From a bacterium (GTDB taxonomy: Bacteria; Patescibacteriota; Minisyncoccia; Phycocordibacterales; GCA-002787175), in assembly GCA_030699905.1 (NCBI GenBank), contig JAUYKQ010000027.1, positions 1,293 through 65,292 of the forward strand: a stretch of 64,000 nt of DNA, read 5' to 3'. Numbering within the stretch: the stretch's first letter is position 1; every line of letters starts with the position of its first letter. The translations under genes were made by a program, and so were the position numbers. The notes beneath the pieces were generated by a model, which did not search any database, was not told where the DNA came from, and saw only the letters and a program-made list of their open reading frames with translations. Positions 1 through 64,000 of this stretch are shown piece by piece.

Positions 1-195
1 CCGTAAACATCACAGACCCGTATCTCAAAGCCGACGCGTTTATCGTAATCGCCAGAGAGATTAACACTCGGTTAAAGCGGTAACGGTAAAAACAAAAAGT
101 TTTACATTTACACAACCCCGGAGTTTTGCACTCGGGGTTTTTTGTTGCATTTAGGAAAAAAGGAGTACCGCCTCTTGGGCGGGGAGGGCTTTTTT

Positions 196-352
196 CTCCC
201 TTTCGTAAAGGGTTAGGGAATTTTCAATTTTCAATCAAATCCCGAAATTTTCAATGCATCAAATTCGTAAGCAGTGTTCGCCCCTCCTTGCTTTCTTGTT
301 TAAAAATTGATTCATTGAAAATTGATTGAAAATTGCAAAATTGAAAATTCTC
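196..352. mobile_element. MITE-like element, family D copy 1. About 155 bp, bounded by ~30 bp terminal inverted repeats (GAGAATTTTCAATTTTGCAATTTTCAATCAA ... TTGATTGAAAATTGCAAAATTGAAAATTCTC). The left repeat is shortened in this copy.
   Basis: Near-identical second copy at 17209-17384. The terminal inverted repeats are read directly. No coding capacity; the ORF-track entry 126..329 is an artefact of the repeat. Confidence 0.7.
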
Positions 353-357
353 TTTTT

Positions 358-417
358 CCTAAATCCTAAATCCTAAATCCTAAATCCTAAATCCTAAATC
401 CTAAATCCTAAATCCTA
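358..417. repeat. Tandem heptamer microsatellite (CCTAAAT), about 8.5 units
   Basis: Direct read: cctaaatcctaaatcc..., lying between family D copy 1 and the zupT stop. The same AATCCTA/TAAATCC motif recurs at 30811-30826 and 51338-51350. Confidence 0.9.
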
Positions 418-421
418 TCCA

Positions 422-1177
422 TTAATGTGATACGCTCACCAAGTAGCCGATAACTATAAGTCCCAAGATAAAAGCAAAAACCACGCGGTAAAGCTCTTTG
501 TGTCCGGCTCTGTGATGTATTTCCGGAATGATGTCGGATGCGGCAATATAGGTGAAAATTCCTGAAGCCGCTGCCAATAGAAAAGCCAAACGGTTTTCAA
601 AAAATCCGGCTGCGTAGAATCCGATAAACACCCCGACCACAGTCAAAAGTGAAGACAAGATGTTCACCATTATTATATTCAGTTTCTTCCACCCTTGGTC
701 TAAAAGTATTGAGAAGTCGCCGATTTCTTGCGGAATTTCGTGGGCGGCAATGGCGATAGCAGTAGTGAGGCCAAGAGCCGGATTTGCGACATAGGCGAGA
801 GCGATAACAATACCGTCAAGAAAATTATGCAAAGAGTCCCCTGTGATTATAAGGAGAGGCAACGACTCGGTGTGTTCGCCGTGTTCGCCCGCTTCTCCTT
901 CGGTGTGGTAGTGAAAGTATCTCATAAGTACTCTTTCAATGATGAAAAACGCGGTAAATCCCACGAGAAAAGCCAAAAATATCGCATGCGGTTCTTCCAC
1001 CATTTCGACGGCTTCCGGTAAAATGTCCAGAAAAGCAACTCCGATAAAAGCTCCCGCCGAAAAAGACAAAAGAGGAGTTATGACTTTGGCCGCGTAGTTT
1101 GATTTCCATATAAGAAGAAGCCCTCCGACAAGAGAGAAAAGTCCTGCAATAAGAGCATAGAGAGTAAGTTGAAGCAT
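422..1177 (-). CDS. zupT: ZIP-family metal (zinc) transporter, ZupT-like
   Basis: Multi-TM protein with a His-rich loop (HYHTEGEAGEHGEHTE) and the ZIP motifs HNFLDG and HEIPQEIGDF. Confidence 0.8.
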   Translation of the reverse strand: MLQLTLYALIAGLFSLVGGLLLIWKSNYAAKVITPLLSFSAGAFIGVAFLDILPEAVEMVEEPHAIFLAFLVGFTAFFIIERVLMRYFHYHTEGEAGEHGEHTESLPLLIITGDSLHNFLDGIVIALAYVANPALGLTTAIAIAAHEIPQEIGDFSILLDQGWKKLNIIMVNILSSLLTVVGVFIGFYAAGFFENRLAFLLAAASGIFTYIAASDIIPEIHHRAGHKELYRVVFAFILGLIVIGYLVSVSH

Positions 1178-1228
1178 TTTATGATGTTAATAAATTAATA
1201 AATTGACAAAGGCCGAACAATACGAAAT

Positions 1229-1687
1229 CTAATAGCCAAGATAAGCGCAATTTTTACACAAGCCAAAAAATTCAAGCAAATGGTTTTTGACTTTGAATTT
1301 TTTGTCCCGTAAAATCTTTCTTTCCACTTTTTCCAAATCTTCGTCCAAAATAACGTCTTCCACTTTTTCGCACACGGTGCACACCGCGTGATGGTGGTGG
1401 GGAAGTCCCGCTATTTCGTATCTTTTCTTTCCGTCTCCGAATTCAATTTCTGAAATCACTTCTTCTTTCTTTAAAAAATCCAATTCTCGGTAAATCGTTG
1501 TTTTGTTGAATTTTCGCACGGTTTTTGCCGCCTCACTCAAAATAGCGCCAGCCGAAAAGGGCTTCCTGTTTTCAGCCAAAAAACCGACTATAAACGACCT
1601 GTTTTTGGTAACCTTATGTCCACGCTCTTTAAGCGAGCGTAGTATGTTTTCCGAAAATGTCATATTTGCTGTTATGGTACTGTGCAT
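1229..1687 (-). CDS. zur: Fur-family transcriptional regulator, probably Zur. The start is uncertain (MHST at 1687 or MTFS at 1663). The longer N-terminus in the ORF track is a read-through into the family A repeat.
   Basis: Winged-helix N-terminus, an HHHH...CxxC metal-binding region, and a C-terminal CKNC, as in Fur/Zur. It lies immediately upstream of zupT on the same strand. Confidence 0.75.
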   Translation of the reverse strand: MHSTITANMTFSENILRSLKERGHKVTKNRSFIVGFLAENRKPFSAGAILSEAAKTVRKFNKTTIYRELDFLKKEEVISEIEFGDGKKRYEIAGLPHHHHAVCTVCEKVEDVILDEDLEKVERKILRDKKFKVKNHLLEFFGLCKNCAYLGY

Positions 1688-1817
1688 TACGAAATGTCTT
1701 TTTCGGCGAGGTCTTCGTGGCGCACGGAGATTTTTTACTAAAAATCTCCTCTCTCCGGCTAGAGCCGCGCCTCCGAAGGCGCCTCTCAAACCTCGCCTCA
1801 ACACCATTTCGTAATTC
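1684..1817. mobile_element. MITE-like element, family A copy 1. About 135 bp, ends (C)ATTACGAAATG ... CATTTCGTAATTC.
   Basis: Three near-identical copies (here, 19864-20006 and 59937-60078). Internal hairpins GAGATTTTTTACTAAAAATCTC and GCGCCTCCGAAGGCGCC. It generates spurious ORFs (MNYEMVLRRGLRGAFGG...). Confidence 0.8.
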
Positions 1818-1937
1818 AAGGTATAGTAGCAATTTAATAATGTATCCGTTTGAAAAAAACCTAAGGCATAGCGCGTGTCAAAAGTTTCTCTGGCAACGGA
1901 CTACTATATAATATGCAACTGGGTTGCGTTTGTCAAA

Positions 1938-2229
1938 TAAAAAAGCGGCTCTGCTTTGTAAAAGCAGAGCCGTACGCCATCCCGAGATGGCGTACAGTCC
2001 ACAAGAGCGCCCGAACCGTACCAGTTGGTGGCAGTGGACTGTAGAACAAACGCTGGGAGCATCCGTGGCTCAACTCAACGGAGCGCGGTTTAGGCCGGGC
2101 GAAGTCGGCCTTCGGCGCGACGTAGTCACTTCGGCTTGTGACGAAGTCGGCCTTTTCCTCGCGGACATTTCCCTCCAGACAATAGGGGAAAGGTTGAGGA
2201 GCGACAATCAGATGCTCCCAGCTAAAACT
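1938..2229 (-). ncRNA. Candidate structured small RNA of unknown class, about 290 nt and GC-rich. It has its own sigma70-like promoter and an intrinsic terminator.
   Basis: The minus strand carries TTGACA-17nt-TATCAT at 2264-2236. A 12 bp long-range stem (GCTGGGAGCATC/GATGCTCCCAGC) encloses about 165 nt. Several internal hairpins, including C(UUCG)G. It ends in two 3' hairpins followed by a T-run (1944-1972). Not protein-like; the ORF-track entry 1924..2331 translates to low-complexity junk. Confidence 0.5.
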
Positions 2230-2235
2230 TGCAAG

Positions 2236-2264
2236 ATGATACACTTTTACAATTTTTTTGTCAA
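2236..2264 (-). promoter_or_regulatory. sigma70-like promoter (TTGACA, 17 nt spacer, TATCAT) for the candidate ncRNA
   Basis: Read directly on the minus strand: ttgacaaaaaaattgtaaaagtgtatcat. Confidence 0.5.
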
Positions 2265-2390
2265 CTTTTTGTATTCGTCCACCACTAACAAGGGAAGCCG
2301 GGGAATAGGTAAATCACAAAAAGACGCCTGACCTTAAATATAAAATATCGTCCATTATCCTACTGTTTATTATTCATTCCCATTATATCC

Positions 2391-2927
2391 CTACGGACAA
2401 CTGCCGCCGAATGTCATGATGCCGTTCGTACCGTTACCGTAGTGAAATGGTTGACCGTTGCACGCAATTACACCATCAGTGTTTTGTATGGGGTTAGATG
2501 TATCTTCTAAACGATACAATATCATATACCACTGTTGATTTGTCTGTCCCGGAGCGCGATAGCCACCTGAATAATACGAATAGGTGTAATTACCGTTGTA
2601 CGCATGGCCGGGAGATATGCTATTGCTGTTAACCGGATCCACAGGCATCATTGGAAGATACGGCTCCAGTGCCGTGCCGAGGACGCCCGTCTCCCATGTG
2701 GTTTGGTGACTGCTGACCCAGGAGGTATAAGGATAATATCCGCGGTCGTCATAATACAATTCCAACGCTTTTTGAATTTCTCGAATTTCAGTTATCCTCC
2801 TCGTATCCCTCGCCCTCTTTCGCGCGCCGTCTAAACTCGAAAAAACCACTGACGACAGCAGGCCTATGATGGCTATCACCACTAAAAGTTCTATCAGAGT
2901 GAATCCTCGCTTGCTTCGCAAGTTCAC
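2391..2927 (-). CDS. Type IV pilin-like protein with a prepilin-type N-terminal cleavage/methylation domain
   Basis: N-terminus [28 protein letters not shown], which is a class III signal peptide. Gly/Tyr/Asn-rich C-terminus. Confidence 0.85.
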   Translation of the reverse strand: MNLRSKRGFTLIELLVVIAIIGLLSSVVFSSLDGARKRARDTRRITEIREIQKALELYYDDRGYYPYTSWVSSHQTTWETGVLGTALEPYLPMMPVDPVNSNSISPGHAYNGNYTYSYYSGGYRAPGQTNQQWYMILYRLEDTSNPIQNTDGVIACNGQPFHYGNGTNGIMTFGGSCP

Positions 2928-3196
2928 ACCTGTTTTGGAAAAAACAGGTGTGGGGGGTAAACCCTTTTTTATTATTCATATAAAAATTCAGCACCTATGT
3001 CTGCCTCTATGATTTGACCATTATCATAATCTGACCATACCCTATGAGAAAGATAATCGTTTATGAAAAAGACCACTAAAATCAAAAGAGTGAGGCCGAG
3101 AAAGATATCCGACGCGTTGTAGTAAATGACAATCTTGGCATCTTTCCTGCTGTCATGCATATGTCTTTTGTGGATGAATTTAAACATGTTTATATT

Positions 3197-3358
3197 CTTT
3201 GAATTACGAAACTCCAAATCCGCGTCTTTCTTTTCAATTTCGGCTACGGCTTTGCAAAAATTATTCAACAGATACTCTGTATATGCCTCATAATTTTTGC
3301 TTCGCCTCGCCCGAAATTGAAAAGAAATCCATCGGAAGCGAGTTTCGTAACTCAAAGT
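3197..3358. mobile_element. MITE-like element, family C copy 1. About 160 bp, ends CTTTGAATTACGAAACTCC ... GGAAGCGAGTTTCGTAACTCAAAGT.
   Basis: Near-identical second copy at 31531-31692. It is the source of the spurious ORFs 2972..3385 and 31513..31773 (both contain ...SYETRFRWISFQFRARRSKNYEAYTEYLLNNFCKAVAEIEKKDA...). Confidence 0.8.
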
Positions 3359-3402
3359 TATTATACGATAGTTTGTAATGGACACAACCGCTCCAATACT
3401 CG

Positions 3403-5358
3403 CTAATATAGAGGGTTGGCAAAGAGTTCCTCCAGCTCTTTTATATTGATAAATTCTTGAGGGGCTTTTATGTCAAGAGGTTGATTTATGTCAAAAAAAG
3501 AGTAGCGGGAGTCCAAAAAATATTGTTTGTTTTTAAGGCGGGCCGAATCGGAAATCGGAATCATTCGTGTCTGGTATCTGACTTGCGCGGGGAATCCGTC
3601 CTTGGTAAACCAGATGGCAAATTCGTTGTTTTCCTGCATGTGGTTGAAAAATGATTCAAACAATTCGCTCTCCAGAATCGCCGTAACTTTGGGGTCAGGT
3701 TCCCAATCTGCCTCCGCCCCTTCTTGGCCGTAAAGTTTTGGTGAAATCTCTTTTACTACGCGAGTGTAGACGGGTAGTATTTTTTCCCTATCCATTCCCA
3801 AAACGTATTTGTAAGCCGTCTTGCCACCAACTTTTTCTTTTTTGGCATTTCCTTTGACAAAGAAAAGTCCTTCGTCATTTACTATTTTCATGACCTCGGT
3901 GAAAGCAATCGCCATGTTATCGGGAGATGCTTCTTCCTCTTCTCCTTGTTCATACGCTCCAAAGTCGGATAATGGAAGAAAAGTATTTTCAACGTCGTCT
4001 TTTGAAATTTTAACCCATTTGCCTTTTATGAGACCCGGGTCAAAATAGGCGGAGATAAAGGGTAAACTTGGGAATTTATTTATGCGAACGTATAAAATTT
4101 CGTCAACTAACCGAAGGTCAAAATCAATCATGTAAGAAGAGTCACCGAATCCGGCGTCAACACCCACGTTGAATTCAGTGTTTGGTTTTATGTCCGACTG
4201 ATTTTCCGCCTGTTTTTCAAAATTGACGGCGCCGGAAAGAGCTCCCTCTAAAGAAAGTTCGCTTGGCATGGACAAAAACAGACGGTCTCTTGACTGAAGA
4301 AAGTCCACAACAGGGGGTGCCGGGGGAGAGCCGGTAAACTGATAGAAATAGAAATACGGTTGATTCTCGTCAAAAGTTAGGGTTTTCCCGGAAATTTGAG
4401 CGGACTTGGGTCCTGTGTTTGCGCTTATGCTGTAGGGAAGGCGTTTCTCAATTTCCCAAATGGCTTCGTCCGTTTCAAATTCAACGGAAAGTGTGTACCC
4501 CTGCCTGTCGCTGTCCACTATATATACGAAAGAATCGTCAATAAGGTTCTTGTTTTCGAAAAAAACATCTTTATTATTTTTATTGTAGCTTAATGTTTGC
4601 GAGTCGTTAAAGTATTCATCCAATGTTTTAGGATATCTGTTTTTGTTGTCGCCGGGATAAAAGCGCAGGTTATTCAAGGCCTCCAAAACATCCATTCTCT
4701 GCCTGTCTCTTTCAAACATCGGTCGTCTCGCTTCAACTTCCGAGTCATCGTAAGTGAAGGGACGAGCATTTGGTTCTCTATCCATTGAATAAAAAGAAAC
4801 GGCCAGCTCATAGCGGGCTGTATCCATATCGGCAAATTTGGCTATGCCTTTAGTCAGTATTTCCGAGCTGTTTTTGTATGGCGCTCCGCCAAAAAACCAC
4901 AGATTGTTTACATAGGCGTAAGCCGCTCCTCCCGTGAGCATCACTATCGCGGCTATGATAATGCTCATCATAACCCCGTGTTTTCTTGGCGAGGCGGGAG
5001 CAGAAGATGAAAGAACTTCACTTTTTGGCGAAATTTCAGAATCGGCATTTTGGAATGCGGAAGTTTCTTGGGTAGGGGGCAGCCACGGGTTTAGGGCGGG
5101 TTTGACTTTTTCTTTTGAGCCGTGATAGGAGTTTTGATATGATCCGTTCGGATAGTCGTTTAAAGATTTGTAACTGCTTTCCCGCGCTTTTATTTCCGGA
5201 GGAGGCATGGGGGACGTATGCGACGTATCCTGAAAGGCCTCGTTTATATCCGAATCGCTCCACGCCTGTTTTTTGAGCTCGTCTCTGATTTGGCTGTCAC
5301 TCATTCCATAATCGCGCGCTTCAATAATATATTTACGGACTTGCGAATCTGTTGCCAT
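3403..5358 (-). CDS. Hypothetical large membrane-anchored protein: short cytoplasmic N-terminus, low-complexity Ser/Pro linker, one TM helix, and an extracytoplasmic domain of about 500 aa
   Basis: Long ORF. TM segment VMMSIIIAAIVMLTGGAAYAYV. No recognisable catalytic motif. Confidence 0.6.
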   Translation of the reverse strand: MATDSQVRKYIIEARDYGMSDSQIRDELKKQAWSDSDINEAFQDTSHTSPMPPPEIKARESSYKSLNDYPNGSYQNSYHGSKEKVKPALNPWLPPTQETSAFQNADSEISPKSEVLSSSAPASPRKHGVMMSIIIAAIVMLTGGAAYAYVNNLWFFGGAPYKNSSEILTKGIAKFADMDTARYELAVSFYSMDREPNARPFTYDDSEVEARRPMFERDRQRMDVLEALNNLRFYPGDNKNRYPKTLDEYFNDSQTLSYNKNNKDVFFENKNLIDDSFVYIVDSDRQGYTLSVEFETDEAIWEIEKRLPYSISANTGPKSAQISGKTLTFDENQPYFYFYQFTGSPPAPPVVDFLQSRDRLFLSMPSELSLEGALSGAVNFEKQAENQSDIKPNTEFNVGVDAGFGDSSYMIDFDLRLVDEILYVRINKFPSLPFISAYFDPGLIKGKWVKISKDDVENTFLPLSDFGAYEQGEEEEASPDNMAIAFTEVMKIVNDEGLFFVKGNAKKEKVGGKTAYKYVLGMDREKILPVYTRVVKEISPKLYGQEGAEADWEPDPKVTAILESELFESFFNHMQENNEFAIWFTKDGFPAQVRYQTRMIPISDSARLKNKQYFLDSRYSFFDINQPLDIKAPQEFINIKELEELFANPLY

Positions 5359-5546
5359 ATCTTACAATATTAACATTTATAAAACAAAAAAACTTAAACT
5401 TATCCACAAGCGCCGGAAGCACCGGCTGTTAAACATAGATGGAGTGCCAAAAAATTTTGCGTTGTTGGCATCAGCCGTTGGCAGAATCATCTTTTTTTGC
5501 TATATTTTTAGAGTTCAATTTAAAATACCCTGAATCATTTTTGAGC

Positions 5547-5618
5547 TCCGCGGTAGCTCAGCGGTAGAGCGATCGCCTGTTAAGCGATTGGTCGTAGGTT
5601 CGAATCCTACCCGCGGAG
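5547..5618 (+). tRNA. tRNA-Asn (anticodon GTT)
   Basis: Cloverleaf read by hand: acceptor TCCGCGG/CCGCGGA, D-arm GCTCAGCGGTAGAGC, anticodon loop CTGTTAA, T-arm GGTTCGAATCC. No encoded CCA. Confidence 0.85.
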
Positions 5619-5856
5619 CTTAGAAATGATTCTTTAGTCAGTAGTCCTTGACATAAAACTTCTCAAATGTTATCCTTGACTCAAGCTTTTGATACTCGTG
5701 TGGGGCTCGGAGGCCACAGAAGAATAAACGCACTCGTTTACAACATTCTGATTTTATTACCTGCACAGCCCTGAAACAGCATTGCTTGTTTCAATAAATA
5801 ATATAAAGGGACTCCGGAAGAAATATATTCGGCCGGAGTCCCAAAGTACGATATAG

Positions 5857-7122
5857 ATGCAAACACAAACTAACCGACTTGGTAAAAGCGGCGGTTTTGG
5901 CCGTCGCAGACCTTCTTTTTCACGTTCCGGTACTGGTTACCGAGAGCGCAATCATTCTCAACCTTCCGGTCGAGGATTTTCAAGTAATGAGCGTAGCAGA
6001 GGCCGTTTTCGCAAAATGCCGACATTCAATCCTTCTCAATTTATAAATACCAATCCTGCCGATTTTACGGCGGAAGTGTACGAACCCAAACACCTTTTTT
6101 CAACTTTTGGCCTTTCCGCAAAACTTGTAGACGCTATCAGCGCGCTCGGCATGAAGTGGCCGTCTCCAATTCAGGACCAGATTATTCCACATATTCTTGA
6201 AGGTCGCGATGTTATCGGGCTTGCTGAAACCGGAACGGGGAAGACCGCCGCGTTTCTTATTCCGCTCATTGAAAAAACCCTAAAGGCGTACGGCAGACAG
6301 ACCCTCATCCTTACCCCTACACGCGAACTTGCCATTCAGGTTCGCGATGAACTGCAAAAACTTTCAAGCGGAAGCGGTATTTATTCCGTCATCTGCGTCG
6401 GAGGCACAAATATTCGTCCCCAGATTCAGGCATTGCGAAGAAAAAGTCATTTTGTCGTGGGGACGCCGGGACGCGTTCTTGACCTTATAAAACGAGGGGA
6501 TTTCAAACCCCAGTATGTTAGCGCGGTTGTGCTTGACGAAGCTGACAGAATGTTAGACATGGGATTTATCAATGATATGAGAAAAATATTGAGTAGCGCC
6601 CCTAAAGAGCGGGAAACTTTGCTTTTCTCGGCGACCATGTCAGACGCTACAAAACAAATCGTCAAAGAGTTTCTCCGCGAACCGGTTCTTGTGTCGGTAA
6701 AAAAGAGGGACGTAACCGGCAGTATCAAACAAGATGTCGTGCGTTGCAAAGAAGGCGAGAAATTTGAGATTTTGACCTCGCTTCTCGGTAAGCCCGACTT
6801 TACTCGCGTCCTCATTTTCGGAGCTATGAAGCATGGTGTTGAGAAATTGGCAAAACAGCTTTTGGCAAGCGGTATAAAGGCGGAGTCAATCCACGGAAAC
6901 AAAAATCATAGTCAGAGACAGCGGTCTTTGAAGTCCTTTAAAAACGGCGACAGCCGAGTGCTCGTCGCGACCGATGTTGCCGCGCGCGGTATCCATGTAG
7001 ATGACGTTTCTCACGTTATAAACTACGACTTACCCAATACTTTTGAAGATTATGTCCACAGAATCGGGAGAACAGGCAGAGTAGACAAAAGGGGAGTGGC
7101 TCTTACGTTCGTAAGTGTGTAA
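5857..7122 (+). CDS. DEAD-box ATP-dependent RNA helicase with an RG-rich N-terminal tail
   Basis: Motifs AETGTGKT, PTRELA, DEAD, SAT and HRIGRTGR. Confidence 0.9.
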   Translation: MQTQTNRLGKSGGFGRRRPSFSRSGTGYRERNHSQPSGRGFSSNERSRGRFRKMPTFNPSQFINTNPADFTAEVYEPKHLFSTFGLSAKLVDAISALGMKWPSPIQDQIIPHILEGRDVIGLAETGTGKTAAFLIPLIEKTLKAYGRQTLILTPTRELAIQVRDELQKLSSGSGIYSVICVGGTNIRPQIQALRRKSHFVVGTPGRVLDLIKRGDFKPQYVSAVVLDEADRMLDMGFINDMRKILSSAPKERETLLFSATMSDATKQIVKEFLREPVLVSVKKRDVTGSIKQDVVRCKEGEKFEILTSLLGKPDFTRVLIFGAMKHGVEKLAKQLLASGIKAESIHGNKNHSQRQRSLKSFKNGDSRVLVATDVAARGIHVDDVSHVINYDLPNTFEDYVHRIGRTGRVDKRGVALTFVSV

Positions 7123-7136
7123 ATATACAAAATACT

Positions 7137-7173
7137 AAACTACCCTACCGCCTTGAGGTGGCAGGGTAGTTTA
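7137..7173. terminator. Bidirectional intrinsic terminator between convergent genes
   Basis: AAACTACCCTACCGCCTTGAGGTGGCAGGGTAGTTT: a GC stem flanked by an A-run and a T-run. It overlaps the last codons of the minus-strand gene. Confidence 0.7.
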
Positions 7174-7939
7174 GTTTGCTTCTGTAGATAATTGAAACGA
7201 GAGCGAAACTTAAAATAAGGAGCAGAGACCACGAGCCGATTTTGTGAAATGTGACAATATGCCAATATTCAGTTTGATTCGGGTATAGCCAAACGCGGGT
7301 AAAGGTGCCGATATTTTCGGCAATCCATACAAACAGGGAGGTCAGAAATACGGTCAAGAGAAAAGGCATACGGCGCGTCTTTTGGTAAACTTGGAAATGG
7401 ACTTCTGTTTTAAAAAAGAGGACGAATGCATACGTAAGCAAAAAGTATCTTATGTCGTAAAAAAAATGATGAGTGAAAAAGTTTAAATATATAAGCGAAG
7501 CAAGAATCCATAAGTGGTAATACGGAGGGAAATTCTCGTATGAAAGCTTCAAAAAAATGAAAGCCCGTGAAATATAGCTACCGACTGCCGAATATAGAAA
7601 ACCGGAAAACAATGGCACGGTTTTAATGGCGAAAACCGCGCTTCCTACGGCCGGGTAAAACCATGAACCGACGGATGGATGCGTTTTAAACAATTCCATT
7701 CCGGTCGCCAGTAGGTGGAAAATGATTATGACGGAAAATTCTTTCAGCCGTTCAAAACGAAACGCAAGGGCGCACATCTGAAAGCCGATTGCCATAAGGA
7801 AGATGAAATCGTATCGGCTCACAAACGGCACGGCAACAATTTCAGTCAAAAGAAATACGAAAAGCAGAAACGCGCCGAAATAGCTCGCGCGCAAATTGGC
7901 TATGAAAAAATACCTAAACTCAGCGAAAAAGTTTTTCAT
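7145..7939 (-). CDS. Hypothetical polytopic membrane protein
   Basis: Multiple hydrophobic helices. No motif recognised. Confidence 0.5.
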   Translation of the reverse strand: MKNFFAEFRYFFIANLRASYFGAFLLFVFLLTEIVAVPFVSRYDFIFLMAIGFQMCALAFRFERLKEFSVIIIFHLLATGMELFKTHPSVGSWFYPAVGSAVFAIKTVPLFSGFLYSAVGSYISRAFIFLKLSYENFPPYYHLWILASLIYLNFFTHHFFYDIRYFLLTYAFVLFFKTEVHFQVYQKTRRMPFLLTVFLTSLFVWIAENIGTFTRVWLYPNQTEYWHIVTFHKIGSWSLLLILSFALVSIIYRSKLNYPATSRR

Positions 7940-7962
7940 ATCTGCGGATATACTATCATAAA

Positions 7963-8030
7963 CTTTGAGTTACGAAACTCAAAGTTTCTTAATCTCCTAA
8001 CTTCTTAATCTCTTAATCTCTTAATTTTCT
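7963..8030. repeat. Empty fused terminal-repeat palindrome CTTTGAGTTACGAAACTCAAAGTT, followed by tandem CTTAATCT octamers
   Basis: The 24-mer equals the left and right ends of families A/B/C joined with no cargo. It is followed by tcttaatctcctaacttcttaatctcttaatctcttaatt. Confidence 0.7.
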
Positions 8031-8114
8031 CACATACACAATTATGGACGACCGCCTTTAATTGTGTATGTCGTGATGGGTGAGTAAAAGACGGGCAGAT
8101 ACACTTACCTTGAA

Positions 8115-9083
8115 TTGCGAAATGCGGCAGAAATCGGAATTTATGCTATAATAGCGGAAATGAAAGGCGTTTTCCGTAAAATGTTTACGGTGCAAAATAT
8201 CTCGCTTTTTCTGTGTGCCTTGGTTTTTGCTTCGGCCTCGCTATTTTGGGGAGAGCATAAGAGGGTGGGATTGGCAAAAGAGCTGGCCGAAAAATCAGAA
8301 AATGAAAGGCAAGAGTTCGCTTCCTCCACTGAAAAGCTCATGACGCAAGTTATTGAACTTGAAGGAGAAATCACGGCCACCCGTCAGGACAATTCCATTT
8401 TGGCAAATCTTTTGCGAGCCGAACAAACGCAGACAGGCATGTTTAAAGAACAAATAGACAGAATAGCCGGCACTGTCGGTTCTTTGGACAAGTTAAGCAA
8501 TCTTGACCCCGAGCTTCTTCATAAGTATTCAAAAGTATATTTTCTGAACGAACATTACGAGCCGGAAGGGCTTTACGCAATCCCGCCGGAGTTTGCGTTT
8601 GACGAGAAGCAGATGCAAATCCATGTCAAGGTTTGGCCGTATTTGGAAGGGCTTTTGAACTCGGCCAAGCAAGACGGTTTGAATCTTTCGGTTATCTCCG
8701 CCTTTCGCTCTTTTGATACCCAGTCATCTTTGAAATCATTTTACAAAGTGGTTTATGGGGCGGGGACAGCCAATCAGTTTAGCGCCGACCAAGGGTATTC
8801 CGAACATCAGCTCGGTACGGCTGTTGATTTCACTAACCTTCAAATGGGGGCCAGTTTTTCCGGCTTTGAAAATTCGTCTGAATATGAGTGGCTAAAGCAA
8901 AATGCCTACAAATACGGTTTCGCGCTTTCTTATCCGGAAAATAATTCATATTACAAATTTGAGCCATGGCACTGGAGGTTTGTGGGCGTTGATTTGGCTC
9001 ATAGATTAAAAAGGGAAAATAAAAACTTTTACGAACTTGAGCAACGCGAAATAGACAGATTTCTTTTGGTGATTTTTGATTAG
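8115..9083 (+). CDS. Peptidase M15 (VanY-like D-Ala-D-Ala carboxypeptidase) with an N-terminal TM and coiled coil. The start may instead be at 8160 or 8181.
   Basis: SEHQLGTAVDF motif (matching SxHxxGxAxD) and a downstream D...H. The N-terminal hydrophobic segment suggests a membrane anchor. Confidence 0.65.
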   Translation: MRNAAEIGIYAIIAEMKGVFRKMFTVQNISLFLCALVFASASLFWGEHKRVGLAKELAEKSENERQEFASSTEKLMTQVIELEGEITATRQDNSILANLLRAEQTQTGMFKEQIDRIAGTVGSLDKLSNLDPELLHKYSKVYFLNEHYEPEGLYAIPPEFAFDEKQMQIHVKVWPYLEGLLNSAKQDGLNLSVISAFRSFDTQSSLKSFYKVVYGAGTANQFSADQGYSEHQLGTAVDFTNLQMGASFSGFENSSEYEWLKQNAYKYGFALSYPENNSYYKFEPWHWRFVGVDLAHRLKRENKNFYELEQREIDRFLLVIFD

Positions 9084-9145
9084 CTGCTTTGGGGATTTGC
9101 GCTAAAAGATTTTGAGTTTCGTAATTAAAAGCACAGAACAATCAA

Positions 9146-9550
9146 ATGAAAAGATTTTTCGTAACAATACTTATTTTGTTTTTCGCCGGCGTATCGGTCT
9201 TCGGTGTTTATAATGTCGGGGAGAGGGGCTGGCAAAACGTGGGTTGTATTAACGCTTTGCTAAAAGGGGAAAAATGCCCACAGGGTAACGTTTCGGAATT
9301 TCTAAATTTTCACTTCGGCGCTTCAAAGATATTTTCAACGGCTGTTTTTACAGCCGGTGTTTTGGTTTTGGCGATTTTCCTTTTATTGGCTTTTGCGGTG
9401 GATCGTTTTTTAAAAAACACTTCAGGCAAGCTTTTGGCGGTTTTTATCTTTGTCAGAAAACGCTTTCAAGAGCCGTTCATAAAATCAGAATACAGAGACA
9501 AGTTTACTTACTGGCTATCTCTTCTTGAGAACAGCCCCTCTTCTCTCTGA
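9146..9550 (+). CDS. Small 2-TM membrane protein with a Cys pair in its extracytoplasmic loop (GCINALLKGEKCPQG)
   Basis: ORF with two hydrophobic helices. It sits upstream of a CcdA-like gene and a thioredoxin-like gene. Confidence 0.45.
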   Translation: MKRFFVTILILFFAGVSVFGVYNVGERGWQNVGCINALLKGEKCPQGNVSEFLNFHFGASKIFSTAVFTAGVLVLAIFLLLAFAVDRFLKNTSGKLLAVFIFVRKRFQEPFIKSEYRDKFTYWLSLLENSPSSL

Positions 9551-9659
9551 AGCGCGAATCTGCAAGCACTTTTTGTCTGCTTCTTTTTCGCGCAAAAACC
9601 CTCAAAGGGGTTTTTCCTTATCAATCAACTTCCGTCAGTTGTAACTATTAACTTAAAAA

Positions 9660-10445
9660 ATGATTATTAAAAAAAATTGGATTCTCGTCGGTTTGGCGGT
9701 TTTGATTTTGGGCGCCGTCATGTTGTTGCGGTTTGGAAACCTCGGCGCGAGTTTGGTGGGGAATTTAAGCAGTCAAGGAAATTGGCTTTTGCCGGTTGTC
9801 GGCGTTGCCGCTCTTATTGACAGCGTAAACCCGTGCGCTTTCGGTATTTTGGTTTTAACCATCGCCTTTCTGTTCTCAATCGGCAAAGGCAGGGCGGGAA
9901 TAATGAAAATCGGGGCTACTTACATTGCCGGCCTTTTCACTGTTTACGTTCTTATCGGACTGGGCATTTTGCAAGCTCTTTACTTTTTCAACACTCCGCA
10001 TTTTATGGCTAAAGTGGGGGCAGTTATTCTCATTGCTCTTGGAGTGGTGAATCTCATAAACGAGTATTATCCGGCCTTTCCGTTAAAATTCCGAATTCCG
10101 CGTTTCATCCACGGTAAAGTTGCCGAACTTGTAAATCGCGCCTCTTTACCCACGGCTTTTCTTTTGGGAGCTTTGGTCGGACTGTTTGAGTTCCCATGCA
10201 CGGGCGGGCCTTATCTTATGGTTCTGGGACTGCTTCATGACCAAGGGACATATTTGACAGGAATTGGGTATCTTTTGTTATACAATTTAATTTTCGTCCT
10301 GCCCCTTGTCGTTATCCTGCTCATTGCCTCGGACAAGACCCTTGCCCAAAAAGTGGAAAAGTGGAAAAAATCTGAAACGGGCAATATGAAGTTCTTGGGA
10401 GGGATTGCCATGATTATTCTGGGTTTGATTATCTTTATTCTTTAA
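9660..10445 (+). CDS. ccdA: CcdA/DsbD-family thiol:disulfide interchange membrane protein
   Basis: Two conserved in-membrane cysteines (VNPCAFGIL and FPCTGGPYL) in a six-TM protein. Confidence 0.7.
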   Translation: MIIKKNWILVGLAVLILGAVMLLRFGNLGASLVGNLSSQGNWLLPVVGVAALIDSVNPCAFGILVLTIAFLFSIGKGRAGIMKIGATYIAGLFTVYVLIGLGILQALYFFNTPHFMAKVGAVILIALGVVNLINEYYPAFPLKFRIPRFIHGKVAELVNRASLPTAFLLGALVGLFEFPCTGGPYLMVLGLLHDQGTYLTGIGYLLLYNLIFVLPLVVILLIASDKTLAQKVEKWKKSETGNMKFLGGIAMIILGLIIFIL

Positions 10446-10454
10446 CAAAAAATT

Positions 10455-10976
10455 ATGTTTACAAAAGAAAAATTTCAAGAAATTACTCGTAAAATTCAAA
10501 AGATGAAAGCCGAAGGCGCGGTTGACCTTTCAACGGAAGAGGACTTGAGCATTGCCGTTATGAACCTCATAAGTTTGGAAGAACATTTTTTCTTTACCGG
10601 CGTGAAGACCAAAAAAACAGAATATTTTGATTTTTTAGACGAGGTGCGGAAAATCAGGACGGAACTTCTGGCCAAAATGATGGATAAAAACGAAGGAGAG
10701 ACATGGTGCATATCCAAGCATCTGCTCGCGACCACTATGCGTATTATTGAAGTCGGCACAAAGCTTTACTCGGACGGCAAACGCGCGGAAGCGGAAGAAA
10801 TGTTTGAGCGAGCCCACAACACGTATTCCATGTTTTGGGCGCTTCGGCTCAAGCTCATTGACACTGCCGGATTCAAAAAAGCGGCGGCAGAAGAAAAACC
10901 GTGGACTTACCAAGATATCGTGAGCAAGCTCGTTGACTGCTGTGATGAAAAACAACCAAAAAATAAATTATCATGA
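10455..10976 (+). CDS. Hypothetical protein
   Basis: Compositionally normal ORF. No motif recognised. Confidence 0.4.
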   Translation: MFTKEKFQEITRKIQKMKAEGAVDLSTEEDLSIAVMNLISLEEHFFFTGVKTKKTEYFDFLDEVRKIRTELLAKMMDKNEGETWCISKHLLATTMRIIEVGTKLYSDGKRAEAEEMFERAHNTYSMFWALRLKLIDTAGFKKAAAEEKPWTYQDIVSKLVDCCDEKQPKNKLS

Positions 10977-11335
10977 ACAACAAATACTTTGTTTTGGCAT
11001 GCGCTGTCGCTTTCGTAGGAGTAACATTTTACTTTGGTTCCGGCACTACCGGTAGAGAGGCGATAGAAGACCTGCTTCCTTTTGCCCAATGTCTGGCGGA
11101 AAAGGAGGTAACCATGTATGGGGCAGCGTGGTGCGCGCATTGCCAAAACGAGAAAAAAAGATTCGGCGATTCATTTGACGCGGTTCCCTATGTGGAGTGT
11201 CCCGATAATCCGCAAGTTTGTCTGGACAAGGAAATAGAGGGTTATCCGACTTGGATTTTGCCGGACGGCAGGAAGCTCTTGGGAGAGCAAGGTCTTGAAA
11301 AACTGGCGAAAGAAAGCGGTTGTCCGTTGCCGTAA
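10973..11335 (+). CDS. Secreted thioredoxin-like thiol-disulfide oxidoreductase
   Basis: N-terminal signal/TM segment and a WCAHCQ CxxC active-site motif. Confidence 0.65.
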   Translation: MNNKYFVLACAVAFVGVTFYFGSGTTGREAIEDLLPFAQCLAEKEVTMYGAAWCAHCQNEKKRFGDSFDAVPYVECPDNPQVCLDKEIEGYPTWILPDGRKLLGEQGLEKLAKESGCPLP

Positions 11336-11394
11336 GTGGAAAGTGGAAAGTCGGGCATTTGAATTTGTTCTACCGTATCTGTTATTATTATGGA

Positions 11395-11616
11395 ATGAGA
11401 ATATTTGTATCAGCCAAACCGAAATCCAAAAACGAAAAAGTTGAGAAAACAGACGATAGCCACTTTACCGTGTGGGTCAAAGAGCCGCCGGAAGGAGGAA
11501 AAGCCAATAGAGCAGTAGCCAAAGCCCTTGGCGGTTTTTTGGGGGTGGGTGTGTCAGGGTTGGCTTTGGTATCAGGCCATGGTGGCAGACAAAAGGTCTT
11601 TGAATTGCTAAAATGA
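11395..11616 (+). CDS. DUF167 (YggU/UPF0235)-family protein
   Basis: VWVKEPPEGGKANRAVAKALGGFLGV...VSGHGGRQKVFEL matches the DUF167 signature (GKAN...SG.TSR.K). The ORF-track start at 11320 is probably too far upstream; the MRIF start at 11395 is preferred. Confidence 0.6.
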   Translation: MRIFVSAKPKSKNEKVEKTDDSHFTVWVKEPPEGGKANRAVAKALGGFLGVGVSGLALVSGHGGRQKVFELLK

Positions 11617-11673
11617 AAAAAGAGTTTTACTGTTATTTCAGACGCTTCCGTCTTTGGCGTATTGTGGTAAAAT

Positions 11674-12078
11674 ATGAGCATGGAACCTAAAGTAAATTTA
11701 AAGATTACAAATATCAATCTTTCTTCCGAGGACAGAGGATATTTTTTCAAACGACTGTCCGCTCTCTCAAAGGTTTTGGATTTCGGCGATCCGACTTTGA
11801 TAATAGACGCGGAGCTTGGGAAAACGACCAACCGTCACCAAAAAGGCGATATATTTTTTTCGGAGATAAATGTAAATTTCGCTCACAATAAATTCCGGTC
11901 ACGAGTGGAAAAAGACGACTTGAAATCGGCTATAGACGAAAGCAAAGAGGAGATACTAAACGAACTTAGTCGCAACAAATCCAAAAATATTTCACTCTTG
12001 CGTCGCGGTGGTCAGCGACTGAAAGCTCTTGTAAAGGGACTGTATGGCAGAAGGTGGAAGCCATGGAAAAGAAAGTGA
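11674..12078 (+). CDS. Possible ribosome hibernation-promoting factor (HPF/RaiA-like)
   Basis: Size and pattern (LKITNINLSSEDRGYFFKRLSALSKVLDF...IIDAEL...) resemble the sigma54-modulation/HPF fold. Weak. Confidence 0.4.
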   Translation: MSMEPKVNLKITNINLSSEDRGYFFKRLSALSKVLDFGDPTLIIDAELGKTTNRHQKGDIFFSEINVNFAHNKFRSRVEKDDLKSAIDESKEEILNELSRNKSKNISLLRRGGQRLKALVKGLYGRRWKPWKRK

Positions 12079-12797
12079 TAAAAACGGCCAAAGCAAATAA
12101 AGAAATGAATAAAAACGCAATAATTCTCGTCCTAATACTTGTCGCCGCGCTGGCTGTTATTTGGGGCGCTTCGTATTTTTTCAGAACTTCGGAAAAAAAT
12201 GACAGCCACCTTCCGACCGGAGGAATACGCGCGTCCAAACTTTATTCCGGAGCCACTTTAAAAACCAACAAAGGAGACATTACCATTGAGTTTCTGTCAA
12301 GAAACGCGCCCAAGACGGTTTCAAATTTCATAAAACTGGCTGAGTCGGGATTCTATGATGGCGTTAAATTTCACCGCGTTGACCCTGGATTTATGATACA
12401 GGGAGGAGACCCGTTAACCAAAGACGAAAGTAAAAAAGACAGATGGGGAACAGGCGACCCCGGATATAAATTCAACGACGAAATAAACTGGCAGTCGCTT
12501 GGCATTCCGGTTAACGATCAGGCACTTCTTCGGGGAGGGTACTCTTCGGTTCCTGGAATAGAGTCCGTGCGACTTACGCGTGGAATTATGGCAATGGCCA
12601 ACTCCGGCCCCAACACAAACGGAAGCCAATTTTTCATAATAACCGCCTCCGAGACGCCGTGGTTAAACGGCAAGCATACCGGTTTTGCAAGGGTAACCAA
12701 TGGCATGGAAGTGGTGGACGCGATAAGTAAAGTTGGCCGAGATGTAAGAGAAGCCCCGATAGAGCCGGTTGTCATTGAAAAAGTGACTTTGCATTAA
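12054..12797 (+). CDS. ppiB: Cyclophilin-type peptidyl-prolyl cis-trans isomerase with an N-terminal membrane anchor
   Basis: FHRVDPGFMIQGGDP and NTNGSQFFIIT motifs. Confidence 0.9.
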   Translation: MEAMEKKVIKTAKANKEMNKNAIILVLILVAALAVIWGASYFFRTSEKNDSHLPTGGIRASKLYSGATLKTNKGDITIEFLSRNAPKTVSNFIKLAESGFYDGVKFHRVDPGFMIQGGDPLTKDESKKDRWGTGDPGYKFNDEINWQSLGIPVNDQALLRGGYSSVPGIESVRLTRGIMAMANSGPNTNGSQFFIITASETPWLNGKHTGFARVTNGMEVVDAISKVGRDVREAPIEPVVIEKVTLH

Positions 12798-12852
12798 AAT
12801 ACTTTGAATTCTTGAATTATTGTGAATTACGAAAAACGACAAGCCCCTGCCG

Positions 12853-13707
12853 TCAGATGCTCCGGTTTAAATTTGTCATAAAGTCCTGAAAGTTGGTTTC
12901 TTTTTTTCCTTCCGGTACGACACGAAGGATTTTCAAAGTGTTATCCAGCCACTTGGCCGAAGTGATTTTAACTCTTATTCTTTTGTCGCTTTTCATTACA
13001 AAAAAGAACGCGGGCGCGGAACCTGCGTGTGCTTGAATTTTAAGGAAATTTTTGCGTGAGTCGGCGTTTAAGTCAATTTCCGCGTTTTCTTTTTCAAGTT
13101 TCTTTGTGTAAGTGGCTCTCAAGTCATCTTGAGGAGACGGTTTCAAATGGCCGTTTAAATAATCTGGCAAAATTTCAACAAGCAGTTTCGCTCCTTCTTT
13201 AGCCAGTTCCGCTTCCAATTCAGGCGCCGCCGGCCACTCTTTGACGGTGTGCTTTTTTTCCGCTAAAATCGGTCCGGTATCAACCCCCTGTTCCATGAGC
13301 ATGATCGTCACTCCGGTATTTTTATCATCATTCAAAATAGCGCCGGAAACCGGTGAGGGACCTCTGTATTTTGGCAAAAGAGAGGGGTGAATGTTTAAGG
13401 CGCCGTATTTCGGGATTTCTAAAAGTTTTTCTCTTAAAATTTTCCCGAACGAAGCCACAATAAACAATTGACAGCCGGAAGATGACAAATGATTTTCCAA
13501 AGAGGCGTCCATCTTGTTCGGTTGGATGTATGAAATGCCGTTCTTCTCGGCCCAAACTTTCACCGGTGGCGGTGAAAGTTTCAGATGTCTGCCTTTGGGC
13601 CTATCTGGCGCTGTAACTATAATTACGGGCAGAAGGCCCGCTGTTTTCAGCTCTTCAAGCGCGGTTGTGGAAAAGTTGTCGGTACCGAAAAAAACAAAGG
13701 AAATCAT
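12853..13707 (-). CDS. fmt: Methionyl-tRNA formyltransferase
   Basis: N-terminal FFGTDNFS. Formyltransferase core ALNIHPSLLPKYRGPSP. Adjacent to def. Confidence 0.9.
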   Translation of the reverse strand: MISFVFFGTDNFSTTALEELKTAGLLPVIIVTAPDRPKGRHLKLSPPPVKVWAEKNGISYIQPNKMDASLENHLSSSGCQLFIVASFGKILREKLLEIPKYGALNIHPSLLPKYRGPSPVSGAILNDDKNTGVTIMLMEQGVDTGPILAEKKHTVKEWPAAPELEAELAKEGAKLLVEILPDYLNGHLKPSPQDDLRATYTKKLEKENAEIDLNADSRKNFLKIQAHAGSAPAFFFVMKSDKRIRVKITSAKWLDNTLKILRVVPEGKKETNFQDFMTNLNRSI

Positions 13708-13785
13708 ATTCGCAATAAATATTCGTTATGTTTTATAAGGAGAAACAGGAGGTTTTCGGGCTAAGGATTGGATATGGCATAAACG

Positions 13786-14343
13786 TCAATATGTTTTTAA
13801 ATTTCTTTCAGGAGGCATTTCTCTAATGTCCGTGGCGCTGTCAATGAAAAGTTTTCCTTCCAAATGGTCCATTTCGTGCTGAAATATTTCAGCCACAAGT
13901 CCGGACGCTCCTCGCGTAAATTTTTTGCCGTCTTCGTCGTATGCTTCTACTGTGGTTTTTTTTGAGCGTTTTATTCTGCCGTATGCCCAACGTACGGAAA
14001 GACATCCCTCTTCCATAAAATGGGTTTCTTTGGAAATTTTGACAATACGCGGATTTATGAAAACCAAGTTTCCGGTTTTTACTGTTTTGGATTTTCGCAG
14101 TTCTTCTCTTCTTTGATGTATATCTTCGGACAGGTCAAAGGCCTTTTCAGAAATTATAAAAATGCGAAGCGATACCCCTATTTGCGGAGCGGCAAGTCCC
14201 ACCCCGTCCTCCTCGGCATCCAAAACTTCTTTCATCTTTTTTATCGTTTCCTTGATGCGCGGTTTTGTTATATCCGAAACGGGTATTTCTTTCGCCACTT
14301 GCCTTAATACCGGATTATCTCTGTCCACGATTTTAACGGCCAT
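13786..14343 (-). CDS. def: Peptide deformylase
   Basis: GLAAPQIG, EGCLSV and HEMDHLEG motifs. The start is probably MAVKIV (14343) rather than the upstream ATG. Confidence 0.9.
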   Translation of the reverse strand: MAVKIVDRDNPVLRQVAKEIPVSDITKPRIKETIKKMKEVLDAEEDGVGLAAPQIGVSLRIFIISEKAFDLSEDIHQRREELRKSKTVKTGNLVFINPRIVKISKETHFMEEGCLSVRWAYGRIKRSKKTTVEAYDEDGKKFTRGASGLVAEIFQHEMDHLEGKLFIDSATDIREMPPERNLKTY

Positions 14344-14436
14344 AAAGTAATTATACCTCAAAATTCAGACGTTTAAAAGTTCCTTGATTATTGACTTCAA
14401 CTGTTTTTTAGGGTAGTGTTTTTTTAGGAGAACATT

Positions 14437-15183
14437 ATGATGAAAGATAGAAAAATTGTACAAAGAAATGAACAGCAAAACGGCCATCGCGTGAATGTGA
14501 ATAAAAACGGACGAGCAAAGCAGAAAATTATAGTTGCCGAACCTTTTTTAATTACCGCTCTATGTCTGGCAAAATTGGTGGAGGACGAGTTTGGGTACGA
14601 GACGGTAGTGCTGACAAATTCATCTGAAATAATTCACGCGGTTAGGGAGTCAAGTCCGAAACTTTTGATCACCGAGTTCATGTTCATGTTTGGGGAAAAA
14701 GGGGGTATAGGAATGGCGGCATTACTCGGTACGCTAAAGGCGGAATTTCCAAAACTTCCTTCCCTTGTCCTGTCTTCCGCGCCGGAGAGAATCTTCGCTT
14801 TGCGATGTTTAGAGTGGGGCGCCAAAGGTTATCTCCACAAGAGCGTTTCCAAGGAAACGCTCTTTGAGGGAATAGGAGCCGTTCTTGCCGGCAATAGTTT
14901 TGTGAGTAAAACTGTTAACACCCTTTTGCTCCAAAGCATTGGAGCGGGCTCTAAAGATAATCTGGTTGCAAAATTGTCTCCCAGAGAGGCAGAAGTTCTG
15001 GCTTCTGTCAGTCAATGTCTCAGTCCGGCTCAAATCGCGGAGAGTTTGTCTCTGTCGGTGAAAACCGTGGAGTGCTACTTGGGGAATATTAAAATGAAGC
15101 TCGGCTTTAAAAATGCCGGAGAACTAAGAAAGTTCGCTGGGTTCTTTGTGAATTCGGGGCAAAATTCTGGGCAAGTCGACTGA
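14437..15183 (+). CDS. LuxR/NarL-family transcriptional regulator with an atypical receiver domain
   Basis: C-terminal helix-turn-helix (LSPREAEVLASVSQCLSPAQIAESLSLSVKTVECYLGNIKMKLG). Receiver-like N-terminus in which the expected phospho-acceptor Asp position reads LLITEFMF (Glu) and the acidic pair reads AEP. Confidence 0.7.
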   Translation: MMKDRKIVQRNEQQNGHRVNVNKNGRAKQKIIVAEPFLITALCLAKLVEDEFGYETVVLTNSSEIIHAVRESSPKLLITEFMFMFGEKGGIGMAALLGTLKAEFPKLPSLVLSSAPERIFALRCLEWGAKGYLHKSVSKETLFEGIGAVLAGNSFVSKTVNTLLLQSIGAGSKDNLVAKLSPREAEVLASVSQCLSPAQIAESLSLSVKTVECYLGNIKMKLGFKNAGELRKFAGFFVNSGQNSGQVD

Positions 15184-15232
15184 CAACTATAGAGTTAAAA
15201 TCTCAAAACACCTCGCCTGACGGGGTGTTTTT

Positions 15233-17158
15233 TCATAAAAGCGTTTCGGGGTCTACGTTTATGGAAAATGCCGGCGGTAGAGAAAGCAGTTTCCGTGAAA
15301 GTTCTTCGTCAATCCAGTTCTTTTTCGGTATTTTTACAAGCGCGTGCATTGTGTATGCTTTGGCTTCTTCGCCCTGATTCCATGCCGGAAAAGACACGGC
15401 ATCCCATTTGTTCAAAAGTTTTTCCGCTTCTTTTATTTGCGAAACAACCGCGTCTTTTTTTCCGGAAAGCGATATTTTGATAAGCGTGGAAAAAGGAGGA
15501 TAACCGAATTCTTCTCTTTCTTTTATCTCCTCTTTATAAAAGTCAAGAAGGTTACCGGAAAGACCCTGTTCCAAAACCGGTTGAATTCCCATGCGTGTCT
15601 GCAAAATAAATTTTTTGGTTGGAATCTCTCGCACTCTCAAAAGCAAATGCAGGACTCTTTCGTTGGTGCGGAAATCAGGCAGAGAAAAGAGAGAATCAAA
15701 AGAAGCTATGGCGGCGTTAGCGAGCGAATGTGAACGCAGATAAGGCAAAGCTTTCTCGGTGCCCAAAAGCACGCTTCCGGGTGAGGATGTGAAGTTTTTA
15801 AGTATCTCCTGTGACTTTTTAACTGTGTTAGCCGTGTCGCTGTCAAACCGAAAAACTTTTATTTCAGGAATCTGTTCATTTATTTCTTCGGCTACTCTTT
15901 CTATGCCAACTCCGAGTGGCACCAGTTTCCAAGAGCCACAGTATCCGCATTTTTCCGCAGTTCCTCTTTTTTCTCCGCATTTGTGGCAAATGAAAACACT
16001 TCTTCCTCCCGCTGATTGTTTGTGAAGCACTAAAGGCGTTTGGCACGAAAGGCAGGTAACAAGAGTGCCGCAGTCGCCACAGGAAGTAGTGGAAGAATGT
16101 CCTCGTCTGGAAGTGAATATGAAAGTGTTTTCGCTTTCGTCCTTGCCTTTTCGGATTAATTCAACGAGGTCTTCGCTTAGGACTCTAAATTCTTTGTTTT
16201 TTTCCTTTTGCAAGCTTCTCATGTCCACGACCTGTTGTGCTGAAGTGGTCAGGAAACGAAATTTGAGAGGGGCTATTTCAGGCAGTTCGTGGTCCCTGTA
16301 TCTGGCTATCGTTTCTGTTCTCAATATCGTATCGCCCAAAACCAGCCGTTTATTTCCGGTTTTGCACAAAAGTTCGGCAAAGGTTCTAATGTCTATAAAC
16401 GGCCTTGTCTGCATTTTAAAACTTCGCGAACTTTCTTTCTCAACTATCACGGTGCTTATGTCTCGGCGAGGCAGGCACAAAAAAGCGCCGGTCCCTATTA
16501 TAAGGGAAGAATGTGGCTCCTCTAAGGACGCTCTCCATGCTGATTTAAGCTCTTTTGCCGATAAGTCGCTATGTAAAATGAAAGTATATTTTTCTATGCC
16601 TCGTGGAATATGATCCGCCACTTCTTTGACGTCTTCTATGGTGGGAAGACATAAAAATACAGAGGCGTCTTTGGCAAACTCTTCTCTTATTAAACTTTTG
16701 TAATGGGCGTATCTTTCTTCTCGTTCGCTTTGCAAGACGAATATTTCGTGAGCTCTTTCCGAAGCGACGGACTTCAAGGTTTCAGTTTCCTTCCTTAGCG
16801 GTTTCTCGTTTTTTTTGAGGGAAATTTCTTCAAAAAAAACTTTTGGAAGTATCGCGGACAAAACAGAGCCGGTCGTGGCGACAAAATATTCGGCGGCTTT
16901 TTGGGCGGTTTCCAAAAAGTTTTTGTCCATTATGTTGTCTTTGATTTTTCTCTCCACTTTTTTCATTTTGAAAGAACTGTCTTTTATGGACTGTTTTGCT
17001 TCCGCCACGCTTTCCGTTTCAAAGACCATGGCCGGCGCCATTTTGCCTCTTATAGGCACCTCAACAAGAGTTCCAGGCGTCAAATTTAAAGAGCTCCAGT
17101 AAGAGAGCTTTTCTTTTCCTATGCCGGAAGCTATTGGAATAACGTGGACGAGATTCAT
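15233..17158 (-). CDS. priA: Primosomal protein N' (PriA)-like, with degenerate ATPase motifs
   Basis: N-terminal 3'-DNA-binding-like region and an intact Cys4-type zinc-binding region (CGDCGTLVTCLSCQTPLVLH...ICHKCG...CGYCGS). At the helicase motif I/II positions the sequence reads QSEREERYAHY (no GSGKT) and VIVEKESSRSFK (no DEEH). Confidence 0.6.
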   Translation of the reverse strand: MNLVHVIPIASGIGKEKLSYWSSLNLTPGTLVEVPIRGKMAPAMVFETESVAEAKQSIKDSSFKMKKVERKIKDNIMDKNFLETAQKAAEYFVATTGSVLSAILPKVFFEEISLKKNEKPLRKETETLKSVASERAHEIFVLQSEREERYAHYKSLIREEFAKDASVFLCLPTIEDVKEVADHIPRGIEKYTFILHSDLSAKELKSAWRASLEEPHSSLIIGTGAFLCLPRRDISTVIVEKESSRSFKMQTRPFIDIRTFAELLCKTGNKRLVLGDTILRTETIARYRDHELPEIAPLKFRFLTTSAQQVVDMRSLQKEKNKEFRVLSEDLVELIRKGKDESENTFIFTSRRGHSSTTSCGDCGTLVTCLSCQTPLVLHKQSAGGRSVFICHKCGEKRGTAEKCGYCGSWKLVPLGVGIERVAEEINEQIPEIKVFRFDSDTANTVKKSQEILKNFTSSPGSVLLGTEKALPYLRSHSLANAAIASFDSLFSLPDFRTNERVLHLLLRVREIPTKKFILQTRMGIQPVLEQGLSGNLLDFYKEEIKEREEFGYPPFSTLIKISLSGKKDAVVSQIKEAEKLLNKWDAVSFPAWNQGEEAKAYTMHALVKIPKKNWIDEELSRKLLSLPPAFSINVDPETLL

Positions 17159-17208
17159 TGTTTTGACATATTTTAATTAGGAACTACGCGTTTGGTCTGA
17201 ATTGTATT

Positions 17209-17384
17209 CTCCCTTTTGTAAAGGGGGAGAGAATTTTCAATTTTGCAATTTTCAATTTTCAATCAAATCCCGAAATTTTCAATGCATCAAATTCGTAGTC
17301 AATGTTCGTCCCGCTTTGCTTGTTTCTTTGTTTGAAAATTGATTCATTGAAAATTGATTGAAAATTGCAAAATTGAAAATTCTC
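17209..17384. mobile_element. MITE-like element, family D copy 2, with full ~30 bp terminal inverted repeats
   Basis: Near-identical to 196-352. The ORF-track entry 17279..17488 is an artefact. Confidence 0.75.
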
Positions 17385-17497
17385 TTATCAATGTCCTCGT
17401 GTGACGCAGGGGCGGTGTATTCATACGATATAATCCCATAAATTTGGTAAAATTTCAATTTTTGAAAAAGCTCCGATATAGCGTACAATGTGCCTAC

Positions 17498-18787
17498 ATG
17501 GATAAAAACAACGGAAGTTTTAAGATTATCGGCGCCACCGAGCCGTCTCTGGAGGGGGAAATCTCCATTTCCGGAGCGAAAAACGCCGCTATCAAAGTGA
17601 TGGCGGCGACGCTTCTTTTTGAAGACAAGGTGCGTCTCGCGAATATCCCGCTTATTGAGGACTTGTTTACCATTTCGGAAATTATGAAGGCGATCGGGGT
17701 TTCAGTTTCTTTTCCAAAGGAACACGAGGCGGAACTTTTTTGCGGTGATATATCAAGTGAAATACCGAAAGAATTGGCAGAAAAGACCCGTTCATCAATG
17801 GTTGTTACGGCGCCACTTCTCGCGCGTACCGGCAGAGTCGTCTTTGGAAATCCGGGTGGGTGCGATTTGGGAGAAAGGCCGATTGACCTTTGGATAGAAG
17901 GGTACATGAAAATGGGAGCTACGGTTTCAGAGGAGAACGGGCTTTTCAAAGTGGAGGCAAAAGGCGGAAAACTTCGCGGAGCCGAGATTTTTTTCAGAGT
18001 TCAAAGCCACACGGTAACCGAAAGTTTTATAATGGCGGCTGTTTTGGCCGAGGGAAAAACAGTTTTGAAAAACTGCGCTTTGGAGCCGGAAATAAAATCG
18101 CTGTCTGATTTTCTAAATTCCTGCGGGGCAAAAATTACCGGCGCCGGAACGCACACAATCGTCATAGAAGGAGGAGGTCTTTTGAATGCGCGAGGAGCCA
18201 CATATGAGACATTGCCGGATCGTTTGGAAGCAGGCAGTTTTCTCGTTTTGGGCGCTCTTGCCGCCAAAAAACTTTTGATTTCAAAGTGTATTCCGGAGCA
18301 TTTGGAAATCGTCATTGAAATTTTAAGAAGAGTGGGAGCGGACATTGAAACTTCCGCGGACGGTATTGTCGTGCGAGGGGGCAGACCTTTATCCGCCGTG
18401 CCTATACGGACGCACGAATATCCCGGTCTGGCCACGGACTTGCAGGCGCCTATGGCGGTTCTTCTTACGCAGGCAAAAGGACAGTCGTCTGTTTTAGAGA
18501 CGATTTACGAGAGACGGCTTGAATACGTGCCGGAACTTCAGAAAATGGGGGCCAGAATAACTTTGCAAGATTCCCACAGAGCCATTATAGAGGGACCTTC
18601 AAAACTTTCAGGCAGTGAAGTTTCCGCCATTGACATAAGGGCGGGAATGGCGCTTGTAATAGCCGGAGCGATTGCGGATGGCCAGACGACGGTACATAAT
18701 TGCTACATGATAGATAGAGGGTACGAGAGATTGGAAGAAAAACTTAAGGGAATCGGGTTGGATATAAGGAGGAATTCGTCTTTATAA
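17498..18787 (+). CDS. murA: UDP-N-acetylglucosamine 1-carboxyvinyltransferase
   Basis: EPSP-synthase-fold MurA signatures (KNAAIKVMAATLL...RLANIP). The start is probably MDKNNG. Confidence 0.9.
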   Translation: MDKNNGSFKIIGATEPSLEGEISISGAKNAAIKVMAATLLFEDKVRLANIPLIEDLFTISEIMKAIGVSVSFPKEHEAELFCGDISSEIPKELAEKTRSSMVVTAPLLARTGRVVFGNPGGCDLGERPIDLWIEGYMKMGATVSEENGLFKVEAKGGKLRGAEIFFRVQSHTVTESFIMAAVLAEGKTVLKNCALEPEIKSLSDFLNSCGAKITGAGTHTIVIEGGGLLNARGATYETLPDRLEAGSFLVLGALAAKKLLISKCIPEHLEIVIEILRRVGADIETSADGIVVRGGRPLSAVPIRTHEYPGLATDLQAPMAVLLTQAKGQSSVLETIYERRLEYVPELQKMGARITLQDSHRAIIEGPSKLSGSEVSAIDIRAGMALVIAGAIADGQTTVHNCYMIDRGYERLEEKLKGIGLDIRRNSSL

Positions 18788-18842
18788 ATTCACATAATTT
18801 CTAATCCGACGCCCTTTGCGATCGGGGTTAGAAATTTTAGAA

Positions 18843-19856
18843 ATGTCTTTCTTTTCCACAAAACTGGGCATTGACTTGGGTACCGCGAACACTTTGGTGT
18901 TTGTCCCCGGCAAAGGGGTTGTTTTAAACGAGCCGTCCGTTGTCGCTGTTTCCGAGCAGGATAACAAAATACTGGCTGTCGGCCTTGAAGCCAAAAACAT
19001 GATAGGCAAAACACCCGAGAGTATTATCGCTTATCGTCCCATGAAGGACGGCGTTATTGCCGACTACAGAGTAACGGAAGCGATGCTCCGATATTTTATA
19101 GACAAGGCGCTCGGCAAGTGGAACTTCTGGAAGCCGGAGGTCTTGGTATCGGTGCCCGCGGGAGTAACATCCACCGAAAGGCGGGCTGTTGTTGAAGCGA
19201 CCGTTAAAGCGGGGGCCAGGGCGGCATATGTGGTCAAAGAGCCGATTTTGGGAGCCATAGGCGCCGGTATACCCATACAAGAGGCCATGGGGCATATGAT
19301 AGTGGATATTGGAGGGGGAACGACAGACGTAGCCGTTATTTCTCTTGGGGGAATCGTTTCTTCAACGTCTGTGAAATGCGCCGGAAACAGGATTGATACC
19401 GCCATTGCCGACTATATCAAAAAGACATTCAATCTCGGTATCGGGGACAAAATGTCCGAAGACATAAAGATAAAAGTCGGTTCGGCAGTCCCTCTTGAAG
19501 AGGAGCTCACGATGACCATAAAGGGCCGAGATTTTATCACCGGATTGCCTCGTACGACGGAAATAAAGACAAATGAAATAGTCAAAGCTATCGGCAAAGA
19601 GCTTCGTGAAATGATAAAAGCCATTAAAGACGTGTTGCAGGAGACACCGCCGGAATTGGCGGCGGATATCATAGACAGGGGAATAATAATGACAGGGGGC
19701 TCTTCACAGCTTCGTAATTTACCGGAGCTTGTTTATAGGCGTACGGGAGTGAAAGCGGCTTTAGCAAAGGACCCTCTTTACTGCGTAGTAAAGGGAACGG
19801 GCATAGCGCTGGAACATCTGGACACTTATAAAAAGAGCATTATTGCGAAGAGGTGA
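18843..19856 (+). CDS. mreB: Rod shape-determining protein MreB
   Basis: GIDLGTANTLVFV...NEPSVVAV and the actin-fold motifs DIGGGTTDVAVIS. Confidence 0.9.
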   Translation: MSFFSTKLGIDLGTANTLVFVPGKGVVLNEPSVVAVSEQDNKILAVGLEAKNMIGKTPESIIAYRPMKDGVIADYRVTEAMLRYFIDKALGKWNFWKPEVLVSVPAGVTSTERRAVVEATVKAGARAAYVVKEPILGAIGAGIPIQEAMGHMIVDIGGGTTDVAVISLGGIVSSTSVKCAGNRIDTAIADYIKKTFNLGIGDKMSEDIKIKVGSAVPLEEELTMTIKGRDFITGLPRTTEIKTNEIVKAIGKELREMIKAIKDVLQETPPELAADIIDRGIIMTGGSSQLRNLPELVYRRTGVKAALAKDPLYCVVKGTGIALEHLDTYKKSIIAKR

Positions 19857-19863
19857 GACAAAA

Positions 19864-20006
19864 CTGTGAATTACGAAATGTCTTTCTCGGCGAGGTCTTC
19901 GCGGCGCACGAAGATTTTTTGCTAAAAATCTTCTCTCTCCAGCGCCGGCCGCGCTTCCGAAGGCGCCACTCAAACCTCGCCTCAACACCATTTCGTAATC
20001 CACAGT
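19864..20006. mobile_element. MITE-like element, family A copy 2
   Basis: CTGTGAATTACGAAATG ... CATTTCGTAATCCACAGT. Nearly identical to copy 1. Spurious ORF 19761..20003. Confidence 0.8.
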
Positions 20007-20088
20007 ATTTTTCGCAATTTAGGATAATTTTGAAAACAAAAAACGCTCTCCGGAAGGAGAGCGTTTTTACGTTCGAAAAGAATGCTCA

Positions 20089-20463
20089 TTAGCAACCGGC
20101 GAAAGCTACAGCTGTGTCTGTAACCGTACCGCTGGTGCAAGCCCCTGCTGAACCTGATGAAGCAGGCGAGAAAGTTACAGAAAAACTAGCCGGACATGAA
20201 CCGGGAGCCGTGGAAGGGGCACCTCCATCACGAGCTGAGCCAACATCAATAGCGGCATCTATGGCGGCTTGAGTAATAGCGCCTGAAAGTCCCTCGCAAG
20301 CTACCAAAAGCGCTCCTTGCGTTGCTCTTACTTCTGACTGAAAAGCCGCTGACCTGGCCTTAGTCCTGGCGCTTCCCAACGATGTAAGAACCACGGAGGA
20401 AAGAATACCGATTATAGCGATAACAACTAAAAGCTCAATAAGTGTAAAACCTTTTTTATACAT
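20089..20463 (-). CDS. Type IV pilin (prepilin-type N-terminal domain)
   Basis: [25 protein letters not shown]; Ala/Ser/Gly-rich C-terminus with two Cys. Confidence 0.85.
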
Positions 20464-20677
20464 AATTAATTTTCAAATTATATCCATACTGCAAGACAAC
20501 CTGCCTTGCTTTAAGGACATTATTATTTTCGACCTTTTTACTATTAAAATTGATTGTTACATCAATAAAACCGATGTCCTTAATTATATACACCTATCGC
20601 AAGCATGCAATGTGGATATCTTTTTGGGGTCTTTGGCCAAATATTCGTTTAAATGCCGGCTGTGGTAGAATGTCTTT

Positions 20678-21385
20678 ATGGAATTAAGAGAAATCGCGAA
20701 AAATATAAAGGATTTGCACCATTGCTATTGTTTGGAAGGCAAAAGGGACTTTGTATTGAATTCTCTTTTTGATTTTTTTGAAAAGGACTTGAATCTCAAA
20801 AGACAGGGCAATCCTGACTTTTGGATAGGGGAGTTTGATATTCTCGGTATTGACGATGTGCGTACTGTTATAGAGGCGCAAAGGCAAAAACCCGTTATGG
20901 AAGAGTGCCGGATGTTTGTAATAGCCGCTTATGAAATAACCAAGGAAGCGCAGAACGCTCTTTTAAAGGTTTTGGAAGAGCCCTCTTCTTTTACAAAATT
21001 TTTCATAATAGTGGATTCAGCCCAAGGGCTTTTGCCGACAGTCAGGTCGCGAGCTTATATCCTGTCTTTTCTTCCTCAAGACGGTATTTACGAAAATGGC
21101 TTCCGTGACAAAGCCCGAGATTTTCTTTCCTTTATCCCTGCCAAGAGGATAAAGTTTGTCAAAAAGCTTTCTGAAGATATTTCTGACGGAAAAGAGGCCA
21201 AAATCCAAGCGACACGCTTTTTGAACGCCTTGGAGTTATGCGTCAGAAACAGCAAAGATTTGTCCGAAAAAGAAAAGTTTGAAGTTTTAAGACACGTTGC
21301 TTTCGCGGAAAAATATTCACAGGACAGGGGAGCGGTGTTAAAGCAGATTCTGGAACACGTAGCCGTGTCTTTGCCCGTATTTTAG
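20678..21385 (+). CDS. holB: DNA polymerase III delta' subunit-like clamp-loader protein
   Basis: NALLKVLEEP and TVRSRAY (the SRC motif) are read directly. The N-terminus (HHCYCLEGKRDF) is a degenerate P-loop, as in delta'. Confidence 0.65.
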   Translation: MELREIAKNIKDLHHCYCLEGKRDFVLNSLFDFFEKDLNLKRQGNPDFWIGEFDILGIDDVRTVIEAQRQKPVMEECRMFVIAAYEITKEAQNALLKVLEEPSSFTKFFIIVDSAQGLLPTVRSRAYILSFLPQDGIYENGFRDKARDFLSFIPAKRIKFVKKLSEDISDGKEAKIQATRFLNALELCVRNSKDLSEKEKFEVLRHVAFAEKYSQDRGAVLKQILEHVAVSLPVF

Positions 21386-21603
21386 GGGTTTGATTGCAAA
21401 TTGAAAATTTTCTTACCTATTCTTACGTGACGGAGGATTTATGAAAACGGACAATCTACAAGAGTAAGAGTGTGAGCGATTACTGACCTTTCATTACATT
21501 ATACGGTTTTCTGTCCTGTGTGTTATAGTAATAAAACTGTTAAATAATCGGAGTTGAGTAGGGCGTGGGTATCTTTTTCCAAATAAAGATAATTTTTAAA
21601 AAT

Positions 21604-22155
21604 ATGGCATACAATTTTACGAATTTAGCGAACGAAATATCCAGAATATCGGACTGGCTCTCCCGCGAATACGACGGCATAAGAACTTCTCGAGCCACGC
21701 CTGCCGTTTTGGACGGCGTGTCCGTGGACGCGTATGGTTCAAAAATGCCGTTAAAACAGGTGGCGAGTATTTCCTCGCAGGACTCTAAGACCCTTTATGT
21801 GAGCGCCTATGACCCATCTTTGATAAAGGGCATTGAAAAGGCAATATCGGTGGCCAATTTAGGCCTTTCCGTGGGAGCGGACGAAAAAGGCGTCAGAGTG
21901 TCTTTTCCGGAGTTGACCGCGGAACGAAGAGAGACACTTATCAAGTTGGCCAAGGAAAAACTGGAAGACGCCCGTATTTCGGTACGCAAAGCAAGAGATG
22001 ATGTTTGGGGTAACATTCAGGAAAAGGAAAAAGGTGGAGAAATGGCAGAAGACGAAAAGTTCAAGCTAAAAGTTGAGTTGCAAAGACGCGTTGACGAAAT
22101 AAACAAAAAACTGGCGGAAATGGCGGAGAAAAAAGAGAAAGAGATTTCGAGTTAG
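21604..22155 (+). CDS. frr: Ribosome recycling factor
   Basis: Full-length similarity pattern to RRF (IRTSRATPAVLDGVSVDAYG...VRVSFPELTAERRETL...). Confidence 0.9.
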   Translation: MAYNFTNLANEISRISDWLSREYDGIRTSRATPAVLDGVSVDAYGSKMPLKQVASISSQDSKTLYVSAYDPSLIKGIEKAISVANLGLSVGADEKGVRVSFPELTAERRETLIKLAKEKLEDARISVRKARDDVWGNIQEKEKGGEMAEDEKFKLKVELQRRVDEINKKLAEMAEKKEKEISS

Positions 22156-22287
22156 GAAACTCAAAATCTCTTTCTCTTTGAAATTTGTGGAAACTAGCGC
22201 TTCGCGCGAAATTTGTTGATATTTTACGAGTATCTTTAATATCTATAAGTTTCCATGAATTTCAACTGATTTCTGCAACAGAGCATC

Positions 22288-23379
22288 ATGACTATAATTA
22301 TTTTCATCGTTATATTGGCGCTTTTGATCCTCGTGCACGAGCTCGGGCATTTTCTTGTCGCCAAAAAGTCGGGAATAAGAGTGGATGAATTCGGACTCGG
22401 TTTTCCTCCGAAAGCCGTTTCTATAAAAAAGGGAGAGACGGAATATTCTTTAAACTGGATACCTTTTGGCGGTTTTGTAAAAATTTTTGGTGAAAATCCG
22501 GATGAAGAATCAATAGAGGGTCCCGACAAAGAAAGAAGTTTTGTCCACAAAAACCGAGCTATTCAATCGGCTGTTTTGGTGGCCGGTGTCACTTTTAACA
22601 TGATTTTTGCCTGGTTCCTTATATCTTTGGGCTTTTTTGTCGGAATGCCGGCTTCCTCGGAAATTTATCCTGACGTCACCAATCCTAAGACGATGATAGT
22701 AGCCGTGCGTCCCGACTCGCCGGCCGACCGCGCGGGACTTCGCACCGGTGATGTTTTAGAACGACTTTTTTCCGATTCGGGTAGCGAACTTACAAAGCCG
22801 ACCGTTTCAGAGGCCTATGAATTCTTAAATCAAGAGGCGGATAGTAAAGTAGAGGTCTCTTATAGCGGTCCTCATGGCAGGGTGGGGAAGGTGGAGCTTA
22901 TGGCTGAAGAAGGGATAGCTGACGGGCGCAAGGTCGTGGGTATAACCATGGACAGTATCGGCATTTTGAAAATCGGTTTTTTCGGTTCTTTTTGGGAGGG
23001 AATGAAAACTACCGTAATGCTCACCCGAGCTATTGCCGTGGCGCTTTGGGGATTTGTGTCTGACGCTTTTACCGGCCAAGCCGATTTTTCACAGGTTACG
23101 GGGCCGGTTGGAATAGTCGGGCTTGTGGGCGAAGCGAGTGACTTGGGCTTTTCGTACCTTCTTTCCTTTACCGCCATAATTTCAATACATTTGGCGGTAA
23201 TAAACTTGGCTCCTTTTCCGGCGCTTGACGGCGGACGTTTGCTTTTTGTGGCCATTGAAGCAATCAGACGAAAAGCCATTTCTCCCAAAATCGCGAATAC
23301 CCTAAACGCAATCGGCTTCTCTCTTCTTATTCTCCTTATGCTCGTCGTAACATTTAAAGACATAATGAAGTTGTTTTAG
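22288..23379 (+). CDS. rseP: RIP metalloprotease RseP (site-2 protease, M50) with a PDZ domain
   Basis: HELGHFLVAKK (HExxH), a PDZ-like middle region, and a C-terminal LDGG motif. Confidence 0.9.
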   Translation: MTIIIFIVILALLILVHELGHFLVAKKSGIRVDEFGLGFPPKAVSIKKGETEYSLNWIPFGGFVKIFGENPDEESIEGPDKERSFVHKNRAIQSAVLVAGVTFNMIFAWFLISLGFFVGMPASSEIYPDVTNPKTMIVAVRPDSPADRAGLRTGDVLERLFSDSGSELTKPTVSEAYEFLNQEADSKVEVSYSGPHGRVGKVELMAEEGIADGRKVVGITMDSIGILKIGFFGSFWEGMKTTVMLTRAIAVALWGFVSDAFTGQADFSQVTGPVGIVGLVGEASDLGFSYLLSFTAIISIHLAVINLAPFPALDGGRLLFVAIEAIRRKAISPKIANTLNAIGFSLLILLMLVVTFKDIMKLF

Positions 23380-23570
23380 GTTTTTTTAATTCCACCAGTT
23401 TCAGCATTGGGTTCAGTGTTGGGCGTCCGTTTCAGCTGTGAGCCATACATACTACGACTTTGAAAAGAAATGAGTGAGGAGAAAAAAGAAAACCGCGGGC
23501 GTGAAGCTCGCGGTTTTTTGAAAAGAACTGTTTCCGCCGTAACTTTCGGCGGAATGGTTATCTCGTAGCT

Positions 23571-25175
23571 CTACTTTTCTACGAGATATGTGGCGGTGAC
23601 GAAAGCCACTTTGCCCTGCAGAGGGCTGTTCGCAAGGTATCGCCCTGCTATTGCCCCGACTTCCTCACGAAAGCGGACATGGTCCGCTGTTTTAGGGTTT
23701 TGGTCGAGGTAGTTTTTCCTCACCAACACCCACGCCGCCTCTGCAATGTGGGCGCCGATGAGGACAACTTCGCCCTCAAATACGTCGTTTGCCCGAAGGG
23801 GCCGGAGCGCAACTTTTATTTGGATGTTGAATTTGTTTCCAAATAACGTTCTTCCTCCCCGTTCGTAAGGGCACTCGTACGTTATGGCCTTCGCAAGGTT
23901 CGTACTTAAGTAAGAGGGGTTGATTGCAACCCCTCTTACGGCCTCGCTGGTTATTCGTAATGCTCCCAACCTTTCCAACTTTTTCAAGTTGTCGTCTTGA
24001 GGGATGTCACTTACTGCTGTATGCGGTATGGACGCCGTCTGCTTTTTCATCTCCTGACCCCATTTGACGACGAATGCGTCAATTGTGAGGTTAATTTCGG
24101 CTAACCTTGCGTTCACCCTATCGTCCTGATCCCTGAGCTTTTCACCAACCTCCCCTATGATATCTTCCTTTAATAAGCTAAGGGCGTTTGGGGTGACGGC
24201 CGGCCGGTTTTCCATATCAGAAATCCGACTAGATAACTTGGCTATTTCACCCGAAAGCTGATTGCTTGAGGCAACCAGCTTTTCCTCGGTTTGGATCATG
24301 AGGCGGTCCTGGAATGTTTTCAGCTCTTCCGACCATTCTTTGACATTTTCGTTATGCAGGCGGGATATGGTGTTAACCATTGCCGACTCTACTTTGTCCA
24401 CGAACCCTTCCACCCGATTAGTGGCGCCGTCGCTTACCACGGTGAAGCCATGCAAGCTGTTGCTGATGGCCGTTTGCATTTCCGCGTGAGTTACGGCGTT
24501 TGACCTTATGAGACCGAGTGTCTCATTCAGGGTGTTTAGGGTCTGCCCGATCTCGCTTACCTTGCCCACCACTCCCGGGCTTTCTGTTCCGGGTCGTCCG
24601 AAGACGACATTGGACATGTCCGACATCCTGTTTCGCACCGGAGTTGACACGACGGTGATGACGACGCCGATGAAGACGGCGATGAGCGCCAGGAGTAGCA
24701 ACACCTTTCCAATAAGTTTTGCTTTCTCTTGCCATGACGACTGCTCGCCCCCGAACACCCTGTGCAACTTAGGCGAGGTCGGCTTAGGCAAGGTCTGTGG
24801 TCTTGCCGGTGTGTCTTCTTGTTGGCCTTTTGGAGGAGCCGGTTTTCCACTTTCAACATCTACGACCCAATTTCGGGGAGCCGCCGCAGGACCTCCTTCG
24901 CCTCCACTTTTCGGTGGTGGTGAGGACGTCTCAGTTTTCACACTTTCTCCCGACGGGGGAGAAGTTTGCGCGGGACTCGGAGTCGGAGCCGGCTTCTGCG
25001 GTTGTTTAGCTCCTTCTTTGGGAGTTACCACCGGAGTCGGCTTTTGCGGAGGAGGTTCCTCTTTCTTCGGAGTCGGAGCCGTAGTCGGTTTGGGGCTACC
25101 TCCTTTAGGATTCGCCGGTTTATTGGACGGTTTTTGGCCGCCTTGGCTTAAGTTAATCTCAATCTTGTCTGCCAT
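23571..25175 (-). CDS. Hypothetical membrane-anchored protein: about 140 aa Pro/Lys-rich low-complexity N-terminus, one TM helix, and a coiled-coil extracytoplasmic domain
   Basis: Long ORF. Pro-rich tail (PKPTTAPTPKKEEPPPQKPTPVV...). TM segment VLLLLALIAVFIGVVITVV. Confidence 0.55.
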   Translation of the reverse strand: MADKIEINLSQGGQKPSNKPANPKGGSPKPTTAPTPKKEEPPPQKPTPVVTPKEGAKQPQKPAPTPSPAQTSPPSGESVKTETSSPPPKSGGEGGPAAAPRNWVVDVESGKPAPPKGQQEDTPARPQTLPKPTSPKLHRVFGGEQSSWQEKAKLIGKVLLLLALIAVFIGVVITVVSTPVRNRMSDMSNVVFGRPGTESPGVVGKVSEIGQTLNTLNETLGLIRSNAVTHAEMQTAISNSLHGFTVVSDGATNRVEGFVDKVESAMVNTISRLHNENVKEWSEELKTFQDRLMIQTEEKLVASSNQLSGEIAKLSSRISDMENRPAVTPNALSLLKEDIIGEVGEKLRDQDDRVNARLAEINLTIDAFVVKWGQEMKKQTASIPHTAVSDIPQDDNLKKLERLGALRITSEAVRGVAINPSYLSTNLAKAITYECPYERGGRTLFGNKFNIQIKVALRPLRANDVFEGEVVLIGAHIAEAAWVLVRKNYLDQNPKTADHVRFREEVGAIAGRYLANSPLQGKVAFVTATYLVEK

Positions 25176-25420
25176 ATTATTCTGCTTTCAAAAAACTGTC
25201 GTTGCCTGTCTGTTTTTTCAACCGGAAGTATCCGGTCAGGACGTCACTCAACATCCCTTTACTTTCGTCATCATAGCACTGAAAAAGACACCTGTCAATA
25301 TTAAAAGACGTTACAAATACGACACAATTTTATCTCCGCCAAGCCGTTTTTTTGTAGAGATACATCCGGTGGATTTGGTCAAGTGTTACGAAATCCGCGA
25401 CTTTAGTGTATGATAAAGCC

Positions 25421-26674
25421 ATGAAGCAGTCACAACTTTTTACCAAGACGAGAAAGGAGGCCCCAGCCGATGAAGTGGCAAAAAACGCCTCTCTTTTAAT
25501 TCGCGCCGGCTTTATTCACAAGGAAATGGCGGGAGTGTATTCCTATCTTCCTTTGGGGCTTCGTGTCTTAAATAAAATCGCTCTAATTATAAGGGAAGAA
25601 ATGAACGCCCTTGGCGGTCAGGAAGTTCAGTTATCTTCTCTGCAAAACAAAGACGTCTGGCAAAAAACAGGGCGATGGGACGAAGAAAAAGTTACAAATT
25701 GGTTTAAGACGGAAATAACGGGAGGCAAAGAAACACGACTTGGTTTTACTCATGAAGAGCCACTTACGGCCATAATGGCGGGACAGATATCTTCTTACAA
25801 GGACCTGCCAAAATATGTTTATCAAATCCAAACCAAATTTAGAAACGAAGAAAGAGCAAAAAGCGGAATGTTGCGTGGAAGAGAGTTTTTGATGAAGGAT
25901 TTATATTCTTTCTCAAAAGACCAAAAGGAGCACGACCAATTCTATGAAAAAGTGGCAAAGGCCTACGAAAAAATCTTTCAAAGAGTTGGCATCGGGGCTC
26001 AAACCCACAAAACCTTCGCTTCAGGCGGAGTATTCAGCGAATTTTCTCACGAATTTCAGACCGTCACGGAGGCGGGCGAAGACACCATTTTCATTTGTGA
26101 AAAAGACGGCACGGCGGTAAACAGAGAAGTTTTTACGGACGAGGTGTTGTCCAAAATGGGTAAAAATAAAAGCGATTTTCAAGAATTCAAGGCCATAGAA
26201 GTCGGAAACATTTTTTCTCTCGGTACGCGTTTTTCCGAACCGCTCGGTCTTTTCTTTAAAGACGATAAGGGGGAGGACAGACCTGTCATCATGGGCTCTT
26301 ATGGAATGGGTCTGGGACGGCTTATGGGTACGGTGGCGGAAATACTTTCTGACGAGAAGGGGCTTCTGTGGCCGAAAGAAATATCTCCTTTTTCAGTTCA
26401 TCTTATTTCAATAGGAGCCGAAGAGAACCCGGAAGTCAAGAAACAGGCAGACAAGATTTACGAGAAACTTGAGGAAAAATCGGTAGAGGTTTTGTATGAT
26501 GATAGGGAGGCGCGCGCGGGAGAGAAATTTGCCGACAGCGACCTCATGGGGATACCGACGAGGGTGGTTTTGAGCGAAAAAAACATCAAAGAAGGCAGGG
26601 TGGAGGTGAAAGGGCGAACAGAAAAAACTCCCAAATACATGACTGAAGATGAGCTGTTTGGTAGCCGGTTTTAA
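25421..26674 (+). CDS. proS: Prolyl-tRNA synthetase, bacterial-like and lacking the editing (INS) domain
   Basis: Class II motifs. N-terminus MKQSQLFTKTRKEAPAD...GFIHK; core FTHEEPLT...YQIQTKFRNEERAKSGMLRGREFLMKD. Only about 418 aa, so there is no room for an insertion domain. Confidence 0.9.
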   Translation: MKQSQLFTKTRKEAPADEVAKNASLLIRAGFIHKEMAGVYSYLPLGLRVLNKIALIIREEMNALGGQEVQLSSLQNKDVWQKTGRWDEEKVTNWFKTEITGGKETRLGFTHEEPLTAIMAGQISSYKDLPKYVYQIQTKFRNEERAKSGMLRGREFLMKDLYSFSKDQKEHDQFYEKVAKAYEKIFQRVGIGAQTHKTFASGGVFSEFSHEFQTVTEAGEDTIFICEKDGTAVNREVFTDEVLSKMGKNKSDFQEFKAIEVGNIFSLGTRFSEPLGLFFKDDKGEDRPVIMGSYGMGLGRLMGTVAEILSDEKGLLWPKEISPFSVHLISIGAEENPEVKKQADKIYEKLEEKSVEVLYDDREARAGEKFADSDLMGIPTRVVLSEKNIKEGRVEVKGRTEKTPKYMTEDELFGSRF

Positions 26675-26795
26675 GCAGGAGAAAAGAGCGCAGAGCAAAG
26701 CGACCGTCTCCGCGACGCGAGGGGATTGTCGTTTCTCTTAATTCACGGGAGATACCGCTTTTATTTTACAATCCTCAAGTGACAGATAACGATAC

Positions 26796-27860
26796 ATGTT
26801 TGAACAATTCAAATCATATTTTAATAAATACGCTTCCAACGATATCGGTATAGACCTTGGTACCGCCAATACTTTGGTTTATGTCCGAGGACAGGGCATT
26901 GTCGTAAACGAACCATCGGTTGTTGCCGTTAATCAGAAGACCGGCCAAGTGGTGGCTGTTGGTTCGCAAGCCAAAGACATGCTCGGGCGAACGCCCGGAC
27001 ACATCGTTGCCATAAAACCTCTTGTCGGAGGGGTGATTTCCGATTTTGAAGTTACGGAAGAAATGATAGCGTACCTTTTAAAAAGAGTGGAAGGCGACTC
27101 GCGCAGGATCTTGGGGCCGAGGGTGGTCATCGGTGTTCCTTCGGGTGTCACTAACGTGGAGTCCCGAGCAGTCAGAGACGCTACCAAAAACAACGGCGCT
27201 CGCGAAGTATATGTGGTGGAAGAGCCGATGGCGGCGGCCATAGGAATACGACTGCCTGTTATGGATCCCGTCGGCAGTATGATAGTTGACATAGGAGGAG
27301 GGACGACAGACGTGGCGGTTATTTCTCTTGCTGGGGTCGTGCGTTCAAAAAGTTTGAAAATAGCTGGCGACAAGTTGAACGAGGATATCATCTCCTATAT
27401 ACGAGGCGAGTTTAAAATTCTAATCGGCGAAAAGACGGCGGAGAACGTTAAAATAGCCATTGGCTCCGTGTTGCCTCAAGAGGCGCCGATGGAAGCGGTC
27501 ATAAAAGGTCGCGACCTTATCACCGGCTTGCCGAGAGAAGTCATAATTACCGACTCGGATATCAGAGAAGCCATTTGCGGTTCGGTGGATATTTTGGTGG
27601 AAGCGGTGAAAGAGGTCTTGGAAACAACTCCTCCTGAAATAGTATCGGATATAATGCATAGGGGAGCATATCTTGTCGGAGGCGGGGCTTTGCTTCGCGG
27701 TGTTGATGTTTTGTTTGCCGACTCAACAAAAGTACCTTTCCATATCGCGGACGACCCTCTGTCGGCTGTTGGTCGCGGGGCGGGCATAATCCTTGAGGAC
27801 TTGAGCAAATATGAAGAGGTGCTCATAAAAAGCGAAGATGAACTACCTCCTAAAAACTAA
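26796..27860 (+). CDS. mreB: MreB paralog (Mbl-like)
   Basis: GIDLGTANTLVYV...NEPSVVAV and DIGGGTTDVAVIS. It lies immediately upstream of mreC. Confidence 0.9.
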   Translation: MFEQFKSYFNKYASNDIGIDLGTANTLVYVRGQGIVVNEPSVVAVNQKTGQVVAVGSQAKDMLGRTPGHIVAIKPLVGGVISDFEVTEEMIAYLLKRVEGDSRRILGPRVVIGVPSGVTNVESRAVRDATKNNGAREVYVVEEPMAAAIGIRLPVMDPVGSMIVDIGGGTTDVAVISLAGVVRSKSLKIAGDKLNEDIISYIRGEFKILIGEKTAENVKIAIGSVLPQEAPMEAVIKGRDLITGLPREVIITDSDIREAICGSVDILVEAVKEVLETTPPEIVSDIMHRGAYLVGGGALLRGVDVLFADSTKVPFHIADDPLSAVGRGAGIILEDLSKYEEVLIKSEDELPPKN

Positions 27861-28638
27861 CAAAAACACGAGGCGAAGGTTTTTTCCTATTTTAGTCGTT
27901 TTGTTATTTCTGACAGTTGTATTTACTCTCAATTTTCTGGCGCCTCGTTTTTTGGGAGGACGTTTTCACTTTGTGGCCTTTCCGTTTTGGAAAGCCGGGC
28001 AAACGGTCAGCGGGTGGTTTGTGAACAGTTCGGTCTTGTTTAAGGAAAAATCGGAACTGCTGAAAGAGTTGGAAAATCTGCGAGAAAAAGAGTCAGACAA
28101 GGAAAACCTGCTTCTGCTTTTGGAGGTATACAGAAAAGAAAATGAAGAATTGAGAGGTATTTCTGAAGTTAGAGTTGATGAAAAAGTCATTTTAGCTTCT
28201 GTTCTTTCCGCTCCGCCCATATCTCCTTACGACACTTTGATTTTGGGCGCCGGCTTAAAAAGCGGTGTTTCAGAAGGAATGATTGTCACTATGAACCGTG
28301 CCGTCATCGGTAGAGTGGTTTCGGCGAATGACCATACTTCTACCGCTTTGCTTTTTTCCGCGCCGGACGAAAGAACCGAAGTAGTGGTGGGAGAAAGTAA
28401 AATACAAGCGGCGGCGGTGGGTGTAGGTGGCGGAAACATGACCATAACTTTGCCTAAGGGCGTGAAAATTGCCGAAGGCGACGTCGTCATGCTTTCCGGT
28501 AATTTTTCCCCTCGGCTTGTGGGAGTGGTGGAGGCGCTGTCTTCAAGCGATGCGGACTCTTTTCAAACGGCGCTTTTGAGGGTCCCTGTCAACTTTGCCG
28601 AAGCAAGGTTTGTTGAAATAACCGATATGTTGCCTTGA
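27838..28638 (+). CDS. mreC: Rod shape-determining protein MreC
   Basis: N-terminal TM, coiled coil (LKELENLREKE...ENEELRG), then a beta-rich domain. Position is between mreB and the mreD-like gene and pbp2. Confidence 0.75.
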   Translation: MNYLLKTNKNTRRRFFPILVVLLFLTVVFTLNFLAPRFLGGRFHFVAFPFWKAGQTVSGWFVNSSVLFKEKSELLKELENLREKESDKENLLLLLEVYRKENEELRGISEVRVDEKVILASVLSAPPISPYDTLILGAGLKSGVSEGMIVTMNRAVIGRVVSANDHTSTALLFSAPDERTEVVVGESKIQAAAVGVGGGNMTITLPKGVKIAEGDVVMLSGNFSPRLVGVVEALSSSDADSFQTALLRVPVNFAEARFVEITDMLP

Positions 28639-28640
28639 TA

Positions 28641-28783
28641 CTTTGAATTACGAAATACAGCAGGCGTCCCCCACGAGGAAAGTCACAAAAAAGTGACCGC
28701 TCCAAGGGCGCTTGCCCGGTCCTAGTCACTTTTTTGTGACTTTCCTCGTGGGGGGGGAAGGCGGGTGTTTCTTAATCCACAGT
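28641..28783. mobile_element. MITE-like element, family B copy 1. About 140 bp, with a poly-C/poly-G core hairpin (CCCCCACGAGG...AAAAGTGACCGCTCCAAGGGCGCTTG...GTCACTTTTTTGTGACTTTCCTCGTGGGGGG).
   Basis: Four copies (28641, 30887, 33773, 49775). The left end is CTTTGAATTACGAAA; the right end is degenerate in this copy. Confidence 0.8.
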
Positions 28784-28799
28784 CAATGTATTAACGCCC

Positions 28800-29063
28800 A
28801 TGAAAAAACGAGTTACTGCCGACATAATTTTTTTCTTTTTTATTCTTTTCGCGCCTTGGTGGGCGAGCGTCATATTTGGGCTGGTTTGTCTTTTTATCTT
28901 TGAACGCTATTACGAAATTTTGGTTGCCGGACTCGCCCTTGATGTTTTGTACGGGGTCGGCGCTTCAAAAAACGGCGGTTTTCCTGTAATATTTACGGTA
29001 TCGGCATCTTTCGCGTTTGTCGCGTCTCTTTATCTCAAGGAGAGAATCAAGTTTTACAAATGA
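28800..29063 (+). CDS. mreD: Small polytopic membrane protein, probably MreD
   Basis: 87 aa, hydrophobic. Placed between mreC and pbp2. Confidence 0.45.
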   Translation: MKKRVTADIIFFFFILFAPWWASVIFGLVCLFIFERYYEILVAGLALDVLYGVGASKNGGFPVIFTVSASFAFVASLYLKERIKFYK

Positions 29064-29069
29064 AATTCA

Positions 29070-30776
29070 ATGATTTTTTTTAGACGAAAAAATAAAATTT
29101 CAGGCAAAACAGAAATATTTCCTGACGAAATATTTTTGGACTCCAGCAACATTCCAAAATTTGACAAACATCAGTTTGAAGGAAGGATAGAAAAGCCGAT
29201 TTCTAAAAAAGTCATCGCCATTTCCGGCGTGGTTTTTGTGGCGGTGGCTGTCATATTTTTAGGTAAAATCTGGATGCTTCAGGTGGGACAGGGACGCGCC
29301 TATGCTTTGCGGGCGGAAGAAAACCGCCTCCGCCACACGATAGTTTTTAGCGAGAGGGGAGTGATTTTTGACAGAAAAGGGACAGTCGTGGCTTACAACG
29401 AGCCGCCGCTTCCCGGAAACGAATTTTCATATAGAAAATATACTGACTTGCCGGGGTTGGCGCATGTTTTGGGGTATGTGAAATATCCGTCCAAAGACAG
29501 CGCCGGTTTTTACTACAAAGAGGATTTTGATGGGGTGGCCGGGGTGGAAAAAATGTTTGACGATGCTCTGTCGGGGACTAACGGATTGAGGATTATAGAG
29601 ACAAATGCTTTAGGCGCCGTGGCTTCCGAAAGTGTAATTTCCTCCGCCAAAGACGGTGAAAATATTCATCTGTCTATTGACGCGGGACTTCAAACCGCTT
29701 TGCATTCATACATGCGCGACTTGACCAGAGACGGAGGATATGCGGGAGGAGCGGCTGTTGTTTTGAACGTGAAAACTGGTGAAATACTGGCCATGACGAA
29801 CGTGCCTGAATTTGACTCCACGGTTCTTGCCGACGGAAAGGATGCCGAAAAAATAAAATCATTCGTGGAGGACCCCAACATGCCTTTTTTGAATCGGGTG
29901 GCGCAGGGCCTTTATACTCCGGGTTCCATAGTAAAACCGTTTGTTGCTTTAGCCGCCTTGTCCGAAGGCGTAATTGATCCGCGCAAAAATATCTTGAGCA
30001 CCGGTTCCATATCCATAGCTAACCCCTATGACAAAACTCAGGTGAGTGTTTTTAAGGATTGGAAAGCCCATGGCTACGTGGACATGAGGGAAGCGTTAGC
30101 TGTGTCGTCAAACGTTTATTTTTACGCCATAAGCGGAGGATACGAAGACCAAAAAGGAGTAGGTATTGATAAAATTTCCGAATACGTCAGAAAGTTCGGT
30201 TTTGGTGAACCTGTGGAAAAAAATCACTGGCTTTTTGGTAAAGAGGGGGTTGTGCCGACTCCGGAGTGGAAAAAGTCCGTTTTTGGAGGCGACGAGTGGC
30301 GTTTGGGGGATACTTACAACACTTCTATCGGCCAGTACGGTTTTCAGGCGACACCACTGCAAATAGCGAGGGCTATCGCGGCTATTGCAAACGAAGGCAC
30401 GCTGGTTTATCCGACTTTCACTAAAAATACTTACGAAACCCAAGACGCGATCGGAAAAAAAATAGAAATCAAAAGCGACTATTTTGACATAGTTAAGGAG
30501 GGGATGAGAGATGCCGTGGTGGCCGACTATGGTACTGCCCGTTCTTTGAATTTTCCGTTTGTATCGGTGGCCGCCAAAACAGGAACGGCCGAAGTCGGCA
30601 CTACAAAGAAGAGTGTGCATTCTTGGGTGGCGGGTTTTTTCCCTTACGAGGAACCTCAATACTCTTTTGTTGTCGTTATGGAAAGAGGCCCCAGCGAAAA
30701 CATATTACCGGCAAGTCGCGTTATGCGCGGAATGTTTGAGTGGATGGGAATATATAGGCAAGAGTACCTAAAATAA
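29070..30776 (+). CDS. mrdA: Penicillin-binding protein 2 (elongasome transpeptidase)
   Basis: SxxK (GSIVKP), SxN (SSN) and KTGTA motifs. N-terminal TM. Context is mreBCD. Confidence 0.85.
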   Translation: MIFFRRKNKISGKTEIFPDEIFLDSSNIPKFDKHQFEGRIEKPISKKVIAISGVVFVAVAVIFLGKIWMLQVGQGRAYALRAEENRLRHTIVFSERGVIFDRKGTVVAYNEPPLPGNEFSYRKYTDLPGLAHVLGYVKYPSKDSAGFYYKEDFDGVAGVEKMFDDALSGTNGLRIIETNALGAVASESVISSAKDGENIHLSIDAGLQTALHSYMRDLTRDGGYAGGAAVVLNVKTGEILAMTNVPEFDSTVLADGKDAEKIKSFVEDPNMPFLNRVAQGLYTPGSIVKPFVALAALSEGVIDPRKNILSTGSISIANPYDKTQVSVFKDWKAHGYVDMREALAVSSNVYFYAISGGYEDQKGVGIDKISEYVRKFGFGEPVEKNHWLFGKEGVVPTPEWKKSVFGGDEWRLGDTYNTSIGQYGFQATPLQIARAIAAIANEGTLVYPTFTKNTYETQDAIGKKIEIKSDYFDIVKEGMRDAVVADYGTARSLNFPFVSVAAKTGTAEVGTTKKSVHSWVAGFFPYEEPQYSFVVVMERGPSENILPASRVMRGMFEWMGIYRQEYLK

Positions 30777-30886
30777 TCATCTCTCCCTAATTCTTAATTC
30801 ATAATTCATAAATCCTAAATCCTATTTCGTGGAGTATCTTTTCCTCCACTATCGTGTTATACTTCTGTGGTAAGATTTATAATAAA

Positions 30887-31026
30887 CTGTGAATTACAAA
30901 ACACCTGCTTCCCCCCCTCGGAAAGCTCCCAAAAAAGTGACCGCTCCAAGGGCGCTTGTCCGGTCCCAGTCACTTTTTTGTGACTTTCCTCGTGGGGGGG
31001 GAGCATGCCGTTTTTTGTAATTCAAG
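30887..31026. mobile_element. MITE-like element, family B copy 2
   Basis: CTGTGAATTACAAAACACCTGCTTCCCCCCC...TTTTTTGTAATTCAAG. It is preceded by short AATTCATA/AATCCTA tandem units at 30795-30826. Confidence 0.8.
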
Positions 31027-31047
31027 AATAATAAAATAAAAAAACTT

Positions 31048-31509
31048 ATGTCCGACAAAACAGAATACCTTACGCAAGAAAAATATAAAGAGTTGCAAGC
31101 CGAGCTTTTAAATTTGAAAACCGAACGCAGAAGAGAGGTCGCCGAACAGTTGGAGTACGCGAAATCATTGGGGGACTTGGCTGAAAATGCCGAGTATCAC
31201 GAAGCCAGAACCGAGCAGGCAAATGTTGAAGACAGGATAAACCGCCTTGAAGCTATGATGAAGGCGGCGGTTATCGTAAGCAAAGACACTCATGACGTCG
31301 TTGAAATCGGTTCAACGGTGACTTTGGATCGGGGTGGCAAACAGGTTACGTACACCATTGTCGGTTCCGAAGAGGCCAATGTTGAAAGCGGTAAATTGTC
31401 TATACGCTCTCCGATAGGCGAGGCCATGATTGGCAAAAGAAAAGGAGATTTTTTTGAGTGTAAAACCCCGGGAGGCAAGGCCAAGTGTAAAATATTGGAA
31501 GTAAAGTAA
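31048..31509 (+). CDS. greA: Transcription elongation factor GreA
   Basis: Coiled-coil N-terminus with the acidic tip (LGDLAENAEYHEA) and an FKBP-like C-terminus. Confidence 0.9.
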   Translation: MSDKTEYLTQEKYKELQAELLNLKTERRREVAEQLEYAKSLGDLAENAEYHEARTEQANVEDRINRLEAMMKAAVIVSKDTHDVVEIGSTVTLDRGGKQVTYTIVGSEEANVESGKLSIRSPIGEAMIGKRKGDFFECKTPGGKAKCKILEVK

Positions 31510-31530
31510 AAATCAGCGACAGATAGTTCT

Positions 31531-31692
31531 CTTTGAATTACGAAACTCCAATTCCGCGTCTTTCTTTTCAATTTCGGCTACGGCTTTGCAAAAATTATTC
31601 AACAGATACTCTGTATACGCCTCATAATTTTTGCTTCGCCTCGCTCGAAATTGAAAAGAAATCCATCGGAAGCGAGTTTCGTAACTCAAAGT
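31531..31692. mobile_element. MITE-like element, family C copy 2
   Basis: Nearly identical to 3197-3358. Confidence 0.8.
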
Positions 31693-31748
31693 TCTTAGCT
31701 TCGGACAGGCAAAAGACAAATTCGTCTTCTGCTTGACGATATTTTTAA

Positions 31749-33212
31749 ATGTCGTTAGAAGAAATACGTTCAATCCGGCTTCTAAAATTAGAAAAGCTTA
31801 AACAGGCGGGAGTTAACCCCTATCCTGTTTCGGCTTGTCCGGACGTGACGCTTGAAGAAGCGGTGGACAATTTCGCAAAACTCGCAAAAAAGAAGAGAGT
31901 GACATTGGCTGGCCGTATTATCGCAAAACGTGGACAAGGGGCCATACTTTTTGTTGATATTTTTGATGGCACGGGTAAATTCCAGGCGGTTTTCAAGAAA
32001 GACGAAATGGAAGAATCGGTCTTCGGACTTTTTGAAGAAACCACTGATAATGGCGATTTTATTGAGGTCTCAGGTTCGTTTTTTACGACAAAAAGAAAAG
32101 AAAAGTCGCTTTTGGCAAAGGATTGGAAAATGCTTTGCAAGACGCTAAGGCCCCTTCCCGAGAAATGGCACGGACTGACTGATACCGAAGAACGTTTCCG
32201 CAAAAGGTACTTGGACATTTTGATGAATGAGGAGGTCAGAAAACGTTTTGTTTTGCGTTCTCGCATCGTTTCAGAACTTAGGAAAGTTTTGGACAAAGAG
32301 AACTTTCTGGAAGTTGAGACATCCATGCTTCAGCCACTTGCCGGAGGCGCGAATGCCGAGCCATTTAAGACGAGGCATAACGCTTTAGATATGGATTTGT
32401 ATTTGCGAATAGCGCCGGAGATTGACCTGAAAAAACTTTTGATAGGAGGATATCGCAAGGTCTATGAAATCGGCCGAAGTTTTAGGAATGAAGGAATAGA
32501 CGTTACTCACAATCCCGAATTTACAACTGTTGAGTGGTACGAAGCATATAGCGACGCGAAAAGGCAAAGAGAATTTTTGGAAAAAGTCCTGAAAACGGTG
32601 GTCAAAGGAGTTGTCGGGAAAAACAAGATTGAATTTGACGCGAAAGAAATTGATTTTTCCGGAAAATTTGCCGTTGTTTCGTATTTTGAACTGCTTCAAC
32701 GTTACGCTTTAATTCCGGAACCCGCGAAGGCGAGCATGGATGATTTAAAACTCAAGGCGACGCAATTGGGAATAAAACCCGAAAAAGGCGATACTGTTGA
32801 AAAACTCATGGACAGCATTTATAAAAAGACAGCCAGACCGAAACTGGTACAGCCGACTTTTGTTGTTGATTATCCGGCCAATTACATTCCATTGGCCAAA
32901 AAGAAAGAAGGCAGTGATACGTTAGTTGATGCGTTTCAGCTTGTAATAGGTGGATTTGAAGTTACCAAAGCATTTTCTGAACTGAATGATCCGGTAGACC
33001 AAAGAGAACGTTTTGCATTACAAGAAAAAAACAAGAAAGAGGGAGACGCCGAAGCTCAAGAGGCGGACGAAGCGTTTCTGGAGGCCTTGGAATACGGAAT
33101 GCCGCCTGCCGGTGGGGTGGGACTTTCAATTGACAGAATGGCTATGCTTCTTGGTAACGTAAAAAACATTCGTGAAGTGGTTTTCTTTCCAACCATGCGT
33201 CCTAAAACATAG
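31749..33212 (+). CDS. lysS: Lysyl-tRNA synthetase (class II)
   Basis: N-terminal OB fold (RLLKLEKLKQAGVNPYP) and class II motifs (FRNEGIDVTHNPEFT, GGVGLSIDRM). Confidence 0.9.
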   Translation: MSLEEIRSIRLLKLEKLKQAGVNPYPVSACPDVTLEEAVDNFAKLAKKKRVTLAGRIIAKRGQGAILFVDIFDGTGKFQAVFKKDEMEESVFGLFEETTDNGDFIEVSGSFFTTKRKEKSLLAKDWKMLCKTLRPLPEKWHGLTDTEERFRKRYLDILMNEEVRKRFVLRSRIVSELRKVLDKENFLEVETSMLQPLAGGANAEPFKTRHNALDMDLYLRIAPEIDLKKLLIGGYRKVYEIGRSFRNEGIDVTHNPEFTTVEWYEAYSDAKRQREFLEKVLKTVVKGVVGKNKIEFDAKEIDFSGKFAVVSYFELLQRYALIPEPAKASMDDLKLKATQLGIKPEKGDTVEKLMDSIYKKTARPKLVQPTFVVDYPANYIPLAKKKEGSDTLVDAFQLVIGGFEVTKAFSELNDPVDQRERFALQEKNKKEGDAEAQEADEAFLEALEYGMPPAGGVGLSIDRMAMLLGNVKNIREVVFFPTMRPKT

Positions 33213-33349
33213 GAGATAAGGTTCACAAAGATTCACATTTCACGTCGTTTTTTCGACGGCTGTGAGCGACTACTTTAGGTTGCCTGTACAAGTTTTGAAT
33301 ATTATCGTAGTATACCTCGCAGAAAGAAAACCGAGTACAGAGGTGTATT

Positions 33350-33709
33350 ATGAACATGACGAAAAAAGTTTCGGAATTGAAAGAGATGCTATCAAGGCCC
33401 TTGGCAGAATGGTTATCCAAACCCGCGATGGATCGACTTCTAGACGCCGGAATCCGCAATTTTGCTGACTTGTACTGCTTTGAGGCAGTGCACAATAGCG
33501 GTCTCTTTTTCCGACACTTGGGTAGCAGGCCCGGACAAGGGCTTGCCAAGATCAACGGTATTGGAAAAAAGACGACAGATGAGATACTGGCTCTGATTGA
33601 GGAGAAGAAATTGCCGAGTTTAGATTCGGCTCATAAGGTGGCGGTACTTTTATACTGCCAAGAAATCAAGGGACGATTCTACAAGGGACGATTCTATTCA
33701 GGTCGTTGA
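33350..33709 (+). CDS. Small helix-hairpin-helix protein resembling a free-standing RNA polymerase alpha C-terminal domain
   Basis: LSRPLAEWLSKPAMDRLLDAGIRNFADL...INGIGKKTTDEI follows the alpha-CTD pattern (L..P...L..R..N.L..AGI...DL...N.G.KS..EI). It has its own intrinsic terminator at 33728-33757. Confidence 0.4.
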   Translation: MNMTKKVSELKEMLSRPLAEWLSKPAMDRLLDAGIRNFADLYCFEAVHNSGLFFRHLGSRPGQGLAKINGIGKKTTDEILALIEEKKLPSLDSAHKVAVLLYCQEIKGRFYKGRFYSGR

Positions 33710-33727
33710 AACGACCATGACCCGCGT

Positions 33728-33757
33728 AAACCCGCCACTCTCGTGGCGGGTTTTTTT
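33728..33757 (+). terminator. Intrinsic terminator
   Basis: AAACCCGCCACTCTCGTGGCGGGTTTTTTT. Confidence 0.75.
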
Positions 33758-33772
33758 CTGTTTGGTTTATAT

Positions 33773-33919
33773 CTGTGAATTACGAAACACTTGCTTACCC
33801 CCCCACGAGGGAAAGCTCCCAAAAAAGTGACCGCTCCAAGGGCGCTTGCCCAGTCTTAGTCACTTTTTTGTGACTTTCCTCGTGTGGGGGGCCACCTGCC
33901 GTATTTCGTAACTCAAAGT
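33773..33919. mobile_element. MITE-like element, family B copy 3
   Basis: CTGTGAATTACGAAACACTTGCTTACCCCCCCACGAGG...GCCGTATTTCGTAACTCAAAGT. Confidence 0.8.
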
Positions 33920-34288
33920 ATCCAAGCTCGGTTCTTCACCGTAATTTCACTGTGGATAACTATATTAGCAAAGTGGGATAGAGTGTTATAAGATGTTATA
34001 TAAGTGGTATGAAGTGGTAAATTTATATTTTCACTTTTATCGCTACATTTATGGACAGGAAAGTTTATAAAGTTAAATACGGCAGAGGAAAAGAGTACTT
34101 GATAGTGCTCAATTTGCCTCAAAAGGTAAGGGTACAGGTCAAGAACAGCAAAAAGAAAGAGTGTAAAGTGGATGCCTGATAGCACCTTAATGCTCCCGAG
34201 AGTTTTCGGAAGCATTGCGGTACGCGAAACAGAAACCACAGTCGACCATTCTTTACTTTTTTAGTCGCCTAAAAAATTTACGACTTTC

Positions 34289-34723
34289 ATGTTAATTGGC
34301 GAATACACGCACACCATAGACGAAAAGAGCCGTGTCTCTCTTCCTTCCAAATTTAGAAAAGAACTCGGCAAAAATGTCGTGGTCACTCGTGGTCTTGACA
34401 ACTGTTTGTTTCTGTATTCACCAAAAGCATGGGCGGTTATTTCAAAAAAGTTGGGTCAGTTGCCTTTTGGACAGTCCGACAGTCGCGGGTTTAATAGGTT
34501 TATGTTTGCCGGAGCGGTAGAGGTGGATGTGGACCAGCTTGGCAGGATTCTCATACCGGATTTTTTAAAAAGTTTTGCCGGCTTGTCTGAAAAGGTGATT
34601 TTCGCGGGGCTTTACGACAGGGTTGAAATATGGAACGAAAAACACTGGGGCGAATATAAGAAAAAAATTGAAGATCAGGGCGACCAGTTGGCGGAAAAGC
34701 TTGGCGAAATAGGGGCTGTGTGA
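34289..34723 (+). CDS. mraZ: Transcriptional regulator MraZ
   Basis: Duplicated MraZ domain (DEKSRVSLPSKFR... and DQLGRILIP). Confidence 0.9.
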   Translation: MLIGEYTHTIDEKSRVSLPSKFRKELGKNVVVTRGLDNCLFLYSPKAWAVISKKLGQLPFGQSDSRGFNRFMFAGAVEVDVDQLGRILIPDFLKSFAGLSEKVIFAGLYDRVEIWNEKHWGEYKKKIEDQGDQLAEKLGEIGAV

Positions 34724-34760
34724 TTTTTATACCACTTCCAATTGAGCGAAAATTGAAATT

Positions 34761-35660
34761 ATGGTCCAACACGTTCCAGTTCTTTTAAAACAGATTACCG
34801 ACATTCTTGCCGTTAAAGGGGGCGAAATTTTTCTTGACTGCACATTGGGTGGCGGGGGACACTCGGCTTCCATATGTCAGGCGACTCATGGAGAAGCCCG
34901 AATAATCGGCCTGGACATTGACGAGGATGCCGAAAAAAGAGTTGAAAATACGCTGAAAAAAGAAGGATGCCGTTTCCAGTTTTTCAATCAGAACTTCAAG
35001 GACTTAGACAATGCTCTCGCAAAGGCCGGCGTCTCTCATGTTCACGCGATTCTTTACGATTTGGGTTGGAGCTCGTTTCAGACCGAAATTTCAGGAAGAG
35101 GATTTTCTTTTAAAAAAGACGAGCCGCTTCTTATGACCTTTTCCAAAAATCCTAAAGCAGATGATTTGACCGCGCAAAAGATATTAAACAGCTGGGAGGA
35201 GGAGAACATAGAGCTCATTTTGAAAGTTTACGGAGAAGAGCGATTTGCGAGGCGCATCGCAAGACGTATCACGGAAAGAAGACAGACAAAAGAGATACTC
35301 ACAACCTTTGAACTTGTGGAAATCGTCAAAAGCGCCATTCCGGCATCGGCAAAAAGAAAAGGAGGCATCCATCCGGCGACAAAGACCTTTCAGGCCCTGC
35401 GTATCGCGGTAAACGATGAGATGAGCGCTCTAAAAAAAGGGTTGCAAAACGGATTTGAAGCGCTGAATTCAGAGGGGAAAATGGCCGTAATATCATTCCA
35501 TAGTTTGGAAGACAGAATAGTTAAAAGGACTTTCAGTCAATGGGCGAAAGAAGAAAAGGGAAAAATCATTACCAAAAAACCTCTCACGGCGGACGAAGCG
35601 GAGACAGAAAATAATCCAAGATCAAGAAGCGCCAAGTTGAGAGTTTTTCAAAAGTATTAA
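34761..35660 (+). CDS. rsmH: 16S rRNA m4C1402 methyltransferase RsmH (MraW)
   Basis: VPVLL...DCTLGGGGHS SAM-binding motif. The gene order is mraZ-rsmH. Confidence 0.9.
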   Translation: MVQHVPVLLKQITDILAVKGGEIFLDCTLGGGGHSASICQATHGEARIIGLDIDEDAEKRVENTLKKEGCRFQFFNQNFKDLDNALAKAGVSHVHAILYDLGWSSFQTEISGRGFSFKKDEPLLMTFSKNPKADDLTAQKILNSWEEENIELILKVYGEERFARRIARRITERRQTKEILTTFELVEIVKSAIPASAKRKGGIHPATKTFQALRIAVNDEMSALKKGLQNGFEALNSEGKMAVISFHSLEDRIVKRTFSQWAKEEKGKIITKKPLTADEAETENNPRSRSAKLRVFQKY

Positions 35661-35666
35661 AGAAAA

Positions 35667-35999
35667 ATGACAAAAGTTATCAATAAAACTTTATACGAGT
35701 TAAAAGAAGCCAGAATTTTTTGGATTGCTTTGGCTTGTCTTGGACTTTCGCTCGCGTTTTACGCCTATTTCATATCAATGACCGTATTCAACATAGTGGA
35801 AAGAAAAAGCGCCAAAGTGGCAATTTCCGAACTTAATTCAGAATTGGCTTTTCTTGAGACCGAATATATGGAACTGAATAGTTCTTTGACCATGTCTCTT
35901 GTTTTAGAACAGGGTTTTCGAGAAGTCAATGACGTGAAATACGCTTCAAGGGGGGCCTCCAGAGAGGCGCTGTCCTTTGAAAACGCGGCGGGGCAATAG
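35667..35999 (+). CDS. ftsL: Small bitopic protein, probably the cell-division protein FtsL
   Basis: 110 aa, single TM, coiled-coil-like tail. It sits between rsmH and ftsI. Confidence 0.5.
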   Translation: MTKVINKTLYELKEARIFWIALACLGLSLAFYAYFISMTVFNIVERKSAKVAISELNSELAFLETEYMELNSSLTMSLVLEQGFREVNDVKYASRGASREALSFENAAGQ

Positions 36000-36044
36000 C
36001 TCGCTTGGCTTATCTCTTGTATACTTTAATCAAGTCCTCATAAC

Positions 36045-37775
36045 TTGATTCGCTTTGGATTGCAAACTTCAATGAAAAATTTTCCATTCCGGCTTATTCT
36101 CATTAAAACGGCGGTGGTGGCGGGAGCGTTGATTTTAATGACAAAACTGTACACGGTACAAATCGTCCGTGGAGACGATTTCAGTGAAAGAGCCGCTCGG
36201 CAATATGTTCAGGAAGGTACAAGTTCGTTTGACCGTGGCAATATATATTTCAAAAACAAAGACGGAACGCTTATGGGCGCGGCGGTTTTGAAACAGGGCT
36301 TTACTCTTTCCATAAATCCGTCTATTTTGTCTTCACCTGAGAGCACATATGAAAAACTTTCAGAGATAGTGCCTATTGAAAAGGATTCTTTTATGGCCAA
36401 GGCCGGCAAAAAAGGCGACCCGCACGAGGAAATCCTAAAACAAATTGATAAAAAAACGGCGGATAAAATCCGGGCGCTCCAAATCACCGGCGTGTTTTTG
36501 ACCTCGGCAAAATGGCGGTACTACCCGGGAAACGCAAGTGGCGCTCATGTTTTGGGTTTCGTTGGTTTTCAAGGCAATGAACTGACGGGTCGATACGGCC
36601 TTGAAAGCTACTATGAAGGGGTACTGGAGAGAACCGATGAAAAGCTTTATGTAAACTTTTTCGCCGAAGTTTTTTCAAGCATAGGGAGGATTGTAAGCGG
36701 AGATTCAAAGCGAAGCGGAGACGTTTTAACCGGCATTGAACCGTCCGTGCAAGCGTTTTTGGAGGAGAACCTTCTTTCCATAAGTGAAAAGTGGGAAAGT
36801 AAACTGGTGGGAGGAATTGTCATAGAACCGACGACGGGCCAAATAGTTGCGATGTCAACATTGCCGACATTTAATCCGAATGACTTTAGAAACGCGGATC
36901 CCTCTACTTTTTTAAATCCGTTCGTAAGCAGTGTTTACGAGCTTGGTTCGGTTATTAAACCTTTGACCGTGGCCGCGGGCATTGATTCGGGCAGTATAAC
37001 CTCCAATACAAAATATTTTGATGCCGGTTTTGTTACGGTAAACGGACTTAAAATTTCAAATTATGACGGCAAAGGAAGGGGAGAAGTTGACATTCAAACC
37101 GCTTTAAGTCAGTCGCTAAACACCGGCATGGCTCATGTTGTCTTGAAAATGGGCAGGGAAAATTTCGCCAAATACATGACTTCTTTGGAGCTCGGCGAAG
37201 AGACGGGAGTGGACTTGCCCGGAGAGGTTCGAGGTTTGGTCAAAAACTTGGAAAGCCCGAGAAACATAGAACATGTTACCGCCTCTTTCGGACAAGGTAT
37301 CGCTCTCACTCCCATTGCCGCCGTCAGGGCGCTCACTTCTCTCGCAAACGGAGGGGTTTTGCCGAATTTGCATGTGGCAAGTAGCATTGACTATGACTTG
37401 GGTTTTGAGAAAAATTTGACTTTTGGAGAAGGAAAAAGGGTCTTCAAAAAAGAAACGGCAGATGAAGTGACGAGAATGCTCGTGAGTGGCGTTGATGATA
37501 CTCTCTCCGATGGCAAGTATAAGATGGAACATTATAGCATTGCCGCCAAAACCGGTACGGCTCAAATTGCGAAAACGGACGATAGAGGATATTATGATGA
37601 CAGGTTCCTTCATTCTTTTTTCGGCTATTTTCCCGCCTATGAACCTAAATTTCTGATATTTCTTTTTACCGTGGAACCAAAAGGAGTGGACTTTTCTTCT
37701 CAAACATTGGCGGAACCTTTTATGAATACGGCAAAGTTTTTGATAAATTATTATGAAATCCCGCCGGATAGATGA
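36045..37775 (+). CDS. ftsI: Penicillin-binding protein, FtsI-like division transpeptidase
   Basis: SxxK (GSVIKP), SxN (SQSLN) and KTGTA motifs. N-terminal TM. Division/cell-wall cluster context. Confidence 0.85.
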   Translation: MIRFGLQTSMKNFPFRLILIKTAVVAGALILMTKLYTVQIVRGDDFSERAARQYVQEGTSSFDRGNIYFKNKDGTLMGAAVLKQGFTLSINPSILSSPESTYEKLSEIVPIEKDSFMAKAGKKGDPHEEILKQIDKKTADKIRALQITGVFLTSAKWRYYPGNASGAHVLGFVGFQGNELTGRYGLESYYEGVLERTDEKLYVNFFAEVFSSIGRIVSGDSKRSGDVLTGIEPSVQAFLEENLLSISEKWESKLVGGIVIEPTTGQIVAMSTLPTFNPNDFRNADPSTFLNPFVSSVYELGSVIKPLTVAAGIDSGSITSNTKYFDAGFVTVNGLKISNYDGKGRGEVDIQTALSQSLNTGMAHVVLKMGRENFAKYMTSLELGEETGVDLPGEVRGLVKNLESPRNIEHVTASFGQGIALTPIAAVRALTSLANGGVLPNLHVASSIDYDLGFEKNLTFGEGKRVFKKETADEVTRMLVSGVDDTLSDGKYKMEHYSIAAKTGTAQIAKTDDRGYYDDRFLHSFFGYFPAYEPKFLIFLFTVEPKGVDFSSQTLAEPFMNTAKFLINYYEIPPDR

Positions 37776-37828
37776 GAAACATGGAACACGAAACAAGTTA
37801 GCAAAAGTCAGAAAAGCGTACTTTTATC

Positions 37829-39151
37829 ATGAAATTTTTTTTAAAACAAATCGTAATCACTCTTCTTACTTGGGAAGCTCGCGTTGTACTGAAGAAGTAC
37901 AAGCCGTCCATAATCGCCGTTACCGGTACGGTGGGAAAAACCAGTACCAAGGACATGATATATACGATTTTTTCAAAATATTTATATACCAGAAAAAGTG
38001 AAAAAAGTTTTAACGGCGATATAGGAGTGCCTCTTACCATTCTTGGCCTGCCGAACGGCTGGAACAACCCTTTTGTTTGGCTTCTCAATATACTGAGGGG
38101 CCTCCGTCTCATTTTTCCGGTACGTTTGTCGCTTAAGGCCACAAGGTATCCCCAGTGGCTTATTTTGGAAATAGGCGCTGACAGGCCCGGAGATATCAGA
38201 CGTCTGGCCAAGTGGATAAAGCCGGATGTTACGGTTGTTACAAAGCTAAGCAAAGTGCCTGTGCATATAGAATTTTTCAAGTCGGTGGCGGAAGTAAACA
38301 AAGAGAAGTCCAATATTGTAAAGTCCCTAAAGAACGGCGGTTCTCTGATTTTAAACGGGGACGACGAAGACGTACGTCAGTTTTCGGAAATCAGAAGAGA
38401 AATAAAACCGTTATTTTTTGGATTTGATAATTTTTCCAATATAAAAGCAAGCAACTACGCCATTGAGTATGAAGATAAAAATGGCTTGCGTCTTCCGTGG
38501 GGTATTTCTTTTAAATTAAATTTCAGCAACAATTGCTTGCCGGTAAAATTAAACGGCGTCTTGGGGAAGAGCGTCTGTTTTGCCGCTCTCTCCGGTTTTG
38601 CCACCGCAATAGTCGCCGATATTCCACCTCTCTCTGCCCTTGAAGCGATGGCTGATTATAAGACGCCTCCCGGCAGAATGCGTCTCGTTGAAGGCGTAAA
38701 AGATTCGCTCATTATAGATGACACGTATAATTCTTCGCCCGCGGCTGTAGAGGGAGCTTTGGGGACATTGCGTGACATTGAAGGTTACGGCAAAAAAATC
38801 GCCGTTTTGGGAGATATGTTAGAGCTTGGCAGGCATAGTCCGGAGGCGCATCGAGAGATCGGAAAGTTGGTCGCGTGTTCTGCTCATGTTTTGATAACAG
38901 TTGGTGTCAGGGCTCGAGAGATAGCGCAAGTGGCCATGGAAAACGGAATGTCGGAGAAATCAATTTTCCAATTTGAAGACGCGGACAAAGCCGGCAAACA
39001 TTTGGAGCTACTGTTGCAAAAAGGAGATATTGCTCTTGTGAAAGGTTCACAATCAGTACGGATGGAAAGGACGGTAAAAGAGGTTATGGCAAGGCCGGAA
39101 GACGCGGCGAAAATTCTGTGCAGACAGGAGAGGCAGTGGATGTTGAGATAA
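37829..39151 (+). CDS. murF: UDP-MurNAc-tripeptide--D-Ala-D-Ala ligase
   Basis: Mur ligase P-loop AVTGTVGKTSTKDMI and Mur ligase C-terminal domain. It follows ftsI. Confidence 0.8.
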   Translation: MKFFLKQIVITLLTWEARVVLKKYKPSIIAVTGTVGKTSTKDMIYTIFSKYLYTRKSEKSFNGDIGVPLTILGLPNGWNNPFVWLLNILRGLRLIFPVRLSLKATRYPQWLILEIGADRPGDIRRLAKWIKPDVTVVTKLSKVPVHIEFFKSVAEVNKEKSNIVKSLKNGGSLILNGDDEDVRQFSEIRREIKPLFFGFDNFSNIKASNYAIEYEDKNGLRLPWGISFKLNFSNNCLPVKLNGVLGKSVCFAALSGFATAIVADIPPLSALEAMADYKTPPGRMRLVEGVKDSLIIDDTYNSSPAAVEGALGTLRDIEGYGKKIAVLGDMLELGRHSPEAHREIGKLVACSAHVLITVGVRAREIAQVAMENGMSEKSIFQFEDADKAGKHLELLLQKGDIALVKGSQSVRMERTVKEVMARPEDAAKILCRQERQWMLR

Positions 39152-39317
39152 TAAAGAATTCGGACGTGAATAACTACTCATCGGGATTGAAGCTTACAGC
39201 TTCAGTACAGGTTTCCCATTTGCTCACGATAAGAATCGCGCGCAAATATGGGAGAACCTCTTCAAATCCCGAACGCAAAGCAAGCAGTTGCTTTGCTTGA
39301 GTTCAAAATTAGAATTT

Positions 39318-39392
39318 TGACCTCATCGGGATTTGAACCCGAGTTCCAGCGTTGAGAACGCCGTGTCCTAGACCAGGCTAGACGATGAGGCC
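39318..39392 (-). tRNA. tRNA-Glu (anticodon CTC)
   Basis: The reverse complement GGCCTCATCGTCTAGCCTGGTCTAGGACACGGCGTTCTCAACGCTGGAACTCGGGTTCAAATCCCGATGAGGTC folds as a cloverleaf with anticodon loop TTCTCAA. Confidence 0.85.
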
Positions 39393-39405
39393 GTGTGACA
39401 GAGAA

Positions 39406-39434
39406 ATCATACCATTTCGGACACGATTTTCAAC
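39406..39434 (-). promoter_or_regulatory. sigma70-like promoter for tRNA-Glu (TTGAAA, about 16-17 nt spacer, TATGAT)
   Basis: The minus strand reads ttgaaaatcgtgtccgaaatggtatgat, about 13 nt upstream of the tRNA 5' end. Confidence 0.5.
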
Positions 39435-39439
39435 TTTTT

Positions 39440-39592
39440 AATCAATCCGCAGAATTCCCCGACGGCTTTCCGCGGGGATGAATGCGGAGTGAGTGGGAAG
39501 GGGGTCGGGGAAACGGGAGTTTCCCCGTGGAGGAGAGCAGTGAGTCTGCGAGCGTTGAGAACCGAGAGGTTCTCAAAATAAATTCCGCTCGC
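39440..39592. ncRNA. GC-rich cluster of perfect stem-loops (candidate structured RNA or regulatory element). Strand is unresolved; GNRA loops favour the plus strand.
   Basis: Plus-strand hairpins CGGGGAAAC-GGGA-GTTTCCCCG and GAGAACC-GAGA-GGTTCTC, nested inside GCGAGCG...CGCTCGC. Two copies of a CCCCG(N10)CGGGG hairpin lie about 150 nt apart. No ORF. Confidence 0.4.
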
Positions 39593-40027
39593 CTAATACC
39601 CCGTCCGTTTGCCGCGGGGATATGGACGAGCGGGATTTATTTTATTGGAATGCTTTTTGATAACAACTATTTCAGGCAGGGGACGGGGTCCGCTATTTAT
39701 TAGAGCGGATTTTAATTTCAACTGGTCGTAACCTAATGCCACGACATCCGGCTTGAATTTCTTAATAGCGCTCCAACTGCCTAAACTTGTATCGCCGGAG
39801 ACGATTTCCGCTTCCGGAAACCTTTTTTCAACCGCCAGCATTCTCTCCGGAAGAGGCGAGCGGGGGACTTTGTTTTTCAAAGAAACCACACTGCTGTCTT
39901 GAGCTACACTAACAATCAACTTGCTTCCAAGTTTTTGGGCTTCGCGTAGGAAAAAAACATGGCCTTCATGCAGACCGTCAAACGTGCCGAAAACCAAAAC
40001 CGCTTTTTTTAATTTACCACTTGCCAT
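39593..40027 (-). CDS. Cytidylyltransferase-like nucleotidyltransferase (GTFDxxHxGH family, glycerol-3-P cytidylyltransferase / FAD synthetase-like)
   Basis: VLVFGTFDGLHEGHVFFL motif and about 140 aa size. The C-terminal ~17 residues overlap the GC-rich hairpin region, so their extent is uncertain. Confidence 0.65.
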   Translation of the reverse strand: MASGKLKKAVLVFGTFDGLHEGHVFFLREAQKLGSKLIVSVAQDSSVVSLKNKVPRSPLPERMLAVEKRFPEAEIVSGDTSLGSWSAIKKFKPDVVALGYDQLKLKSALINSGPRPLPEIVVIKKHSNKINPARPYPRGKRTGY

Positions 40028-40056
40028 AGACGGTTTTAGTATATAACATTTTCAAA

Positions 40057-40578
40057 ATGAGGAAAGTTTTGAACGGAAGTTTTTACAACAGACCGGTTTT
40101 GACGGTAGCCGAAGAACTTTTAGGAAAATATTTGGTCAGACAAAGCGCCGGTAAACGCCTCGCTTTCCTTATAACCGAAGTGGAAGGGTACGACGGAGAA
40201 AAAGACCTTGCCTGTCACGCGAGGAGAGGCAAGACAAAAAGAACGGCCGTGATGTATGGCGAAGCGGGACATTGGTATGTTTATCTTTGTTACGGAATGT
40301 ATTGGATGTTAAACATCGTCACCGGACCGGTCGGCTATCCGGCGGCGGTTTTAATACGAGGAGTTTCGAGCCATGGCGGGCCGGGAAAACTAACCAGAGA
40401 ATTGAAAATTGGAAAAAGCTTTAACTCAAAAAAGGCAGCGCCGGAAAAGGGGCTTTGGATAGAAGACAGGGGAGTTCGCGTAATGCCGGAAAAAATTTTG
40501 AAAACCGCGAGGGTAGGCATTTCTTATGCCGGACCCCTATGGTCAAAGAAAAAATGGAGGTTTGTATTGAAAATGTAA
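40057..40578 (+). CDS. mpg: DNA-3-methyladenine glycosylase (MPG/AAG family)
   Basis: PVLTVAEELLGKYLV...ITEVEGYDGEKDLACHARRGKT...VMYGEAGHWYVYLCYGMYWMLNIVTGP matches the AAG family throughout. Confidence 0.85.
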   Translation: MRKVLNGSFYNRPVLTVAEELLGKYLVRQSAGKRLAFLITEVEGYDGEKDLACHARRGKTKRTAVMYGEAGHWYVYLCYGMYWMLNIVTGPVGYPAAVLIRGVSSHGGPGKLTRELKIGKSFNSKKAAPEKGLWIEDRGVRVMPEKILKTARVGISYAGPLWSKKKWRFVLKM

Positions 40579-41082
40579 AACTAACACCGTGATGGCGAAT
40601 TGTTGCAGATTATGAAGATAAGAGTTTGAAAAGAAAACGCCCCCCGATTATGCTCTTGTGCATTATGGGGGGCTAAGGGGCCGTTTTAGGGGTCAGTGGA
40701 AATGTGACACAGGACTTCGTCGTTCTCTGTGTCCGCATCAAAGTTCCTTCTCCGGCGTTTCTTCGGCCGAAATCTCCCGAAAGTTACGCCAGAAGTTGAA
40801 GTGGAACTATAATGACTCATCAATGCCTGCGTTTTCTGGCTGGTTGGTAACATGTCCACTCGTAGTCCGGCCGTTCTCACTGCTTTTTCCTTTCGTTGTT
40901 GAGTTTTTACCGAAGTCCCACTTGGAGGGTATTCGGTGCGGTACGTATTTTGATGTCGCTCGGAAATCTCCGTGCAACCTCAAACCGGGAGGGAAAAATT
41001 TCCAAGGCATACTGTAGATAAAATAACATGAACGCATTAAAAAGCAAATATGGACATCACTCTATGTTTTCCTTAAAATATT

Positions 41083-41538
41083 TTATTCAAACAAAGATTC
41101 AACGACTTCTTTTACGTCCTTGCCGTCCGCCACGCTTTTTGTTTCTTTTATCACCGCCCCCACGAGAATCCCTGATTTTGATTTATCCGTCACGCCAAGT
41201 TCCGTCTTTTTTGTCTCCGCGATTTTTCGGATTTCCTCCTTGCTCATTTTGGTCGGTAAAAATGTTTCCAAAATTCCAAGCTCGGCCCGTTCTTCATCCG
41301 CCAAATCTTTTCGGCCACCTTTCTCATACTGTTCAATGGAATCTTGGCGTTGCTTCACCGCCCGTTTGATAACGGCCATGGCCTCCTCGTCGGCGAGTTC
41401 TTCTTGCGGTTTTCTGCCTTTGGCCACCAGTTCGTTCATAAAAGCCGTAGCAAGTCCGCGAAGAACAGAAAGTCGCACCGGCTCTTTGGCTCGCATGGCG
41501 GAAGCGATTTGAAATTTTATATCAACATGTAAAGACAT
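41083..41538 (-). CDS. yqeY: GatB/YqeY domain protein
   Basis: 151 aa, Lys/Glu-rich helical protein with the YqeY pattern (...LSVLRGL...AMAVIKRAVKQRQDSIEQYEKGGR...). Confidence 0.75.
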   Translation of the reverse strand: MSLHVDIKFQIASAMRAKEPVRLSVLRGLATAFMNELVAKGRKPQEELADEEAMAVIKRAVKQRQDSIEQYEKGGRKDLADEERAELGILETFLPTKMSKEEIRKIAETKKTELGVTDKSKSGILVGAVIKETKSVADGKDVKEVVESLFE

Positions 41539-41675
41539 AAATTAATTATAGCACTGATACAAGAAACGCGAAAATACGACTTCTCGTGTGTTTACTTGAG
41601 GTTTGAGTTACTGGTATAATTCAGTTGCGAGTTCCATTATCCGCCCGTTTTAAACTACGAATAGAACCATAATCT

Positions 41676-42392
41676 ATGAAATCAGTATTTCTTTCTAACT
41701 TTTTTGAAAAGCGTAAAACCGTGGAGACGCTTATAGATGAAAGCAGAGTTGATGCCGGTTATTACTTATTCCTCTTTTTTTCAACTTTTATAGTGGCCTT
41801 GGGACTTATTTTCGGCAATGCCGTTATAATAATGGCTGGAATGCTTATCGCTCCCATTTTATCGCCTATTTTGTCTTTGGGAATGGGAATAGCCACCACA
41901 AGCAGACGCGCCATAGTACGTTCTGTCATTATTCTTATAAGAACCGCCGTTCTTATAACAGGAATATCTTTTGTCGTGGCATTTCTTACCGGCCAACGAG
42001 GAATAACGGATGAAATGATATTAGCTTCCAGTCCCGACATTTGGCTGTTCCTCGTGGCTTTTTTTTCAGGAATAGTGGCGGCATATTCTTGGATAAAACA
42101 GAACACTTCCGTGACTCTGCCTTCAATAGCATTGTCCATTTCCATCATCGTGCCTCTTTCGGCAGTCGGCATAGTTTTGGGGTCTTTGCCAATGTTGCAT
42201 GAAGTTCTATTCGGTGCCACTGTTCTTTTCGCTATCAACCTTTTATGGGTGGTCGTTGCGAGCACTATTGTTTTTGTTCTTTTCGGTTTTTCTAATCTTC
42301 AACAATGGCAGGAAAAGAAAATAGAGGACGAAAAGAATATTTTGGCTGAAATAAAGAAAGATAAGGAAGAGGCAAAAAATGCAATAACATGA
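41676..42392 (+). CDS. DUF389-like hydrophobic membrane protein
   Basis: Repeated GxxxG-rich TM helices (MAGMLIAPILSPILSLGMGIA). Confidence 0.5.
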   Translation: MKSVFLSNFFEKRKTVETLIDESRVDAGYYLFLFFSTFIVALGLIFGNAVIIMAGMLIAPILSPILSLGMGIATTSRRAIVRSVIILIRTAVLITGISFVVAFLTGQRGITDEMILASSPDIWLFLVAFFSGIVAAYSWIKQNTSVTLPSIALSISIIVPLSAVGIVLGSLPMLHEVLFGATVLFAINLLWVVVASTIVFVLFGFSNLQQWQEKKIEDEKNILAEIKKDKEEAKNAIT

Positions 42393-43486
42393 CAACCACC
42401 GCTACAATAACGAGCATACTCGTCATAATCCTCGCCGTAAACATTTTAGCGGTGGTTTTGTTGTGGAGAAAAAAAGGTGGGCCTAGCGGTGATGACAAAG
42501 CTTTTTCGCTGATGCTTGCCCAGCTAAACGAGATATCGCGCGTAGTGGACCATAAAATGGGAGAGACGAACCGTTTTGTAAACGAATCAATGCGAACTCA
42601 GTTTTCCGAATCCAAACGGCTGATAAACGAGATAAATGAACAAGTCGGCCGCAACCTTTTAGACGTTACCAAGGGGCTTACGAAATTGGACGAGACAAAC
42701 AAACAAGTCGTCTCTTTCGCTGACCAGCTGCAGTCCCTTCAAGATATTTTGAAAAATCCAAAACAGCGCGGGATTTTGGGCGAATATTATCTTGAGACGC
42801 TTCTTAAAAACACTTTGCCTCCTGGCAGTTTTGAAATGCAGTACCACTTGACGGCAGAAACCATAGTTGACGCGGCCGTTTTCGTGAAGGACAAAATAAT
42901 TCCAGTGGATTCAAAGTTTTCTCTTGAAAATTACAACCGACTTACGGAGGCGAGGGACCCATCGGAAAAGGAACGCCTTGAAAAACTTTTTGTCCAAGAT
43001 TTAAAGTTGAGAATACAAGAAACCGCCAAGTATATACAGCCGGAAAACCGCACTACCGACTTCGCTTTTATGTTCATACCCCATGAGGCCATTTACTATG
43101 ATTTGCTGGTCAATAAAGTGGGGTCCGTAAAAGGCGAAGAAGACGAAAATTTGATACAACGGGCGGCGGGAAAATATAAAGTCATAATAGTGTCGCCAAC
43201 GTCATTTCTGGCCTATCTGCAGACGGTTCTTCAGGGTTTGCGCGCCCTGCAGATAGAGGAGACGGCTAAAGACATTGTCAAAAGAGTGGGGGAGCTCGGC
43301 AAACATTTGAAAAGTTTTGAGGATTATCACGGTAAAATGGGCAATGCTTTGACGACTGTCGTGAACCACTACAATTCATCCGGCAAAGAATTTAAGAAAA
43401 TAGACAAAGATGTTTTGCGTATTACCGGAGAAGCGGTGGGCATAGAGACCCTGACTATAGAGAAGCCGGATAGGGAAGACAGTTGA
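42389..43486 (+). CDS. rmuC: DNA recombination protein RmuC
   Basis: N-terminal TM, long coiled coil, and the RmuC nuclease-like domain (RGILGEYYLETLLKN...FMFIPHEAIYYDL). Confidence 0.75.
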   Translation: MTTTATITSILVIILAVNILAVVLLWRKKGGPSGDDKAFSLMLAQLNEISRVVDHKMGETNRFVNESMRTQFSESKRLINEINEQVGRNLLDVTKGLTKLDETNKQVVSFADQLQSLQDILKNPKQRGILGEYYLETLLKNTLPPGSFEMQYHLTAETIVDAAVFVKDKIIPVDSKFSLENYNRLTEARDPSEKERLEKLFVQDLKLRIQETAKYIQPENRTTDFAFMFIPHEAIYYDLLVNKVGSVKGEEDENLIQRAAGKYKVIIVSPTSFLAYLQTVLQGLRALQIEETAKDIVKRVGELGKHLKSFEDYHGKMGNALTTVVNHYNSSGKEFKKIDKDVLRITGEAVGIETLTIEKPDREDS

Positions 43487-43892
43487 CTCAATTTTTCTTT
43501 TGATATATTATTACAGAGGTTCATGAGGATTGTAATCCTCTTGATGAAGCGAGAGTGACAGTGCATCGGCCACCCCTCCCTCTTGTCGGGTGCTTGCGGG
43601 GGGAGGGGCGGTTTTTAAAGACAATTTCTTATTTTCAGCAAATCCTAGGCAGGGGGTTTGCTGTTTGGGGTCCCGAGTCGTAATGGTTTACGGCTCGGGA
43701 TTTTTTTAAACCTCAAACCTCTCGTTTTGGGCGCTTGTTTAATTTCCTGGAGGTGGTACTCTTATAAAAGATAGGGTCTTGCGGTACTGAAAAGCACCCA
43801 AGGAGGCATTCCGAGTCCTGGGAGCCGCAATTCTCTGTTCACTTCTGGGCCCCGTTCGCTTGCGAACGGGGCTCTTTTCTTGCATTTTTTTC

Positions 43893-43920
43893 TTGCATTT
43901 TATTAAAAACTATGTAGAAT
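43893..43920 (+). promoter_or_regulatory. sigma70-like promoter for rplU (TTGCAT, 16 nt spacer, TAGAAT) with a very short leader
   Basis: ttgcattttattaaaaactatgtagaat lies 9 nt upstream of the ATG. It is preceded by three hairpin-plus-T-run structures within 43560-43890. Confidence 0.5.
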
Positions 43921-43929
43921 AAAGCAACT

Positions 43930-44250
43930 ATGTCAGAGTTCGCCGTAATAAAAACAGGGGGCAAACAGTACCAGGTTTCCGTGGGAGACGTTATTGTTAT
44001 TGAAAAAATCAAAGGCGACTATAAAGAGGGCGATTCTATTACCTTTGACAAAGTCCTTTTGGTGGAAAGTGGCAATGCCACGACTGTCGGCACACCGTAC
44101 ATTCCCGAGGCCAAGGTCACGGCAGTCATAAAAGAAATAGGACGTTCTCCTAAAATTACCGTAGTTAAATACAAAGCCAAGAGCCGTTACTACAAAAAAC
44201 GCGGTCATCGCCAGCCGTTTTTCAAAGTTAAAATTGAGGGATTAAAGTAG
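43930..44250 (+). CDS. rplU: 50S ribosomal protein L21
   Basis: MSEFAVIKTGGKQYQVSVGDVIVIEKI... Confidence 0.95.
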   Translation: MSEFAVIKTGGKQYQVSVGDVIVIEKIKGDYKEGDSITFDKVLLVESGNATTVGTPYIPEAKVTAVIKEIGRSPKITVVKYKAKSRYYKKRGHRQPFFKVKIEGLK

Positions 44251-44278
44251 AGGTTTTGGCGAACAATGTTTCGCTTTA

Positions 44279-44896
44279 CTACTCTCTGTTCTTCAGTGCG
44301 TTCTCCAATGTTTTAGAATCGGCATATTCAAGTTCAGCGCCGGAAGAAAGACCCCTGCCAGGCAGGGTTATTTTTATGCCTGCCTGTTCTGCCATGCTCC
44401 TTATTCTTTCTTTTACGTATTCCGCCGTGTGCTCTCCTTCGGGATTTAAGTTAAATGCCAGAACGACCTCTTTAAGGGTACTGCTTTGCCGACTCATCCT
44501 ATTTATAAGTTCAGATATTCTTATTTTTCTTTCGGGCTCTTTTTCAAGAATAGCCAAAGTGTTGCCCAATACAAAGTAAAAGCCCTTAAAAACGCGCGAT
44601 TTTTCAACGGTTTCCATGTCCACGTCTTTTGCAAGGACCATAAGAGAGCTTTTGTCTCTGGAGTCGTCTCTGCAGACCGGGCAAATTCCTTCATTTCCGT
44701 CACTTAAATAAAAGCCAAAACACTCTCCGCATTGTCGCGATTCTTTTCTCAATGATTCCACCGCGCTTGCAAATTCCGAAATCTCCTCGGTATTTTTAGA
44801 CAAAAGATGATACACAAAACGGCGCGCCTGCCTCGGTCCGATGCCCGGGAAAGATTTAAAAATATCGGTTAGTTTATCTATGGAAGACATTAACAA
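44279..44896 (-). CDS. recR: Recombination protein RecR
   Basis: HhH N-terminus, C4 zinc finger (CGECFGFYLSDGNEGICPVC), and Toprim domain. Confidence 0.9.
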   Translation of the reverse strand: MLMSSIDKLTDIFKSFPGIGPRQARRFVYHLLSKNTEEISEFASAVESLRKESRQCGECFGFYLSDGNEGICPVCRDDSRDKSSLMVLAKDVDMETVEKSRVFKGFYFVLGNTLAILEKEPERKIRISELINRMSRQSSTLKEVVLAFNLNPEGEHTAEYVKERIRSMAEQAGIKITLPGRGLSSGAELEYADSKTLENALKNRE

Positions 44897-44964
44897 TTTG
44901 TATAATAAATTTCACTTTGCTCCGCTTAAAACGTCTTTATATTCGGGCAGGTTCAGAGACCGTT

Positions 44965-46359
44965 TCAAAACTCGTCAGACGCTCCCGCCGCGAAATCGTC
45001 AAACTTTCCGCTCTTATCCATGGACAAAAAAGTGGCCTTGTCAGAATCAAAATAAAGGTCCACTTTTCCTGTCGGGCCGTTTCTGTGTTTTTCTATGAGA
45101 ATTTCTGCTGTATTTTGCCTTCCGCCTCCTTCTTCGTCTTTTTCACGATGAATAAACATGACAACGTCCGCGTCTTGTTCAATACTGCCGGAGCTTCGCA
45201 GGTCAGATAGGCGCGGTTTGCCACCGCGCTGTTCAATGGCGCGGGAAAGCTGGGACAGGGCGAGAACTGGCACGTCAAGTTCGCGAGCCAAATGTTTTAG
45301 GGAACGGGAAATCTCGGTTATCTGCTGAACTTCAGAGTCCGTGTTTTTTGTTTGAGTGGGGGCCATGAGCTGAAGGTAGTCAACGATAATAAGGCCTAAA
45401 CCCTTTTCTCTTTTTAGCCGCCTCGCCACGGAACGCATTTTTAGAATGTTGTTGGCCGGCTGGTCGTCTATGTAAATGGGTGCTTTTGAAAGAGCGTCCA
45501 AAGAATCGCGAATCTTGTCAAATTCCGACTCCTGGGTAAGCCGTCCCGTGCGCAGTTTCCACGCGTCCACTCGCGATTGTGCCGCGAGCATTCTATCCAC
45601 AAGCTGTTGCGCGCTCATTTCCAGTGAGAAAATGCCTACAGGTACGCCGTGGTTGGTGGCGGCCAAACGCGCTATGTCAAGGGCAAAAGAGGTCTTTCCC
45701 ATTGATGGTCGCGCGGCCAATATTATGAGGTCTGATTTCTGAAGCCCTGAAAGTTTCTCGTCCATTTCTTTGAAACCGGTGGGAATTCCGCGGAGTTCGT
45801 CTTTTGACTTGTGCAAACGGTCCAAACGTTCCCATGCGTCCGCAAGTGTTTCTGAAATGGCCAAAAACTTGTGAGCGCCTCCCATGTTTGTAACTTCGTA
45901 AATTTTCTTTTCGGCTTTGTCCACCAGTTCCTCCAAATCACCCGCTTCGTCGTAGCCAAGATGAGAAATGTATTCTGACGCCTCTATAAGAGAACGCATC
46001 ATGTGCTTTTTCTGCACAAGTTCGGCGTAATATTTTATATTGGCGGCAGATGGCACCGTGTTGACGAGTTCCGTAAGATAAGTCGCTCCACCGATTCTTT
46101 CCAGATTTTTGAGTTCTTCCAAGCGTGTGGTTACGGACAGGAGGTCTATCGGAGTTCCTTTGGCGAAAAGTTCAAACATTACTCGCCAGACAACACGATG
46201 TCTTTCAGAATAAAACACTGCTTCACCGACGAAGTCGGTGATGTCATGCATCGTTTCCGGGCGCAACATCACAGAGCCAAGAAGAGCCATTTCAGCTTCA
46301 ATGCTTTGAGGAGGGATGCGAAGTTTGTTTGTTACATTTCGGGCTGTTTGTAATGTCAT
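44965..46359 (-). CDS. dnaB: Replicative DNA helicase DnaB
   Basis: N-terminal domain (PQSIEAEMALLGSVML), Walker A ARPSMGKTSFAL, and RecA-like core. Confidence 0.95.
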   Translation of the reverse strand: MTLQTARNVTNKLRIPPQSIEAEMALLGSVMLRPETMHDITDFVGEAVFYSERHRVVWRVMFELFAKGTPIDLLSVTTRLEELKNLERIGGATYLTELVNTVPSAANIKYYAELVQKKHMMRSLIEASEYISHLGYDEAGDLEELVDKAEKKIYEVTNMGGAHKFLAISETLADAWERLDRLHKSKDELRGIPTGFKEMDEKLSGLQKSDLIILAARPSMGKTSFALDIARLAATNHGVPVGIFSLEMSAQQLVDRMLAAQSRVDAWKLRTGRLTQESEFDKIRDSLDALSKAPIYIDDQPANNILKMRSVARRLKREKGLGLIIVDYLQLMAPTQTKNTDSEVQQITEISRSLKHLARELDVPVLALSQLSRAIEQRGGKPRLSDLRSSGSIEQDADVVMFIHREKDEEGGGRQNTAEILIEKHRNGPTGKVDLYFDSDKATFLSMDKSGKFDDFAAGASDEF

Positions 46360-46529
46360 TGGTGTATTTTAGCATAGTGGCAAAAAAAGCCGCCACTTCC
46401 CAAACCTGCATATCATGGGGGAAAAATGGGGATAATTAAATGGGGGCAAAAGCGCCTGACCCGTCGCTCTGACCCACTCAGCGTCCTTTTGCGTTGTGGG
46501 TTCTAAGCTCTTGGTTTATACTAACGGGA

Positions 46530-47204
46530 ATGCAAGCACTGATACTTGCCGCCGGCAGGGGAGTAAGGATGGGAAGTTTAACCGAAGATACTCCGAAGCC
46601 GATGCTTAAGGTTTTAGGCAAAAACTTGATAGAACATAAATTGGAAATTCTGCCCGCCTCTATACAAGAGGTGGTTATTGTTGTCGGATACAAAGACCAT
46701 GTGATACGAGATTATTTTGGCGAAAAGTGGCGACACCTGCCGATTAAATACGTTTACCAAAAGGAACTTCTTGGTACGGGACACGGCGTTCATATGGCCA
46801 AGGACGCAATAGCTGGAAATTTCATGGTTTTGATGGGCGATGATATGTATCATCGCGAATTTTTGGATAACTTATCCAAAGAGAAATGGGCTATAAGCGC
46901 AAGACGTATTGAAAAACCAAAACTCGGAGCAAAAATAGTAACTGACCGAAAAGGCACTCTTACCGATATTCAAGAGGCGCAAAATCTCGTGCCCGGAGAG
47001 TGGGAAAATATCGGGGCTTATGTGCTTGGAAAGGAATTTTTTGATGCGCCACTTGTGCCGAAAGCGGTGGACTCTGCCGAATACGGACTGCCTCAGACGC
47101 TTCTACATCTGGTTTCCAAGTACCCGATAAAAATAGTTGAAGCCGAAAACTGGACACAGATCACATCGCCGGAAGATCTTCAAATCGCGGCCACCGTGTT
47201 TTAA
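46530..47204 (+). CDS. Sugar-phosphate nucleotidyltransferase (NTP-transferase family)
   Basis: MQALILAAGRGVRMGSLTEDTPKPML signature. About 225 aa. Confidence 0.75.
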   Translation: MQALILAAGRGVRMGSLTEDTPKPMLKVLGKNLIEHKLEILPASIQEVVIVVGYKDHVIRDYFGEKWRHLPIKYVYQKELLGTGHGVHMAKDAIAGNFMVLMGDDMYHREFLDNLSKEKWAISARRIEKPKLGAKIVTDRKGTLTDIQEAQNLVPGEWENIGAYVLGKEFFDAPLVPKAVDSAEYGLPQTLLHLVSKYPIKIVEAENWTQITSPEDLQIAATVF

Positions 47205-47277
47205 ATCGTGAAAAAAACGCCTAATACTGGCGAGTATTAGGCGTTTAACGCTATAAAAAGCTACGTCGGTCTGTGAA

Positions 47278-48681
47278 TTAAGCAACTTTGCGAATTAATG
47301 GGCCGGAGTCGGTGTCCATTACGGTGTAGCCGGCATTTTCTATTTCGTCGCGGATTTCATCCGCTTTCTTGAAATTTTTGTCTTGGCGGGCCTCTTCTCT
47401 TTTTGCCGACAAATCCCATATTTCCGCGGGAATATTTTTTTGCTCTTTTGCAAACTCTTTCGCCTGCGCTTCAAGGTCCAAACCGAGGATTTTGTCGAAC
47501 TGAATTACCGCTTTCTCAAAAGAGCTAAAAGACAAAGGATTTCGCAGTTCGGTCCAGATAAAAGAAAGAGCTCTTGGCGTATTAAGGTCGTCATACATCG
47601 CATTTTCAATATTTATTCCGAACGGGCTGTCAATTTTTTCTTTTTTGTCTGAAGACGTGAGCTCGTCCACTTTCCAAAGCAACTTGAAATAGGCGGTTTG
47701 AGCAGCTTCAAGCGCCTCCCACGAAAATGTGAGAGGCGAGCGATAATGGGCAGTGAGAAACCAGTAACGAAGCGAAAGGGGATGAATGCCTCGGGCCTTA
47801 ACGTCTTTAAGAGTTATAAATTTACCGCTGGATTTAGCCATTTTCCCTTCAGCCATGACAAGATGCTCATTGTGCACCCATACATTTGCGAGCGGTTTTT
47901 CAAAGACCGCCTCGGACTGGGCAATTTCTCCGTTGTGGTGAGTGCCGATATGGTCTACTCCGCCCGTGTGTATATCAAACGGTTGCCCCAAATATTTCTC
48001 GCTCATGGCCGAACATTCAATGTGCCAACCCGGAGTACCCCTGCCGAATTCTTCAAATTCCCAGCCGATGTCATTGAATTTCCACAATGCAAAATCGGCT
48101 TGATGCCTTTTTTCCGGATTTGACTCCACTCTCGCGCCACTTTTTAACTTGGATATTTCTATGTTTCCCAGCTTGCCATAGTTTGGAAATTTTGAAATGT
48201 CATAATAAAGTCCGTCTGATGTTTTGTACACAAAACCTTTTTCATCCAATTTGTGGATAAGAGTTTGCATTTCTTTTATATGGGCGCTTGCTCGCGGCAG
48301 CTCTTTGGGTGTGAGTATATTGAGGTCTTTTAAATCCGCGAAAAAAAGGTCAGTGTATTTGTCGGCAAGTTTGGCCATGTTTGAAATGGTAACTTCCATG
48401 CCTTCGCGTTTGAGGCCTTTTGTCATTTTATCTTCGCCTTCGTCTCCGTCACTCGCAAGATGGCCGATGTCGGTAATGTTCATCACATGATTGACTTTAT
48501 AACCGCTGTACTCCAAAGCGCGCCTCAAAGTGTCTACGAAAACGTAGGCGCGCAAGTTTCCTATGTGGGCGCAGTCATAAACAGTCGGCCCGCACGAATA
48601 AAGGCCGACTGTTTTGCCGGTTCTGTCAATCGGATGAAATTCCTCTTTTTTTCGAGTGAGAGTGTTGTAAAGTTTAATCAT
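47278..48681 (-). CDS. cysS: Cysteinyl-tRNA synthetase
   Basis: HIGN (CGPTVYDCAHIGNLR) and KMSKS-like (KMAKSSG) class I motifs. Confidence 0.95.
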   Translation of the reverse strand: MIKLYNTLTRKKEEFHPIDRTGKTVGLYSCGPTVYDCAHIGNLRAYVFVDTLRRALEYSGYKVNHVMNITDIGHLASDGDEGEDKMTKGLKREGMEVTISNMAKLADKYTDLFFADLKDLNILTPKELPRASAHIKEMQTLIHKLDEKGFVYKTSDGLYYDISKFPNYGKLGNIEISKLKSGARVESNPEKRHQADFALWKFNDIGWEFEEFGRGTPGWHIECSAMSEKYLGQPFDIHTGGVDHIGTHHNGEIAQSEAVFEKPLANVWVHNEHLVMAEGKMAKSSGKFITLKDVKARGIHPLSLRYWFLTAHYRSPLTFSWEALEAAQTAYFKLLWKVDELTSSDKKEKIDSPFGINIENAMYDDLNTPRALSFIWTELRNPLSFSSFEKAVIQFDKILGLDLEAQAKEFAKEQKNIPAEIWDLSAKREEARQDKNFKKADEIRDEIENAGYTVMDTDSGPLIRKVA

Positions 48682-48685
48682 GGAA

Positions 48686-48822
48686 CACGAAATATGTAAC
48701 TTGTAACGCCATAATATACAACGTGTAACTTGTAACGTGTAACGCCGGAAAAGAAATACTCTGACGCTACACGTTACACGCTATACGTTATACGCTACAT
48801 GTTACATGTTTCGCGTTACATG
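48686..48822. repeat. Palindromic GTAAC/GTTAC-rich element (family E), about 135 bp, with inverted ends CACGAAATATGTAAC ... GTTACATGTTTCGCG
   Basis: The left half is tandem TGTAAC(G) units; the right half is their reverse complement (CGTTACA). It lies between the divergent/convergent cysS start and corA end. Confidence 0.65.
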
Positions 48823-48823
48823 T

Positions 48824-49741
48824 CTATAGCCACTTTTTGTGTTTAAAAAACCAAAAGAAAATCACCGTTAAAATCGCCATTAGTCCCACGACAATCCAAA
48901 AATCCTGCGGATGGCCGACTATCGGAAGATTATCCGTATTCATACCGAAAACTCCGGCTATAAGGGAAAGAGGGAAAGTTATAAAAGCCATTATGGTAAG
49001 GACTTTCATTATCTCGTTCTGTTTTGTGGAAAGAAGAGAATTATTGGTCTGTCGTAGCTCTCCCAAAAAAGATCGGTTTGTTTCAATGGCCGCCTCTATA
49101 CGGTAGTACTCACCTAAAATTTTGCTCAGATAGTAAGTGAACTCCTCTCCGAAAAATCTGCGTCCGGCTATTTCAAAAGAATTCAAGACCTCTTTGTGGT
49201 TGCTGGTGGCTTGGGTAAAGCTCAAAAGCTCTCGGCTGACGTCAGAGAGCGCCCTGACCATATCTTTTTCTTGGCCGTCAAATATTTTCTCCTGAATGAC
49301 CTGCAGGGAGTCCTTTATTCCCTCCAGTTCATTCAAAAGGGACTGGTAGGCCTCGCCAATCATGTAGAAAAAAATAAATCCAGCGTGTTCTCCAGCGTTC
49401 GGTCTGTCTAAAATAGAGTTGACCTCAAAGATTTTTGAAAACTTATGCAGGGCTTCTATTTCGTCGTATCGGACCGTGATTATAAAGTCCTTGCCGATAA
49501 CGAAATCAACTTCTTTGGTTATGCCTATGTTACCTCTTTTGCTATGGAGGGTGGGGAAGTGCAAAATCAGGTAAATATAATCGGAATACAAGTCCACTCG
49601 GGGTTTAAGAGTGGGGGTGAGAAATTCTTGACCGACTATCGGGTGTATTCCGTACTCTTCAACAATCCAGCGTACTTCTTCGTCCGATGGCGATTCAAGA
49701 TCAATCCATGTGAGACGGTTATGAGTGTGAGTTGTAAGCAT
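48824..49741 (-). CDS. corA: CorA-family Mg2+/Co2+ transporter
   Basis: Two C-terminal TM helices with a GMN motif (GVFGMNT). Cytoplasmic N-terminal domain. The upstream portion of the ORF-track ORF runs into the family B repeat, so the start at MLTTH (49741) is preferred. Confidence 0.8.
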   Translation of the reverse strand: MLTTHTHNRLTWIDLESPSDEEVRWIVEEYGIHPIVGQEFLTPTLKPRVDLYSDYIYLILHFPTLHSKRGNIGITKEVDFVIGKDFIITVRYDEIEALHKFSKIFEVNSILDRPNAGEHAGFIFFYMIGEAYQSLLNELEGIKDSLQVIQEKIFDGQEKDMVRALSDVSRELLSFTQATSNHKEVLNSFEIAGRRFFGEEFTYYLSKILGEYYRIEAAIETNRSFLGELRQTNNSLLSTKQNEIMKVLTIMAFITFPLSLIAGVFGMNTDNLPIVGHPQDFWIVVGLMAILTVIFFWFFKHKKWL

Positions 49742-49774
49742 CGGCGTGGCTTTGTGTCGGCGATGGTTTTTAAA

Positions 49775-49913
49775 CTGTGAATTACGAAACGCCTGCCCCC
49801 CACGAGGGAAAGCTCCCAAAAAAGTGACCGCTCCAAGGGCGCTTGCCTAGGGCTCAGTCACTTTTTTGTGACTTTCCTCGTGGGGGGGCGACTGCCGTAT
49901 TTTGTAATTCAAG
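49775..49913. mobile_element. MITE-like element, family B copy 4
   Basis: CTGTGAATTACGAAACGCCTGCCCCCCACGAGG...GCCGTATTTTGTAATTCAAG. Confidence 0.8.
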
Positions 49914-50040
49914 ATTTTTAAACCTTTGTCGCTCGAACTTTACTTGACTTAAATTATAACTCACGGACGGCAATTCACAACTCATAACTCGGTAACCGAT
50001 TACATTCTTTTTTTTCTTTCCACAAATCCGACGACAACAA

Positions 50041-51300
50041 TTGCGCAATTATTTTAATTTTGAGATAATGAGTGGAACTATGCAAAAAGAAAGAAGTAAA
50101 AATATCGGCACCGTAGTGGGCGTGGTTATTCTTATCGCCGTTTCTTTCGGTGTGGGAGTGAATGTAGGAAACAATCAGGTTAGTTCCGTGGCTACTTCTA
50201 ATATTTTGAATGTGGACAACGGCAAGCCGGATGAGGTTGACTTCTCGCCTTTTTGGAAAGCGTGGAATATTTTGAACGAAAAATACGTTACTACCGCCAC
50301 AAGCACTTCGGACCAGCAAAAGATATGGGGAGCCATAGAAGGTTTGGCCGCTTCTTTGGGCGACCCTTACACCTCCTTTTTTCCTCCTGTTGAGAAAAAG
50401 CAATTTGATGAGGAGATAAGCGGTAACTTTGAAGGGGTCGGCATGGAGGTTGATTTGCGCGATGGAGTTCTCACGGTGGTCGCGCCTCTTAAGGGTACGC
50501 CCGCTTACAGGGCGGGAATAGAACCGGAAGACCAGATAATCAAAATTGACGACAAGCCGACTCTCGGACTTTCTGTGGAAGACGCGGTAAAAGCTATCCG
50601 CGGGCCCAAGGGCAGTACAGTAACGCTGACTATTTTCCGGCTAAAAAACGGCGAAGAACCGATAAAAGTGGAAATTGTCCGAGATGTCATAGACATTCCG
50701 TCATTGGAAACCGAAACAAAGGACGGCGTCTTTATAATCCGGCTTTACAACTTCTCCGCTCCTTCGCAGAACGATTTCAGAGAAGCTCTTCGTGAGTTTG
50801 TGGAGGCGCAAACTCCGTATCTTGTTTTGGACTTGCGTGGCAATCCCGGCGGGTACTTGGGTTCGTCCATTGACATGGCTTCTTGGTTTTTGCCTCAAGG
50901 TAAAGTCATAGTAACGGAGGATTTCGGCCAAAACAGCGAACCGCGAGTTTACAGAAGTTTGGGACGAAACGCTTTTAACAAAAATTTAAGAATGGTGATT
51001 CTCGTAAACGGAGGTACCGCCTCGGCTTCGGAAATTCTTGCCGGAGCTCTGTCGGAACACAAAATGGCTGTGCTTGTCGGCACTCAAACTTTTGGAAAAG
51101 GTTCCGTACAGGAGCTTGTTCCCGTGACGGAGGATACGGCGCTCAAAGTAACGATAGCCCGATGGCTCACGCCTAACGGACTGTCTCTTTCGGAGGGGGG
51201 GATTACTCCGGACGTGGTTGTTGAAATGACAAGAGAGGACATTGAAGCGGGCTTGGATCCGCAGTTGGACAAGGCGTTAGAGTTGGTAAAAAATATGTAG
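50041..51300 (+). CDS. ctp: Carboxyl-terminal processing protease (S41, tail-specific) with a PDZ domain
   Basis: PDZ region, GNPGGYL, and Ser/Lys dyad context (GGTASASEILAGAL...TFGKGSVQ). Confidence 0.9.
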   Translation: MRNYFNFEIMSGTMQKERSKNIGTVVGVVILIAVSFGVGVNVGNNQVSSVATSNILNVDNGKPDEVDFSPFWKAWNILNEKYVTTATSTSDQQKIWGAIEGLAASLGDPYTSFFPPVEKKQFDEEISGNFEGVGMEVDLRDGVLTVVAPLKGTPAYRAGIEPEDQIIKIDDKPTLGLSVEDAVKAIRGPKGSTVTLTIFRLKNGEEPIKVEIVRDVIDIPSLETETKDGVFIIRLYNFSAPSQNDFREALREFVEAQTPYLVLDLRGNPGGYLGSSIDMASWFLPQGKVIVTEDFGQNSEPRVYRSLGRNAFNKNLRMVILVNGGTASASEILAGALSEHKMAVLVGTQTFGKGSVQELVPVTEDTALKVTIARWLTPNGLSLSEGGITPDVVVEMTREDIEAGLDPQLDKALELVKNM

Positions 51301-51370
51301 GTCGGGAGGAACCGGCTATGATTTACGATTTATGATTCAGGATTTAGGAGAAAAGAAAATAACCAGAAGG

Positions 51371-51426
51371 GGGACAGATGGGCACCATCACTCCCGATGT
51401 CGGGAGTGATGGTGCCCATCTGTCCC
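51371..51426. repeat. Perfect 27 bp inverted repeat with a 2 nt spacer (GGGACAGATGGGCACCATCACTCCCGA tg TCGGGAGTGATGGTGCCCATCTGTCCC)
   Basis: Read directly. No following T-run, so it is unlikely to be a simple terminator. It lies about 60 nt upstream of rplI. Confidence 0.8.
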
Positions 51427-51486
51427 GAGAACGTTGTATTTAAGCGCGGTTTGTGATAGCTTAATAAGACCTAACAGAAAAACTTT

Positions 51487-51933
51487 ATGAAAGTGGTTTT
51501 GCTTAAAGACGTGCCAAAAATAGGCCGAAAATACGAGGTCAAAAATGTAGCGGATGGCTACGCTTTAAACATGCTGATTCCGAAAGGTTTGGCCGAGACG
51601 GCAACGGAGAAAGCCGTTTTACGAGCTGAAGCGGAAGCCAAAAAACTGGTGGCGGAAAGAAAACTTCAGACAACTCTTTTGGAGAAAAATCTGGAAAGCA
51701 TTAAAGACAAAATCCTGTCGGTTTCGGCAAAGGCGAACGAGCAAGGACACCTTTTCGCTTCAATACATAAAGAAGAAATAGCCAAGAGAATTGAAGAAGA
51801 GACGCGGATTGCCGTTTTGCCGGAATTTATATTTTTTGATAAGCCCATTAAAGAAATCGGAGAACACAAAGTTACCGTCAAAGTGGGAGAAAGAGAAGCG
51901 AAGATAAAAGTCACAGTTTCAGCCAAAGAATGA
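51487..51933 (+). CDS. rplI: 50S ribosomal protein L9
   Basis: [37 protein letters not shown]. Confidence 0.95.
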
Positions 51934-51968
51934 TAATAGCTGTAAGGTAGAAAAAATCGTATGATGTT

Positions 51969-52016
51969 AAAAACGGCGGTTATCAAAGGACTAAGTCCTT
52001 TGATAACCGCCGTTTT
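51969..52016. terminator. Bidirectional intrinsic terminator
   Basis: AAAACGGCGGTTATCAAAGGACTAAGTCCTTTGATAACCGCCGTTTTT between convergent genes. Confidence 0.75.
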
Positions 52017-52020
52017 TCTG

Positions 52021-52461
52021 TCAAAGTCCGGGGCAATTTTCTGCCGGTCGGTATCCGGCATCTTTTGCCTGTTTATCGTTTTCAAACCAAATTTTGTTTT
52101 CCTCTTTTATACGTTTGGCTCCGGAGCACCAAGGCAGATGATAAACGGAACCATTTTTAGAACCGACGAGCGCTCCGCCAATCTGGGGCTCCGGAACTCT
52201 CTGTTTTTCGTCCTCGCCTGAGGCCCTTTCCGCGAAAGCCGGAGCCGCCGCTTGAGACATTAACATATCGTCATACTCTATTTTAATAGGTGCGTAATTT
52301 TCCTTGCTTATTGAAAGGCGTCCGAGTCCGAATGAGCCAAAAGCCACTAAAATAATTATGATAGGGAATAGCGTCTCTTTGGAGATGGCAACATTTCTGG
52401 CCGTGGAGGTCGCCCTTAAAGAAGTCGCCTTGCATTTTTGAAATAAATCATGTATATTCAT
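52021..52461 (-). CDS. Membrane-anchored protein with a C-terminal Ada-like metal-binding-type domain
   Basis: N-terminal TM. The C-terminus YHLPWCSGAKRIKEENKIWFENDKQAKDAGYRPAENCPG follows the Ada N-terminal pattern (FCRPSC.AR...ENV.F....EA.AAGFRPCKRC). Confidence 0.45.
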   Translation of the reverse strand: MNIHDLFQKCKATSLRATSTARNVAISKETLFPIIIILVAFGSFGLGRLSISKENYAPIKIEYDDMLMSQAAAPAFAERASGEDEKQRVPEPQIGGALVGSKNGSVYHLPWCSGAKRIKEENKIWFENDKQAKDAGYRPAENCPGL

Positions 52462-52490
52462 GAGGTCATTATAACTAAAGATATTGAGCT

Positions 52491-52763
52491 ATGGCAACAA
52501 AAAAGGCGGGCGGTACAGCTAAAAACCTGACTGATTCACAACCAAAGTATCTTGGCGTCAAACTTTATGCCGGACAAAAAGCGGGTATTGGTTCCGTTAT
52601 TGTTCGTCAAAGAGGCACGCGGTACTTGCCCGGTAAAAACGTAGGTCTGGGAAAAGACCATACTCTTTTCGCTCTCAAGGAAGGCAAGGTCTCTTACACC
52701 AACAGGAGAAAAATCAGGTGGAACGGCGACAAACTGACCAAAAAACAAGTTCACGTTACGTAA
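52491..52763 (+). CDS. rpmA: 50S ribosomal protein L27
   Basis: [29 protein letters not shown]...[24 protein letters not shown]. Confidence 0.95.
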
Positions 52764-52949
52764 GAACCTATCTCCAATCTCAGCGCTAAATATGGGGCCA
52801 TAAATAAGAGCTCATCCGCTAAAACGGCGCAATTTCGGCTAAAAAACTTCGCTTCGTCCTCTACATATCATGATATGCCTCGGACTCCAGCTTGTTTTTT
52901 ATCTCGAAATTGCGCCGTTTTACTCGGATGTGAGATTGGAGATAGGTTC
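52764..52949. repeat. About 185 bp imperfect palindromic element: 19 bp perfect terminal inverted repeats GAACCTATCTCCAATCTCA / TGAGATTGGAGATAGGTTC, nested TAAAACGGCGCAATTTCG repeats, and a central CATATCATGATATG palindrome
   Basis: Read directly between rpmA (+) and murE (-). Confidence 0.7.
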
Positions 52950-52955
52950 TAAAAT

Positions 52956-54278
52956 TCACGGCTGGTTTTTCAGCCGATTCAATTCTTCTCTTACGACCAC
53001 TCTGTCATCCCACGGAAGTGTTTTTCCGTTTATTGTTATTGTTTGCTCCGCTCCTTTTCCGGTTACTATGACGACGTCGCCACCCGTCGCGAGAGATAGG
53101 GCTTTGCGGATGCCTAGACGTCTGTCCAGTACAACATACAAGGTCTCTTCTCTTTTGGCTCCGGCGCTCTCTGCCGATTTGGCAATATCTTCCGCTATTT
53201 CTCTCGGGTCGTCCTCGTAGGCGTCAACGTTGCTTACGATAATAAAGTCGGCCCTCTCCGCCGCCACGCGACCCATGACGGGACGTTTGCCCTTATAACG
53301 GCCACCGCCCTCCGCGCCTAAAACCACAATGACTTTGTGGCTACCCGAGAGCAGTTTAGCGGTGAGAAGAGCGGCCTCCATTGAACGCCCCTCGTGAGCG
53401 TAGTCAACTATGGCCGTGAATGGCTCTTTTTGCACGACTTCCATTCGGCCGGGAATTGTGGCCAATTCTTTAAAACCGTTTGCTATTTTTTCGTCCGATA
53501 CGCCAAGGAAACGACCGATAGCTACGGCCGGCAGGGCGTTGTACACGTTAAAAACGCCCGGAAGACGCAAATCAAAGTTACTGCCATCTACTTTGAAAGA
53601 CACTGAAAATCCTTCGGCTTTAATGTTCTCGGCCAAGACCGACGCCCCTTCTTTTAGTCCGAAAGTTATTTTTTTGTCGGCTTTAAAAGACAAAAAATAA
53701 TTTTTTTCATCATCATCGCTGTTGACCATAATGACCTTGTCCACTTTTCTGCCGTCTATGATTTTGTGTCTGTGTTTATGGAGAGAACTAAAAATCTTTC
53801 CTTTTGCTTGTTTGTACATTTCAAAACTGCCTCCATGAGAGGGAAGATGCTCCGGAGACAAGTTTGTAAAAACCAAAAAATCATAGTTTATTCCTTTATG
53901 ACGGAACTGTTTTATGCCCTCGGAAGTGGTTTCCACAACCGCCACTTTGCAACGCTCGCTTACCATTTGCCTCAAGTATTTTTGTATTTCGCTACGGCCA
54001 AGCATGGTCATGTGATAGTCGTTTCTCAACTCCTTTTCACCGATGCGTATGTTGGCCGTTGTTAAAATTCCGGTTTTTATTCCTCCGTTTTGCAAAGCGC
54101 TCCATATGAAATTGGCTGTGCTTGTTTTACCCTTTGTTCCCGTAATGCCGATAACTATGAGTTTTTCCGACGGAAAACCGTAAAAAGCCGCTCCGCAGAC
54201 GGCCACGATGAAATGACAAACGCTTCCGTATGTCCGTCGCAGTCCAACAGGAATTATTTTTCTAAAAAAACTTCTCAT
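52956..54278 (-). CDS. murE: Mur ligase, probably UDP-MurNAc-L-Ala-D-Glu--(diamino acid) ligase MurE
   Basis: IGITGTKGKTSTANFI P-loop and Mur ligase middle and C-terminal domains. Confidence 0.75.
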   Translation of the reverse strand: MRSFFRKIIPVGLRRTYGSVCHFIVAVCGAAFYGFPSEKLIVIGITGTKGKTSTANFIWSALQNGGIKTGILTTANIRIGEKELRNDYHMTMLGRSEIQKYLRQMVSERCKVAVVETTSEGIKQFRHKGINYDFLVFTNLSPEHLPSHGGSFEMYKQAKGKIFSSLHKHRHKIIDGRKVDKVIMVNSDDDEKNYFLSFKADKKITFGLKEGASVLAENIKAEGFSVSFKVDGSNFDLRLPGVFNVYNALPAVAIGRFLGVSDEKIANGFKELATIPGRMEVVQKEPFTAIVDYAHEGRSMEAALLTAKLLSGSHKVIVVLGAEGGGRYKGKRPVMGRVAAERADFIIVSNVDAYEDDPREIAEDIAKSAESAGAKREETLYVVLDRRLGIRKALSLATGGDVVIVTGKGAEQTITINGKTLPWDDRVVVREELNRLKNQP

Positions 54279-54988
54279 TGTTTGATTTTAGCGCCGGCGG
54301 CTTCTATGGTTTTTTCTGCCAAAACAGACAGAGAGTCCAAGTATCTGCCGGCAGTTTGAGTTTGAAAGTCGCCTTTAAAGTATGATAATTCAGTGCAAGC
54401 AAATATGAGTACCTCCGCTCCTTTTTCGTAGAGTTCTTTTGTCACGATTTCAAATTTTTTCTTATCAGCTCTTCCTTCTTTTTTGATGCCCTCGTATATA
54501 AGGTTCATGAGGATTTCTTGATTTTTATCCGACGGCAAAATCACTTCCATGTCTTCCTCTTCGCAATATTTCTCGTATACCCGTCCCTCTCTTGTGCCTG
54601 TGGTTGCCAAAACTCCTATTTTTTTTGCCCCAAAAAGTTTTTTTGCGCTCCTGACACTCTCAAGAGGCATATTTATGATTGGCGCGGAGATTTCTTCTTG
54701 GATAAGGTCGTAGAAAAAGTGCGTAGTATTGCAAGGAATAACAATAACCTCTGCCCCCATTTTTTCAAGGGCCTTGGCGTCTTCTTTGACAAGGGAGAGA
54801 AACGGTTCGTATTTTTTGTTCAGTATCACATCTGTACGGTCGGGCAGGGAAGCGTGGTTATAGATTATCATGTCTATATGTTCCTGGTCTTTGGACGCTT
54901 CTGTCCTCTCCAGTATTTCTTTGAAAAAATACTCCGTGGCAAGAGGCCCCATACCGCCCAAAACTCCTACTTTTTTTCGTTCCTTCAT
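54275..54988 (-). CDS. Asp/Glu racemase-family protein (aspartate racemase-like)
   Basis: GVLGGMGPLAT and IVIPCNTTH...FACTELS motifs of the Asp/Glu/hydantoin racemase family. Overlaps the murE start by 4 nt. Confidence 0.7.
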   Translation of the reverse strand: MKERKKVGVLGGMGPLATEYFFKEILERTEASKDQEHIDMIIYNHASLPDRTDVILNKKYEPFLSLVKEDAKALEKMGAEVIVIPCNTTHFFYDLIQEEISAPIINMPLESVRSAKKLFGAKKIGVLATTGTREGRVYEKYCEEEDMEVILPSDKNQEILMNLIYEGIKKEGRADKKKFEIVTKELYEKGAEVLIFACTELSYFKGDFQTQTAGRYLDSLSVLAEKTIEAAGAKIKQ

Positions 54989-54992
54989 AAGA

Positions 54993-56207
54993 TTAAAAAT
55001 ATTTATAATACTTCCAAAAGTGACTTAAATATGACCGTACAAGATAAAGTGTCCGCCTAAAAGAGTAGTCCCCTTTGTAAAAAAGCGGATTGATAATTTG
55101 GCCTTTGGCGGAAAGTTCTTTCATTTTTTGGCGGAGCGCCAGGTCTCTAACGTGTTTGTAAGCTACCCGAAAAGGTATGACCAGCCAGAGTTTCTCGCGC
55201 GCTTTGTCGGTAAAGTCCGGAATTTTCCCGAAAATATATTCGCCCGCCACGTACTCGGCGATGTTATGCCCGCCGGCGGTTACGTAGTAGTTGCTACGGC
55301 CCTGTCTGACGTTAAGTTCAAAAATCTTAAACTTGCCGTCTCTTTCGTCGTATTTGATGTCCATATTGGAAAAACCGACAAAATGCATGTCCTCCAAAAA
55401 GCGACGAATTTTCTCTTCAAGTTCAGAGTCATTTTCATTTATAATGACTGCGTGGTTTCCAAGACCCTTTGGCGTGTGCTCCTCAAGCAGGACGTGGCCG
55501 AGGGCAGAGAGCCGGACTTTACCGTTTTTATCGCTATAGCAAGTCAGAACCCGCATTTTGGAGTCATCGCCGGGAATAAATTCCTGTATTATTAAGGAGT
55601 CATCATAGCCGGCCAAGTATATTTCCGTCAAAACCTTTTCAAGTTCCGACCGGTCGTTTAATTTATAAACTTTTTTCTGTCCGTCAAAATGGTGTTTCCA
55701 ATAGTTCACTCCGTTTGAGGGCTTTACGATAACAGGGAAGGGGAAGGGGAGGTTAAAAGAAAGACCGTCACTTTTTTTATGTACCAAAGTCGCTGGATGC
55801 GGAAGATTGTATTGGTCGCAGAGTTTGTAAAACGTCTCCTTTTTCATGAGCTTGGCCATCATCTCCTCGTCTATATAAGGGGCTATGATGTTGTCTCTCA
55901 ATCCCTTCTTATGTTTGCCGATAAGTTCCACATAAGAGTCGCCACAAGCCAAAAGAATGATTTTCTTTTCGGGGTGTTTTGAGGCGAAAGAGTTTATTAT
56001 GGTTAAAAAAAGCTTTTCGTTGTCAATTTCCGGCTCCATGTAAAAATCCGCTATTTTGCTGAAATGGCTGGGGCCTGAAGATGCCTTCCCTAAAACGGCT
56101 GATTTTACGCCATAGGCCTCGTGAAAAGCTCTGGCCACGCTGTATGTGTTTATGTCGCTTCCCAAGAGTGCCGGTATAAAGTTTTGACTCCTGAATTCCA
56201 TAGTCAA
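54993..56207 (-). CDS. ATP-grasp domain carboxylate-amine ligase
   Basis: ATP-grasp architecture (VIVKPSNGVNYWKH..., EFIPGDDSKMRVLTCY, FELNVRQGRSNYY). Immediately upstream of the racemase and murE. Confidence 0.6.
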   Translation of the reverse strand: MTMEFRSQNFIPALLGSDINTYSVARAFHEAYGVKSAVLGKASSGPSHFSKIADFYMEPEIDNEKLFLTIINSFASKHPEKKIILLACGDSYVELIGKHKKGLRDNIIAPYIDEEMMAKLMKKETFYKLCDQYNLPHPATLVHKKSDGLSFNLPFPFPVIVKPSNGVNYWKHHFDGQKKVYKLNDRSELEKVLTEIYLAGYDDSLIIQEFIPGDDSKMRVLTCYSDKNGKVRLSALGHVLLEEHTPKGLGNHAVIINENDSELEEKIRRFLEDMHFVGFSNMDIKYDERDGKFKIFELNVRQGRSNYYVTAGGHNIAEYVAGEYIFGKIPDFTDKAREKLWLVIPFRVAYKHVRDLALRQKMKELSAKGQIINPLFYKGDYSFRRTLYLVRSYLSHFWKYYKYF

Positions 56208-56284
56208 ATATTAGCATATTTTACCGCAGTTAGAGCAACTTATATGGACAGAGTGCTTCTAAAAGGTTAATATTAGTGCCGAAA

Positions 56285-56355
56285 CGGGGTGTAGTATAGT
56301 GGTAGTATTCACGATTCGGGTTCGTGAGACGGGAGTTCGACTCTCCCCACCCCGA
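56285..56355 (+). tRNA. tRNA-Pro (anticodon CGG)
   Basis: Acceptor CGGGGTG/CACCCCG, anticodon stem-loop CACGA-TTCGGGT-TCGTG, T-arm GGGAGTTCGACTCTCCC. Confidence 0.8.
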
Positions 56356-56431
56356 AATTTTAGGATTAGCATGAGAGAAGAGGTGTTGACTTTTCCACAG
56401 CAAGAAATTTCGAAAACAGTATAATTCTGTT

Positions 56432-57376
56432 ATGAATAATGAAACACAAATAAATCAGGGAGGTCAGATAAATGAGCAGGTTTCGGGTACGAGCGTCCTG
56501 CCTTCCGGAAGCGCTCTCATGTCGGAGACGTGGGGATTGTACCGCTCCAAGCTTGCGACTCTTATAGGGGTGGCGATAGTGCCTGCTCTCGTCATGTTTT
56601 TATTCGTGAATTTTCTTAACATGGCCCCGGAACAAGGCGGTCAAGGTGGCGCAATGTTAGCTGGCTGGTTCAGTTTTTTTATTTTGGCCGTCCTGGTTCA
56701 GATAATAGTTTACGCTTGGGGACAGATTGCCATTATAGAAGCGGTTTCAGAAACGGGGGAAATTACAGTCGCGGAAAGTTTTGGCAGAGCCAAGAGAAAA
56801 ATCGGCTCCTATATCTGGCTCATCATTTTGAGTTCCTTTTTTGTTATGGGAGGTTCGCTTTTGTTCATCATACCGGGCATGATTTTCGGAATTTGGTTTG
56901 TTTTTGGGGTTTACATTATCGTCTGTGAAAATGAAAAGGGATTCAGAGCTCTTTTGAAGTCAAGAGAATATATGCGCAGTAGAACCTTTAAAGTGCTTTG
57001 GCGGCTTTTCGTGGTTGGGTTTGCCGCCCTTATAGGAAGCGTTGTTTTAAATGTCGCTTTCATGCCGTTTGGCAAGGAAATGGGCGCGTCAATAGCCAGA
57101 TTACTGTTTGCCGTAGTCGTTTCTCCGTTTGTGGCAGCTTACATGTATCTTCTGTTTATCCGCCTCAGAGAAGCCAGAGGCGCTTTTGTTTTTGAACCGG
57201 AAACTAAAACCAAAGTTGCTTATATCGGCACGGCCCTTCTGGGCTTTATACTTATGCCGGCTGTACTCCTCGGTATTCTGTTTTTCAAATTTGACGAAAT
57301 AAAAGCAACGATAACTCCGATGAATGCGTATGAGGAAATGAGTGAGGACGAGGGGGTTATTGAACTTAAACCATGA
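56432..57376 (+). CDS. Hypothetical polytopic membrane protein
   Basis: Multiple TM helices. Gln/Gly-rich N-terminus. Confidence 0.5.
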   Translation: MNNETQINQGGQINEQVSGTSVLPSGSALMSETWGLYRSKLATLIGVAIVPALVMFLFVNFLNMAPEQGGQGGAMLAGWFSFFILAVLVQIIVYAWGQIAIIEAVSETGEITVAESFGRAKRKIGSYIWLIILSSFFVMGGSLLFIIPGMIFGIWFVFGVYIIVCENEKGFRALLKSREYMRSRTFKVLWRLFVVGFAALIGSVVLNVAFMPFGKEMGASIARLLFAVVVSPFVAAYMYLLFIRLREARGAFVFEPETKTKVAYIGTALLGFILMPAVLLGILFFKFDEIKATITPMNAYEEMSEDEGVIELKP

Positions 57377-57969
57377 TAGTTGTTGACGTAGAAACGACCG
57401 GAACAGACCCACACGTTCACGGTATTGTATCCGTTGGGGCCGTGGATTTGGCAAGTCCGGAAAGGAGGTTTTACGATGAGTGTCGCGTCTTTGAAGGCGC
57501 CCATGTGATGGAAGAAGCTCTCGGTATAAACGGTTTTACGGAAAAAGAAATACACGATCCGAGCAAAAAAACCGAAGAACAAGTTTTGAGGTCTTTTATT
57601 CCTTGGGCCATGGATACCGATGACCACACCTTGGCGGGACACAATCCTATTTTTGATATTTCCATGCTTCAAACGGCCGCCAAACGATACGGACTTGATT
57701 GGCCTTTTCCGCACAGGAGTATAGACAGTCATTCTGTTTGTTTTGCTCACATGATATGGAAAGGGAAGAAACCGCCGACAGAAAAGGGCAGGACAGCTCT
57801 TAACCTTGATTCCGTCTTAAAATATGTCGGTTTACCGCCTGAACCAAGGCCACACAACGGCCTGCAAGGAGCTTTACGGGCGGCGGAAGCGCTGTCGCGA
57901 CTTCTTTACGGCAAGGGTCTTTTGCCGGAGTTTGAAAAATGCCCCATTTGGGGAGATTTGCCCTCTTGA
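57373..57969 (+). CDS. DEDD-family 3'-5' exonuclease (DnaQ-like)
   Basis: Exo I motif VVDVETTG. Downstream HNPIFD and H...D consistent with DEDDh. Confidence 0.75.
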   Translation: MIVVDVETTGTDPHVHGIVSVGAVDLASPERRFYDECRVFEGAHVMEEALGINGFTEKEIHDPSKKTEEQVLRSFIPWAMDTDDHTLAGHNPIFDISMLQTAAKRYGLDWPFPHRSIDSHSVCFAHMIWKGKKPPTEKGRTALNLDSVLKYVGLPPEPRPHNGLQGALRAAEALSRLLYGKGLLPEFEKCPIWGDLPS

Positions 57970-58170
57970 TTTGGCAAAGCGTTGATTTTGTTGTTCAATT
58001 TAAATGAGTTGTCTCGCCTAAAAAACGGCTCTGCAGAGCCGTTTTTTAGGCGATTGATAATCCTGCTTTTCTCTTTTTAGTATTGACAATGAAAACGTTT
58101 TATGCTAATATATAAAGACAGTCAGACGAAAGTCTGATTTTAAATTTTATCTCTGGACCTTTACGGAAAG

Positions 58171-58665
58171 GTGAACGGAGAGATTATGATAGAACTTACA
58201 ATTTCATCAATGCTTATGCTTTCGGCCTTCTATGGGGGCGCGGGAGCGACCGAAGTATCTTCGGCTAAAAGCACAATTCCAGTTCAAGTTAACATTAACC
58301 AAATCAGTGAAAGGGAAGGGGAGGTAGACGAAAATAAAATATATCCTCTTACTCTTGAACAGTACGTCAGAGAGTATTTTGAGGAAGAACCCATTCTTGC
58401 CGAAATAGCCAAGTGCGAATCAACATTCAGGCACTTTGGAAAAAATGGGAAAGTTATTCGCGGTATCCAAAACAGGGAAGACGTTGGTCTCATGCAGATT
58501 AACGAATACTTCCATGGCGATAGCGCAAAGAAGAACGGCTTTGACATCTATTCTCTTGAGGGGAACATGTCCTATGCCAAATGGCTTTACGAAAGGCAGG
58601 GAAGCGTCCCTTGGGTGCACTCTTCCAAGTGCTGGAAGAAAAGCGAACATTTCGCCAAGAAATAA
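58171..58665 (+). CDS. Hypothetical secreted protein, possibly a transglycosylase/lysozyme-like fold
   Basis: Signal-like N-terminus. IAKCES...GLMQIN resembles the catalytic region of lytic transglycosylase-like domains. Weak. Confidence 0.35.
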   Translation: MNGEIMIELTISSMLMLSAFYGGAGATEVSSAKSTIPVQVNINQISEREGEVDENKIYPLTLEQYVREYFEEEPILAEIAKCESTFRHFGKNGKVIRGIQNREDVGLMQINEYFHGDSAKKNGFDIYSLEGNMSYAKWLYERQGSVPWVHSSKCWKKSEHFAKK

Positions 58666-58672
58666 TAGCAGA

Positions 58673-58705
58673 AAAAACACTCGGATTTTGTCCGAGTGTT
58701 TTTTC
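58673..58705. terminator. Bidirectional intrinsic terminator
   Basis: AAAAAACACTCGGATTTTGTCCGAGTGTTTTTT. Confidence 0.75.
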
Positions 58706-58971
58706 TTATCCGCTCAAATCCCCTGCTATCGCTGTAAAGAGAGGGGAGTGGCAGTAGTCCCCCTTAAGAGGAGCGCCTTGCCCCGTTAGAAATTAGAAAG
58801 AGGTTTCTAACGGGGCGGCCTCTCCGGCCGACCCTCCAGAGGGGAGAGAGATAGGGGGTGTGGATAACTTTTTTTGAAGTTCTTTTAAAGATGCTAAAAT
58901 TAATAATCATGGTTCGCATAATTTAAGTTAATCGTACCATGCCGTTAAAATTAAGCCCATAATTTATTGTC

Positions 58972-59922
58972 ATGGATAAAAGCAAAAAACCCCTTCCCTC
59001 TCACCTGCAAGATTTTTTGGATTGGATAGACGTGGAAAAGGGACTTTCTCCAAAGTCGCAAGAAAACTATTCCCGCTTCCTCAAGCGCTTCTTTGATTGG
59101 CTTAAAATTAAAAAACTTGAAGAGCTTAAGCCCCACGAGCTGACTCGCGAGCATGTTTTTGATTACCGTTTGTTTCTGTCGAGATCCACTCGTTCGGCTC
59201 GGACAAACGAACCTCTTAAGAAAAGCACCCAGAACTACTACTTGATAGCCCTGCGGATGTTTTTAAGCTTCTTTGCCCATAGGAACTTCCTGTCACTGCC
59301 TGTTGAGAAGGTTCCATTGGCCAGGGACAAAAGCGAGCGCCACGTGCGTTTTATGGAGCTTGAACAGCTTGAAAAACTTTTTGAGGCGCCTGATATCACT
59401 ACACCTCAAGGCATTCGCGACAGGAGCATTTTAGAGACATTTTTTTCCACCGGACTTCGTATTTCGGAATTAGTGGCTTTAAACGCCGACCAAATAAAAA
59501 TTGGTAAAGGCGGCAGGGAGGTCTTTGAACTTAGTATACAAGGCAAGGGAGGCCGGATACGAACCGTCTATTTTTCTTTGCGCGCCCTTTTGTGGCTTGA
59601 AAAATACATGGAGGTTAGGAGTGACACCCACCCTGCCCTTTTTGTGGCTTTTGGAAAAAATGGTAAAAAAATCAGCCGTTTGACTTCCCGCTCCATAGAA
59701 AAATCGTTTAAGCATTACATAATAAAAGCCGGATTGCCTCTTATAATGACACCGCATGCCATGCGACACAGTTTTGGCACCAACCTTCTTAAAAACGGAG
59801 TCGATTTACGCGTTATTCAAGAATTTTTAGGACATAAAAACATAGCGGCCACTCAAATGTACGCTCATGTGACAAGTAAACAGTTAAAGGACATCCATAA
59901 GAATCTTCACGGGAAGAAATAA
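58972..59922 (+). CDS. xerC: Tyrosine recombinase of the XerC/XerD type
   Basis: N-terminal SAM-like domain. Catalytic R...HxxR...Y (HAMRHSFGTNLL...LGHKNIAATQMYAHV). Confidence 0.85.
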   Translation: MDKSKKPLPSHLQDFLDWIDVEKGLSPKSQENYSRFLKRFFDWLKIKKLEELKPHELTREHVFDYRLFLSRSTRSARTNEPLKKSTQNYYLIALRMFLSFFAHRNFLSLPVEKVPLARDKSERHVRFMELEQLEKLFEAPDITTPQGIRDRSILETFFSTGLRISELVALNADQIKIGKGGREVFELSIQGKGGRIRTVYFSLRALLWLEKYMEVRSDTHPALFVAFGKNGKKISRLTSRSIEKSFKHYIIKAGLPLIMTPHAMRHSFGTNLLKNGVDLRVIQEFLGHKNIAATQMYAHVTSKQLKDIHKNLHGKK

Positions 59923-59936
59923 AAGAGGTATTAAAC

Positions 59937-60078
59937 CTTGAATTACGAAATGTCTTTTTCGGCGAGGTCTTCGTACGCCACGAAGATTTTTTACTAAAAA
60001 TCTCCTCTCTCCGGCGCCAGCCGCGCCTCCGAAGGCGCCTCTCAAACCTCGCCTCAACACCATTTCGTAATTCACGGT
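59937..60078. mobile_element. MITE-like element, family A copy 3
   Basis: TTGAATTACGAAATG...CATTTCGTAATTCACGGT. Spurious ORF 59884..60075. Confidence 0.8.
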
Positions 60079-60170
60079 ATTAAACGCAAGTTCGCGCTTA
60101 CCGAAATAACGGGGATGAGTGAAGGTTTACGGGCTTTGCGAAGCCCGTCGTGACCAAAAACTCCCCTCTC

Positions 60171-60461
60171 TCATCTGAACCACTGTTTTATCTTATCTAT
60201 TATCGGCAAAACAATATCCTGCCACAAAATTCCCACTATAAAATCATTCCATAGCCAAAGGGCCCCTAAAACAATATAGTCGCTCCAGATGAGCTTTAAA
60301 AAATCCCACGTATGCCAAAAAGCAGATTTTATTTTCGGAGAACTTACAAGTTCTTTTAGGTCAAAACCGGAATAAGCAAGGATGAATAATATTATGACAA
60401 GAAGGACGATCCATCGTATGAACCCCCCTCTCCTGTTTTGAGCAAAATTTTTCTTTTTCAT
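60171..60461 (-). CDS. Small Trp-rich membrane protein, hypothetical
   Basis: 96 aa, two hydrophobic helices. Confidence 0.4.
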   Translation of the reverse strand: MKKKNFAQNRRGGFIRWIVLLVIILFILAYSGFDLKELVSSPKIKSAFWHTWDFLKLIWSDYIVLGALWLWNDFIVGILWQDIVLPIIDKIKQWFR

Positions 60462-60521
60462 AAGGTTGCTTTTAAATTATCCCTCTATCTATTCTACCCC
60501 GTTTTTATGTTTACGAGTATC

Positions 60522-61232
60522 TTACGCCGGAGGTTTGTTTTTTGAGACCAGCTTTATTATCCATTGCAATACTGTAGTTAAAAAGTCCTCACCAGCTTGC
60601 GGTTCGTCAAACCACCAGTCCGGTTTTGAAACCGCGATAAGTTCGTTGGAAAAAGCCGTCATGAATTTATGTTTGCTCACTATGGTTGCTTTTTTCGGTG
60701 GCAAGCCCGGGTCGTGAAATTCAAAACTGTCCGCCGTCTGATCGTATATTAGAACGTAATGGCTGTAAAAATCGGGCGTTCCATATAAAGTACCATGGTT
60801 AACTTGGGCGATGATGAAATTGTTCTTGGCCAACTCTGCCACTCTGCTTTCGCTTAAAGTTTCTTTCCTGACTTCGCCACCGGCGTTTAGGAATTTTCTT
60901 GCAAGATCTCTCTCTTTTTCAAAATTGGCCGACGCGTGGGCCTTTTGACTTTCAAAACGATTGTTGTCCCAGAACTGTCGCAGATACTCTGTTCCTTTTT
61001 CAGAAAATTCCTGATAATCAAATCCCTCGTTTATTAATTGGGCACCACCTGTTTTTTCAGCCAAAAATTTCGCTCCTGCAATAGTCCATGTCCAAAGGTT
61101 GTGTTCGTAACTTGTTTCCATGTCAACCGTTTGACTGTCAATAACCGTGCTGGTTTTTGTATCATGCGCCATCCGGACACAGCATTGCAGGCAGTGGTTG
61201 TTGTCTGAATTTTCGTAAAATTTCGGTTCCAT
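60522..61232 (-). CDS. Hypothetical protein, possibly a papain-like (C39-like) cysteine peptidase fold
   Basis: N-terminal Cys cluster (NNHCLQCC) and a distal His (SHYVLIYDQ). Weak. Confidence 0.3.
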   Translation of the reverse strand: MEPKFYENSDNNHCLQCCVRMAHDTKTSTVIDSQTVDMETSYEHNLWTWTIAGAKFLAEKTGGAQLINEGFDYQEFSEKGTEYLRQFWDNNRFESQKAHASANFEKERDLARKFLNAGGEVRKETLSESRVAELAKNNFIIAQVNHGTLYGTPDFYSHYVLIYDQTADSFEFHDPGLPPKKATIVSKHKFMTAFSNELIAVSKPDWWFDEPQAGEDFLTTVLQWIIKLVSKNKPPA

Positions 61233-61249
61233 GGTTTATGCCCTGAGGA

Positions 61250-62656
61250 TTATAGAAATTCAATGGGGTTCATGTATGCTCGCAAATCGGCGACCGGTAT
61301 GGTGGCGGGACTGCACGCTGTGGTTTTGCGTCCGGGTATGTCCGCGAGTTTCATAATTTTAACACCTTCAGTGGCAAAAACAGTCCAGTGCAAATGGGGT
61401 CCGGTGGAATGTCCGGCCCCCGGAGTCCCCGGCATACCTCCCGATAGGCCTATTGTCTCGCCGGTTTTGACTTTATCTCCCGCTTTAACGCTTCGTATTG
61501 ACATATGACCAAAAACGCTGGATAAACCATTTCCGTGGTCAAGCAGAACCCAACCGCCGTATGATTTGCAACCGGTAAAAATGTCCGTGTTACCTGTGCC
61601 TCTTACCGTTCCGGATAAAGGCGCCGAAATTTCCGTGCCGGTTGACGCTCTAAAATCCATGCCGTTATGTCCCCTGCCACCGTAAGCGCCGGATTTGGCA
61701 AAAGGCGTGTTACCGAAGTATTGCGTGACGCAGTTTATAAACCTTGATCCTTCCGGCTCCAAACATGAGGCCGTTGTCGCGTTTGATAGCGGAAATTCAA
61801 ATATTTTTGTGCCCACTTTCGGCAAATTGGACGCGTCAATTTCAAAATGCAGTTGCGACTCTAATTCAAAAAGTTCTTTTTCAAACGCTTCTTTTTCGGC
61901 TTTTCTGCGCTCCACTTCTTTCTTGTACTCGGCTTCTTGGTTTTTTGTTTCTTGGAGCAGACGATCTTGGGCCTTTTTATTGGCTTCCGTGACTTCTTTT
62001 TGGCCGATTATTTTTTCCTTGAAACCCGTGAGCTGTTCTTTCTGCTCAGCAGTTTCGGAACTTTTTTGGCTCAACTGGTCGCGCAGATCGCGAAGCTCCG
62101 TCATTTTGACTCTAACGTCTGCCTGCAGACGGCTTACGGAGGCGCTTTGGTCAAATACTTCGGAAACCGACTGACCTGTTAAGACATAATCAAGCATTGT
62201 CATTTGATCGTTTTCGTCCAGTATTCTTATTGTCTGGGCCAAACCACCTTCACTCGTTTCTATTTTTTTCGTGACGGTTGATATCTCGTTTGAAAGATGC
62301 TCTATTGTCAAAGACGCCGCCTGTATTCTGTTTTCCGTAATGGCTATTTCGGAAAGCAGTTTTTTTCTTTCGGTATTTAGTCGGCTTATCGCCGTCTGAA
62401 GCGTCTTGGCCTCTTCTCCAGTTTTGGCTATCTGGCTTTCATATTTGACGATTTCTTTTTCCAGTTCTGAAATTTTTTGATTTCTTTCTTGTATCCCCTC
62501 TTGAAGTTTTTCAATCGTGGAGTTCTGGGCATAAACTCTATTAATGTCGGCCGGTAAAGCGAAAAGCAAAGAAAAAAACAAAACTATAGCCGAAGCCGAC
62601 AAAAAAACGACCATCCAAACATTTTTTTTCTTGTTTATTTTCGTGTTTCTATGCAT
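61250..62656 (-). CDS. M23 (LytM-domain) peptidase with an N-terminal TM and long coiled coil (EnvC-like)
   Basis: HxxxD (GRGHNGMDF) and HxH (GPHLHW) M23 motifs. About 250 aa of heptad-rich coiled coil. Confidence 0.85.
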   Translation of the reverse strand: MHRNTKINKKKNVWMVVFLSASAIVLFFSLLFALPADINRVYAQNSTIEKLQEGIQERNQKISELEKEIVKYESQIAKTGEEAKTLQTAISRLNTERKKLLSEIAITENRIQAASLTIEHLSNEISTVTKKIETSEGGLAQTIRILDENDQMTMLDYVLTGQSVSEVFDQSASVSRLQADVRVKMTELRDLRDQLSQKSSETAEQKEQLTGFKEKIIGQKEVTEANKKAQDRLLQETKNQEAEYKKEVERRKAEKEAFEKELFELESQLHFEIDASNLPKVGTKIFEFPLSNATTASCLEPEGSRFINCVTQYFGNTPFAKSGAYGGRGHNGMDFRASTGTEISAPLSGTVRGTGNTDIFTGCKSYGGWVLLDHGNGLSSVFGHMSIRSVKAGDKVKTGETIGLSGGMPGTPGAGHSTGPHLHWTVFATEGVKIMKLADIPGRKTTACSPATIPVADLRAYMNPIEFL

Positions 62657-62660
62657 AAAT

Positions 62661-63998
62661 TCATTTTAGCATTTGAATCGCCGTGCTCAACCTTTCCAAT
62701 GTTTCTTTCTTTCCAAGAATGTCGGCGAGAGTAAACGGGTCCGGCGACTTTTCTCTGCCTGAAAGCGCGTAACGAAATGGCCAAAGCACCTCCCCTCTTC
62801 CCTCTTGTTCGGCATATTTCCAAATCGCCTCTTTTATTTTTTCGGCGCTAAAATTTTCTTCCGGCAAAACACTGACTTTCTCGCTTATTTTTATGATGTG
62901 TTTTATTGTCGTCTCTTTTGAAGTGTCTTTCCACGACAGTTTTTTCGGTTCATACGAAGGTAACTCAAAATAATATTGAAAATCGCCTTCGCGGTTCATT
63001 CTTCCTATGTCGCTCATTTTGGAAATTCTTTCCAGAACAGTCGGCGCTATTCTCTTTACTCTGTCGGGGCATTTTTCGGAGCTTGGGATTTCTTTTTTTA
63101 TTTCCGCGATTATAAGATCGTAAATGTCAGGTATTTTTTTCAGGTATTCTTTGTTTAGCCAGTCCAATTTTTCTCTGTTAAACACGGCTCCTCCTTTTTG
63201 GACGTTCTCAAGAGAGAATTCTTGCGTGAGCTCCTCTGCCGTAAATATTTCCTTTTCGGTCTTCGGGTTCCACCCGAGCAAAGCCAAAAAGTTCATAAGG
63301 GCCTCTGCCAAGTACCCCTCTTCCCTGTAATACGTAACCGAAACAGATTGGCCGTGTTTGCGTTTGGAAAGTTTGCTTTTATCAGGCGCCAAAATGAGTG
63401 GCAAATGAGCGTAAATGGGGCGAGGCGCTTCTATGGCTTCTTGGATCAGTATTTGCCTTGGTGTGTTTGAAAGATGGTCTTCTCCGCGTATTACGTGCGA
63501 TATTTTTTGTTCAAAGTCGTCAACAACAACCGCCAAATGATACAGCGGTTCATCTTTTGATTTGGCAATAACAAAGTCCTTAAGCTCCGCGGTATCAAAA
63601 GTCACCTCTCCCCTTATGATGTCGGAAAAAGTCACTTTCTTACCCGGATTTCTGAAACGAATAACCTCTACTTCCCCACTGCCTTCTTTGGCCGGTTCTT
63701 TTGAAATATAGGCCATGTCATCCGCCAAAAGTTTTTCAAGATACTTTTTGTAAATTTCCGTCCGATCCGACTGGCGGCAAAAATCTTTCCAAGCGAGGCC
63801 GAACCAATTCAACCCGTCCAAAATATTGTCCTCATATTCTTTTTTGGATCGTGCCTTGTCAGTGTCTTCAAGCCGAAGGACCATCTCCCCACCGTTTTGA
63901 CGAGCAAAAAGGTAGTTGAAAAGAGCGGTTCTGGCTCCGCCAACGTGCAGAGTTCCCGTGGGAGAAGGCGCGAAACGAGTTATGACTTTTCGACTCAT
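62661..63998 (-). CDS. gltX: Glutamyl-tRNA synthetase
   Basis: HIGH-type (PSPTGTLHVGGARTALFNY) and KMSKS-type (KLSKRK) class I motifs. Confidence 0.95.
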   Translation of the reverse strand: MSRKVITRFAPSPTGTLHVGGARTALFNYLFARQNGGEMVLRLEDTDKARSKKEYEDNILDGLNWFGLAWKDFCRQSDRTEIYKKYLEKLLADDMAYISKEPAKEGSGEVEVIRFRNPGKKVTFSDIIRGEVTFDTAELKDFVIAKSKDEPLYHLAVVVDDFEQKISHVIRGEDHLSNTPRQILIQEAIEAPRPIYAHLPLILAPDKSKLSKRKHGQSVSVTYYREEGYLAEALMNFLALLGWNPKTEKEIFTAEELTQEFSLENVQKGGAVFNREKLDWLNKEYLKKIPDIYDLIIAEIKKEIPSSEKCPDRVKRIAPTVLERISKMSDIGRMNREGDFQYYFELPSYEPKKLSWKDTSKETTIKHIIKISEKVSVLPEENFSAEKIKEAIWKYAEQEGRGEVLWPFRYALSGREKSPDPFTLADILGKKETLERLSTAIQMLK

Positions 63999-64000
63999 AA

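Follow-up and report, generated by a model that had tools for sequence, protein, structure and literature searches.

Nine short elements in a 64-kb window of bacterial DNA (the whole stretch that was analysed) are best explained as MITEs, noncoding foldback elements of 140 to 161 bp whose ends are shared with IS elements of the IS982 family. We put the probability of this explanation as a whole at about 0.9. The elements are small and noncoding, have terminal inverted repeats and target-site duplications, are dispersed in multiple copies, and have ends in common with an autonomous IS. They are listed here with one neighboring gene that enters the discussion below; none of the elements has an assigned strand.

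1680..1821, no strand: MITE A1, 142 bp; fur (− strand) on one side and a + strand ORF on the other
19864..20005, no strand: MITE A2, 142 bp; starts 8 nt past the stop codon of an mreB-like gene, with convergent genes around it
59936..60077, no strand: MITE A3, 142 bp; starts 14 nt past an xerC/D-like gene
28641..28782, no strand: MITE B1, 142 bp; starts 3 nt past the mreC stop codon
30887..31027, no strand: MITE B2, 141 bp; the next ATG lies 20 nt past its end
33773..33918, no strand: MITE B3, 146 bp; just past a canonical terminator-like hairpin at 33728-33753
49775..49914, no strand: MITE B4, 140 bp; divergent ORFs around it
3197..3357, no strand: MITE C1, 161 bp; 98% identical to C2 and to a copy in another genome (L065)
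31531..31691, no strand: MITE C2, 161 bp
58972-59922: gene for an XerC/D-like tyrosine recombinase (Phage_integrase/SAM-like), ending 14 nt before A3

All nine elements have the ends CTKTGAATTACGAAA and TTTCGTAAYTCAMAG in common, although the right end of B1 is degenerate (TTTCTTAATCCACAG). In the window there are 21 occurrences of the core 12-mer TGAATTACGAAA (at most one mismatch) versus 0.9 expected, a count reached by none of 100 shuffles. Mutual identity is 89 to 93% among the three copies of family A (142 bp each), 82 to 89% among the four copies of family B (140 to 146 bp), and 98% between the two copies of family C (161 bp). In global alignments across families the interiors are just 47 to 52% identical, and the three interiors appear to be unrelated to each other. 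The 12-mer count and the alignments thus bear out the initial annotation, which had described nine elements in three families with shared ends, and its placement of the elements at gene boundaries also holds, since each of the nine occupies a spacer flanked by long ORFs. Its description of the interiors as cargo was overstated, because they are noncoding palindromes without genes. The ORFs that run through the elements are artefactual read-throughs, for example the TTG-started NYEMVLRRG...; as had been suspected, some predicted ORFs are false products of the elements, such as (M)NYEMVLRRGLRGAFGG, which is a family A end read on the reverse strand from a TTG.

Insertion has left target-site duplications. 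When flanks directly outside CTK...MAG were scored in the window and in CPR genome assemblies, perfect direct repeats of 6 to 8 bp were found around 67 of 136 elements. Repeats of 6 bp (25 elements), 7 bp (33 elements), and 8 bp (9 elements) had expected counts of 0.77, 0.55, and 0.07, respectively. Within the window, the duplication is perfect at A3 (7 bp, TATTAAA), B2 (8 bp, ATAATAAA), and B4 (8 bp, TTTTTAAA), and the 7-mers flanking A1, TATGGTA and TATAGTA, match at six of seven positions. No recognizable duplication was found at the other five of the nine window copies (A2, B1, B3, C1, and C2), which fits old insertions.

The full-length, transposase-bearing element with the same ends that was sought for these MITEs was found in other genomes and belongs to the IS982 family. 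The IS elements measure 974 to 1,021 bp from core to core and about 980 to 1,027 bp in full, and each has inverted repeats of about 16 to 20 nt, duplications of 6 to 7 bp, and one ORF, for a DDE transposase of 266 to 269 amino acids. For example, locus L157 contains a 1,026-bp element (2864-3889) with the ends ACTTTGAATTACAAAATTCC and GGAATTTCGTAATTCAAAGT and a duplication. Its 268-amino-acid ORF matches PF13612/PF01609, and IS982 is its best NCBIfam family, at 114 bits, which is under the cut-off. Four other transposases (P0018, P0088, P0061, and P0002) score 131.6 to 135.9 bits against the 130-bit cut-off of the NCBIfam IS982 equivalog NF033520, so that four of the five transposases tested exceed it; all match PF13612. 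The NCBI name of P0088 is "IS982 family transposase [Patescibacteria group bacterium]." With scores just over the cut-off or, for L157, under it, the partner transposases form a divergent IS982 clade.

The correspondence of ends was evaluated in 84 IS loci, 80 of them metagenome loci retrieved by transposase similarity alone and the others L157, L242, L248, and L249. In 71 of the 84, the core (at most one mismatch) was present at both ends, about 950 to 1,100 bp apart. The consensus of the IS ends is aCTTTGAATTACGAAActCc, and that of the MITE ends, over 133 elements, is ttACTTTGAATTACGAAAc. The genome scan for MITEs demanded exact 12-mers at both ends, and the perfection of the MITE ends is therefore partly a matter of ascertainment; the IS set, found by transposase similarity, is free of this bias. 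Because the IS elements were retrieved by protein similarity, the match between the two sets of ends is independent evidence, and the CTTTGAATTACGAAA ends are characteristic of the partner IS982 clade. Among 62 IS flank pairs, duplications of 7 bp were found in 11 and of 6 bp in 4, so that the modal duplication length is the same in MITEs and IS. The interiors of the MITEs are unrelated to that of the IS, with the single exception of L119 546-649.

No IS982-type transposase or remnant of one was detected by tblastn in the window or in 120 MITE loci. This result, which agrees with the earlier report of no transposase in the window for the one family that the check covered, fits nonautonomous elements, and for the window it means that mobilization must be in trans. 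We infer that the window MITEs are mobilized by the IS982-type transposase, known from other Patescibacteria genomes and metagenomes, and that an active copy is, or formerly was, present in this genome. Both the duplications and the presence of the IS982 ends in related genomes support the proposal of the initial annotation that a single trans-acting transposase moves a nonautonomous pool.

The transposase would come from a full-length IS located elsewhere in the genome, or in another member of the community, and would bind both MITE ends, terminal inverted repeats of 15 to 20 nt beginning CTKTGAATTACGAAA(C/T)... The MITE would then enter an AT-rich target (roughly T-W-W-N-W-W-A) through staggered cuts 6 to 8 bp apart, and repair of these cuts would yield the flanking direct repeats. 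AT-rich target choice, together with counterselection of insertions that hit genes in so compact a genome, would account for the intergenic position of the elements. To our knowledge, the transposition chemistry has not been worked out for IS982.

The paired-end pattern was found in at least 120 stretches of DNA in at least 78 assemblies, nearly all of them labelled as Patescibacteria/CPR lineages. These stretches contain many MITE families of 100 to 170 bp, with unrelated, fully palindromic interiors between one pair of ends. The ends are diagnostic of a clade of IS982-family elements that is common across the Patescibacteria (CPR bacteria). Copies of families A and C are 85 to 98% identical between the window and assembly JAUYJM01, versus 71% for syntenic core genes, which suggests that these families are part of a horizontally shared pool.

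In addition to the nine complete copies, the 64-kb window contains four remnants, as follows.

7963..7984, no strand: collapsed element of 22 bp, CTTTGAGTTACGAAA fused directly to CTCAAAG
8108..8122, + strand: lone left-type end CCTTGAATTGCGAAA; the probable start of a VanY/M15 peptidase gene lies 38 nt downstream
9117..9131, − strand: lone right-type end TTTCGTAATTAAAAG, 34 nt past the end of the VanY gene
12820..12834, + strand: lone left-type end TTGTGAATTACGAAA, adjoining the 3' end of a formyltransferase gene

None of the four had been recorded in the initial annotation, nor had the target-site duplications. With a flanking base included at either side (7961-7986), the collapsed element forms an 11-bp stem with an ACGA loop; it is read as a MITE remnant after internal deletion. 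The lone end at 12820..12834 is a truncated element. The inverted ends at 8108-8122 and 9117-9131 bracket the VanY gene (8160-9083) and span 1,024 bp, an arrangement that recalls the passenger gene between IS ends in a MIC such as MIC231 of Bacillus cereus. Unlike in a MIC, no duplication was found around the bracket, and each end has one mismatch. The next-best homologues of VanY are at most 60% identical (51 to 56% where query coverage is at least 91%), and all named homologues are from CPR bacteria. The gene looks vertically inherited, and a mobile insertion cassette at 8108-9131 is thus unsupported. It is more likely that the two ends are decayed remnants of two MITEs.

Folded as DNA, each of the nine elements gives a single long hairpin (z-scores −7 to −10), consistent with the strong hairpins noted for each family in the initial annotation. 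In family C, both partners have changed in 23 of the 48 pairs, a number reached by none of 500 shuffles (slid controls gave 2 to 9), and almost no pairs have a one-sided (G-U type) change. Compensatory changes at the level of the DNA keep the interiors palindromic. One possibility is that the elements are structured small RNA genes or cis-regulatory RNA hairpins (terminators or mRNA stabilizers), with the shared ends as a closing stem, and small RNAs embedded in a repeat scaffold had been suggested previously. The stability of the hairpins, the covariation in family C, and the location at gene boundaries could all be understood in this way. However, the duplications and the identical IS ends account for the ends without any RNA. 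The 8,412 arm positions include 284 G·T and 299 A·C mismatches, a balance that favors neither strand and argues against a strand-specific RNA; the skew within elements is not above binomial expectation (p ~0.13). The near absence of one-sided changes in family C also counts against an RNA. At the gathering threshold, Rfam recognized three tRNAs in the window and no family for the elements. A consensus terminator scan was not enriched (11 found versus 8.5 expected), and the canonical terminator-like hairpin just before B3 is separate from the element. An RNA origin is therefore very unlikely, and the elements, if they are MITEs, may have a secondary, exapted RNA role.

Other explanations of the shared ends, to each of which we would assign an even slighter chance, are contradicted by the flanks and by the partner IS. 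One such explanation is REP/REPIN-like doublets, which a RAYT (an IS200-like Y1 transposase) would multiply by way of single-stranded hairpins. These would have a similar palindromic architecture, and compensatory changes maintain the hairpin here as they do in REPINs. The 22-bp hairpin at 7963-7984 would pass for a singlet, and the core includes the tetranucleotide TTAC, the target of IS608, which offers a lead. However, Y1 transposases make no duplications, whereas repeats of 6 to 8 bp flank these elements; the ends equal those of a DDE element of the IS982 family; and no Y1_Tnp match was found in the small sample of proteins examined. The elements are accordingly not assigned to the REP/REPIN-RAYT systems. 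The short distance between A3 and the xerC/D-like gene, and the fact that inverted sites bracket variable interiors, in one instance a whole gene (VanY), might indicate that the ends are sites at which an XerC/D-like tyrosine recombinase acts, as in pdif modules or integron attC-like cassettes. Tyrosine recombinases, however, do not produce duplications of 6 to 8 bp with variable sequence, and the elements form no arrays but occur one at a time among housekeeping genes. The recombinase gene adjoins just one of the nine copies, and the apparent vertical inheritance of VanY does not suggest a cassette. Variable duplications and scattered copies thus set the elements apart from integron attC and Xer (dif, pdif) sites, similarity to dif having been judged by eye.

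The ends might also be a generic CPR genomic palindrome or a protein-binding motif without mobility, as would be compatible with conservation of the motif across genomes of 29 to 54% GC (read from assembly names) and with the presence of lone half-sites without an element. A generic palindrome without insertion signatures had been considered as an alternative from the outset. The duplications are such signatures, and the same ends bound transposase-bearing IS elements. Occupancy also differs at an orthologous spacer, that after mreB in a relative (L105), which lacks a MITE, and between genomes the MITEs are much more alike than the core genes are. An immobile motif is thus scarcely credible as an explanation of the ends.

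The strong compensatory upkeep of the hairpins hints at some constraint on the MITEs beyond mere hitch-hiking. It is conceivable, but on balance unlikely, that IS982-driven foldback MITEs make up one pool exchanged horizontally throughout the phylum, with selection acting on the hairpin interiors themselves. If so, ultra-small genomes would have recruited these hairpins, beyond their existence as parasites, for a function at gene boundaries, in the form of DNA or of RNA, where they might serve as insulators, terminators, mRNA-end protectors, or recombination hot spots. This suggestion comes from the compensatory evolution and from the near-identity of elements across genomes with core genes 71% identical.

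IS982-type MITEs like these are a known kind of element, of which the window provides an example that is dense, well documented, and apparently undescribed. Foldback MITEs of bacteria include the Correia/NEMIS elements of Neisseria, RUP of Streptococcus pneumoniae, ERIC, Nezha of cyanobacteria, and the Rickettsia palindromic elements; Correia and RUP are known to have duplications and to have a presumed partner IS. The elements described here resemble these in length (100 to 200 bp), inverted repeats, long hairpins, intergenic location, multiple copies, and lack of coding capacity. What sets them apart is their end sequence, their partner family (IS982), their host phylum, and the fact that one set of ends encloses many unrelated interiors across a phylum-level radiation. 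The closest comparison is MITECca01, a MITE derived from an IS982-family element (ISCca4) in the Cardinium endosymbiont of Oedothorax gibbosus (PMC9769881). It is likewise short, noncoding, and without a transposase, has inverted repeats close to those of IS982, occurs many times over in a small genome, and presumably relies on mobilization in trans (PMC9769881). However, MITECca01 is a single lineage-specific family of about 240 bp that keeps IS-derived sequence beside the repeat and has its parental IS in the same genome (PMC9769881), whereas the Patescibacteria MITEs comprise many families of 100 to 170 bp in at least 78 assemblies, with no IS in the window. The partner IS elements conform to the IS982 family (NF033520) in length (about 1 kb), single DDE ORF, short inverted repeats, and short variable duplications; the window elements, which have no ORF, share the ends alone. 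The duplication range for the IS982 family in ISfinder is 3 to 9 bp. ISfinder gives IS982 ends as "AC," whereas the first element base of the partner IS here is C (CTTTG), the preceding A being part of the duplicated target.

The core 12-mer of the element ends, TGAATTACGAAA, occurred 21 times in the window at no more than one mismatch, versus 0.9 occurrences expected. Repeat finding and direct reading yielded nine complete elements, as well as several remnants:

Short repeat elements in the window, with within-family identities
1680-1821 (A1), 19864-20005 (A2), and 59936-60077 (A3): family A, 142 bp, 89-93% identity
28641-28782 (B1), 30887-31027 (B2), 33773-33918 (B3), and 49775-49914 (B4): family B, 140-146 bp, 82-89% identity
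3197-3357 (C1) and 31531-31691 (C2): family C, 161 bp, 98% identity
7963-7984: collapsed element, 22 bp
8108-8122, 9117-9131, and 12820-12834: three lone ends

We refer to these non-coding foldback elements as MITEs. The interiors of the three families were considered unrelated because global alignments between families gave only 47-52% identity. All nine elements were housed in spacers between long open reading frames, often with a stop or start codon 3 to 20 nucleotides away. The 12-mer excess, the nine elements, their spacers, and the folds discussed below indicate that the initial annotation accurately described three families of hairpin-forming elements with shared ends at gene boundaries. 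As it noted, the elements generate false open reading frames. They also add spurious N-terminal extensions to genes, such as fur (1229-1819) and the reading frame at 48824-49819.

Target-site duplications, direct repeats flanking an element, were scored directly outside the CTK...MAG termini of 136 MITEs. Perfect repeats of 6 bp were present at 25 of the 136 (0.77 expected), of 7 bp at 33 (0.55 expected), and of 8 bp at 9 (0.07 expected); there were none of 9 to 10 bp (0 expected). The duplicated targets were AT-rich and roughly symmetrical (T-W-W-N-W-W-A). In the window, A3 was flanked on both sides by TATTAAA, B2 by ATAATAAA, and B4 by TTTTTAAA, and the flanks of A1 were TATGGTA and TATAGTA. 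No duplication was recognized in the flanks of the remaining five window copies, which fits old insertions that have lost it. These elements have transposed. The perfect flanking duplications exclude a static motif, a site for site-specific recombination, and an element of the REP type.

The initial annotation also raised the possibility of small RNAs embedded in a repeat scaffold. Each element does fold as one long hairpin (-34 to -42 kcal/mol with DNA folding, z-scores of -7 to -10). In an alignment of nine family C sequences, from the window and seven other genome assemblies, 92.6% of the cells at the 48 predicted pairs were paired. Changes on both sides were found at 23 of the 48 pairs, compared with 11.1 ± 2.0 in shuffled alignments (none of 500 reached 23) and 2 to 9 in slid controls, and one-side-only changes of the G-U type were almost absent. 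Over all elements, Watson-Crick pairing held at 81% of arm positions, G·T mismatches (284) equaled A·C mismatches (299), and the skew between them within elements was not above binomial expectation (P of about 0.13). The changes on both sides and the lack of bias between G·T and A·C indicate that the palindrome is maintained symmetrically at the DNA level, which is not as would be expected for a strand-specific RNA. The window elements had no match in Rfam, and scans of the window for terminator and promoter consensus sequences showed neither enrichment nor consistent overlap with the elements. The small RNA proposal is therefore unsupported. A requirement of transposition, arm-to-arm correction, and a host function are all possible reasons for retention of the palindrome.

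The host is a member of the Patescibacteria (CPR), which fits the "tiny genome" of the initial annotation. The window has a GC content of 44%, and its core genes have 63-71% nucleotide identity with those of a Taylorbacteria genome (L063) and of assembly JAUYJM01 (locus L105). A scan of one genome per species for TGAATTACGAAA-N(105-135)-TTTCGTAAYTCA, which required exact matches and is biased accordingly, recovered at least 120 stretches in at least 78 assemblies, counted as accession prefixes. Nearly all listed matches were labeled Patescibacteria (Parcu-, Nomura-, Wildermuth-, Uhr-, Gottesman-, Magasanik-, Kuenen-, Taylor-, Vogel-, Ryan-, and Doudnabacteria, and others). CPR-type MITEs were also present in TPA_asm records named "uncultured Gammaproteobacteria bacterium" or "Candidatus Saccharibacteria" (L028, L041, L047, L053, L069, L070, L075, L086, L087, L094 to L096, and others). 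These labels look doubtful because L047 matches a window gene at 67% nucleotide identity. The block conserved over 133 elements was ttACTTTGAATTACGAAAc, and conservation collapsed directly inside it. Among the matches listed, the interiors formed about 20 multi-member families and 26 singletons; family C was found in seven other assemblies, family A in three, and family B in the window only.

The same ends bound a full-length insertion sequence (IS). The first was found in locus L157 (2864-3889), in which the ends ACTTTGAATTACAAAATTCC ... GGAATTTCGTAATTCAAAGT lie 1,026 bp apart, with a target-site duplication and a 268-amino-acid reading frame. The predicted protein matches the DDE domains PF13612 and PF01609, and among NCBIfam families it scores best with IS982 (114 bits, below the cut-off). 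L157 is a contig catalogued as viral (IMGVR_UViG_3300005683_000207). It is either from a CPR phage that carries the IS and could act as its vector, or a cellular fragment that was misclassified. It turned up by luck, in a scan of viral contigs for the 15-mer end whose matches were mostly single and at chance level, with no MITE-type pairs. Homologues of the L157 transposase numbered 2,693, and most were on contigs about 1 kb long, as collapsed repeats would be. Among them were Yanofskybacteria proteins and one named by NCBI "IS982 family transposase [Patescibacteria group bacterium]." Four homologues (P0018, P0088, P0061, and P0002) passed the IS982 cut-off of 130 bits, with 131.6 to 135.9 bits. 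Genomic copies of the IS all had CYTTGAATTACGAAA... ends, about 1,017 to 1,022 bp apart, and duplications such as TATAATA.

To these we added an independent set of 80 metagenome loci picked by transposase similarity alone (59-100% identity to the query), which with L157, L242, L248, and L249 gave 84 IS loci. Both ends were present with the core at no more than one mismatch in 71 of the 84. Among 62 flank pairs, duplications were of 7 bp in 11 and of 6 bp in 4. Because no DNA motif was used to choose this set, the agreement of IS and MITEs in their ends and in duplication length is independent evidence, from which we infer that the IS and the MITEs belong to one transposition system. The initial annotation had proposed a pool of non-autonomous elements moved by one transposase elsewhere and had suggested a search for a full-length element with the same ends. 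The duplications and the IS982-type IS of other genomes support that proposal; no full-length IS was seen in the window.

The earlier statement that the window lacks a transposase holds for the IS982 type: four transposase queries gave no tblastn match, either in the window or among the 120 MITE loci. Long-range end pairs in CPR loci enclose ordinary genes. For example, the 4.8-kb pair in L113 holds an NAD(P)H-hydrate dehydratase, a DNA methylase, and a TrwB-like ATPase, and the 2-kb pair in L102 holds an LTD/PKD surface protein. Since no transposase lies between them, these pairs are unrelated lone ends rather than autonomous elements. A 990-bp pair in L132, with an unrelated reading frame and poor ends, was treated as chance.

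Two of the lone ends in the window (8108-8122 and 9117-9131) bracket exactly 1,024 bp, which is also how long the full IS is. The enclosed reading frame (8115-9083) encodes a VanY/M15 peptidase, not a transposase. The protein is identical to MDP3996706.1, and its next-best homologues, from across the CPR (Taylorbacteria, Paceibacterota, and other Patescibacteria), do not exceed 60% identity. The gene thus looks vertically inherited, and there is no duplication in the flanks of the bracket, so a passenger gene or mobile cassette was rejected. The ends are more likely those of two decayed MITEs. A gene for a XerC/D-like tyrosine recombinase (58972-59922; Phage_integrase and SAM-like N-terminal domains) stops 14 nucleotides before A3 and probably encodes a housekeeping Xer protein.

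BLAST comparison of MITE interiors with IS sequences detected no similarity, with the single exception of L119 546-649, a free 104-bp MITE that reproduces the region at the right end of the L265 IS. Two IS copies (L265 3340-3443 and L272 557-655) have a further inverted end about 100 bp from one of their termini, and the piece from L265 shares 92% identity with the L119 element. This configuration could give rise to short elements and may be a snapshot of the birth of a MITE.

Syntenic core genes of JAUYJM01 (L105 239-2556) and the window (17565-19858) are 71% identical. The JAUYJM01 copies of family A are 85-94% identical to those in the window, and its family C copy is 97-98% identical. Three of the four JAUYJM01 copies are at contig ends; the other, L029, is well inside a 35-kb contig. 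Family A identity within the window (89-93%) is no higher than across genomes, and the spacer after mreB holds A2 in the window and no element in L105. Together, these comparisons indicate either that MITEs were recently exchanged between lineages or that they are under strong constraint. MITE identities of 85-98% between genomes whose core genes are 71% identical can serve as a marker for recent DNA exchange among CPR bacteria that have not been cultivated.

Foldback MITEs are widespread among bacteria. CPR genomes, of about 1 Mb, are usually described as streamlined. An IS982-derived MITE has already been described, Cardinium MITECca01 (PMC9769881), and the elements reported here are thus a further case of a known kind. 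We found no prior description of this set in the searchable literature: searches for Patescibacteria or CPR with MITEs or insertion sequence inverted repeats gave nothing relevant, and the end sequence itself gave only unrelated eukaryotic and primer matches. What is notable is the conservation of one end pair across a phylum-level radiation, the many unrelated palindromic interiors, and how densely the elements are packed into a very small genome. About one MITE per 7 kb, and one end pair over dozens of candidate phyla, point to a single IS982 clade and its hitchhikers as pervasive in the radiation. Many metagenome contigs end exactly in MITEs (L001 3393-3423, L065 2-163, L105 7151-7293, and L108 5320-5460; also L012, L031, and L068), and thus the elements fragment CPR assemblies.

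The window contains other repeats. A second, unrelated palindromic family of about 150-160 bp (211-353 and 17228-17385, with a partial third copy at 21381-21417) contains a perfect inverted repeat of 29 bp, AGAGAATTTTCAATTTTGCAATTTTCAAT ... ATTGAAAATTGCAAAATTGAAAATTCTCT. The copy at 17228-17385 looks like another inserted MITE-like element, because its spacer is 285 nucleotides, versus 73 for the syntenic spacer of L105 (2632-2705). Intergenic tandem heptamer arrays (CCTAAAT, TTCATAA, and CTTAATC variants) occur at 344-432, 7986-8025, 30786-30839, and, inverted, 51317-51359, and several directly adjoin MITEs or the collapsed element. In L319 a similar ATTCATA array (338-419) lies upstream of the IS, about 1 kb from the left IS end. 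A perfect inverted repeat at 51371-51426, downstream of the reading frame at 50041-51300, has arms of 27 bp (GGGACAGATGGGCACCATCACTCCCGA / TCGGGAGTGATGGTGCCCATCTGTCCC) and a gap of 2 nucleotides. The window also encodes two MreB paralogues, at 18816-19856 and at 26796-27860, the second followed by mreC; a 95-nucleotide stretch of the two genes is 74% identical.

Follow-up and report, generated by a model that had tools for sequence, protein, structure and literature searches.

Non-coding RNAs of the candidate-phyla-radiation bacteria are almost uncharted, and no relevant publication on their RNAs or repeats was found in a survey of the literature. Among better described systems, the 'type I' 3'-UTR small RNAs of enterobacteria, such as DapZ and MicL, are transcribed from a promoter of their own downstream of a gene whose terminator they share. 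The fold of RNase P RNA contains the P4 pseudoknot, with the strand order P2'-P4', and the loops of most characterised structured RNAs are A-rich.

The locus described here lies in a 64-kb window (the whole stretch of DNA analysed) from an uncultured Patescibacteria-like bacterium, in which ~450 nt without a credible ORF separate the stop codon of a pilin-like gene from zur-zupT. Inside this gap is a candidate RNA of ~285-290 nt, spanning ~2229 to ~1940 on the minus strand, with its start placed from the promoter spacing. With moderate confidence, we interpret it as a separate, lineage-specific orphan non-coding transcription unit on the minus strand, built from hairpin repeats. The features of the locus are as follows.

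2391-2927, minus strand: pilin-like gene with an N-terminal methylation motif, upstream of the RNA.
2236-2264, minus strand: sigma-70-type promoter, with the -35 hexamer TTGACA (2264-2259), a 17-nt spacer, and the -10 hexamer TATCAT (2241-2236); 11/12 matches.
~2229-2230 (A), minus strand: predicted transcription start, placed by spacing.
1938-1972, minus strand: intrinsic terminator, with a 12-bp stem CGGCUCUGCUUU/AAAGCAGAGCCG, the loop UAC, and then CUUUUUUAUU.
1908-1936, minus strand: zur promoter with a palindromic operator, outside the RNA, TTGACAAACGCAACCCAGTTGCATATTAT; 11/12 match.
1677-1836, no strand assigned: palindromic repeat element of family A, also present at 19861-20020 and 59933-60092.
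Within 1229-1819, minus strand: zur ORF with a Pfam FUR domain.
422-1177, minus strand: zupT with a Pfam Zip domain.

The preliminary description of this DNA had pointed to a near-consensus promoter, a GC-rich island without a credible ORF, and two 3' hairpins with a T-run, all of which were confirmed. The minus-strand sigma-70 promoter (TTGACA, 17 nt, TATCAT) has 11/12 matches at 2264-2236, a score reached by four sites in the 64 kb versus 1.6 ± 1.3 expected from shuffles. The minus strand carries all four; two of them bracket the candidate RNA (2264-2236 and 1936-1908), and the other two precede protein-coding ORFs. In favour of a transcription unit, the three sites other than that of the candidate all precede plausible units, namely zur and the two protein-coding ORFs. 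At one of the latter (52468-52497, minus strand), the -10 hexamer is followed by the ATG (52461) after 7 nt, which suggests a leaderless mRNA; the other (25270-25298, minus strand) is separated by a leader of ~90 nt from a downstream 534-aa ORF with abundant proline and serine/threonine repeats. At the 3' end, a consensus scan of the minus strand identified two terminator-like hairpins, 1997-1970 and 1972-1946, the second being the terminator hairpin that is followed by the U-run CTTTTTTATT. The GC content is 0.54-0.59 across 1901-2200, and ~0.37-0.47 in the flanks. The candidate region is crossed by two ORFs, a minus-strand one of 103 aa and a plus-strand one of 135 aa. Neither has a Pfam match, and the former begins ahead of the predicted transcription start and continues past the terminator. 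A search of 5.8 billion predicted proteins with a concatenated six-frame translation of the region, a pseudo-protein aimed at mis-called ORFs over homologous RNAs, returned nothing at E ≤ 10. The candidate is single copy and located in a core-chromosome region with fmt, def, priA, murA, mreBC, frr, greA, and mraZ-rsmH-ftsI; no mobile-element or RNA-guided enzyme genes are present among the ORFs scanned out to ~37.8 kb.

It had also been suggested that the RNA could be a riboswitch or leader of zur-zupT; such a 5' leader would control the two genes by attenuation at the 3' terminator. Its position upstream of zur-zupT in the same orientation, the terminator at its end, and the alternative pairings possible in its repeat core fit such a leader. 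However, a strong terminator closes the RNA, and the true zur promoter begins only afterwards, with a spacing of 10 nt between the terminator and the -35 hexamer. A palindrome, ACGCAAC-NN-AGTTGCGT, is located between the -35 and -10 hexamers of this promoter; the palindrome at 1936-1908 was first scored as a terminator-like hairpin and corresponds to the conserved zur operator, whose match at 1908-1936 is the only one in the 64-kb window. In three related lineages, the same promoter with the operator immediately precedes zur.

L002, ~1622-1650: zur upstream region, TTGACTAACGCAACTGAGTTGCGTTAGTAT.
L006, ~5964-5992: zur upstream region, TTGACAAACGCAACTCAGTTGCGTATAAT.
L008/L009, ~5965-5993 in L008: zur upstream region, TTGACAAACGCAACTTAGTTGCGTATTAT.

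The spacers upstream of zur in these lineages are 64-118 nt long without a structured island, and blastn of the candidate RNA against the three loci gave 12-nt chance matches only. In these relatives the ATG of zur follows the -10 hexamer by only ~8-25 nt, and the zur mRNA is therefore nearly leaderless. The palindromic operator is a candidate Zur box in four Patescibacteria-like lineages. Because the conserved zur promoter and operator are located downstream of the terminator and the spacers of the relatives lack the RNA, the candidate is a unit separate from zur. Furthermore, 80 nt and two stable hairpins separate the 3' strand of the closing helix P1 from the terminator, leaving no obvious antiterminator, and no Rfam riboswitch matches the element. 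A leader of zur-zupT is thus extremely improbable; the analysis removes the tempting but wrong 'zinc riboswitch' reading, and defines a real and conserved zur promoter/operator.

The predicted fold of the candidate consists of a closed multi-branch domain and three adjacent perfect hairpins, with the following elements.

2052-2222, minus strand: Domain I, ~171 nt, from the minimum-energy fold; z -5.97 alone.
2222-2209 with 2065-2052, minus strand: P1, 14 pairs, pair probability 0.97.
2202-2193 with 2079-2068, minus strand: P2, pair probability 0.97.
2191-2168, minus strand: P3 hairpin, pair probability 0.87.
2162-2157 with 2088-2083, minus strand: inner stem of Domain I leading to P5 and P6, from the minimum-energy fold.
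2152-2146 with 2121-2114, minus strand: P5, enclosing the hairpin 2142-2125, from the minimum-energy fold; alternative registers possible.
2111-2092, minus strand: P6, from the minimum-energy fold; alternative registers possible.
2092-2154, minus strand: core of Domain I, a self-complementary tandem repeat with a 21-nt unit in 2.6 degenerate copies.
1994-2042, minus strand: hairpin A, with a 9-bp outer stem ACAGUCCAC/GUGGACUGU and a branched tip.
1970-1997, minus strand: hairpin B, 8-12 bp with the loop UCGG, abutting hairpin A and the terminator; it occupies 1993-1974 in the predicted architecture.

A 306-nt stretch of the minus strand has a folding energy of -137.1 kcal/mol versus -99.3 ± 4.8 kcal/mol in dinucleotide shuffles (z -7.84), and the halves taken separately give z-scores of -5.97 (5' domain) and -7.34 (3' hairpins). 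The 12-bp long-range helix of the preliminary description, formed by GCTGGGAGCATC (2052-2063) and GATGCTCCCAGC (2211-2222), is present and grows to 14 pairs in the minimum-energy fold. By our own estimate, the chance of a 12-bp inverted repeat within 330 nt is ~0.003. Both flanks of P1 carry GTTT. The C(UUCG)G tetraloop described together with this helix proved to exist on the plus strand only (CCTTCGG at 2110-2116, and ACTTCGGC near 2129), and reads CCGAAGG on the proposed RNA strand; the UUCG runs that do occur on the latter are flanked by C...U and C...C, and hence form no cUUCGg loops. Since the opposite strand folds alike (-139.6 kcal/mol, z -7.87) and only 4 of the 97 predicted pairs are G-U, the stems being near-perfect Watson-Crick, the fold is uninformative on which strand is the RNA. 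The unpaired positions on the minus strand are U/C-rich and G-poor, unlike the A-rich loops mentioned above, and the strand is therefore assigned from the promoter and terminator alone. After regression of the folding energy on GC content, the candidate falls outside the 25 most extreme 200-nt windows of the 64 kb, which are mostly palindromic repeat elements.

Repeats are found within the candidate as well. Tandem Repeats Finder (TRF) identified a period of 21 with 2.6 copies at 2100-2154, and an exact 13-nt direct repeat, AAGGCCGACUUCG, occurs on the plus strand at 2100-2112 and 2142-2154, 42 nt apart (chance of such a pair, ~6e-4 by our own estimate). The 21-nt unit, GGCCGAC-UUC-GUCGNGCC-GAA (in DNA, GGCCGAC-TTC-GTCGNGCC-GAA), is self-complementary, and can form 7-bp hairpins in two registers on either strand. 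The 18-nt hairpin unit occurs nowhere in the 64-kb window beyond the candidate. In a scan of a genome collection with the paired 11-mer, the matches listed were mostly chance matches in GC-rich genomes, with one lead, a Saccharibacteria-labelled contig (L032, 3185-3419) in which the 21-nt unit is repeated 11 times between two tRNA genes. A metagenome scan with GCCGAAGGCCGACTTCGNCNGGCC gave five contigs, one being a chance match in a 71%-GC contig. Two of them have the array in the same tRNA-tRNA spacer (L144, ~5921-5966, ~2 units; L143, ~5926-6166, ~11 units), and two have a shorter one in the dnaG-rpoD spacer, in antisense orientation to the two genes (L142, 4425-4478; L145, ~8729-8783). Within the tRNA operon, it is the transcribed strand that carries the motif. 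The distinct low-GC contigs with the module differ little in its sequence, and a 24-nt stretch of it is common to the candidate, the Saccharibacteria-labelled contig, and other low-GC contigs. The inner 55-64 nt of the candidate are ~80% identical to these arrays, and the rest of the candidate matches none of them; a palindromic unit that is common to unrelated intergenic sites and varies in copy number is seen in the 21-nt core only. Much of the impressive fold stems from a palindromic tandem repeat common to those low-GC contigs that carry it, which calls for caution in structure-based RNA discovery in repeat-rich genomes.

The distribution of the module bears on the idea that the candidate is a new class of conserved trans-acting structured RNA, serving as a riboregulator or with the 21-nt hairpins as a scaffold for an RNA-binding protein or nuclease, whose homologues were missed through lineage isolation and exact-word searches. 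Such a class would be consistent with a discrete promoter-to-terminator unit whose promoter ranks among the four best of the 64 kb, with its single copy in a core-chromosome region, with two identical 13-nt motifs within one RNA, and with the recurrence of the 24-nt stretch in Saccharibacteria-labelled and other low-GC contigs, on the transcribed strand in the tRNA operon. However, outside the 21-nt module the candidate has nothing in common with any sequence found; the module in L142 is antisense to dnaG-rpoD, and is therefore orientation-independent, like a DNA palindrome; the difference between 2 and 11 copies at one tRNA spacer points to slippage rather than constraint; and the stems are perfect with almost no G-U pairs. 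On balance we consider a new class unlikely. Its more specific form is improbable, namely that the candidate is the first recognised member of a Patescibacteria-specific RNA class, in which the 21-nt module would be displayed to a conserved RNA-binding protein or nuclease, either from tRNA-operon spacers or, as here, from a dedicated and strongly promoted sRNA.

In searches for known families with Rfam 15 (4227 models), the whole window yielded three tRNAs only at the gathering thresholds, and the 601-nt and 295-nt stretches around the candidate yielded noise at E ≤ 10 (14-19 bits versus thresholds of 58-65); ARAGORN found no tmRNA in the window. The cmscan comparison thus assigned no family to either stretch even at E ≤ 10, and the failure of the preliminary description to match the element to the RNase P, tmRNA, SRP, or 6S RNA consensus was upheld. 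No match was obtained by blastn of the candidate against phage and plasmid collections, viral collections gave chance matches in GC-rich coding DNA or nothing, and an exact 23-mer from the central junction was absent from the JGI metagenomes. There is no second copy of the whole element within the 64-kb window, and no homologue of it among the matches listed from the protein, genome, metagenome, viral, phage, and plasmid collections, the searches of public collections being such that exact words are needed and distant homologues may be missed. Tracing synteny through Zur, we found the nearest non-self protein to be 54% identical (the named matches belong to Patescibacteria, Levyibacteriota, and Minisyncoccia); the gene order is not kept, and no RNA is located upstream. 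The neighbouring 651-aa protein (Q8P86_03360) has, besides itself, only a 25%-identical relative in another gene context. The population from which the window comes is also present in run SRR13727534. From these sequence comparisons, close relatives suitable for alignment and covariation do not seem to exist in the searched collections, and the missing homologues could reflect lineage isolation rather than a young element.

These searches also bear on a highly divergent housekeeping RNA, whether RNase P RNA, tmRNA, SRP RNA, or 6S RNA, to which the candidate is similar in size, strong promoter, terminator, and core-genome location. Two strings, GAGGAAAAGGCCG and CCCGGCCUAA, have a superficial likeness to the P4 strands of RNase P; however, they are nested inside P2 and do not follow the pseudoknot order P2'-P4'. 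The candidate has no Rfam match at E ≤ 10 (295 nt and 601 nt) and no tmRNA call by ARAGORN, and its Domain I is multi-branched, not a 6S-like rod with a central bubble. Moreover, Rfam detects a class A RNase P RNA of 335 nt on the low-GC contig L144 (1540-1874, plus strand; 122 bits), and the standard model therefore works on the RNase P RNA of such contigs. We regard a housekeeping RNA as very improbable. RNase P RNA itself (P4 pseudoknot, CR-I/CR-V strands, order P2'-P4'-P1') was rejected on topology and the missing cmscan match, and tmRNA (whose 5' and 3' ends together form a tRNA-like domain, and which carries a tag reading frame) for want of an ARAGORN or Rfam match. A retron ncRNA was likewise rejected: the inverted repeat P1 is present, but zur/zupT is located downstream and the pilin-like gene upstream, and no RT domain was found among the 35 ORFs scanned by Pfam. 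A ToxI-like type III antitoxin or a TIGR array does not apply either, the candidate having 2.6 degenerate units without spacers and unrelated neighbour genes (no ToxN or Tas).

The surroundings of the candidate are rich in repeats, with 18 repeat families in the window. Family A (~135-160 nt, copies 84-88% identical) is bounded by GAATTACGAAATG ... CATTTCGTAAT, and its copy at 1677-1836 has been inserted downstream of the zur promoter, ahead of the zur ORF; the preliminary description had placed it between the RNA and zur-zupT. The end of this copy overlaps the upstream in-frame ATG of the 152-aa version of the zur ORF called on Logan contig L001, and another copy of family A is located directly downstream of a second pilin-like gene (20089-20463). 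Further strongly folding palindromic repeats are found at 28667-28757, 30911-31001, 33801-33891, and 49798-49888, at 3196-3363 and 31530-31697, and at 52751-52950; many are flanked by GTGAATTACGAAA and TTTCGTAATTCAAG, and they predominate among the 200-nt windows of highest stability. The zupT stop codon is directly followed by a tandem repeat of a heptamer, (CCTAAAT)n (344-432), which has a second site at 30786-30839. For its small size, the genome has an unusually large number of MITE-like elements.

This setting lends some weight to the proposal that there is no dedicated RNA gene, and that selfish or slippage-derived palindromic repeats of the MITE/REP kind are transcribed only as the 3' UTR of the pilin-like gene, the promoter being fortuitous. 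Besides the 18 families, many palindromic elements of the window fold more strongly than the candidate after GC correction, the core is a tandem palindromic repeat known from other contigs, P1, with GTTT at either side, resembles a terminal inverted repeat of 12-14 bp, and the two strands fold equally well. The pilin-like gene, too, has no terminator of its own: the consensus scan found no terminator-like site between its stop codon and the RNA promoter, and read-through transcripts would therefore end at the hairpins of the candidate. Against this proposal, P1 is preceded, at a distance of 7 nt, by a promoter with 11/12 matches and a spacer of the ideal 17 nt; only 1.6 such sites are expected per 64 kb, and the three other 11/12 sites are all sensibly placed. 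No part of the candidate has a second copy in the window, and the candidate lacks the GAATTACGAAA / TTTCGTAATTC ends of the repeat families of the window. We judge this proposal to be a minority possibility, though one of some substance.

Taken together, the separate transcription unit remains the interpretation that we prefer. The suggestion of an independent small RNA in the preliminary description best accounts for the transcription signals, in that a promoter and a terminator of its own bracket a non-coding stretch, but no homologue of the whole element was found that could back it by conservation or covariation. In the proposed mechanism, RNA polymerase would start near 2229, read-through from the pilin-like gene would enter the same stretch, and the resulting RNA is expected to be very stable. 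The hairpins would halt all upstream transcription before the Zur-controlled promoter, so that zur-zupT would be insulated, and would protect the 3' ends of the small RNA and of the pilin mRNA from nucleases. The most defensible role is therefore one in cis, as a terminator, insulator, and 3'-end stabiliser; a possible role in trans, whether as a riboregulator or as a platform for protein binding, found no support in the analysis. A single terminator would be enough for insulation, as in L008, which leaves the length of 290 nt and the dedicated promoter unexplained. As for origin, the small RNA was probably assembled partly from a palindromic repeat, and its body looks to be composed of young palindromic or tandem hairpin repeats, not of an old conserved fold. 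The few G-U pairs, the equal strands, the U/C-rich unpaired bases, the expansion-prone palindromic core, and the repeat-crowded window all count against an old selected fold. On the other hand, the element and its 18-nt unit are single copy in the window, which is not the behaviour of a dispersed selfish repeat.

In comparison with known systems, the candidate is similar to metal-homeostasis leaders and riboswitches (e.g. the czcD/NiCo riboswitch of Rfam) in being located upstream of a metal regulator/transporter pair, structured, and terminator-ended. It differs from them in that it is split from the operon by the operon's own promoter/operator, is absent at orthologous loci, and has no Rfam match. 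Like RNase P RNA and 6S RNA, it extends over a few hundred nucleotides from promoter to terminator and lies in a core-genome region, but it matches neither in sequence or structure, has a nested topology, and carries three extra 3' hairpins after the closing helix. The resemblance to REP/BIME sequences and MITEs includes the near-perfect GC-rich hairpins with equal folding on both strands, the tandem palindromic core recurring with variable copies in unrelated intergenic sites of other genomes, and the intergenic location at an operon end with possible 12-14-bp terminal inverted repeats. Unlike those elements, the candidate and its unit are undispersed within 64 kb, have a strong promoter of their own, and come with no clear target-site duplication and no associated transposase. 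Relative to typical seed-pairing sRNAs, the predicted RNA is much longer and far more structured, with no target, seed, or chaperone evident. Finally, the type I 3'-UTR sRNAs resemble the candidate in that its promoter is located just downstream of the pilin-like gene, that it is discrete and non-coding, and that its 3' end is set by the one intrinsic terminator that the upstream gene can use.

Follow-up and report, generated by a model that had tools for sequence, protein, structure and literature searches.

The IS982 family of insertion sequences, including its MITE derivatives, has been reviewed by Fayad et al. 2020 (PMC7335449). Inverted repeats of this family start with 5'-AC(N)6T(N)5TT, and the direct repeats are variable in length (PMC7335449). 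Another system to be considered is the nearly precise excision of Tn10, which is described, in the part of PMC12524634 that cites d'Alencon et al., as transposase-independent copy-choice between short direct repeats that lie within inverted repeats; the primary Tn10 references, Ross, Swan & Kleckner 1979 and Foster et al. 1981, appear in the reference list of 10.1101/2023.06.07.543989. Short intergenic palindromes with several copies per genome are also known as REP/BIME, which have a GTAG-type REP head and whose RAYT is an IS200/IS605-like tyrosine (HUH) enzyme. We know of no production of target-site duplications (TSDs) by REP/RAYT systems. None of the kinds involved here is new: IS982-family elements, MITEs, solo ends and nearly-precise-excision remnants have been described before.

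Here we describe a 22-nt palindrome in a 64-kb window, the whole stretch of DNA that was analysed. The contig is from a Patescibacteria (CPR) genome, and the next relatives of its DUF817 and LysRS proteins are from Paceibacterota-type MAGs. We consider it probable that the palindrome is the remnant, reduced to its terminal inverted repeats (TIRs), of a MITE that had been moved by a Patescibacteria-wide IS982-family DDE transposase and then lost its interior by direct-repeat deletion.

The 18-nt end, its MITEs and its transposase

Nine repeats of 140-161 nt are found in the window, all bounded by the same 18-nt TIR. They belong to families A, B and C, whose interiors are unrelated and whose inverted ends are common to all. 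No strand is assigned to any of them.

1680..1821, no strand, MITE family A copy 1, 142 nt
19864..20005, no strand, MITE family A copy 2
59936..60077, no strand, MITE family A copy 3, TSD TATTAAA
28641..28782, no strand, MITE family B copy 1, right end degenerate
30887..31027, no strand, MITE family B copy 2, TSD ATAATAAA
33773..33918, no strand, MITE family B copy 3, between LysRS and MraZ
49775..49914, no strand, MITE family B copy 4, TSD TTTTTAAA
3197..3357, no strand, MITE family C copy 1, 161 nt, TIR position 7 being A at one end and G at the other
31531..31691, no strand, MITE family C copy 2, between GreA and LysRS

As is typical of MITEs, the members of the three families are short and non-coding, are present in two to four copies each, and have IS ends, with TSDs at 30887, 49775 and 59936. 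No transposase gene was found in the 64-kb window by tblastn, and the nine elements are therefore non-autonomous MITEs. It should be mentioned that gene calling has placed small ORFs across family C MITEs, at 5778-5975 and 9853-10029 of locus L001 (58-65 aa) and at 2972-3385 of the window (a 137-aa ORF); these are probably spurious.

The end profile, built from 236 ends in the window and in related loci, reads CTTTGA(A/G)TTACGAAACTC and is a sharply bounded 18-nt TIR, outside of which neither side is conserved. G-type ends make up ~9% of all ends in this profile. The same TIR bounds complete elements at L011 566-1546, L080 4211-5195 and L019 6598-7602 (981, 985 and 1005 bp, respectively), each with a single ORF of 266-267 aa, TIRs and TSDs of 6-7 bp; the TSD of the full-length L080 element is TAATAAA. 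The three transposases score 87-103 bits against the Pfam model PF13612 DDE_Tnp_1_3, whose cut-off is 27. Among the NCBIfam families, NF033520 IS982 fits them best, at 104-130 bits, which is at or below the 130-bit cut-off, and IS5 comes next at 30-43 bits. They are 47-68% identical to one another and have an end of ~16 nt in common, CTTTGAATTACGAAAC being present at 5 of the 6 ends, a conservation that is partly built in because the three elements were chosen by an exact 18-mer at one end.

Based on these matches, the autonomous elements are filed as a putative divergent branch of the IS982 type. Their size of ~1 kb, the one DDE transposase, the TIRs, the variable direct repeats and the 5'-AC start are all features shared with IS982. 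Comparison of the ends with the motif AC(N)6T(N)5TT finds the AC (an A stands before CTTTG in 73% of ends) and the T at position 9. However, the second half of the motif is unmatched, with AA instead of TT at positions 15-16. The host also differs, the word Patescibacteria being absent from the text of the IS982 review (PMC7335449). No relevant paper turned up when the literature was searched for this end sequence or for CPR insertion sequences and MITEs, and this IS982-type family, widespread in Patescibacteria, is apparently undescribed.

Exact TSDs of 6-8 bp flank 42 of 73 non-redundant paired elements, compared to none of 73 controls with a shifted right boundary. Their lengths are 6 bp in 12 elements, 7 bp in 25 and 8 bp in 5, and most of the duplicated sequences are rich in A+T, frequently with the pattern T-N5-A. 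The TIR-bounded elements transpose, and since the same TIR bounds transposase-encoding ISs and TSDs flank the elements, the window repeats are MITEs. The preliminary description of this DNA had expected the palindrome to give a handle on the mobilisation mechanism. That expectation has been borne out, the handle being an IS982-family DDE transposase with TSDs of 6-8 bp (mostly 7 bp), usually A+T-rich.

A scan with the 18-mer, using one genome per species, yielded at least 120 loci, nearly all of them in Patescibacteria. Among the matches listed are Saccharibacteria, many Paceibacterota/Parcubacteria, Magasanikbacteria, Uhrbacteria, Falkowbacteria, Moranbacteria and Minisyncoccia. Many of the matches lie 30-100 nt from contig ends, as a multi-copy repeat would give. 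The sampled loci contain 72 MITE-sized elements of 76-329 nt (median 143), which fall into 28 clusters of unrelated interiors. A 45-nt short element in L048 was rejected, being a heptamer array with no real ends. Exact end matches are also present in MAGs labelled Gammaproteobacteria, Bdellovibrionales, Synechococcus and Nitrotoga (L006, L007, L021, L038, L046, L055, L071, L087, L104, L105, L107 and L119); these may be explained by mis-binning of CPR contigs, by wrong labels or by real transfer. At L034 705-2857, the halves of one MITE type are 2.1 kb apart, with two non-transposase ORFs between them and no flanking TSD. The arrangement represents a split MITE or else a derivative with cargo.

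The family C copies of the window are 95-98% identical to copies in GCA_030689285.1 (L001, L093, L100), where they occupy unrelated sites. DUF817 is the one gene common to the window and that assembly, with just 90% DNA identity. The gene order GreA-LysRS...MraZ-RsmH of the window is conserved in L139, in which LysRS is 74% identical. The GreA-LysRS gap is 4 bp in L139, and the window carries family C copy 2 there. No end, MITE or palindrome was found over the 11.5 kb of L139, including the site syntenic to family B copy 3. The alignment of related genomes put forward in the preliminary description thus finds the corresponding MITE sites empty in syntenic L139, with no palindrome there. The sole other assembly of the window's strain is a 2.1-kb Logan contig, L138, which stops inside MITEs on both sides.

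The palindrome at 7963 and its surroundings

A 24-mer sharing its ends with families A/B/C had been noted at 7963-7986. A search of the window finds CTTTGAGTTACGAAACTCAAAGTT exactly there. With up to three mismatches allowed, the only other match in the 64-kb window is its own reverse strand, and shuffled windows gave zero matches. The palindrome, its neighbouring genes and the isolated ends of the window are as follows.

7963..7984, no strand, perfect hairpin with the 22-nt core CTTTGAGTTACGAAACTCAAAG, pairing reaching 7960-7987 (12-bp stem)
7145..7939, minus strand, DUF817 membrane-protein gene, start codon 24 nt from the palindrome
8160..9083, plus strand, VanY-type D-Ala-D-Ala carboxypeptidase gene, ORF from 8115, probable ATG at 8160
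8108..8124, plus strand, solo left end CCTTGAATTGCGAAATG, family A-like, just upstream of the VanY start
9110..9131, no strand, second 22-nt palindrome, decayed, TTTTGAGTT-TCGT-AATTAAAAG, centre in the opposite orientation
12802..12838, plus strand, solo left end TTGTGAATTACGAAAAAC (12820-12837), preceded by two partial tandem tip copies, period-8 TTGAATTA

The 22-nt core, CTTTGAGTT-ACGA-AACTCAAAG, is a TIR-only sequence, its arms being the outer tips of the 18-nt TIR CTTTGARTTACGAAACTC. Each strand of the core holds one full G-type end, CTTTGAGTTACGAAACTC, and the two ends overlap by 14 nt with no other bases present, so that two overlapped 18-nt ends account for the whole palindrome (4+14+4 = 22 nt). 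The proposal that a left end had been fused to a right end is therefore correct as to the shared ends; the two do not lie side by side, however, as each is 18 nt long, not ~12, and they overlap by 14 nt. Folding of 7955-7995 as ssDNA gives a 12-bp stem, AAACTTTGAGTT / AACTCAAAGTTT, closed by a 4-nt ACGA loop, with a dG of -10.9 kcal/mol and z = -7.5.

The palindrome sits in a 220-nt spacer between the divergent DUF817 and VanY genes. It has no TSD, the flanks being TCATAAA vs TTTCTTA, and a period-8 array, TCTTAATC x4.9 at 7987-8025, abuts one of its sides. The closest DUF817-bearing relative, L001 (88% aa identity), is non-syntenic and has the gene itself alone in common; similarity over the DUF817 gene and its core promoter ends at 7961, 2 nt short of the palindrome. 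The two genomes have nothing in common in the order of genes around DUF817, so that the flanks of the window palindrome have probably been rearranged. The missing TSD would be explained either by an old remnant or by later rearrangement of the flanks. No other assembly was matched by exact-protein look-ups with the window DUF817 and VanY, and neither these nor L001 provided a filled or empty allele of the exact 7963 site; none was obtainable because L001 shares the DUF817 gene alone.

The site at 9111-9130, previously listed as a solo end, is instead the decayed second palindrome, TTTTGAGTTTCGTAATTAAAAG at 9110-9131, which has 2 mismatches to the degenerate 22-mer pattern, agrees with the perfect G-type 22-mer at 19 of 22 positions, and is without a TSD. 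The solo end reported at 12802-12838 is real, being a left end at 12820-12837 plus the two partial tip copies. The solo left end at 8108-8124 is an addition to the preliminary description. It is noted that the solo left end at 8108-8124 and the decayed 22-mer at 9110-9131 bracket VanY 1024 bp apart. The spacing of 8108-9131 is about the size of a full insertion sequence, and the arrangement resembles a passenger-gene cassette, which is maybe a coincidence; no TSD surrounds the bracket (ACACTTA vs CACAGAA).

Several other repeats were observed. Between the palindrome and VanY, at 8030-8075, there is a further inverted repeat of 13 bp, ACATACACAATTA...TAATTGTGTATGT. Intergenic A+T-rich tandem arrays of 7-8 nt are present at 357-417, 7987-8025, 17232-17381, 30786-30828, 48720-48820 and 51317-51349 of the window, with units that include TCCTAAA, TCTTAATC, AATTTTC and CCTAATT, and some of them adjoin transposon ends. 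Heptamer arrays from the end tip (GAATTAT, AAATTCA) are found at L048 5640-5715 and L128 861-930. An intergenic block of ~160-180 nt is duplicated at 194-354 and 17207-17386 of the window with 89-94% identity; it includes arrays of AATTTTC and ATTGAAA and bears no relation to the MITE ends. The segments 19295-19389 and 27278-27372 are coding and 74% identical in DNA over 95 nt; judged from the DNA, they may be actin/Hsp70-fold ATPase paralogues. At gathering thresholds, Rfam detects three tRNAs in the whole window and nothing else.

The 22-nt palindromes and their probable origin

Other 22-mers were sought in metagenomes with the pattern CTTTGARTTACGAAAYTCAAAG, which does not match 22-mers with ACGT or TCGA centres. 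Sixteen contigs were recovered, corresponding to ~11 independent loci. One of these, L125, is an ordinary MITE end whose interior begins AAAG; the remaining 22-mers are bare, intergenic and often on MITE-carrying contigs. A scan of viral contigs gave no 22-mer, and two lone end matches there look like chance in coding sequence. TSDs directly flank three 22-mers, ATAGTAG at L129, TAATAT at L134 and AATTAT at L137, each with a chance probability of ~1/4,000 to 1/16,000. Because these TSDs abut the 22-mers, both outer edges are true element ends, and the units entered by transposition. All short forms in ~1 Mb of Patescibacteria DNA are exactly 22 nt, the next size being 76 nt. Decayed 22-nt copies are present at window 9110-9131, L101 64-85 and L127 2733-2754.

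The remnants differ from intact elements in the type of their ends. G is present at both ends (G/G) in 6 of 12 independent remnant loci, compared to 4 of 73 intact elements (Fisher p = 3e-4), although the G/G loci may stem from a few related genomes and are then not fully independent. Family C MITEs accompany G/G remnants on the same short contigs (the window, L123, L124 and L129); in two of these, L123 and L129, both family C ends are of the G type.

The preliminary description had offered as one reading that cargos were inserted at the centre of a pre-existing REP-like palindrome, with ACGAAA as a site-specific target. A pre-existing palindrome might also be regulatory (an operator or a terminator). 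The strong hairpin would agree with such a palindrome, and so would its location in a promoter region, where a weak sigma-70-like match makes use of the distal arm (-35 TTGAGT at 7982-7977, -10 TATGAT at 7960-7955). However, complete ISs that carry a transposase have the same ends, and the TSDs (42/73) lie outside these ends. The conserved end measures 18 nt per side, while splitting the 22-mer would give just 11 nt, a geometry that by itself excludes insertion at the centre; GAAACTC supplies 7 more conserved bases per side in all 28 unrelated interior types. The syntenic empty sites in L139 are without a palindrome, and palindromic continuation is seen in 1 of 138 exact 18-mer matches in the sampled loci and the window, namely the window copy itself. 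These observations contradict cargo insertion at an ACGAAA target and leave an origin from any pre-existing palindrome highly improbable.

Particular functions of this kind were considered separately. With the palindrome as -35 box for DUF817, the match to the consensus is 9/12 only, and no promoter claim is made; the conserved DUF817 promoter appears, from its sequence, to be of the extended -10 type. An intrinsic terminator was rejected, as the stem has 3 G-C pairs of 12 and is followed by no T run. The scan of 7800-8300 gave no terminator-like site. Nor can the palindrome terminate DUF817 or VanY, because both genes point away from it. The palindromes resemble REP/BIME in being short, intergenic and present in several copies per genome. 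Unlike REP/BIME, they are without a GTAG-type head, and a REP/BIME assignment was rejected considering that the associated enzyme is of the DDE IS982 type, not a tyrosine (HUH) enzyme, and that TSDs are present.

The symmetry of the end itself suggests how a TIR-only unit could form. The end contains the dyad GAGTT-N4-AACTC (GAGTT-ACGA-AACTC), by which the left and right ends of one element would share a direct repeat as well as an inverted one. Positions 5-18 of the left end, GAGTTACGAAACTC, and positions 1-14 of the right end, GAGTTTCGTAACTC, are identical at 12 of 14 positions on the same strand. The 14-nt imperfect direct repeat, GAGTT[A/T]CG[A/T]AACTC, would thus have 12/14 identical positions in a G/G element and 10/14 with the common A variant. 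Copy-choice or slippage deletion between these repeats, helped by the ssDNA hairpin of the element, could remove the whole interior and would keep one repeat copy plus the outer CTTT and AAAG, giving 22 nt. Such a model predicts easier collapse of G/G elements, and the G/G excess among the remnants is the bias that it predicts. The likely parent of the window remnant would be a family C MITE. As judged from these sequences, the remnants most likely arose by host-mediated internal deletion between short direct repeats and not as transposase excision scars. The second reading in the preliminary description, an excision footprint, can accordingly be kept in part: the palindrome is a remnant without interior, with TSDs at three other copies, and the agent is likely to have been host-mediated deletion in place of a transposase.

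Several observations run against the deletion. The window palindrome is without a TSD, no filled allele of its site was found, and TSDs are present at just 3 of ~11 remnants elsewhere, compared to 58% of intact elements. In addition, the window family C copies are A/G, and a deletion of the simplest kind would turn them into an imperfect A..C palindrome instead of the perfect G/G palindrome observed. No true A..C (mixed-type) remnant was found in the metagenome scan, L101 64-85 and window 9110-9131 being near that type. The excess of perfect palindromes would require one further assumption: the parent was G/G, a quasi-palindrome was corrected by template switching, or selection was at work.

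A rival account is an origin from one end, in which truncation leaves a solo end whose hairpin is extended by chance or by intramolecular template switching, with no involvement of a second end. The 22-mer is indeed a complete G-type 18-nt end plus 4 bases, solo ends are present in the window at 8108 and 12820, and template-switch correction would give remnants that are all perfect palindromes with no mixed types. The window copy is also without a TSD, and L125, with its interior starting AAAG, documents one chance case. The exact 6-7-bp TSDs at both edges of three remnants, however, fix both outer boundaries as element ends. A chance extension by 4-6 nt would be expected at only 1/256 to 1/4096 per solo end, and although G-type ends amount to ~9%, the metagenome scan contains five G/G 22-mers vs the single chance A..C case. 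We therefore regard a one-ended origin as rather unlikely.

It can also be asked if the 22-mer is itself a minimal mobile unit, either moved here by the transposase or able to act as a transposon end. The left end of a 257-nt unit at L128 839-1095 consists of a 22-mer, and at L135 769-965 a 22-mer is again in the left-end position, with a normal right end 160 nt further. The L128 unit is flanked by the TSD TCTATAT, which suggests that a remnant may be reusable as a transposon end. Both arrangements would fit a minimal mobile unit, as would the TSDs at three copies and the occurrence of several copies on contigs from one sample (L123, L124, L127). On the other hand, two 18-nt sites overlapping by 14 nt would be unlikely to seat two transposase subunits, and the TSD is missing at most copies, including that of the window. 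The 22-mers are rarer than MITEs (2 vs 9 in the window, 1 vs ~70 in the genome sample), and a TSD is equally expected if the remnant had inherited the duplication of its parent. We consider it very unlikely that the 22-mer is a minimal mobile unit.

Collapse of a MITE by direct-repeat deletion, the reading that we prefer, resembles the nearly precise excision of Tn10. In both, the interior is lost between short direct repeats in the TIRs, the palindromic remnant comes from the outer parts of both ends, and the TSD is kept with the remnant, here at L129, L134 and L137. The Tn10 remnant is ~50 bp, whereas the one described here is 22 nt, and the direct repeat is made here by the dyad within the 18-nt end itself. 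The parent would be a MITE of 140-160 nt in contrast to a 9-kb composite transposon, and for the elements studied here the process is inferred from sequence. The remnant is a scar of textbook type, and the mechanism is not new.

Significance for Patescibacteria

The repeat families of the window have been identified as MITEs of an IS982-type transposon, with the enzyme family, the TSD size and the 18-nt end, and the same end is found across Saccharibacteria, Paceibacterota, Magasanikbacteria, Uhrbacteria, Moranbacteria and other groups. No description of MITEs in these streamlined ~1 Mb CPR genomes was found in a literature search. Assemblies break at these elements and remnants, which also give rise to spurious small ORFs and mark points of rearrangement; a model of them would help annotators of CPR genomes.

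A bolder and doubtful extension is that the end dyad makes these transposons self-erasing, in that each insertion could collapse to a 22-nt palindrome, maybe still usable as an end or as a promoter-proximal hairpin. If this were true, an undescribed, phylum-wide superfamily of IS982-like MITEs in the smallest bacterial genomes would pass regularly through a 22-mer stage, possibly a functional one, in its life cycle, or the 22-mers might even be the smallest mobile DNA units known. The added interest of the remnant lies in its belonging to a phylum-wide family in very small genomes, and in an end symmetry that seems to programme a discrete 22-nt scar.

Follow-up and report, generated by a model that had tools for sequence, protein, structure and literature searches.

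The open reading frame (ORF) at positions 15233-17158 of the 64-kb window, by which we mean the whole stretch of DNA that was analyzed, encodes an ortholog of PriA, which restarts DNA replication after it has stalled, and the motor of this ortholog has been lost. Not confined to motifs I and II, the loss also takes in the winged-helix domain, the Q-motif segment and motifs III, V and VI; the motor-less protein is a conserved state over a very large Parcubacteria clade rather than a genome-specific quirk. We think it probable that the protein is a natural PriA pseudohelicase, which recognizes forks and recruits DnaB without unwinding DNA. Sequence and predicted structure both point to the absence of ATPase activity, from which, together with the parts of the protein that are kept, we infer fork binding and DnaB recruitment.

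PriA orthology, domain organization and gene neighborhood

The ORF and its domains are laid out as follows:
15233..17158, minus strand: priA ortholog (probable pseudohelicase), intact ORF of 641 amino acids, identified with TIGR00595, hhalign and Foldseek
16829..17158, minus strand: 3' DNA-binding domain (3'BD, residues 1-110), Pfam PF17764, E=2.3e-8
16784..16828, minus strand: short linker (residues 111-125) where canonical PriA has the winged-helix domain and the Q-motif segment
16124..16783, minus strand: RecA-like lobe 1 (residues 126-345), the most diverged domain
15569..16123, minus strand: RecA-like lobe 2 (residues 346-530), including the cysteine-rich region (CRR) insertion, delimited from HMMER and hhalign alignments
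15233..15568, minus strand: C-terminal domain (CTD, residues 531-641) and stop codon, aligned by hhalign to residue 637

The 641-residue product scores 240.1 bits against the NCBIfam model TIGR00595, exceeding the cut-off of 230.35, and lies far under the cut-offs of the lineage-specific PRK05580 equivalog models. Klebsiella PriA (4nl4) is matched by phmmer with E=6e-31, and hhalign comparison of the family with nine canonical PriAs spans residues 2-637 (probability 100%, E=3e-76) at an overall identity of 22%. An AF2 model of the product (pLDDT 86.5, pTM 0.86) contains the two RecA-like lobes of a PriA-type fold, and when it is used to search the PDB with Foldseek the nine best matches are all PriA structures (TM 0.70-0.76, E 3e-40 to 1e-28), the remaining SF2 helicases ranking below them with E values of about 1e-10. 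The preliminary description of this DNA had aligned the protein with PriA from the N-terminal DNA-binding region to the C-terminal domain; the hhalign match bears this out for the helicase lobes, zinc region and CTD, but the N-terminal region consists of the 3'BD only.

Gene position gives the same assignment. The genes that surround or might serve priA are:
13786..14361, minus strand: def, downstream of priA on the same strand, identified with Pfam
12853..13707, minus strand: fmt, likewise downstream and identified with Pfam (def and fmt together span 12853..14361)
44279..44896, minus strand: recR, with the RecR HhH, Toprim and C-terminal domains all matched
44965..46359, minus strand: full-length dnaB, Pfam DnaB_C E=3e-100 and DnaB N-terminal domain E=1.4e-32

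Both def and fmt adjoin priA in 55-56 of 80 related loci, and similar arrangements are found in Bacillus velezensis (coaBC-priA-def-fmt-rsmB) and Monoglobus (coaBC-priA-def). The order priA-def-fmt is conserved, the ORF occupies the ancestral priA position, and its product is a PriA ortholog by sequence and by gene position. Full-length DnaB, the presumed client of PriA, and RecR are encoded in the window as had been described, about 27-29 kb from priA. Pfam scans of the roughly 60 ORFs in the window also identify a HolB-like protein, RmuC, a DEAD-box RNA helicase and MPG, and find none of DciA, DnaC/I, DnaD, PriB, DnaT or RecG among them. In the window, and in the roughly 6 kb that flank the gene in the 80 related loci, there is no second PriA, and public annotations call this protein the primosomal protein N' of these genomes.

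Replacement of motifs I and II

The register of the helicase motifs was taken from HMMER, from hhalign and from an E-INS-i alignment with the canonical panel, which comprises nine PriAs from five phyla. A register obtained with MAFFT --auto and E. coli PriA as sole outgroup was dropped, having split the E. coli winged-helix region and misplaced the N-lobe. The two segments that take the place of the ATPase motifs are:
16700..16732, minus strand: pseudo-motif I, QSEREERYAHY (residues 143-153), a glycine-free, acidic loop with the Walker Lys replaced by Arg149
16415..16450, minus strand: pseudo-motif II, VIVEKESSRSFK (residues 237-248), with DEEH replaced by EKES

Four independent alignments (two MAFFT runs with E. 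coli alone, the E-INS-i five-phylum panel and hhalign) agree in pairing QSEREERYAHY with the canonical GVTGSGKTEVY, so that Lys-230 of E. coli PriA corresponds to Arg149. The residue at this position is Arg in 369 of 370 full-length homologs, Gln143 is kept in 356, and the P-loop positions are occupied by Asp or Glu in the family; a P-loop is found at the motif I position in none of these 370 sequences. The pseudo-P-loop is also one residue shorter than its canonical counterpart, carries a net charge of about -3, and lacks glycine in 229 of 270 members. According to DSSP analysis of the AF2 model, a strand (residues 139-143) is followed by a two-residue loop and a helix (residues 146-162) where a P-loop would be expected. 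For motif II, both the HMMER alignment to 4nl4 and the multi-phylum panel alignment place VIVEKESSRSFK on VIVIDEEHDSSYK. The second position of the motif is Lys in 180 and Arg in 122 of the 370 homologs (302 K/R in all), Glu242 is kept in 361, and DKEN (47/270) and ERES (42/270) are the commonest forms. None of the 270 sequences has the DEEH tetramer at the aligned motif II position; one member, P0227, reads LDEEH one residue out of register and has perhaps retained DEEH there. All nine members of the canonical panel, in comparison, have DEEH and GRAGR, and eight have G[VI]TGSGKT, the ninth reading GVTSSGKT.

The losses of motifs I and II that had been read from the letters hold in these alignments and in orthologs, and that of motif I in the predicted structure as well. 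It had been pointed out that a proper alignment might instead shift the register and expose an intact GxGK[ST] or DExH elsewhere; neither GK[ST] nor D[ED]x[HDQ] occurs anywhere in the 641-residue protein. Searching this protein and the 370 homologs with regular expressions for [AG]x4GK[ST], DExH and GRxGR gave only four stray GK[ST] matches, at unrelated and non-conserved places, namely in the CTD, in the linker and where helix alpha-1 ends. A GIGKE segment at residues 12-16 was considered as a P-loop and rejected because it sits in the 3'BD, outside the RecA lobes.

Further losses from the motor

Lobe 1 is 19% identical between the family and canonical PriAs in the hhalign-based comparison, whereas identity in this lobe is 43% when canonical PriAs are compared with one another and 35% when family members are, and the Pfam DEAD or ResIII models detect it in 0 of 54 family members versus 7 of 7 canonical PriAs. 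Pfam Helicase_C is matched weakly in 7 of the 54 members. Motif III (GSAT) has become GDTI and motif V (GTQMxAKG) has become GTEKALPY in the protein studied here. Motif VI is replaced as follows:
15599..15646, minus strand: pseudo-motif VI (residues 505-520), QVAGRAGR replaced, with a five-residue deletion and no arginine fingers

This deletion is found in 151 of 151 sequences, and GRxGR in none of 370. AF2, hhalign and Foldseek concur that the 3'BD is joined to the helicase core by a linker of about 15 residues, with no winged-helix domain in between, and that the LNxEQxxA segment (Q-motif) ahead of motif I is absent. About 190 canonical residues have no counterpart at the linker in the hhalign comparison, the pLDDT of the AF2 model falls below 50 at residues 115-120, and the top TM-score in Foldseek belongs to 6dcr, an E. 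coli construct from which the winged-helix domain has been deleted.

Retained DNA-binding, zinc and C-terminal modules

Two further elements of lobe 2 are kept:
16100..16108, minus strand: motif IV RRG (residues 351-353), the ssDNA-binding arginines, retained
15923..16090, minus strand: cysteine-rich two-zinc region (CRR, residues 357-412), with Cys360, Cys363, Cys369, Cys372, Cys391, Cys394, Cys404 and Cys407

The 3'BD model PF17764 is matched in 54 of 54 family members. Tyr-18 of E. coli PriA corresponds to Tyr20, which is kept in 369 of 370 homologs, and E. coli Lys-61 corresponds to Lys66, a position occupied by Lys or Arg in 366. The motif IV arginines Arg-427 and Arg-428, whose role in the E. 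coli enzyme has been described (PMC13594977), correspond to Arg351 (365/370) and Arg352 (Arg or Lys in 365/370). His-455 and Glu-492, which have roles in the CRR-UP interface of E. coli PriA (PMC13594977), are kept as His379 and Glu420; the residues of the CRR-DOWN interface are altered. That the zinc region is intact, as the preliminary description had it, is confirmed by the alignment of 8 of 8 cysteines with those of the E. coli CRR. These residues are invariant in alignment A1 and 97-100% conserved over 270 sequences, and at least four CxxC motifs occur in 78 of 78 copies from named genomes. The Cys4+Cys4 CRR is kept within lobe 2 and is predicted to bind zinc. The CTD has the ER...YPPF and VDP motifs in common with canonical PriA, and the Pfam PriA_C model is matched weakly in 7 of the 54 members.

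Breadth and conservation in Parcubacteria

Full-length homologs with identities of 35-53% occur in no fewer than 543 species-level genomes labeled Parcubacteria or Paceibacterota. Clustering at 50% identity gives 3591 clusters with E<=1e-30, and the best-scoring 150 of these are all of Parcubacteria lineage; a database search seeded with P0227 returned only further Parcubacteria-type pseudohelicases. Within-family identity (37%) is close to that of canonical PriAs across phyla (40%). Dozens of residues, the eight cysteines included, are invariant in the family, and Arg149, Glu242, Pro253, Asp256 and Arg258 are each at least 96% conserved. Such conservation indicates that the remaining parts of the protein are under purifying selection, and the substituted residues are themselves conserved. 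In addition, charge co-varies between motif II position 2 and the pseudo-P-loop, with 46 contrasts going up and 7 going down (p=2e-8 in a sign test, the contrasts being partly dependent), and residues 241 and 176 form the sixth strongest long-range MI pair. Conservation of the rebuilt site shows that it has some function, without saying which one.

The loss had been described as a notable reduction even for a streamlined genome. It is not peculiar to this genome, however, given the number of genomes that have it, and it is less unprecedented than had been implied because the pseudohelicase PriA of D. radiodurans has been published (PMC4504706).

Proposed mechanism and alternatives

In the pseudohelicase that we propose, the two RecA-like lobes persist as a structural chassis around a nucleotide site that has been taken apart. 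An acidic stretch, one residue shorter and with an invariant Arg at its end, stands in place of the glycine-rich P-loop, and Lys or Arg in place of the catalytic Glu of motif II; motifs III and V have changed, the arginine fingers of motif VI have been deleted, and the Q-motif segment and winged-helix domain have been lost. Abandoned forks and D-loops would still be recognized, the 3'BD binding the 3' end of the nascent leading strand while motif IV and the zinc-bound CRR form a pore for ssDNA. The resulting nucleotide-independent platform would bring DnaB, directly or via an adaptor, onto the lagging-strand ssDNA, and the nascent lagging strand would not be unwound by Parcubacteria PriA. The role of loader or scaffold that had been suggested for an ATPase-dead PriA is reasonable because every sequence-level test finds the ATPase site gone and the zinc region, 3'BD, CTD and motif IV kept.

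A more specific reading, which we offer tentatively and think may well be wrong, is that the old ATP site has been rebuilt as a conserved salt-bridge latch, made up of the acidic pseudo-P-loop, Arg149, the Lys or Arg at the catalytic-Glu position and Asp176 of motif Ia, which locks the two RecA lobes into a single conformation. Such a PriA would encircle ssDNA as a constitutive, nucleotide-independent clamp and serve as a platform for loading DnaB. The latched state would have an origin independent of that in Deinococcus-Thermus, with a convergent Lys-to-Arg replacement, and would be ancestral to the radiation of thousands of Parcubacteria species.

The protein might instead have been re-purposed outside replication restart, for example as a zinc-dependent factor that binds branched DNA in recombination or another DNA transaction, its PriA architecture being a historical shell. 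The low identity of lobe 1 to canonical PriAs, the changed CRR-DOWN interface, the loss of the winged-helix domain and the lack of known primosome partners among the window ORFs would all fit such a change of role. The gene nevertheless occupies the ancestral priA-def-fmt position with no second PriA within about 6 kb in the 80 related loci, and the features that serve fork loading (the Tyr of the 3'-end pocket, the motif IV arginines, CRR-UP and the CTD motifs) are kept. Deinococcus PriA, moreover, provides a precedent for a protein of this kind that retains fork and DnaB binding, and we regard re-purposing as unlikely.

Arg149 and the retained Glu240 and Glu242 could in principle bind phosphate or nucleotide without hydrolysis. 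A non-canonical site might even keep nucleotide binding or slow hydrolysis, with Arg149 acting as the Walker Lys and Glu240 and Glu242 as Walker B, and ATP serving as a conformational switch and not as fuel. The essentially invariant Arg149, the retention of Glu242 and of Glu or Asp at position 240, and the strong constraint on a site that shows no drift are what such a switch would lead one to expect. Phosphate should be repelled by the pseudo-P-loop, however, because of its net charge of about -3, and the loop is too short by one residue and has no glycine in 229 of 270 members; the AF2 model predicts a helix in its place. The protein also lacks motif III, the Q-motif segment, the Gln, Lys and Gly of motif V and the arginine fingers of motif VI, and the generic ATPase-lobe models fail in 54 of 54 members. 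In E. coli PriA, the single change K230R is enough to eliminate both ATPase and helicase activity (PMC5778457; PMC4504706). A nucleotide switch therefore seems improbable to us.

That the gene is a degenerate paralog, and that these genomes also encode a canonical PriA with helicase activity at some other locus, is conceivable in that our view extends to 64 kb of this genome and, in its relatives, to about 6 kb on either side of the gene; on the same ground a compensating helicase might be encoded beyond the window. The occupation of the ancestral priA locus, the absence of a second copy from the window and the 80 loci, and the naming of this very protein as primosomal protein N' in public annotations make a degenerate paralog highly improbable. 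Finally, the loss of all catalytic motifs might bring to mind a gene in decay, or an artefact of assembly or frameshift, without function. This reading is effectively refuted by the conservation of the gene over the lineage (3591 clusters, at least 543 species-level genomes and dozens of invariant residues), and the ORF is intact over 641 residues with a confidently predicted fold.

Comparison with known PriA proteins

The closest parallel to the proposed pseudohelicase is the PriA of D. radiodurans, which is without ATPase and helicase activity and binds ssDNA, forks and DnaB (Lopper, Boone & Morrow 2015, PMC4504706). Deinococcus-Thermus PriAs match motifs I and II poorly and have Arg in place of Lys in GKT (PMC4504706). 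Parcubacteria PriA is likewise a PriA ortholog with degenerate motifs I and II and Arg at the Walker-A Lys, there is no recognizable PriB or DnaT nearby in either lineage, and by analogy Parcubacteria PriA would be expected to bind forks and recruit DnaB without unwinding. The two differ in phylum, the present family belonging to Patescibacteria/Parcubacteria. Degeneration also appears more extensive in Parcubacteria PriA than in Deinococcus-Thermus PriA as the latter is described in print, since acidic residues stand at the three P-loop glycine positions (SEREE in our protein being glycine-free), the Glu of motif II has become Lys or Arg, motif VI has been deleted and motifs III and V have changed, and neither a winged-helix domain nor a Q-motif segment is present.

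Like canonical PriA from E. coli and K. pneumoniae (4nl4, 6dcr, 6dgd, 8fak), the protein is ordered as 3'BD, lobe 1, lobe 2 with the Cys4+Cys4 CRR, and CTD, and it shares motif IV RRG, the equivalents of His-455 and Glu-492, DFR, YPPF and the priA-def-fmt position. It departs from canonical PriA in lacking the winged-helix domain and motifs I, II, III, V and VI, in its divergence (22% identity overall and 19% in lobe 1), and in being invisible, with its family, to the Pfam DEAD and ResIII models. Engineered E. coli variants offer another comparison, in that priA300 (K230R) and K230A/D lose ATPase, helicase and translocase activity and yet keep primosome assembly and near-wild-type growth (PMC5778457); replication restart is supported by priA300 in spite of its missing ATPase activity. 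Parcubacteria PriA has the same residue as priA300 at the Walker Lys position. The E. coli variants, however, carry one substitution each, the rest of the motor being intact, and need PriB and DnaT, whereas in Parcubacteria PriA evolution has rebuilt the entire site and neither PriB nor DnaT is evident in the window.

We found nothing on a motor-less PriA in the literature that we searched on PriA in Patescibacteria, Parcubacteria or CPR, and this state had previously been shown only in the Deinococcus group. Parcubacteria would thus form a second and far larger pseudohelicase lineage, on the evidence of at least 543 species-level genomes and all 150 best-scoring clusters at 50% identity. The motor appears to have been removed more thoroughly in this lineage, with the fork-recognition and zinc modules under selection, and this strengthens the view that the essential job of PriA is structure-specific loading of the replisome, to which unwinding is accessory. 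If the reading as a latch ancestral to the radiation were true, a sizeable share of bacterial diversity would restart replication without any PriA motor. The family offers a natural minimal PriA, without a winged-helix domain or ATPase and with no PriB or DnaT in the window, that could be used for dissecting DnaB recruitment. Names given by automated annotation, 'replication restart helicase PriA' among them, probably mis-state the activity of the protein for this clade.

A priA orthologue

The ORF at 15233-17158 (minus strand) codes for 641 aa; the only domain that Pfam recognises in this protein (the query) is the PriA 3' DNA-binding domain (3'BD; PF17764, E=2.3e-8). The general PriA model TIGR00595 (NCBIfam) gives 240.1 bits, above its cut-off of 230.35, and scores for the lineage-specific PRK05580 models fall far under their cut-offs. 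A phmmer search of PDB sequences aligned residues 154-562 with Klebsiella and E. coli PriA (E=6e-31 to 3e-27), and profile-profile comparison (hhalign) matched the family of full-length Parcubacteria-type homologues to nine canonical PriAs over residues 2-637 (probability 100%, E=3e-76). The best nine PDB matches in Foldseek of an AlphaFold2 model built with 54 homologues as input (pLDDT 86.5, pTM 0.86) are all PriA (TM 0.70-0.76), the highest TM-score belonging to 6dcr, an E. coli construct with the winged helix deleted; Mfd and DEAD-box helicases rank after PriA (E ~1e-10). Moreover, the minus-strand gene order is priA, def, fmt, with priA flanked by def/fmt in 55-56 of 80 related loci and by murA, mreB and holB on the opposite side in 51-66, and the order matches canonical loci of Bacillus velezensis (coaBC-priA-def-fmt-rsmB) and Monoglobus (coaBC-priA-def). 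The query is thus a priA orthologue, not a paralogue; the alternative of a paralogue, with an intact PriA unseen elsewhere, fits less well, a second priA copy being absent from all 80 loci over the ~6 kb on each side of the gene.

The identical public protein, P0001, is recorded at 616 aa with a start 25 codons downstream, leaving out 17084-17158. Since homologues align from query residue 1 (MNLVHVIPI vs consensus MK..VIPI), the 641-aa start is likely the true one and the public call shortened inside the 3'BD.

Replacement of the ATPase motifs

The motif register was fixed by HMMER alignment to 4nl4, two MAFFT alignments with E. coli PriA, hhalign, and an E-INS-i alignment with the nine-member canonical panel (Bacteroidota, Cyanobacteriota, Bacillota, Fusobacteriota and Pseudomonadota). 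QSEREERYAHY (aa 143-153) takes the place of GVTGSGKTEVY, with E. coli K230 opposite Arg149, as both MAFFT runs, the panel alignment and hhalign agree; the HMMER alignment begins at residue 154, and its ungapped extension gives the same register. For motif II, HMMER and the panel alignment place VIVEKESSRSFK (aa 237-248) opposite VIVIDEEHDSSYK. Motif I reads G[VI]TGSGKT in eight of the nine panel members and GVTSSGKT in the Bacteroides copy; the other canonical motifs listed below are present in 9/9.

Query residues at the positions of canonical PriA motifs
Motif I: SEREER, where the panel has a GSGKT-type P-loop
Motif II: EKES, where the panel has DEEH
Motif III: GDTI, where the panel has [ST]ATP
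Motif V: GTEKALPY, where the panel has GTQ[MIL]xxKG
Motif VI: RVREIPTK with a 5-residue gap, where the panel has Q[VC/S/T]xGRAGR

The preliminary description had confined the loss to motifs I and II; both are indeed gone, but so are III, V and VI, together with the ~190 canonical residues left unmatched by hhalign between the 3'BD and Arg149, which comprise the winged-helix (WH) domain and the LNxEQxxA segment. Realignment exposed no intact GxGK[ST] or DExH: the entire query sequence contains neither a GK[ST] nor a D[ED]x[HDQ] string, and the observation of motif loss therefore stands. In the AlphaFold2 model a disordered linker of ~15 residues joins the 3'BD to lobe 1, and only two non-helical residues separate strand 139-143 from helix 146-162, so that the model lacks a P-loop-like loop. 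The suggestion that the protein retains a non-canonical nucleotide switch fits less well than loss of the motor. In addition, Pfam DEAD (1e-18 to 1e-22) and ResIII match 7/7 canonical PriAs and 0/54 family members, all 54 of which match the 3'BD model.

Spread and selection across Parcubacteria

We identified 676 homologues at E<=1e-10 in a 90%-identity protein database, the best 120 of which are full-length, 43-53% identical to the query and labelled Patescibacteria, Paceibacterota, Minisyncoccia or Parcubacteria. An exhaustive search of 50%-identity representatives gave 3591 clusters at E<=1e-30, the best 150 being 35-47% identical and full-length save for a few truncated or split ones. The reduction is not confined to this streamlined genome: loss of motif I and of GRxGR runs through 370 full-length family sequences, and with GTDB species represented by one genome each, at least 543 genomes carry the gene. 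Of the 370 sequences, 369 have Arg at the Walker Lys position, 356 keep Q143, 357 have Glu/Asp at position 148 and 361 keep E242; at motif II position 2, 180 have Lys and 122 have Arg. GRxGR occurs in none, and four GK[ST] strings are stray, at unrelated positions. All 78 copies from named genomes lack Walker A and GRxGR and have at least four CxxC.

One singleton, P0227, may retain something close to DEEH at motif II (ILDEEHSRHYE as printed, shifted by one residue relative to the family motif); it reads AGDDDR in place of a P-loop and has lost both P-loop and motif VI; a few other members read EEEH or DEES. A database search seeded with P0227 stayed within the same family. These sequences suggest that motif II decayed after the loss of motifs I and VI, or that it reverted.

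From helicase core to C-terminal domain, identity is 40% among canonical PriAs of five phyla, 37% within the family and 22% between the two; the corresponding lobe 1 values are 43%, 35% and 19%. This pattern reflects one sharp divergence of lobe 1, conserved ever since, and gene decay fits less well. The net charge of the pseudo-P-loop is ~-3 with Lys/Arg at motif II position 2 and ~-1.6 with Glu; acidity shifts in 68 nearest-relative contrasts were compensating in 46 and opposite in 7 (sign test p=2e-8, the contrasts being partly dependent). For position 241 the strongest coupling is to motif Ia Asp176, a pair that ranks 6th among long-range MI pairs. Compensation and coupling together hint that a salt-bridge network may now occupy the old nucleotide site.

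Retained modules and proposed function

The zinc region is intact as described, with all eight cysteines of the cysteine-rich region (CRR) kept. E. coli Y18, the universal 3'BD Tyr, corresponds to Y20 (kept in 369/370 family sequences), K61 to K/R, and the motif IV arginines R427/R428, which contact ssDNA in the PriA pore (2026 NAR study, PMC13594977), to R351/R352. At the CRR-'UP' interface H455 corresponds to H379 (His 282, Tyr 81 among 370) and E492 to E420; the CRR-'DOWN' residues are changed (H437 to Gly/Ser/Ala/Asn, H599 to Arg522). The DFR, LQT, ER..YPPF and C-terminal VDP motifs are common to the family and canonical PriA. The query is a PriA chassis devoid of any ATP-contacting motif, in which the zinc module and the modules that contact forks and ssDNA are conserved.

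The protein would recognise abandoned forks and D-loops and would recruit DnaB without unwinding. Its substrate would probably be forks already exposing lagging-strand ssDNA, and remodelling, if any, may fall to another helicase. As the preliminary description held, a full dnaB is encoded in the genome; DciA, DnaC/I, DnaD, PriB, DnaT and RecG were not seen in the 64-kb window. Re-purposing away from restart fits less well than this motor-free role.

A natural PriA pseudohelicase is a published kind, from Deinococcus-Thermus. D. radiodurans PriA has the same Lys-to-Arg change and lacks ATPase and helicase activity, its affinity for ssDNA and forks is close to that of E. coli PriA, and it binds DnaB directly (PMC4504706); a 2017 review considered Deinococcus the sole exception to conserved PriA helicase activity (PMC5778457). 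The Walker Lys-to-Arg change is common to Deinococcus and the query family; compared by description, however, the loss appears deeper in the latter, from which the WH domain is absent. Within incomplete literature coverage, we found no description of a PriA pseudohelicase in Patescibacteria, Parcubacteria or CPR. For replication-restart specialists, the scale and thoroughness of motor loss are notable, not paradigm-changing.

Canonical priA is annotated on CP075756.1 (88060-89307) and 14 other Pseudomonas plasmids (~50-205 kb), most of them P. aeruginosa plasmids of 160-205 kb, and on Acaryochloris plasmids as well, i.e. as plasmid copies of a replication-restart helicase gene.

Other features of the window

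A LuxR/GerE-type response-regulator-like gene (14437-15183, +) separates def from priA and is encoded on the strand opposite to both, its receiver domain just under the Pfam cut-off. No homologue occupies this position in any of the 80 related loci, and the gene therefore looks like a lineage-specific insertion in the priA-def-fmt cluster. The divergent priA/murA promoter region (intergenic, 17207-17390) holds a MITE-like repeat of ~156 bp with perfect 28-bp terminal inverted repeats (GAGAATTTTCAATTTTGCAATTTTCAAT, 17229-17256 and 17357-17384) and a folding energy of -42.7 kcal/mol (z=-9), preceded by a GC hairpin (17207-17231). A second, ~90% identical copy lies at the left end (193-375), beside ZIP transporter and Fur-family genes. 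The octamer TTGAAAAT is overrepresented, at 33 copies vs 10.8 expected. Two full-length MreB paralogues (18816-19856, + and 26796-27860, +; Pfam E ~1e-133 each) lie within 12 kb together with MreC and a PBP2-type transpeptidase (27838-28638, 29070-30776); one mreB is directly beside murA/priA, and the order priA-murA-mreB-holB is kept in most related loci. Three long ORFs lack a Pfam match (E<=0.001), the first adjoining two genes with type IV pilin-like N-terminal methylation motifs.

Further ORFs in the window
3403-5358, -, 651 aa, no Pfam match
23571-25175, -, 534 aa, no Pfam match
54993-56207, -, 404 aa, no Pfam match
40057-40578, +, methylpurine-DNA glycosylase
42389-43486, +, RmuC
52021-52461, -, small protein with Ada-type zinc-binding domain
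57373-57969, +, RNase T/DnaQ-like exonuclease
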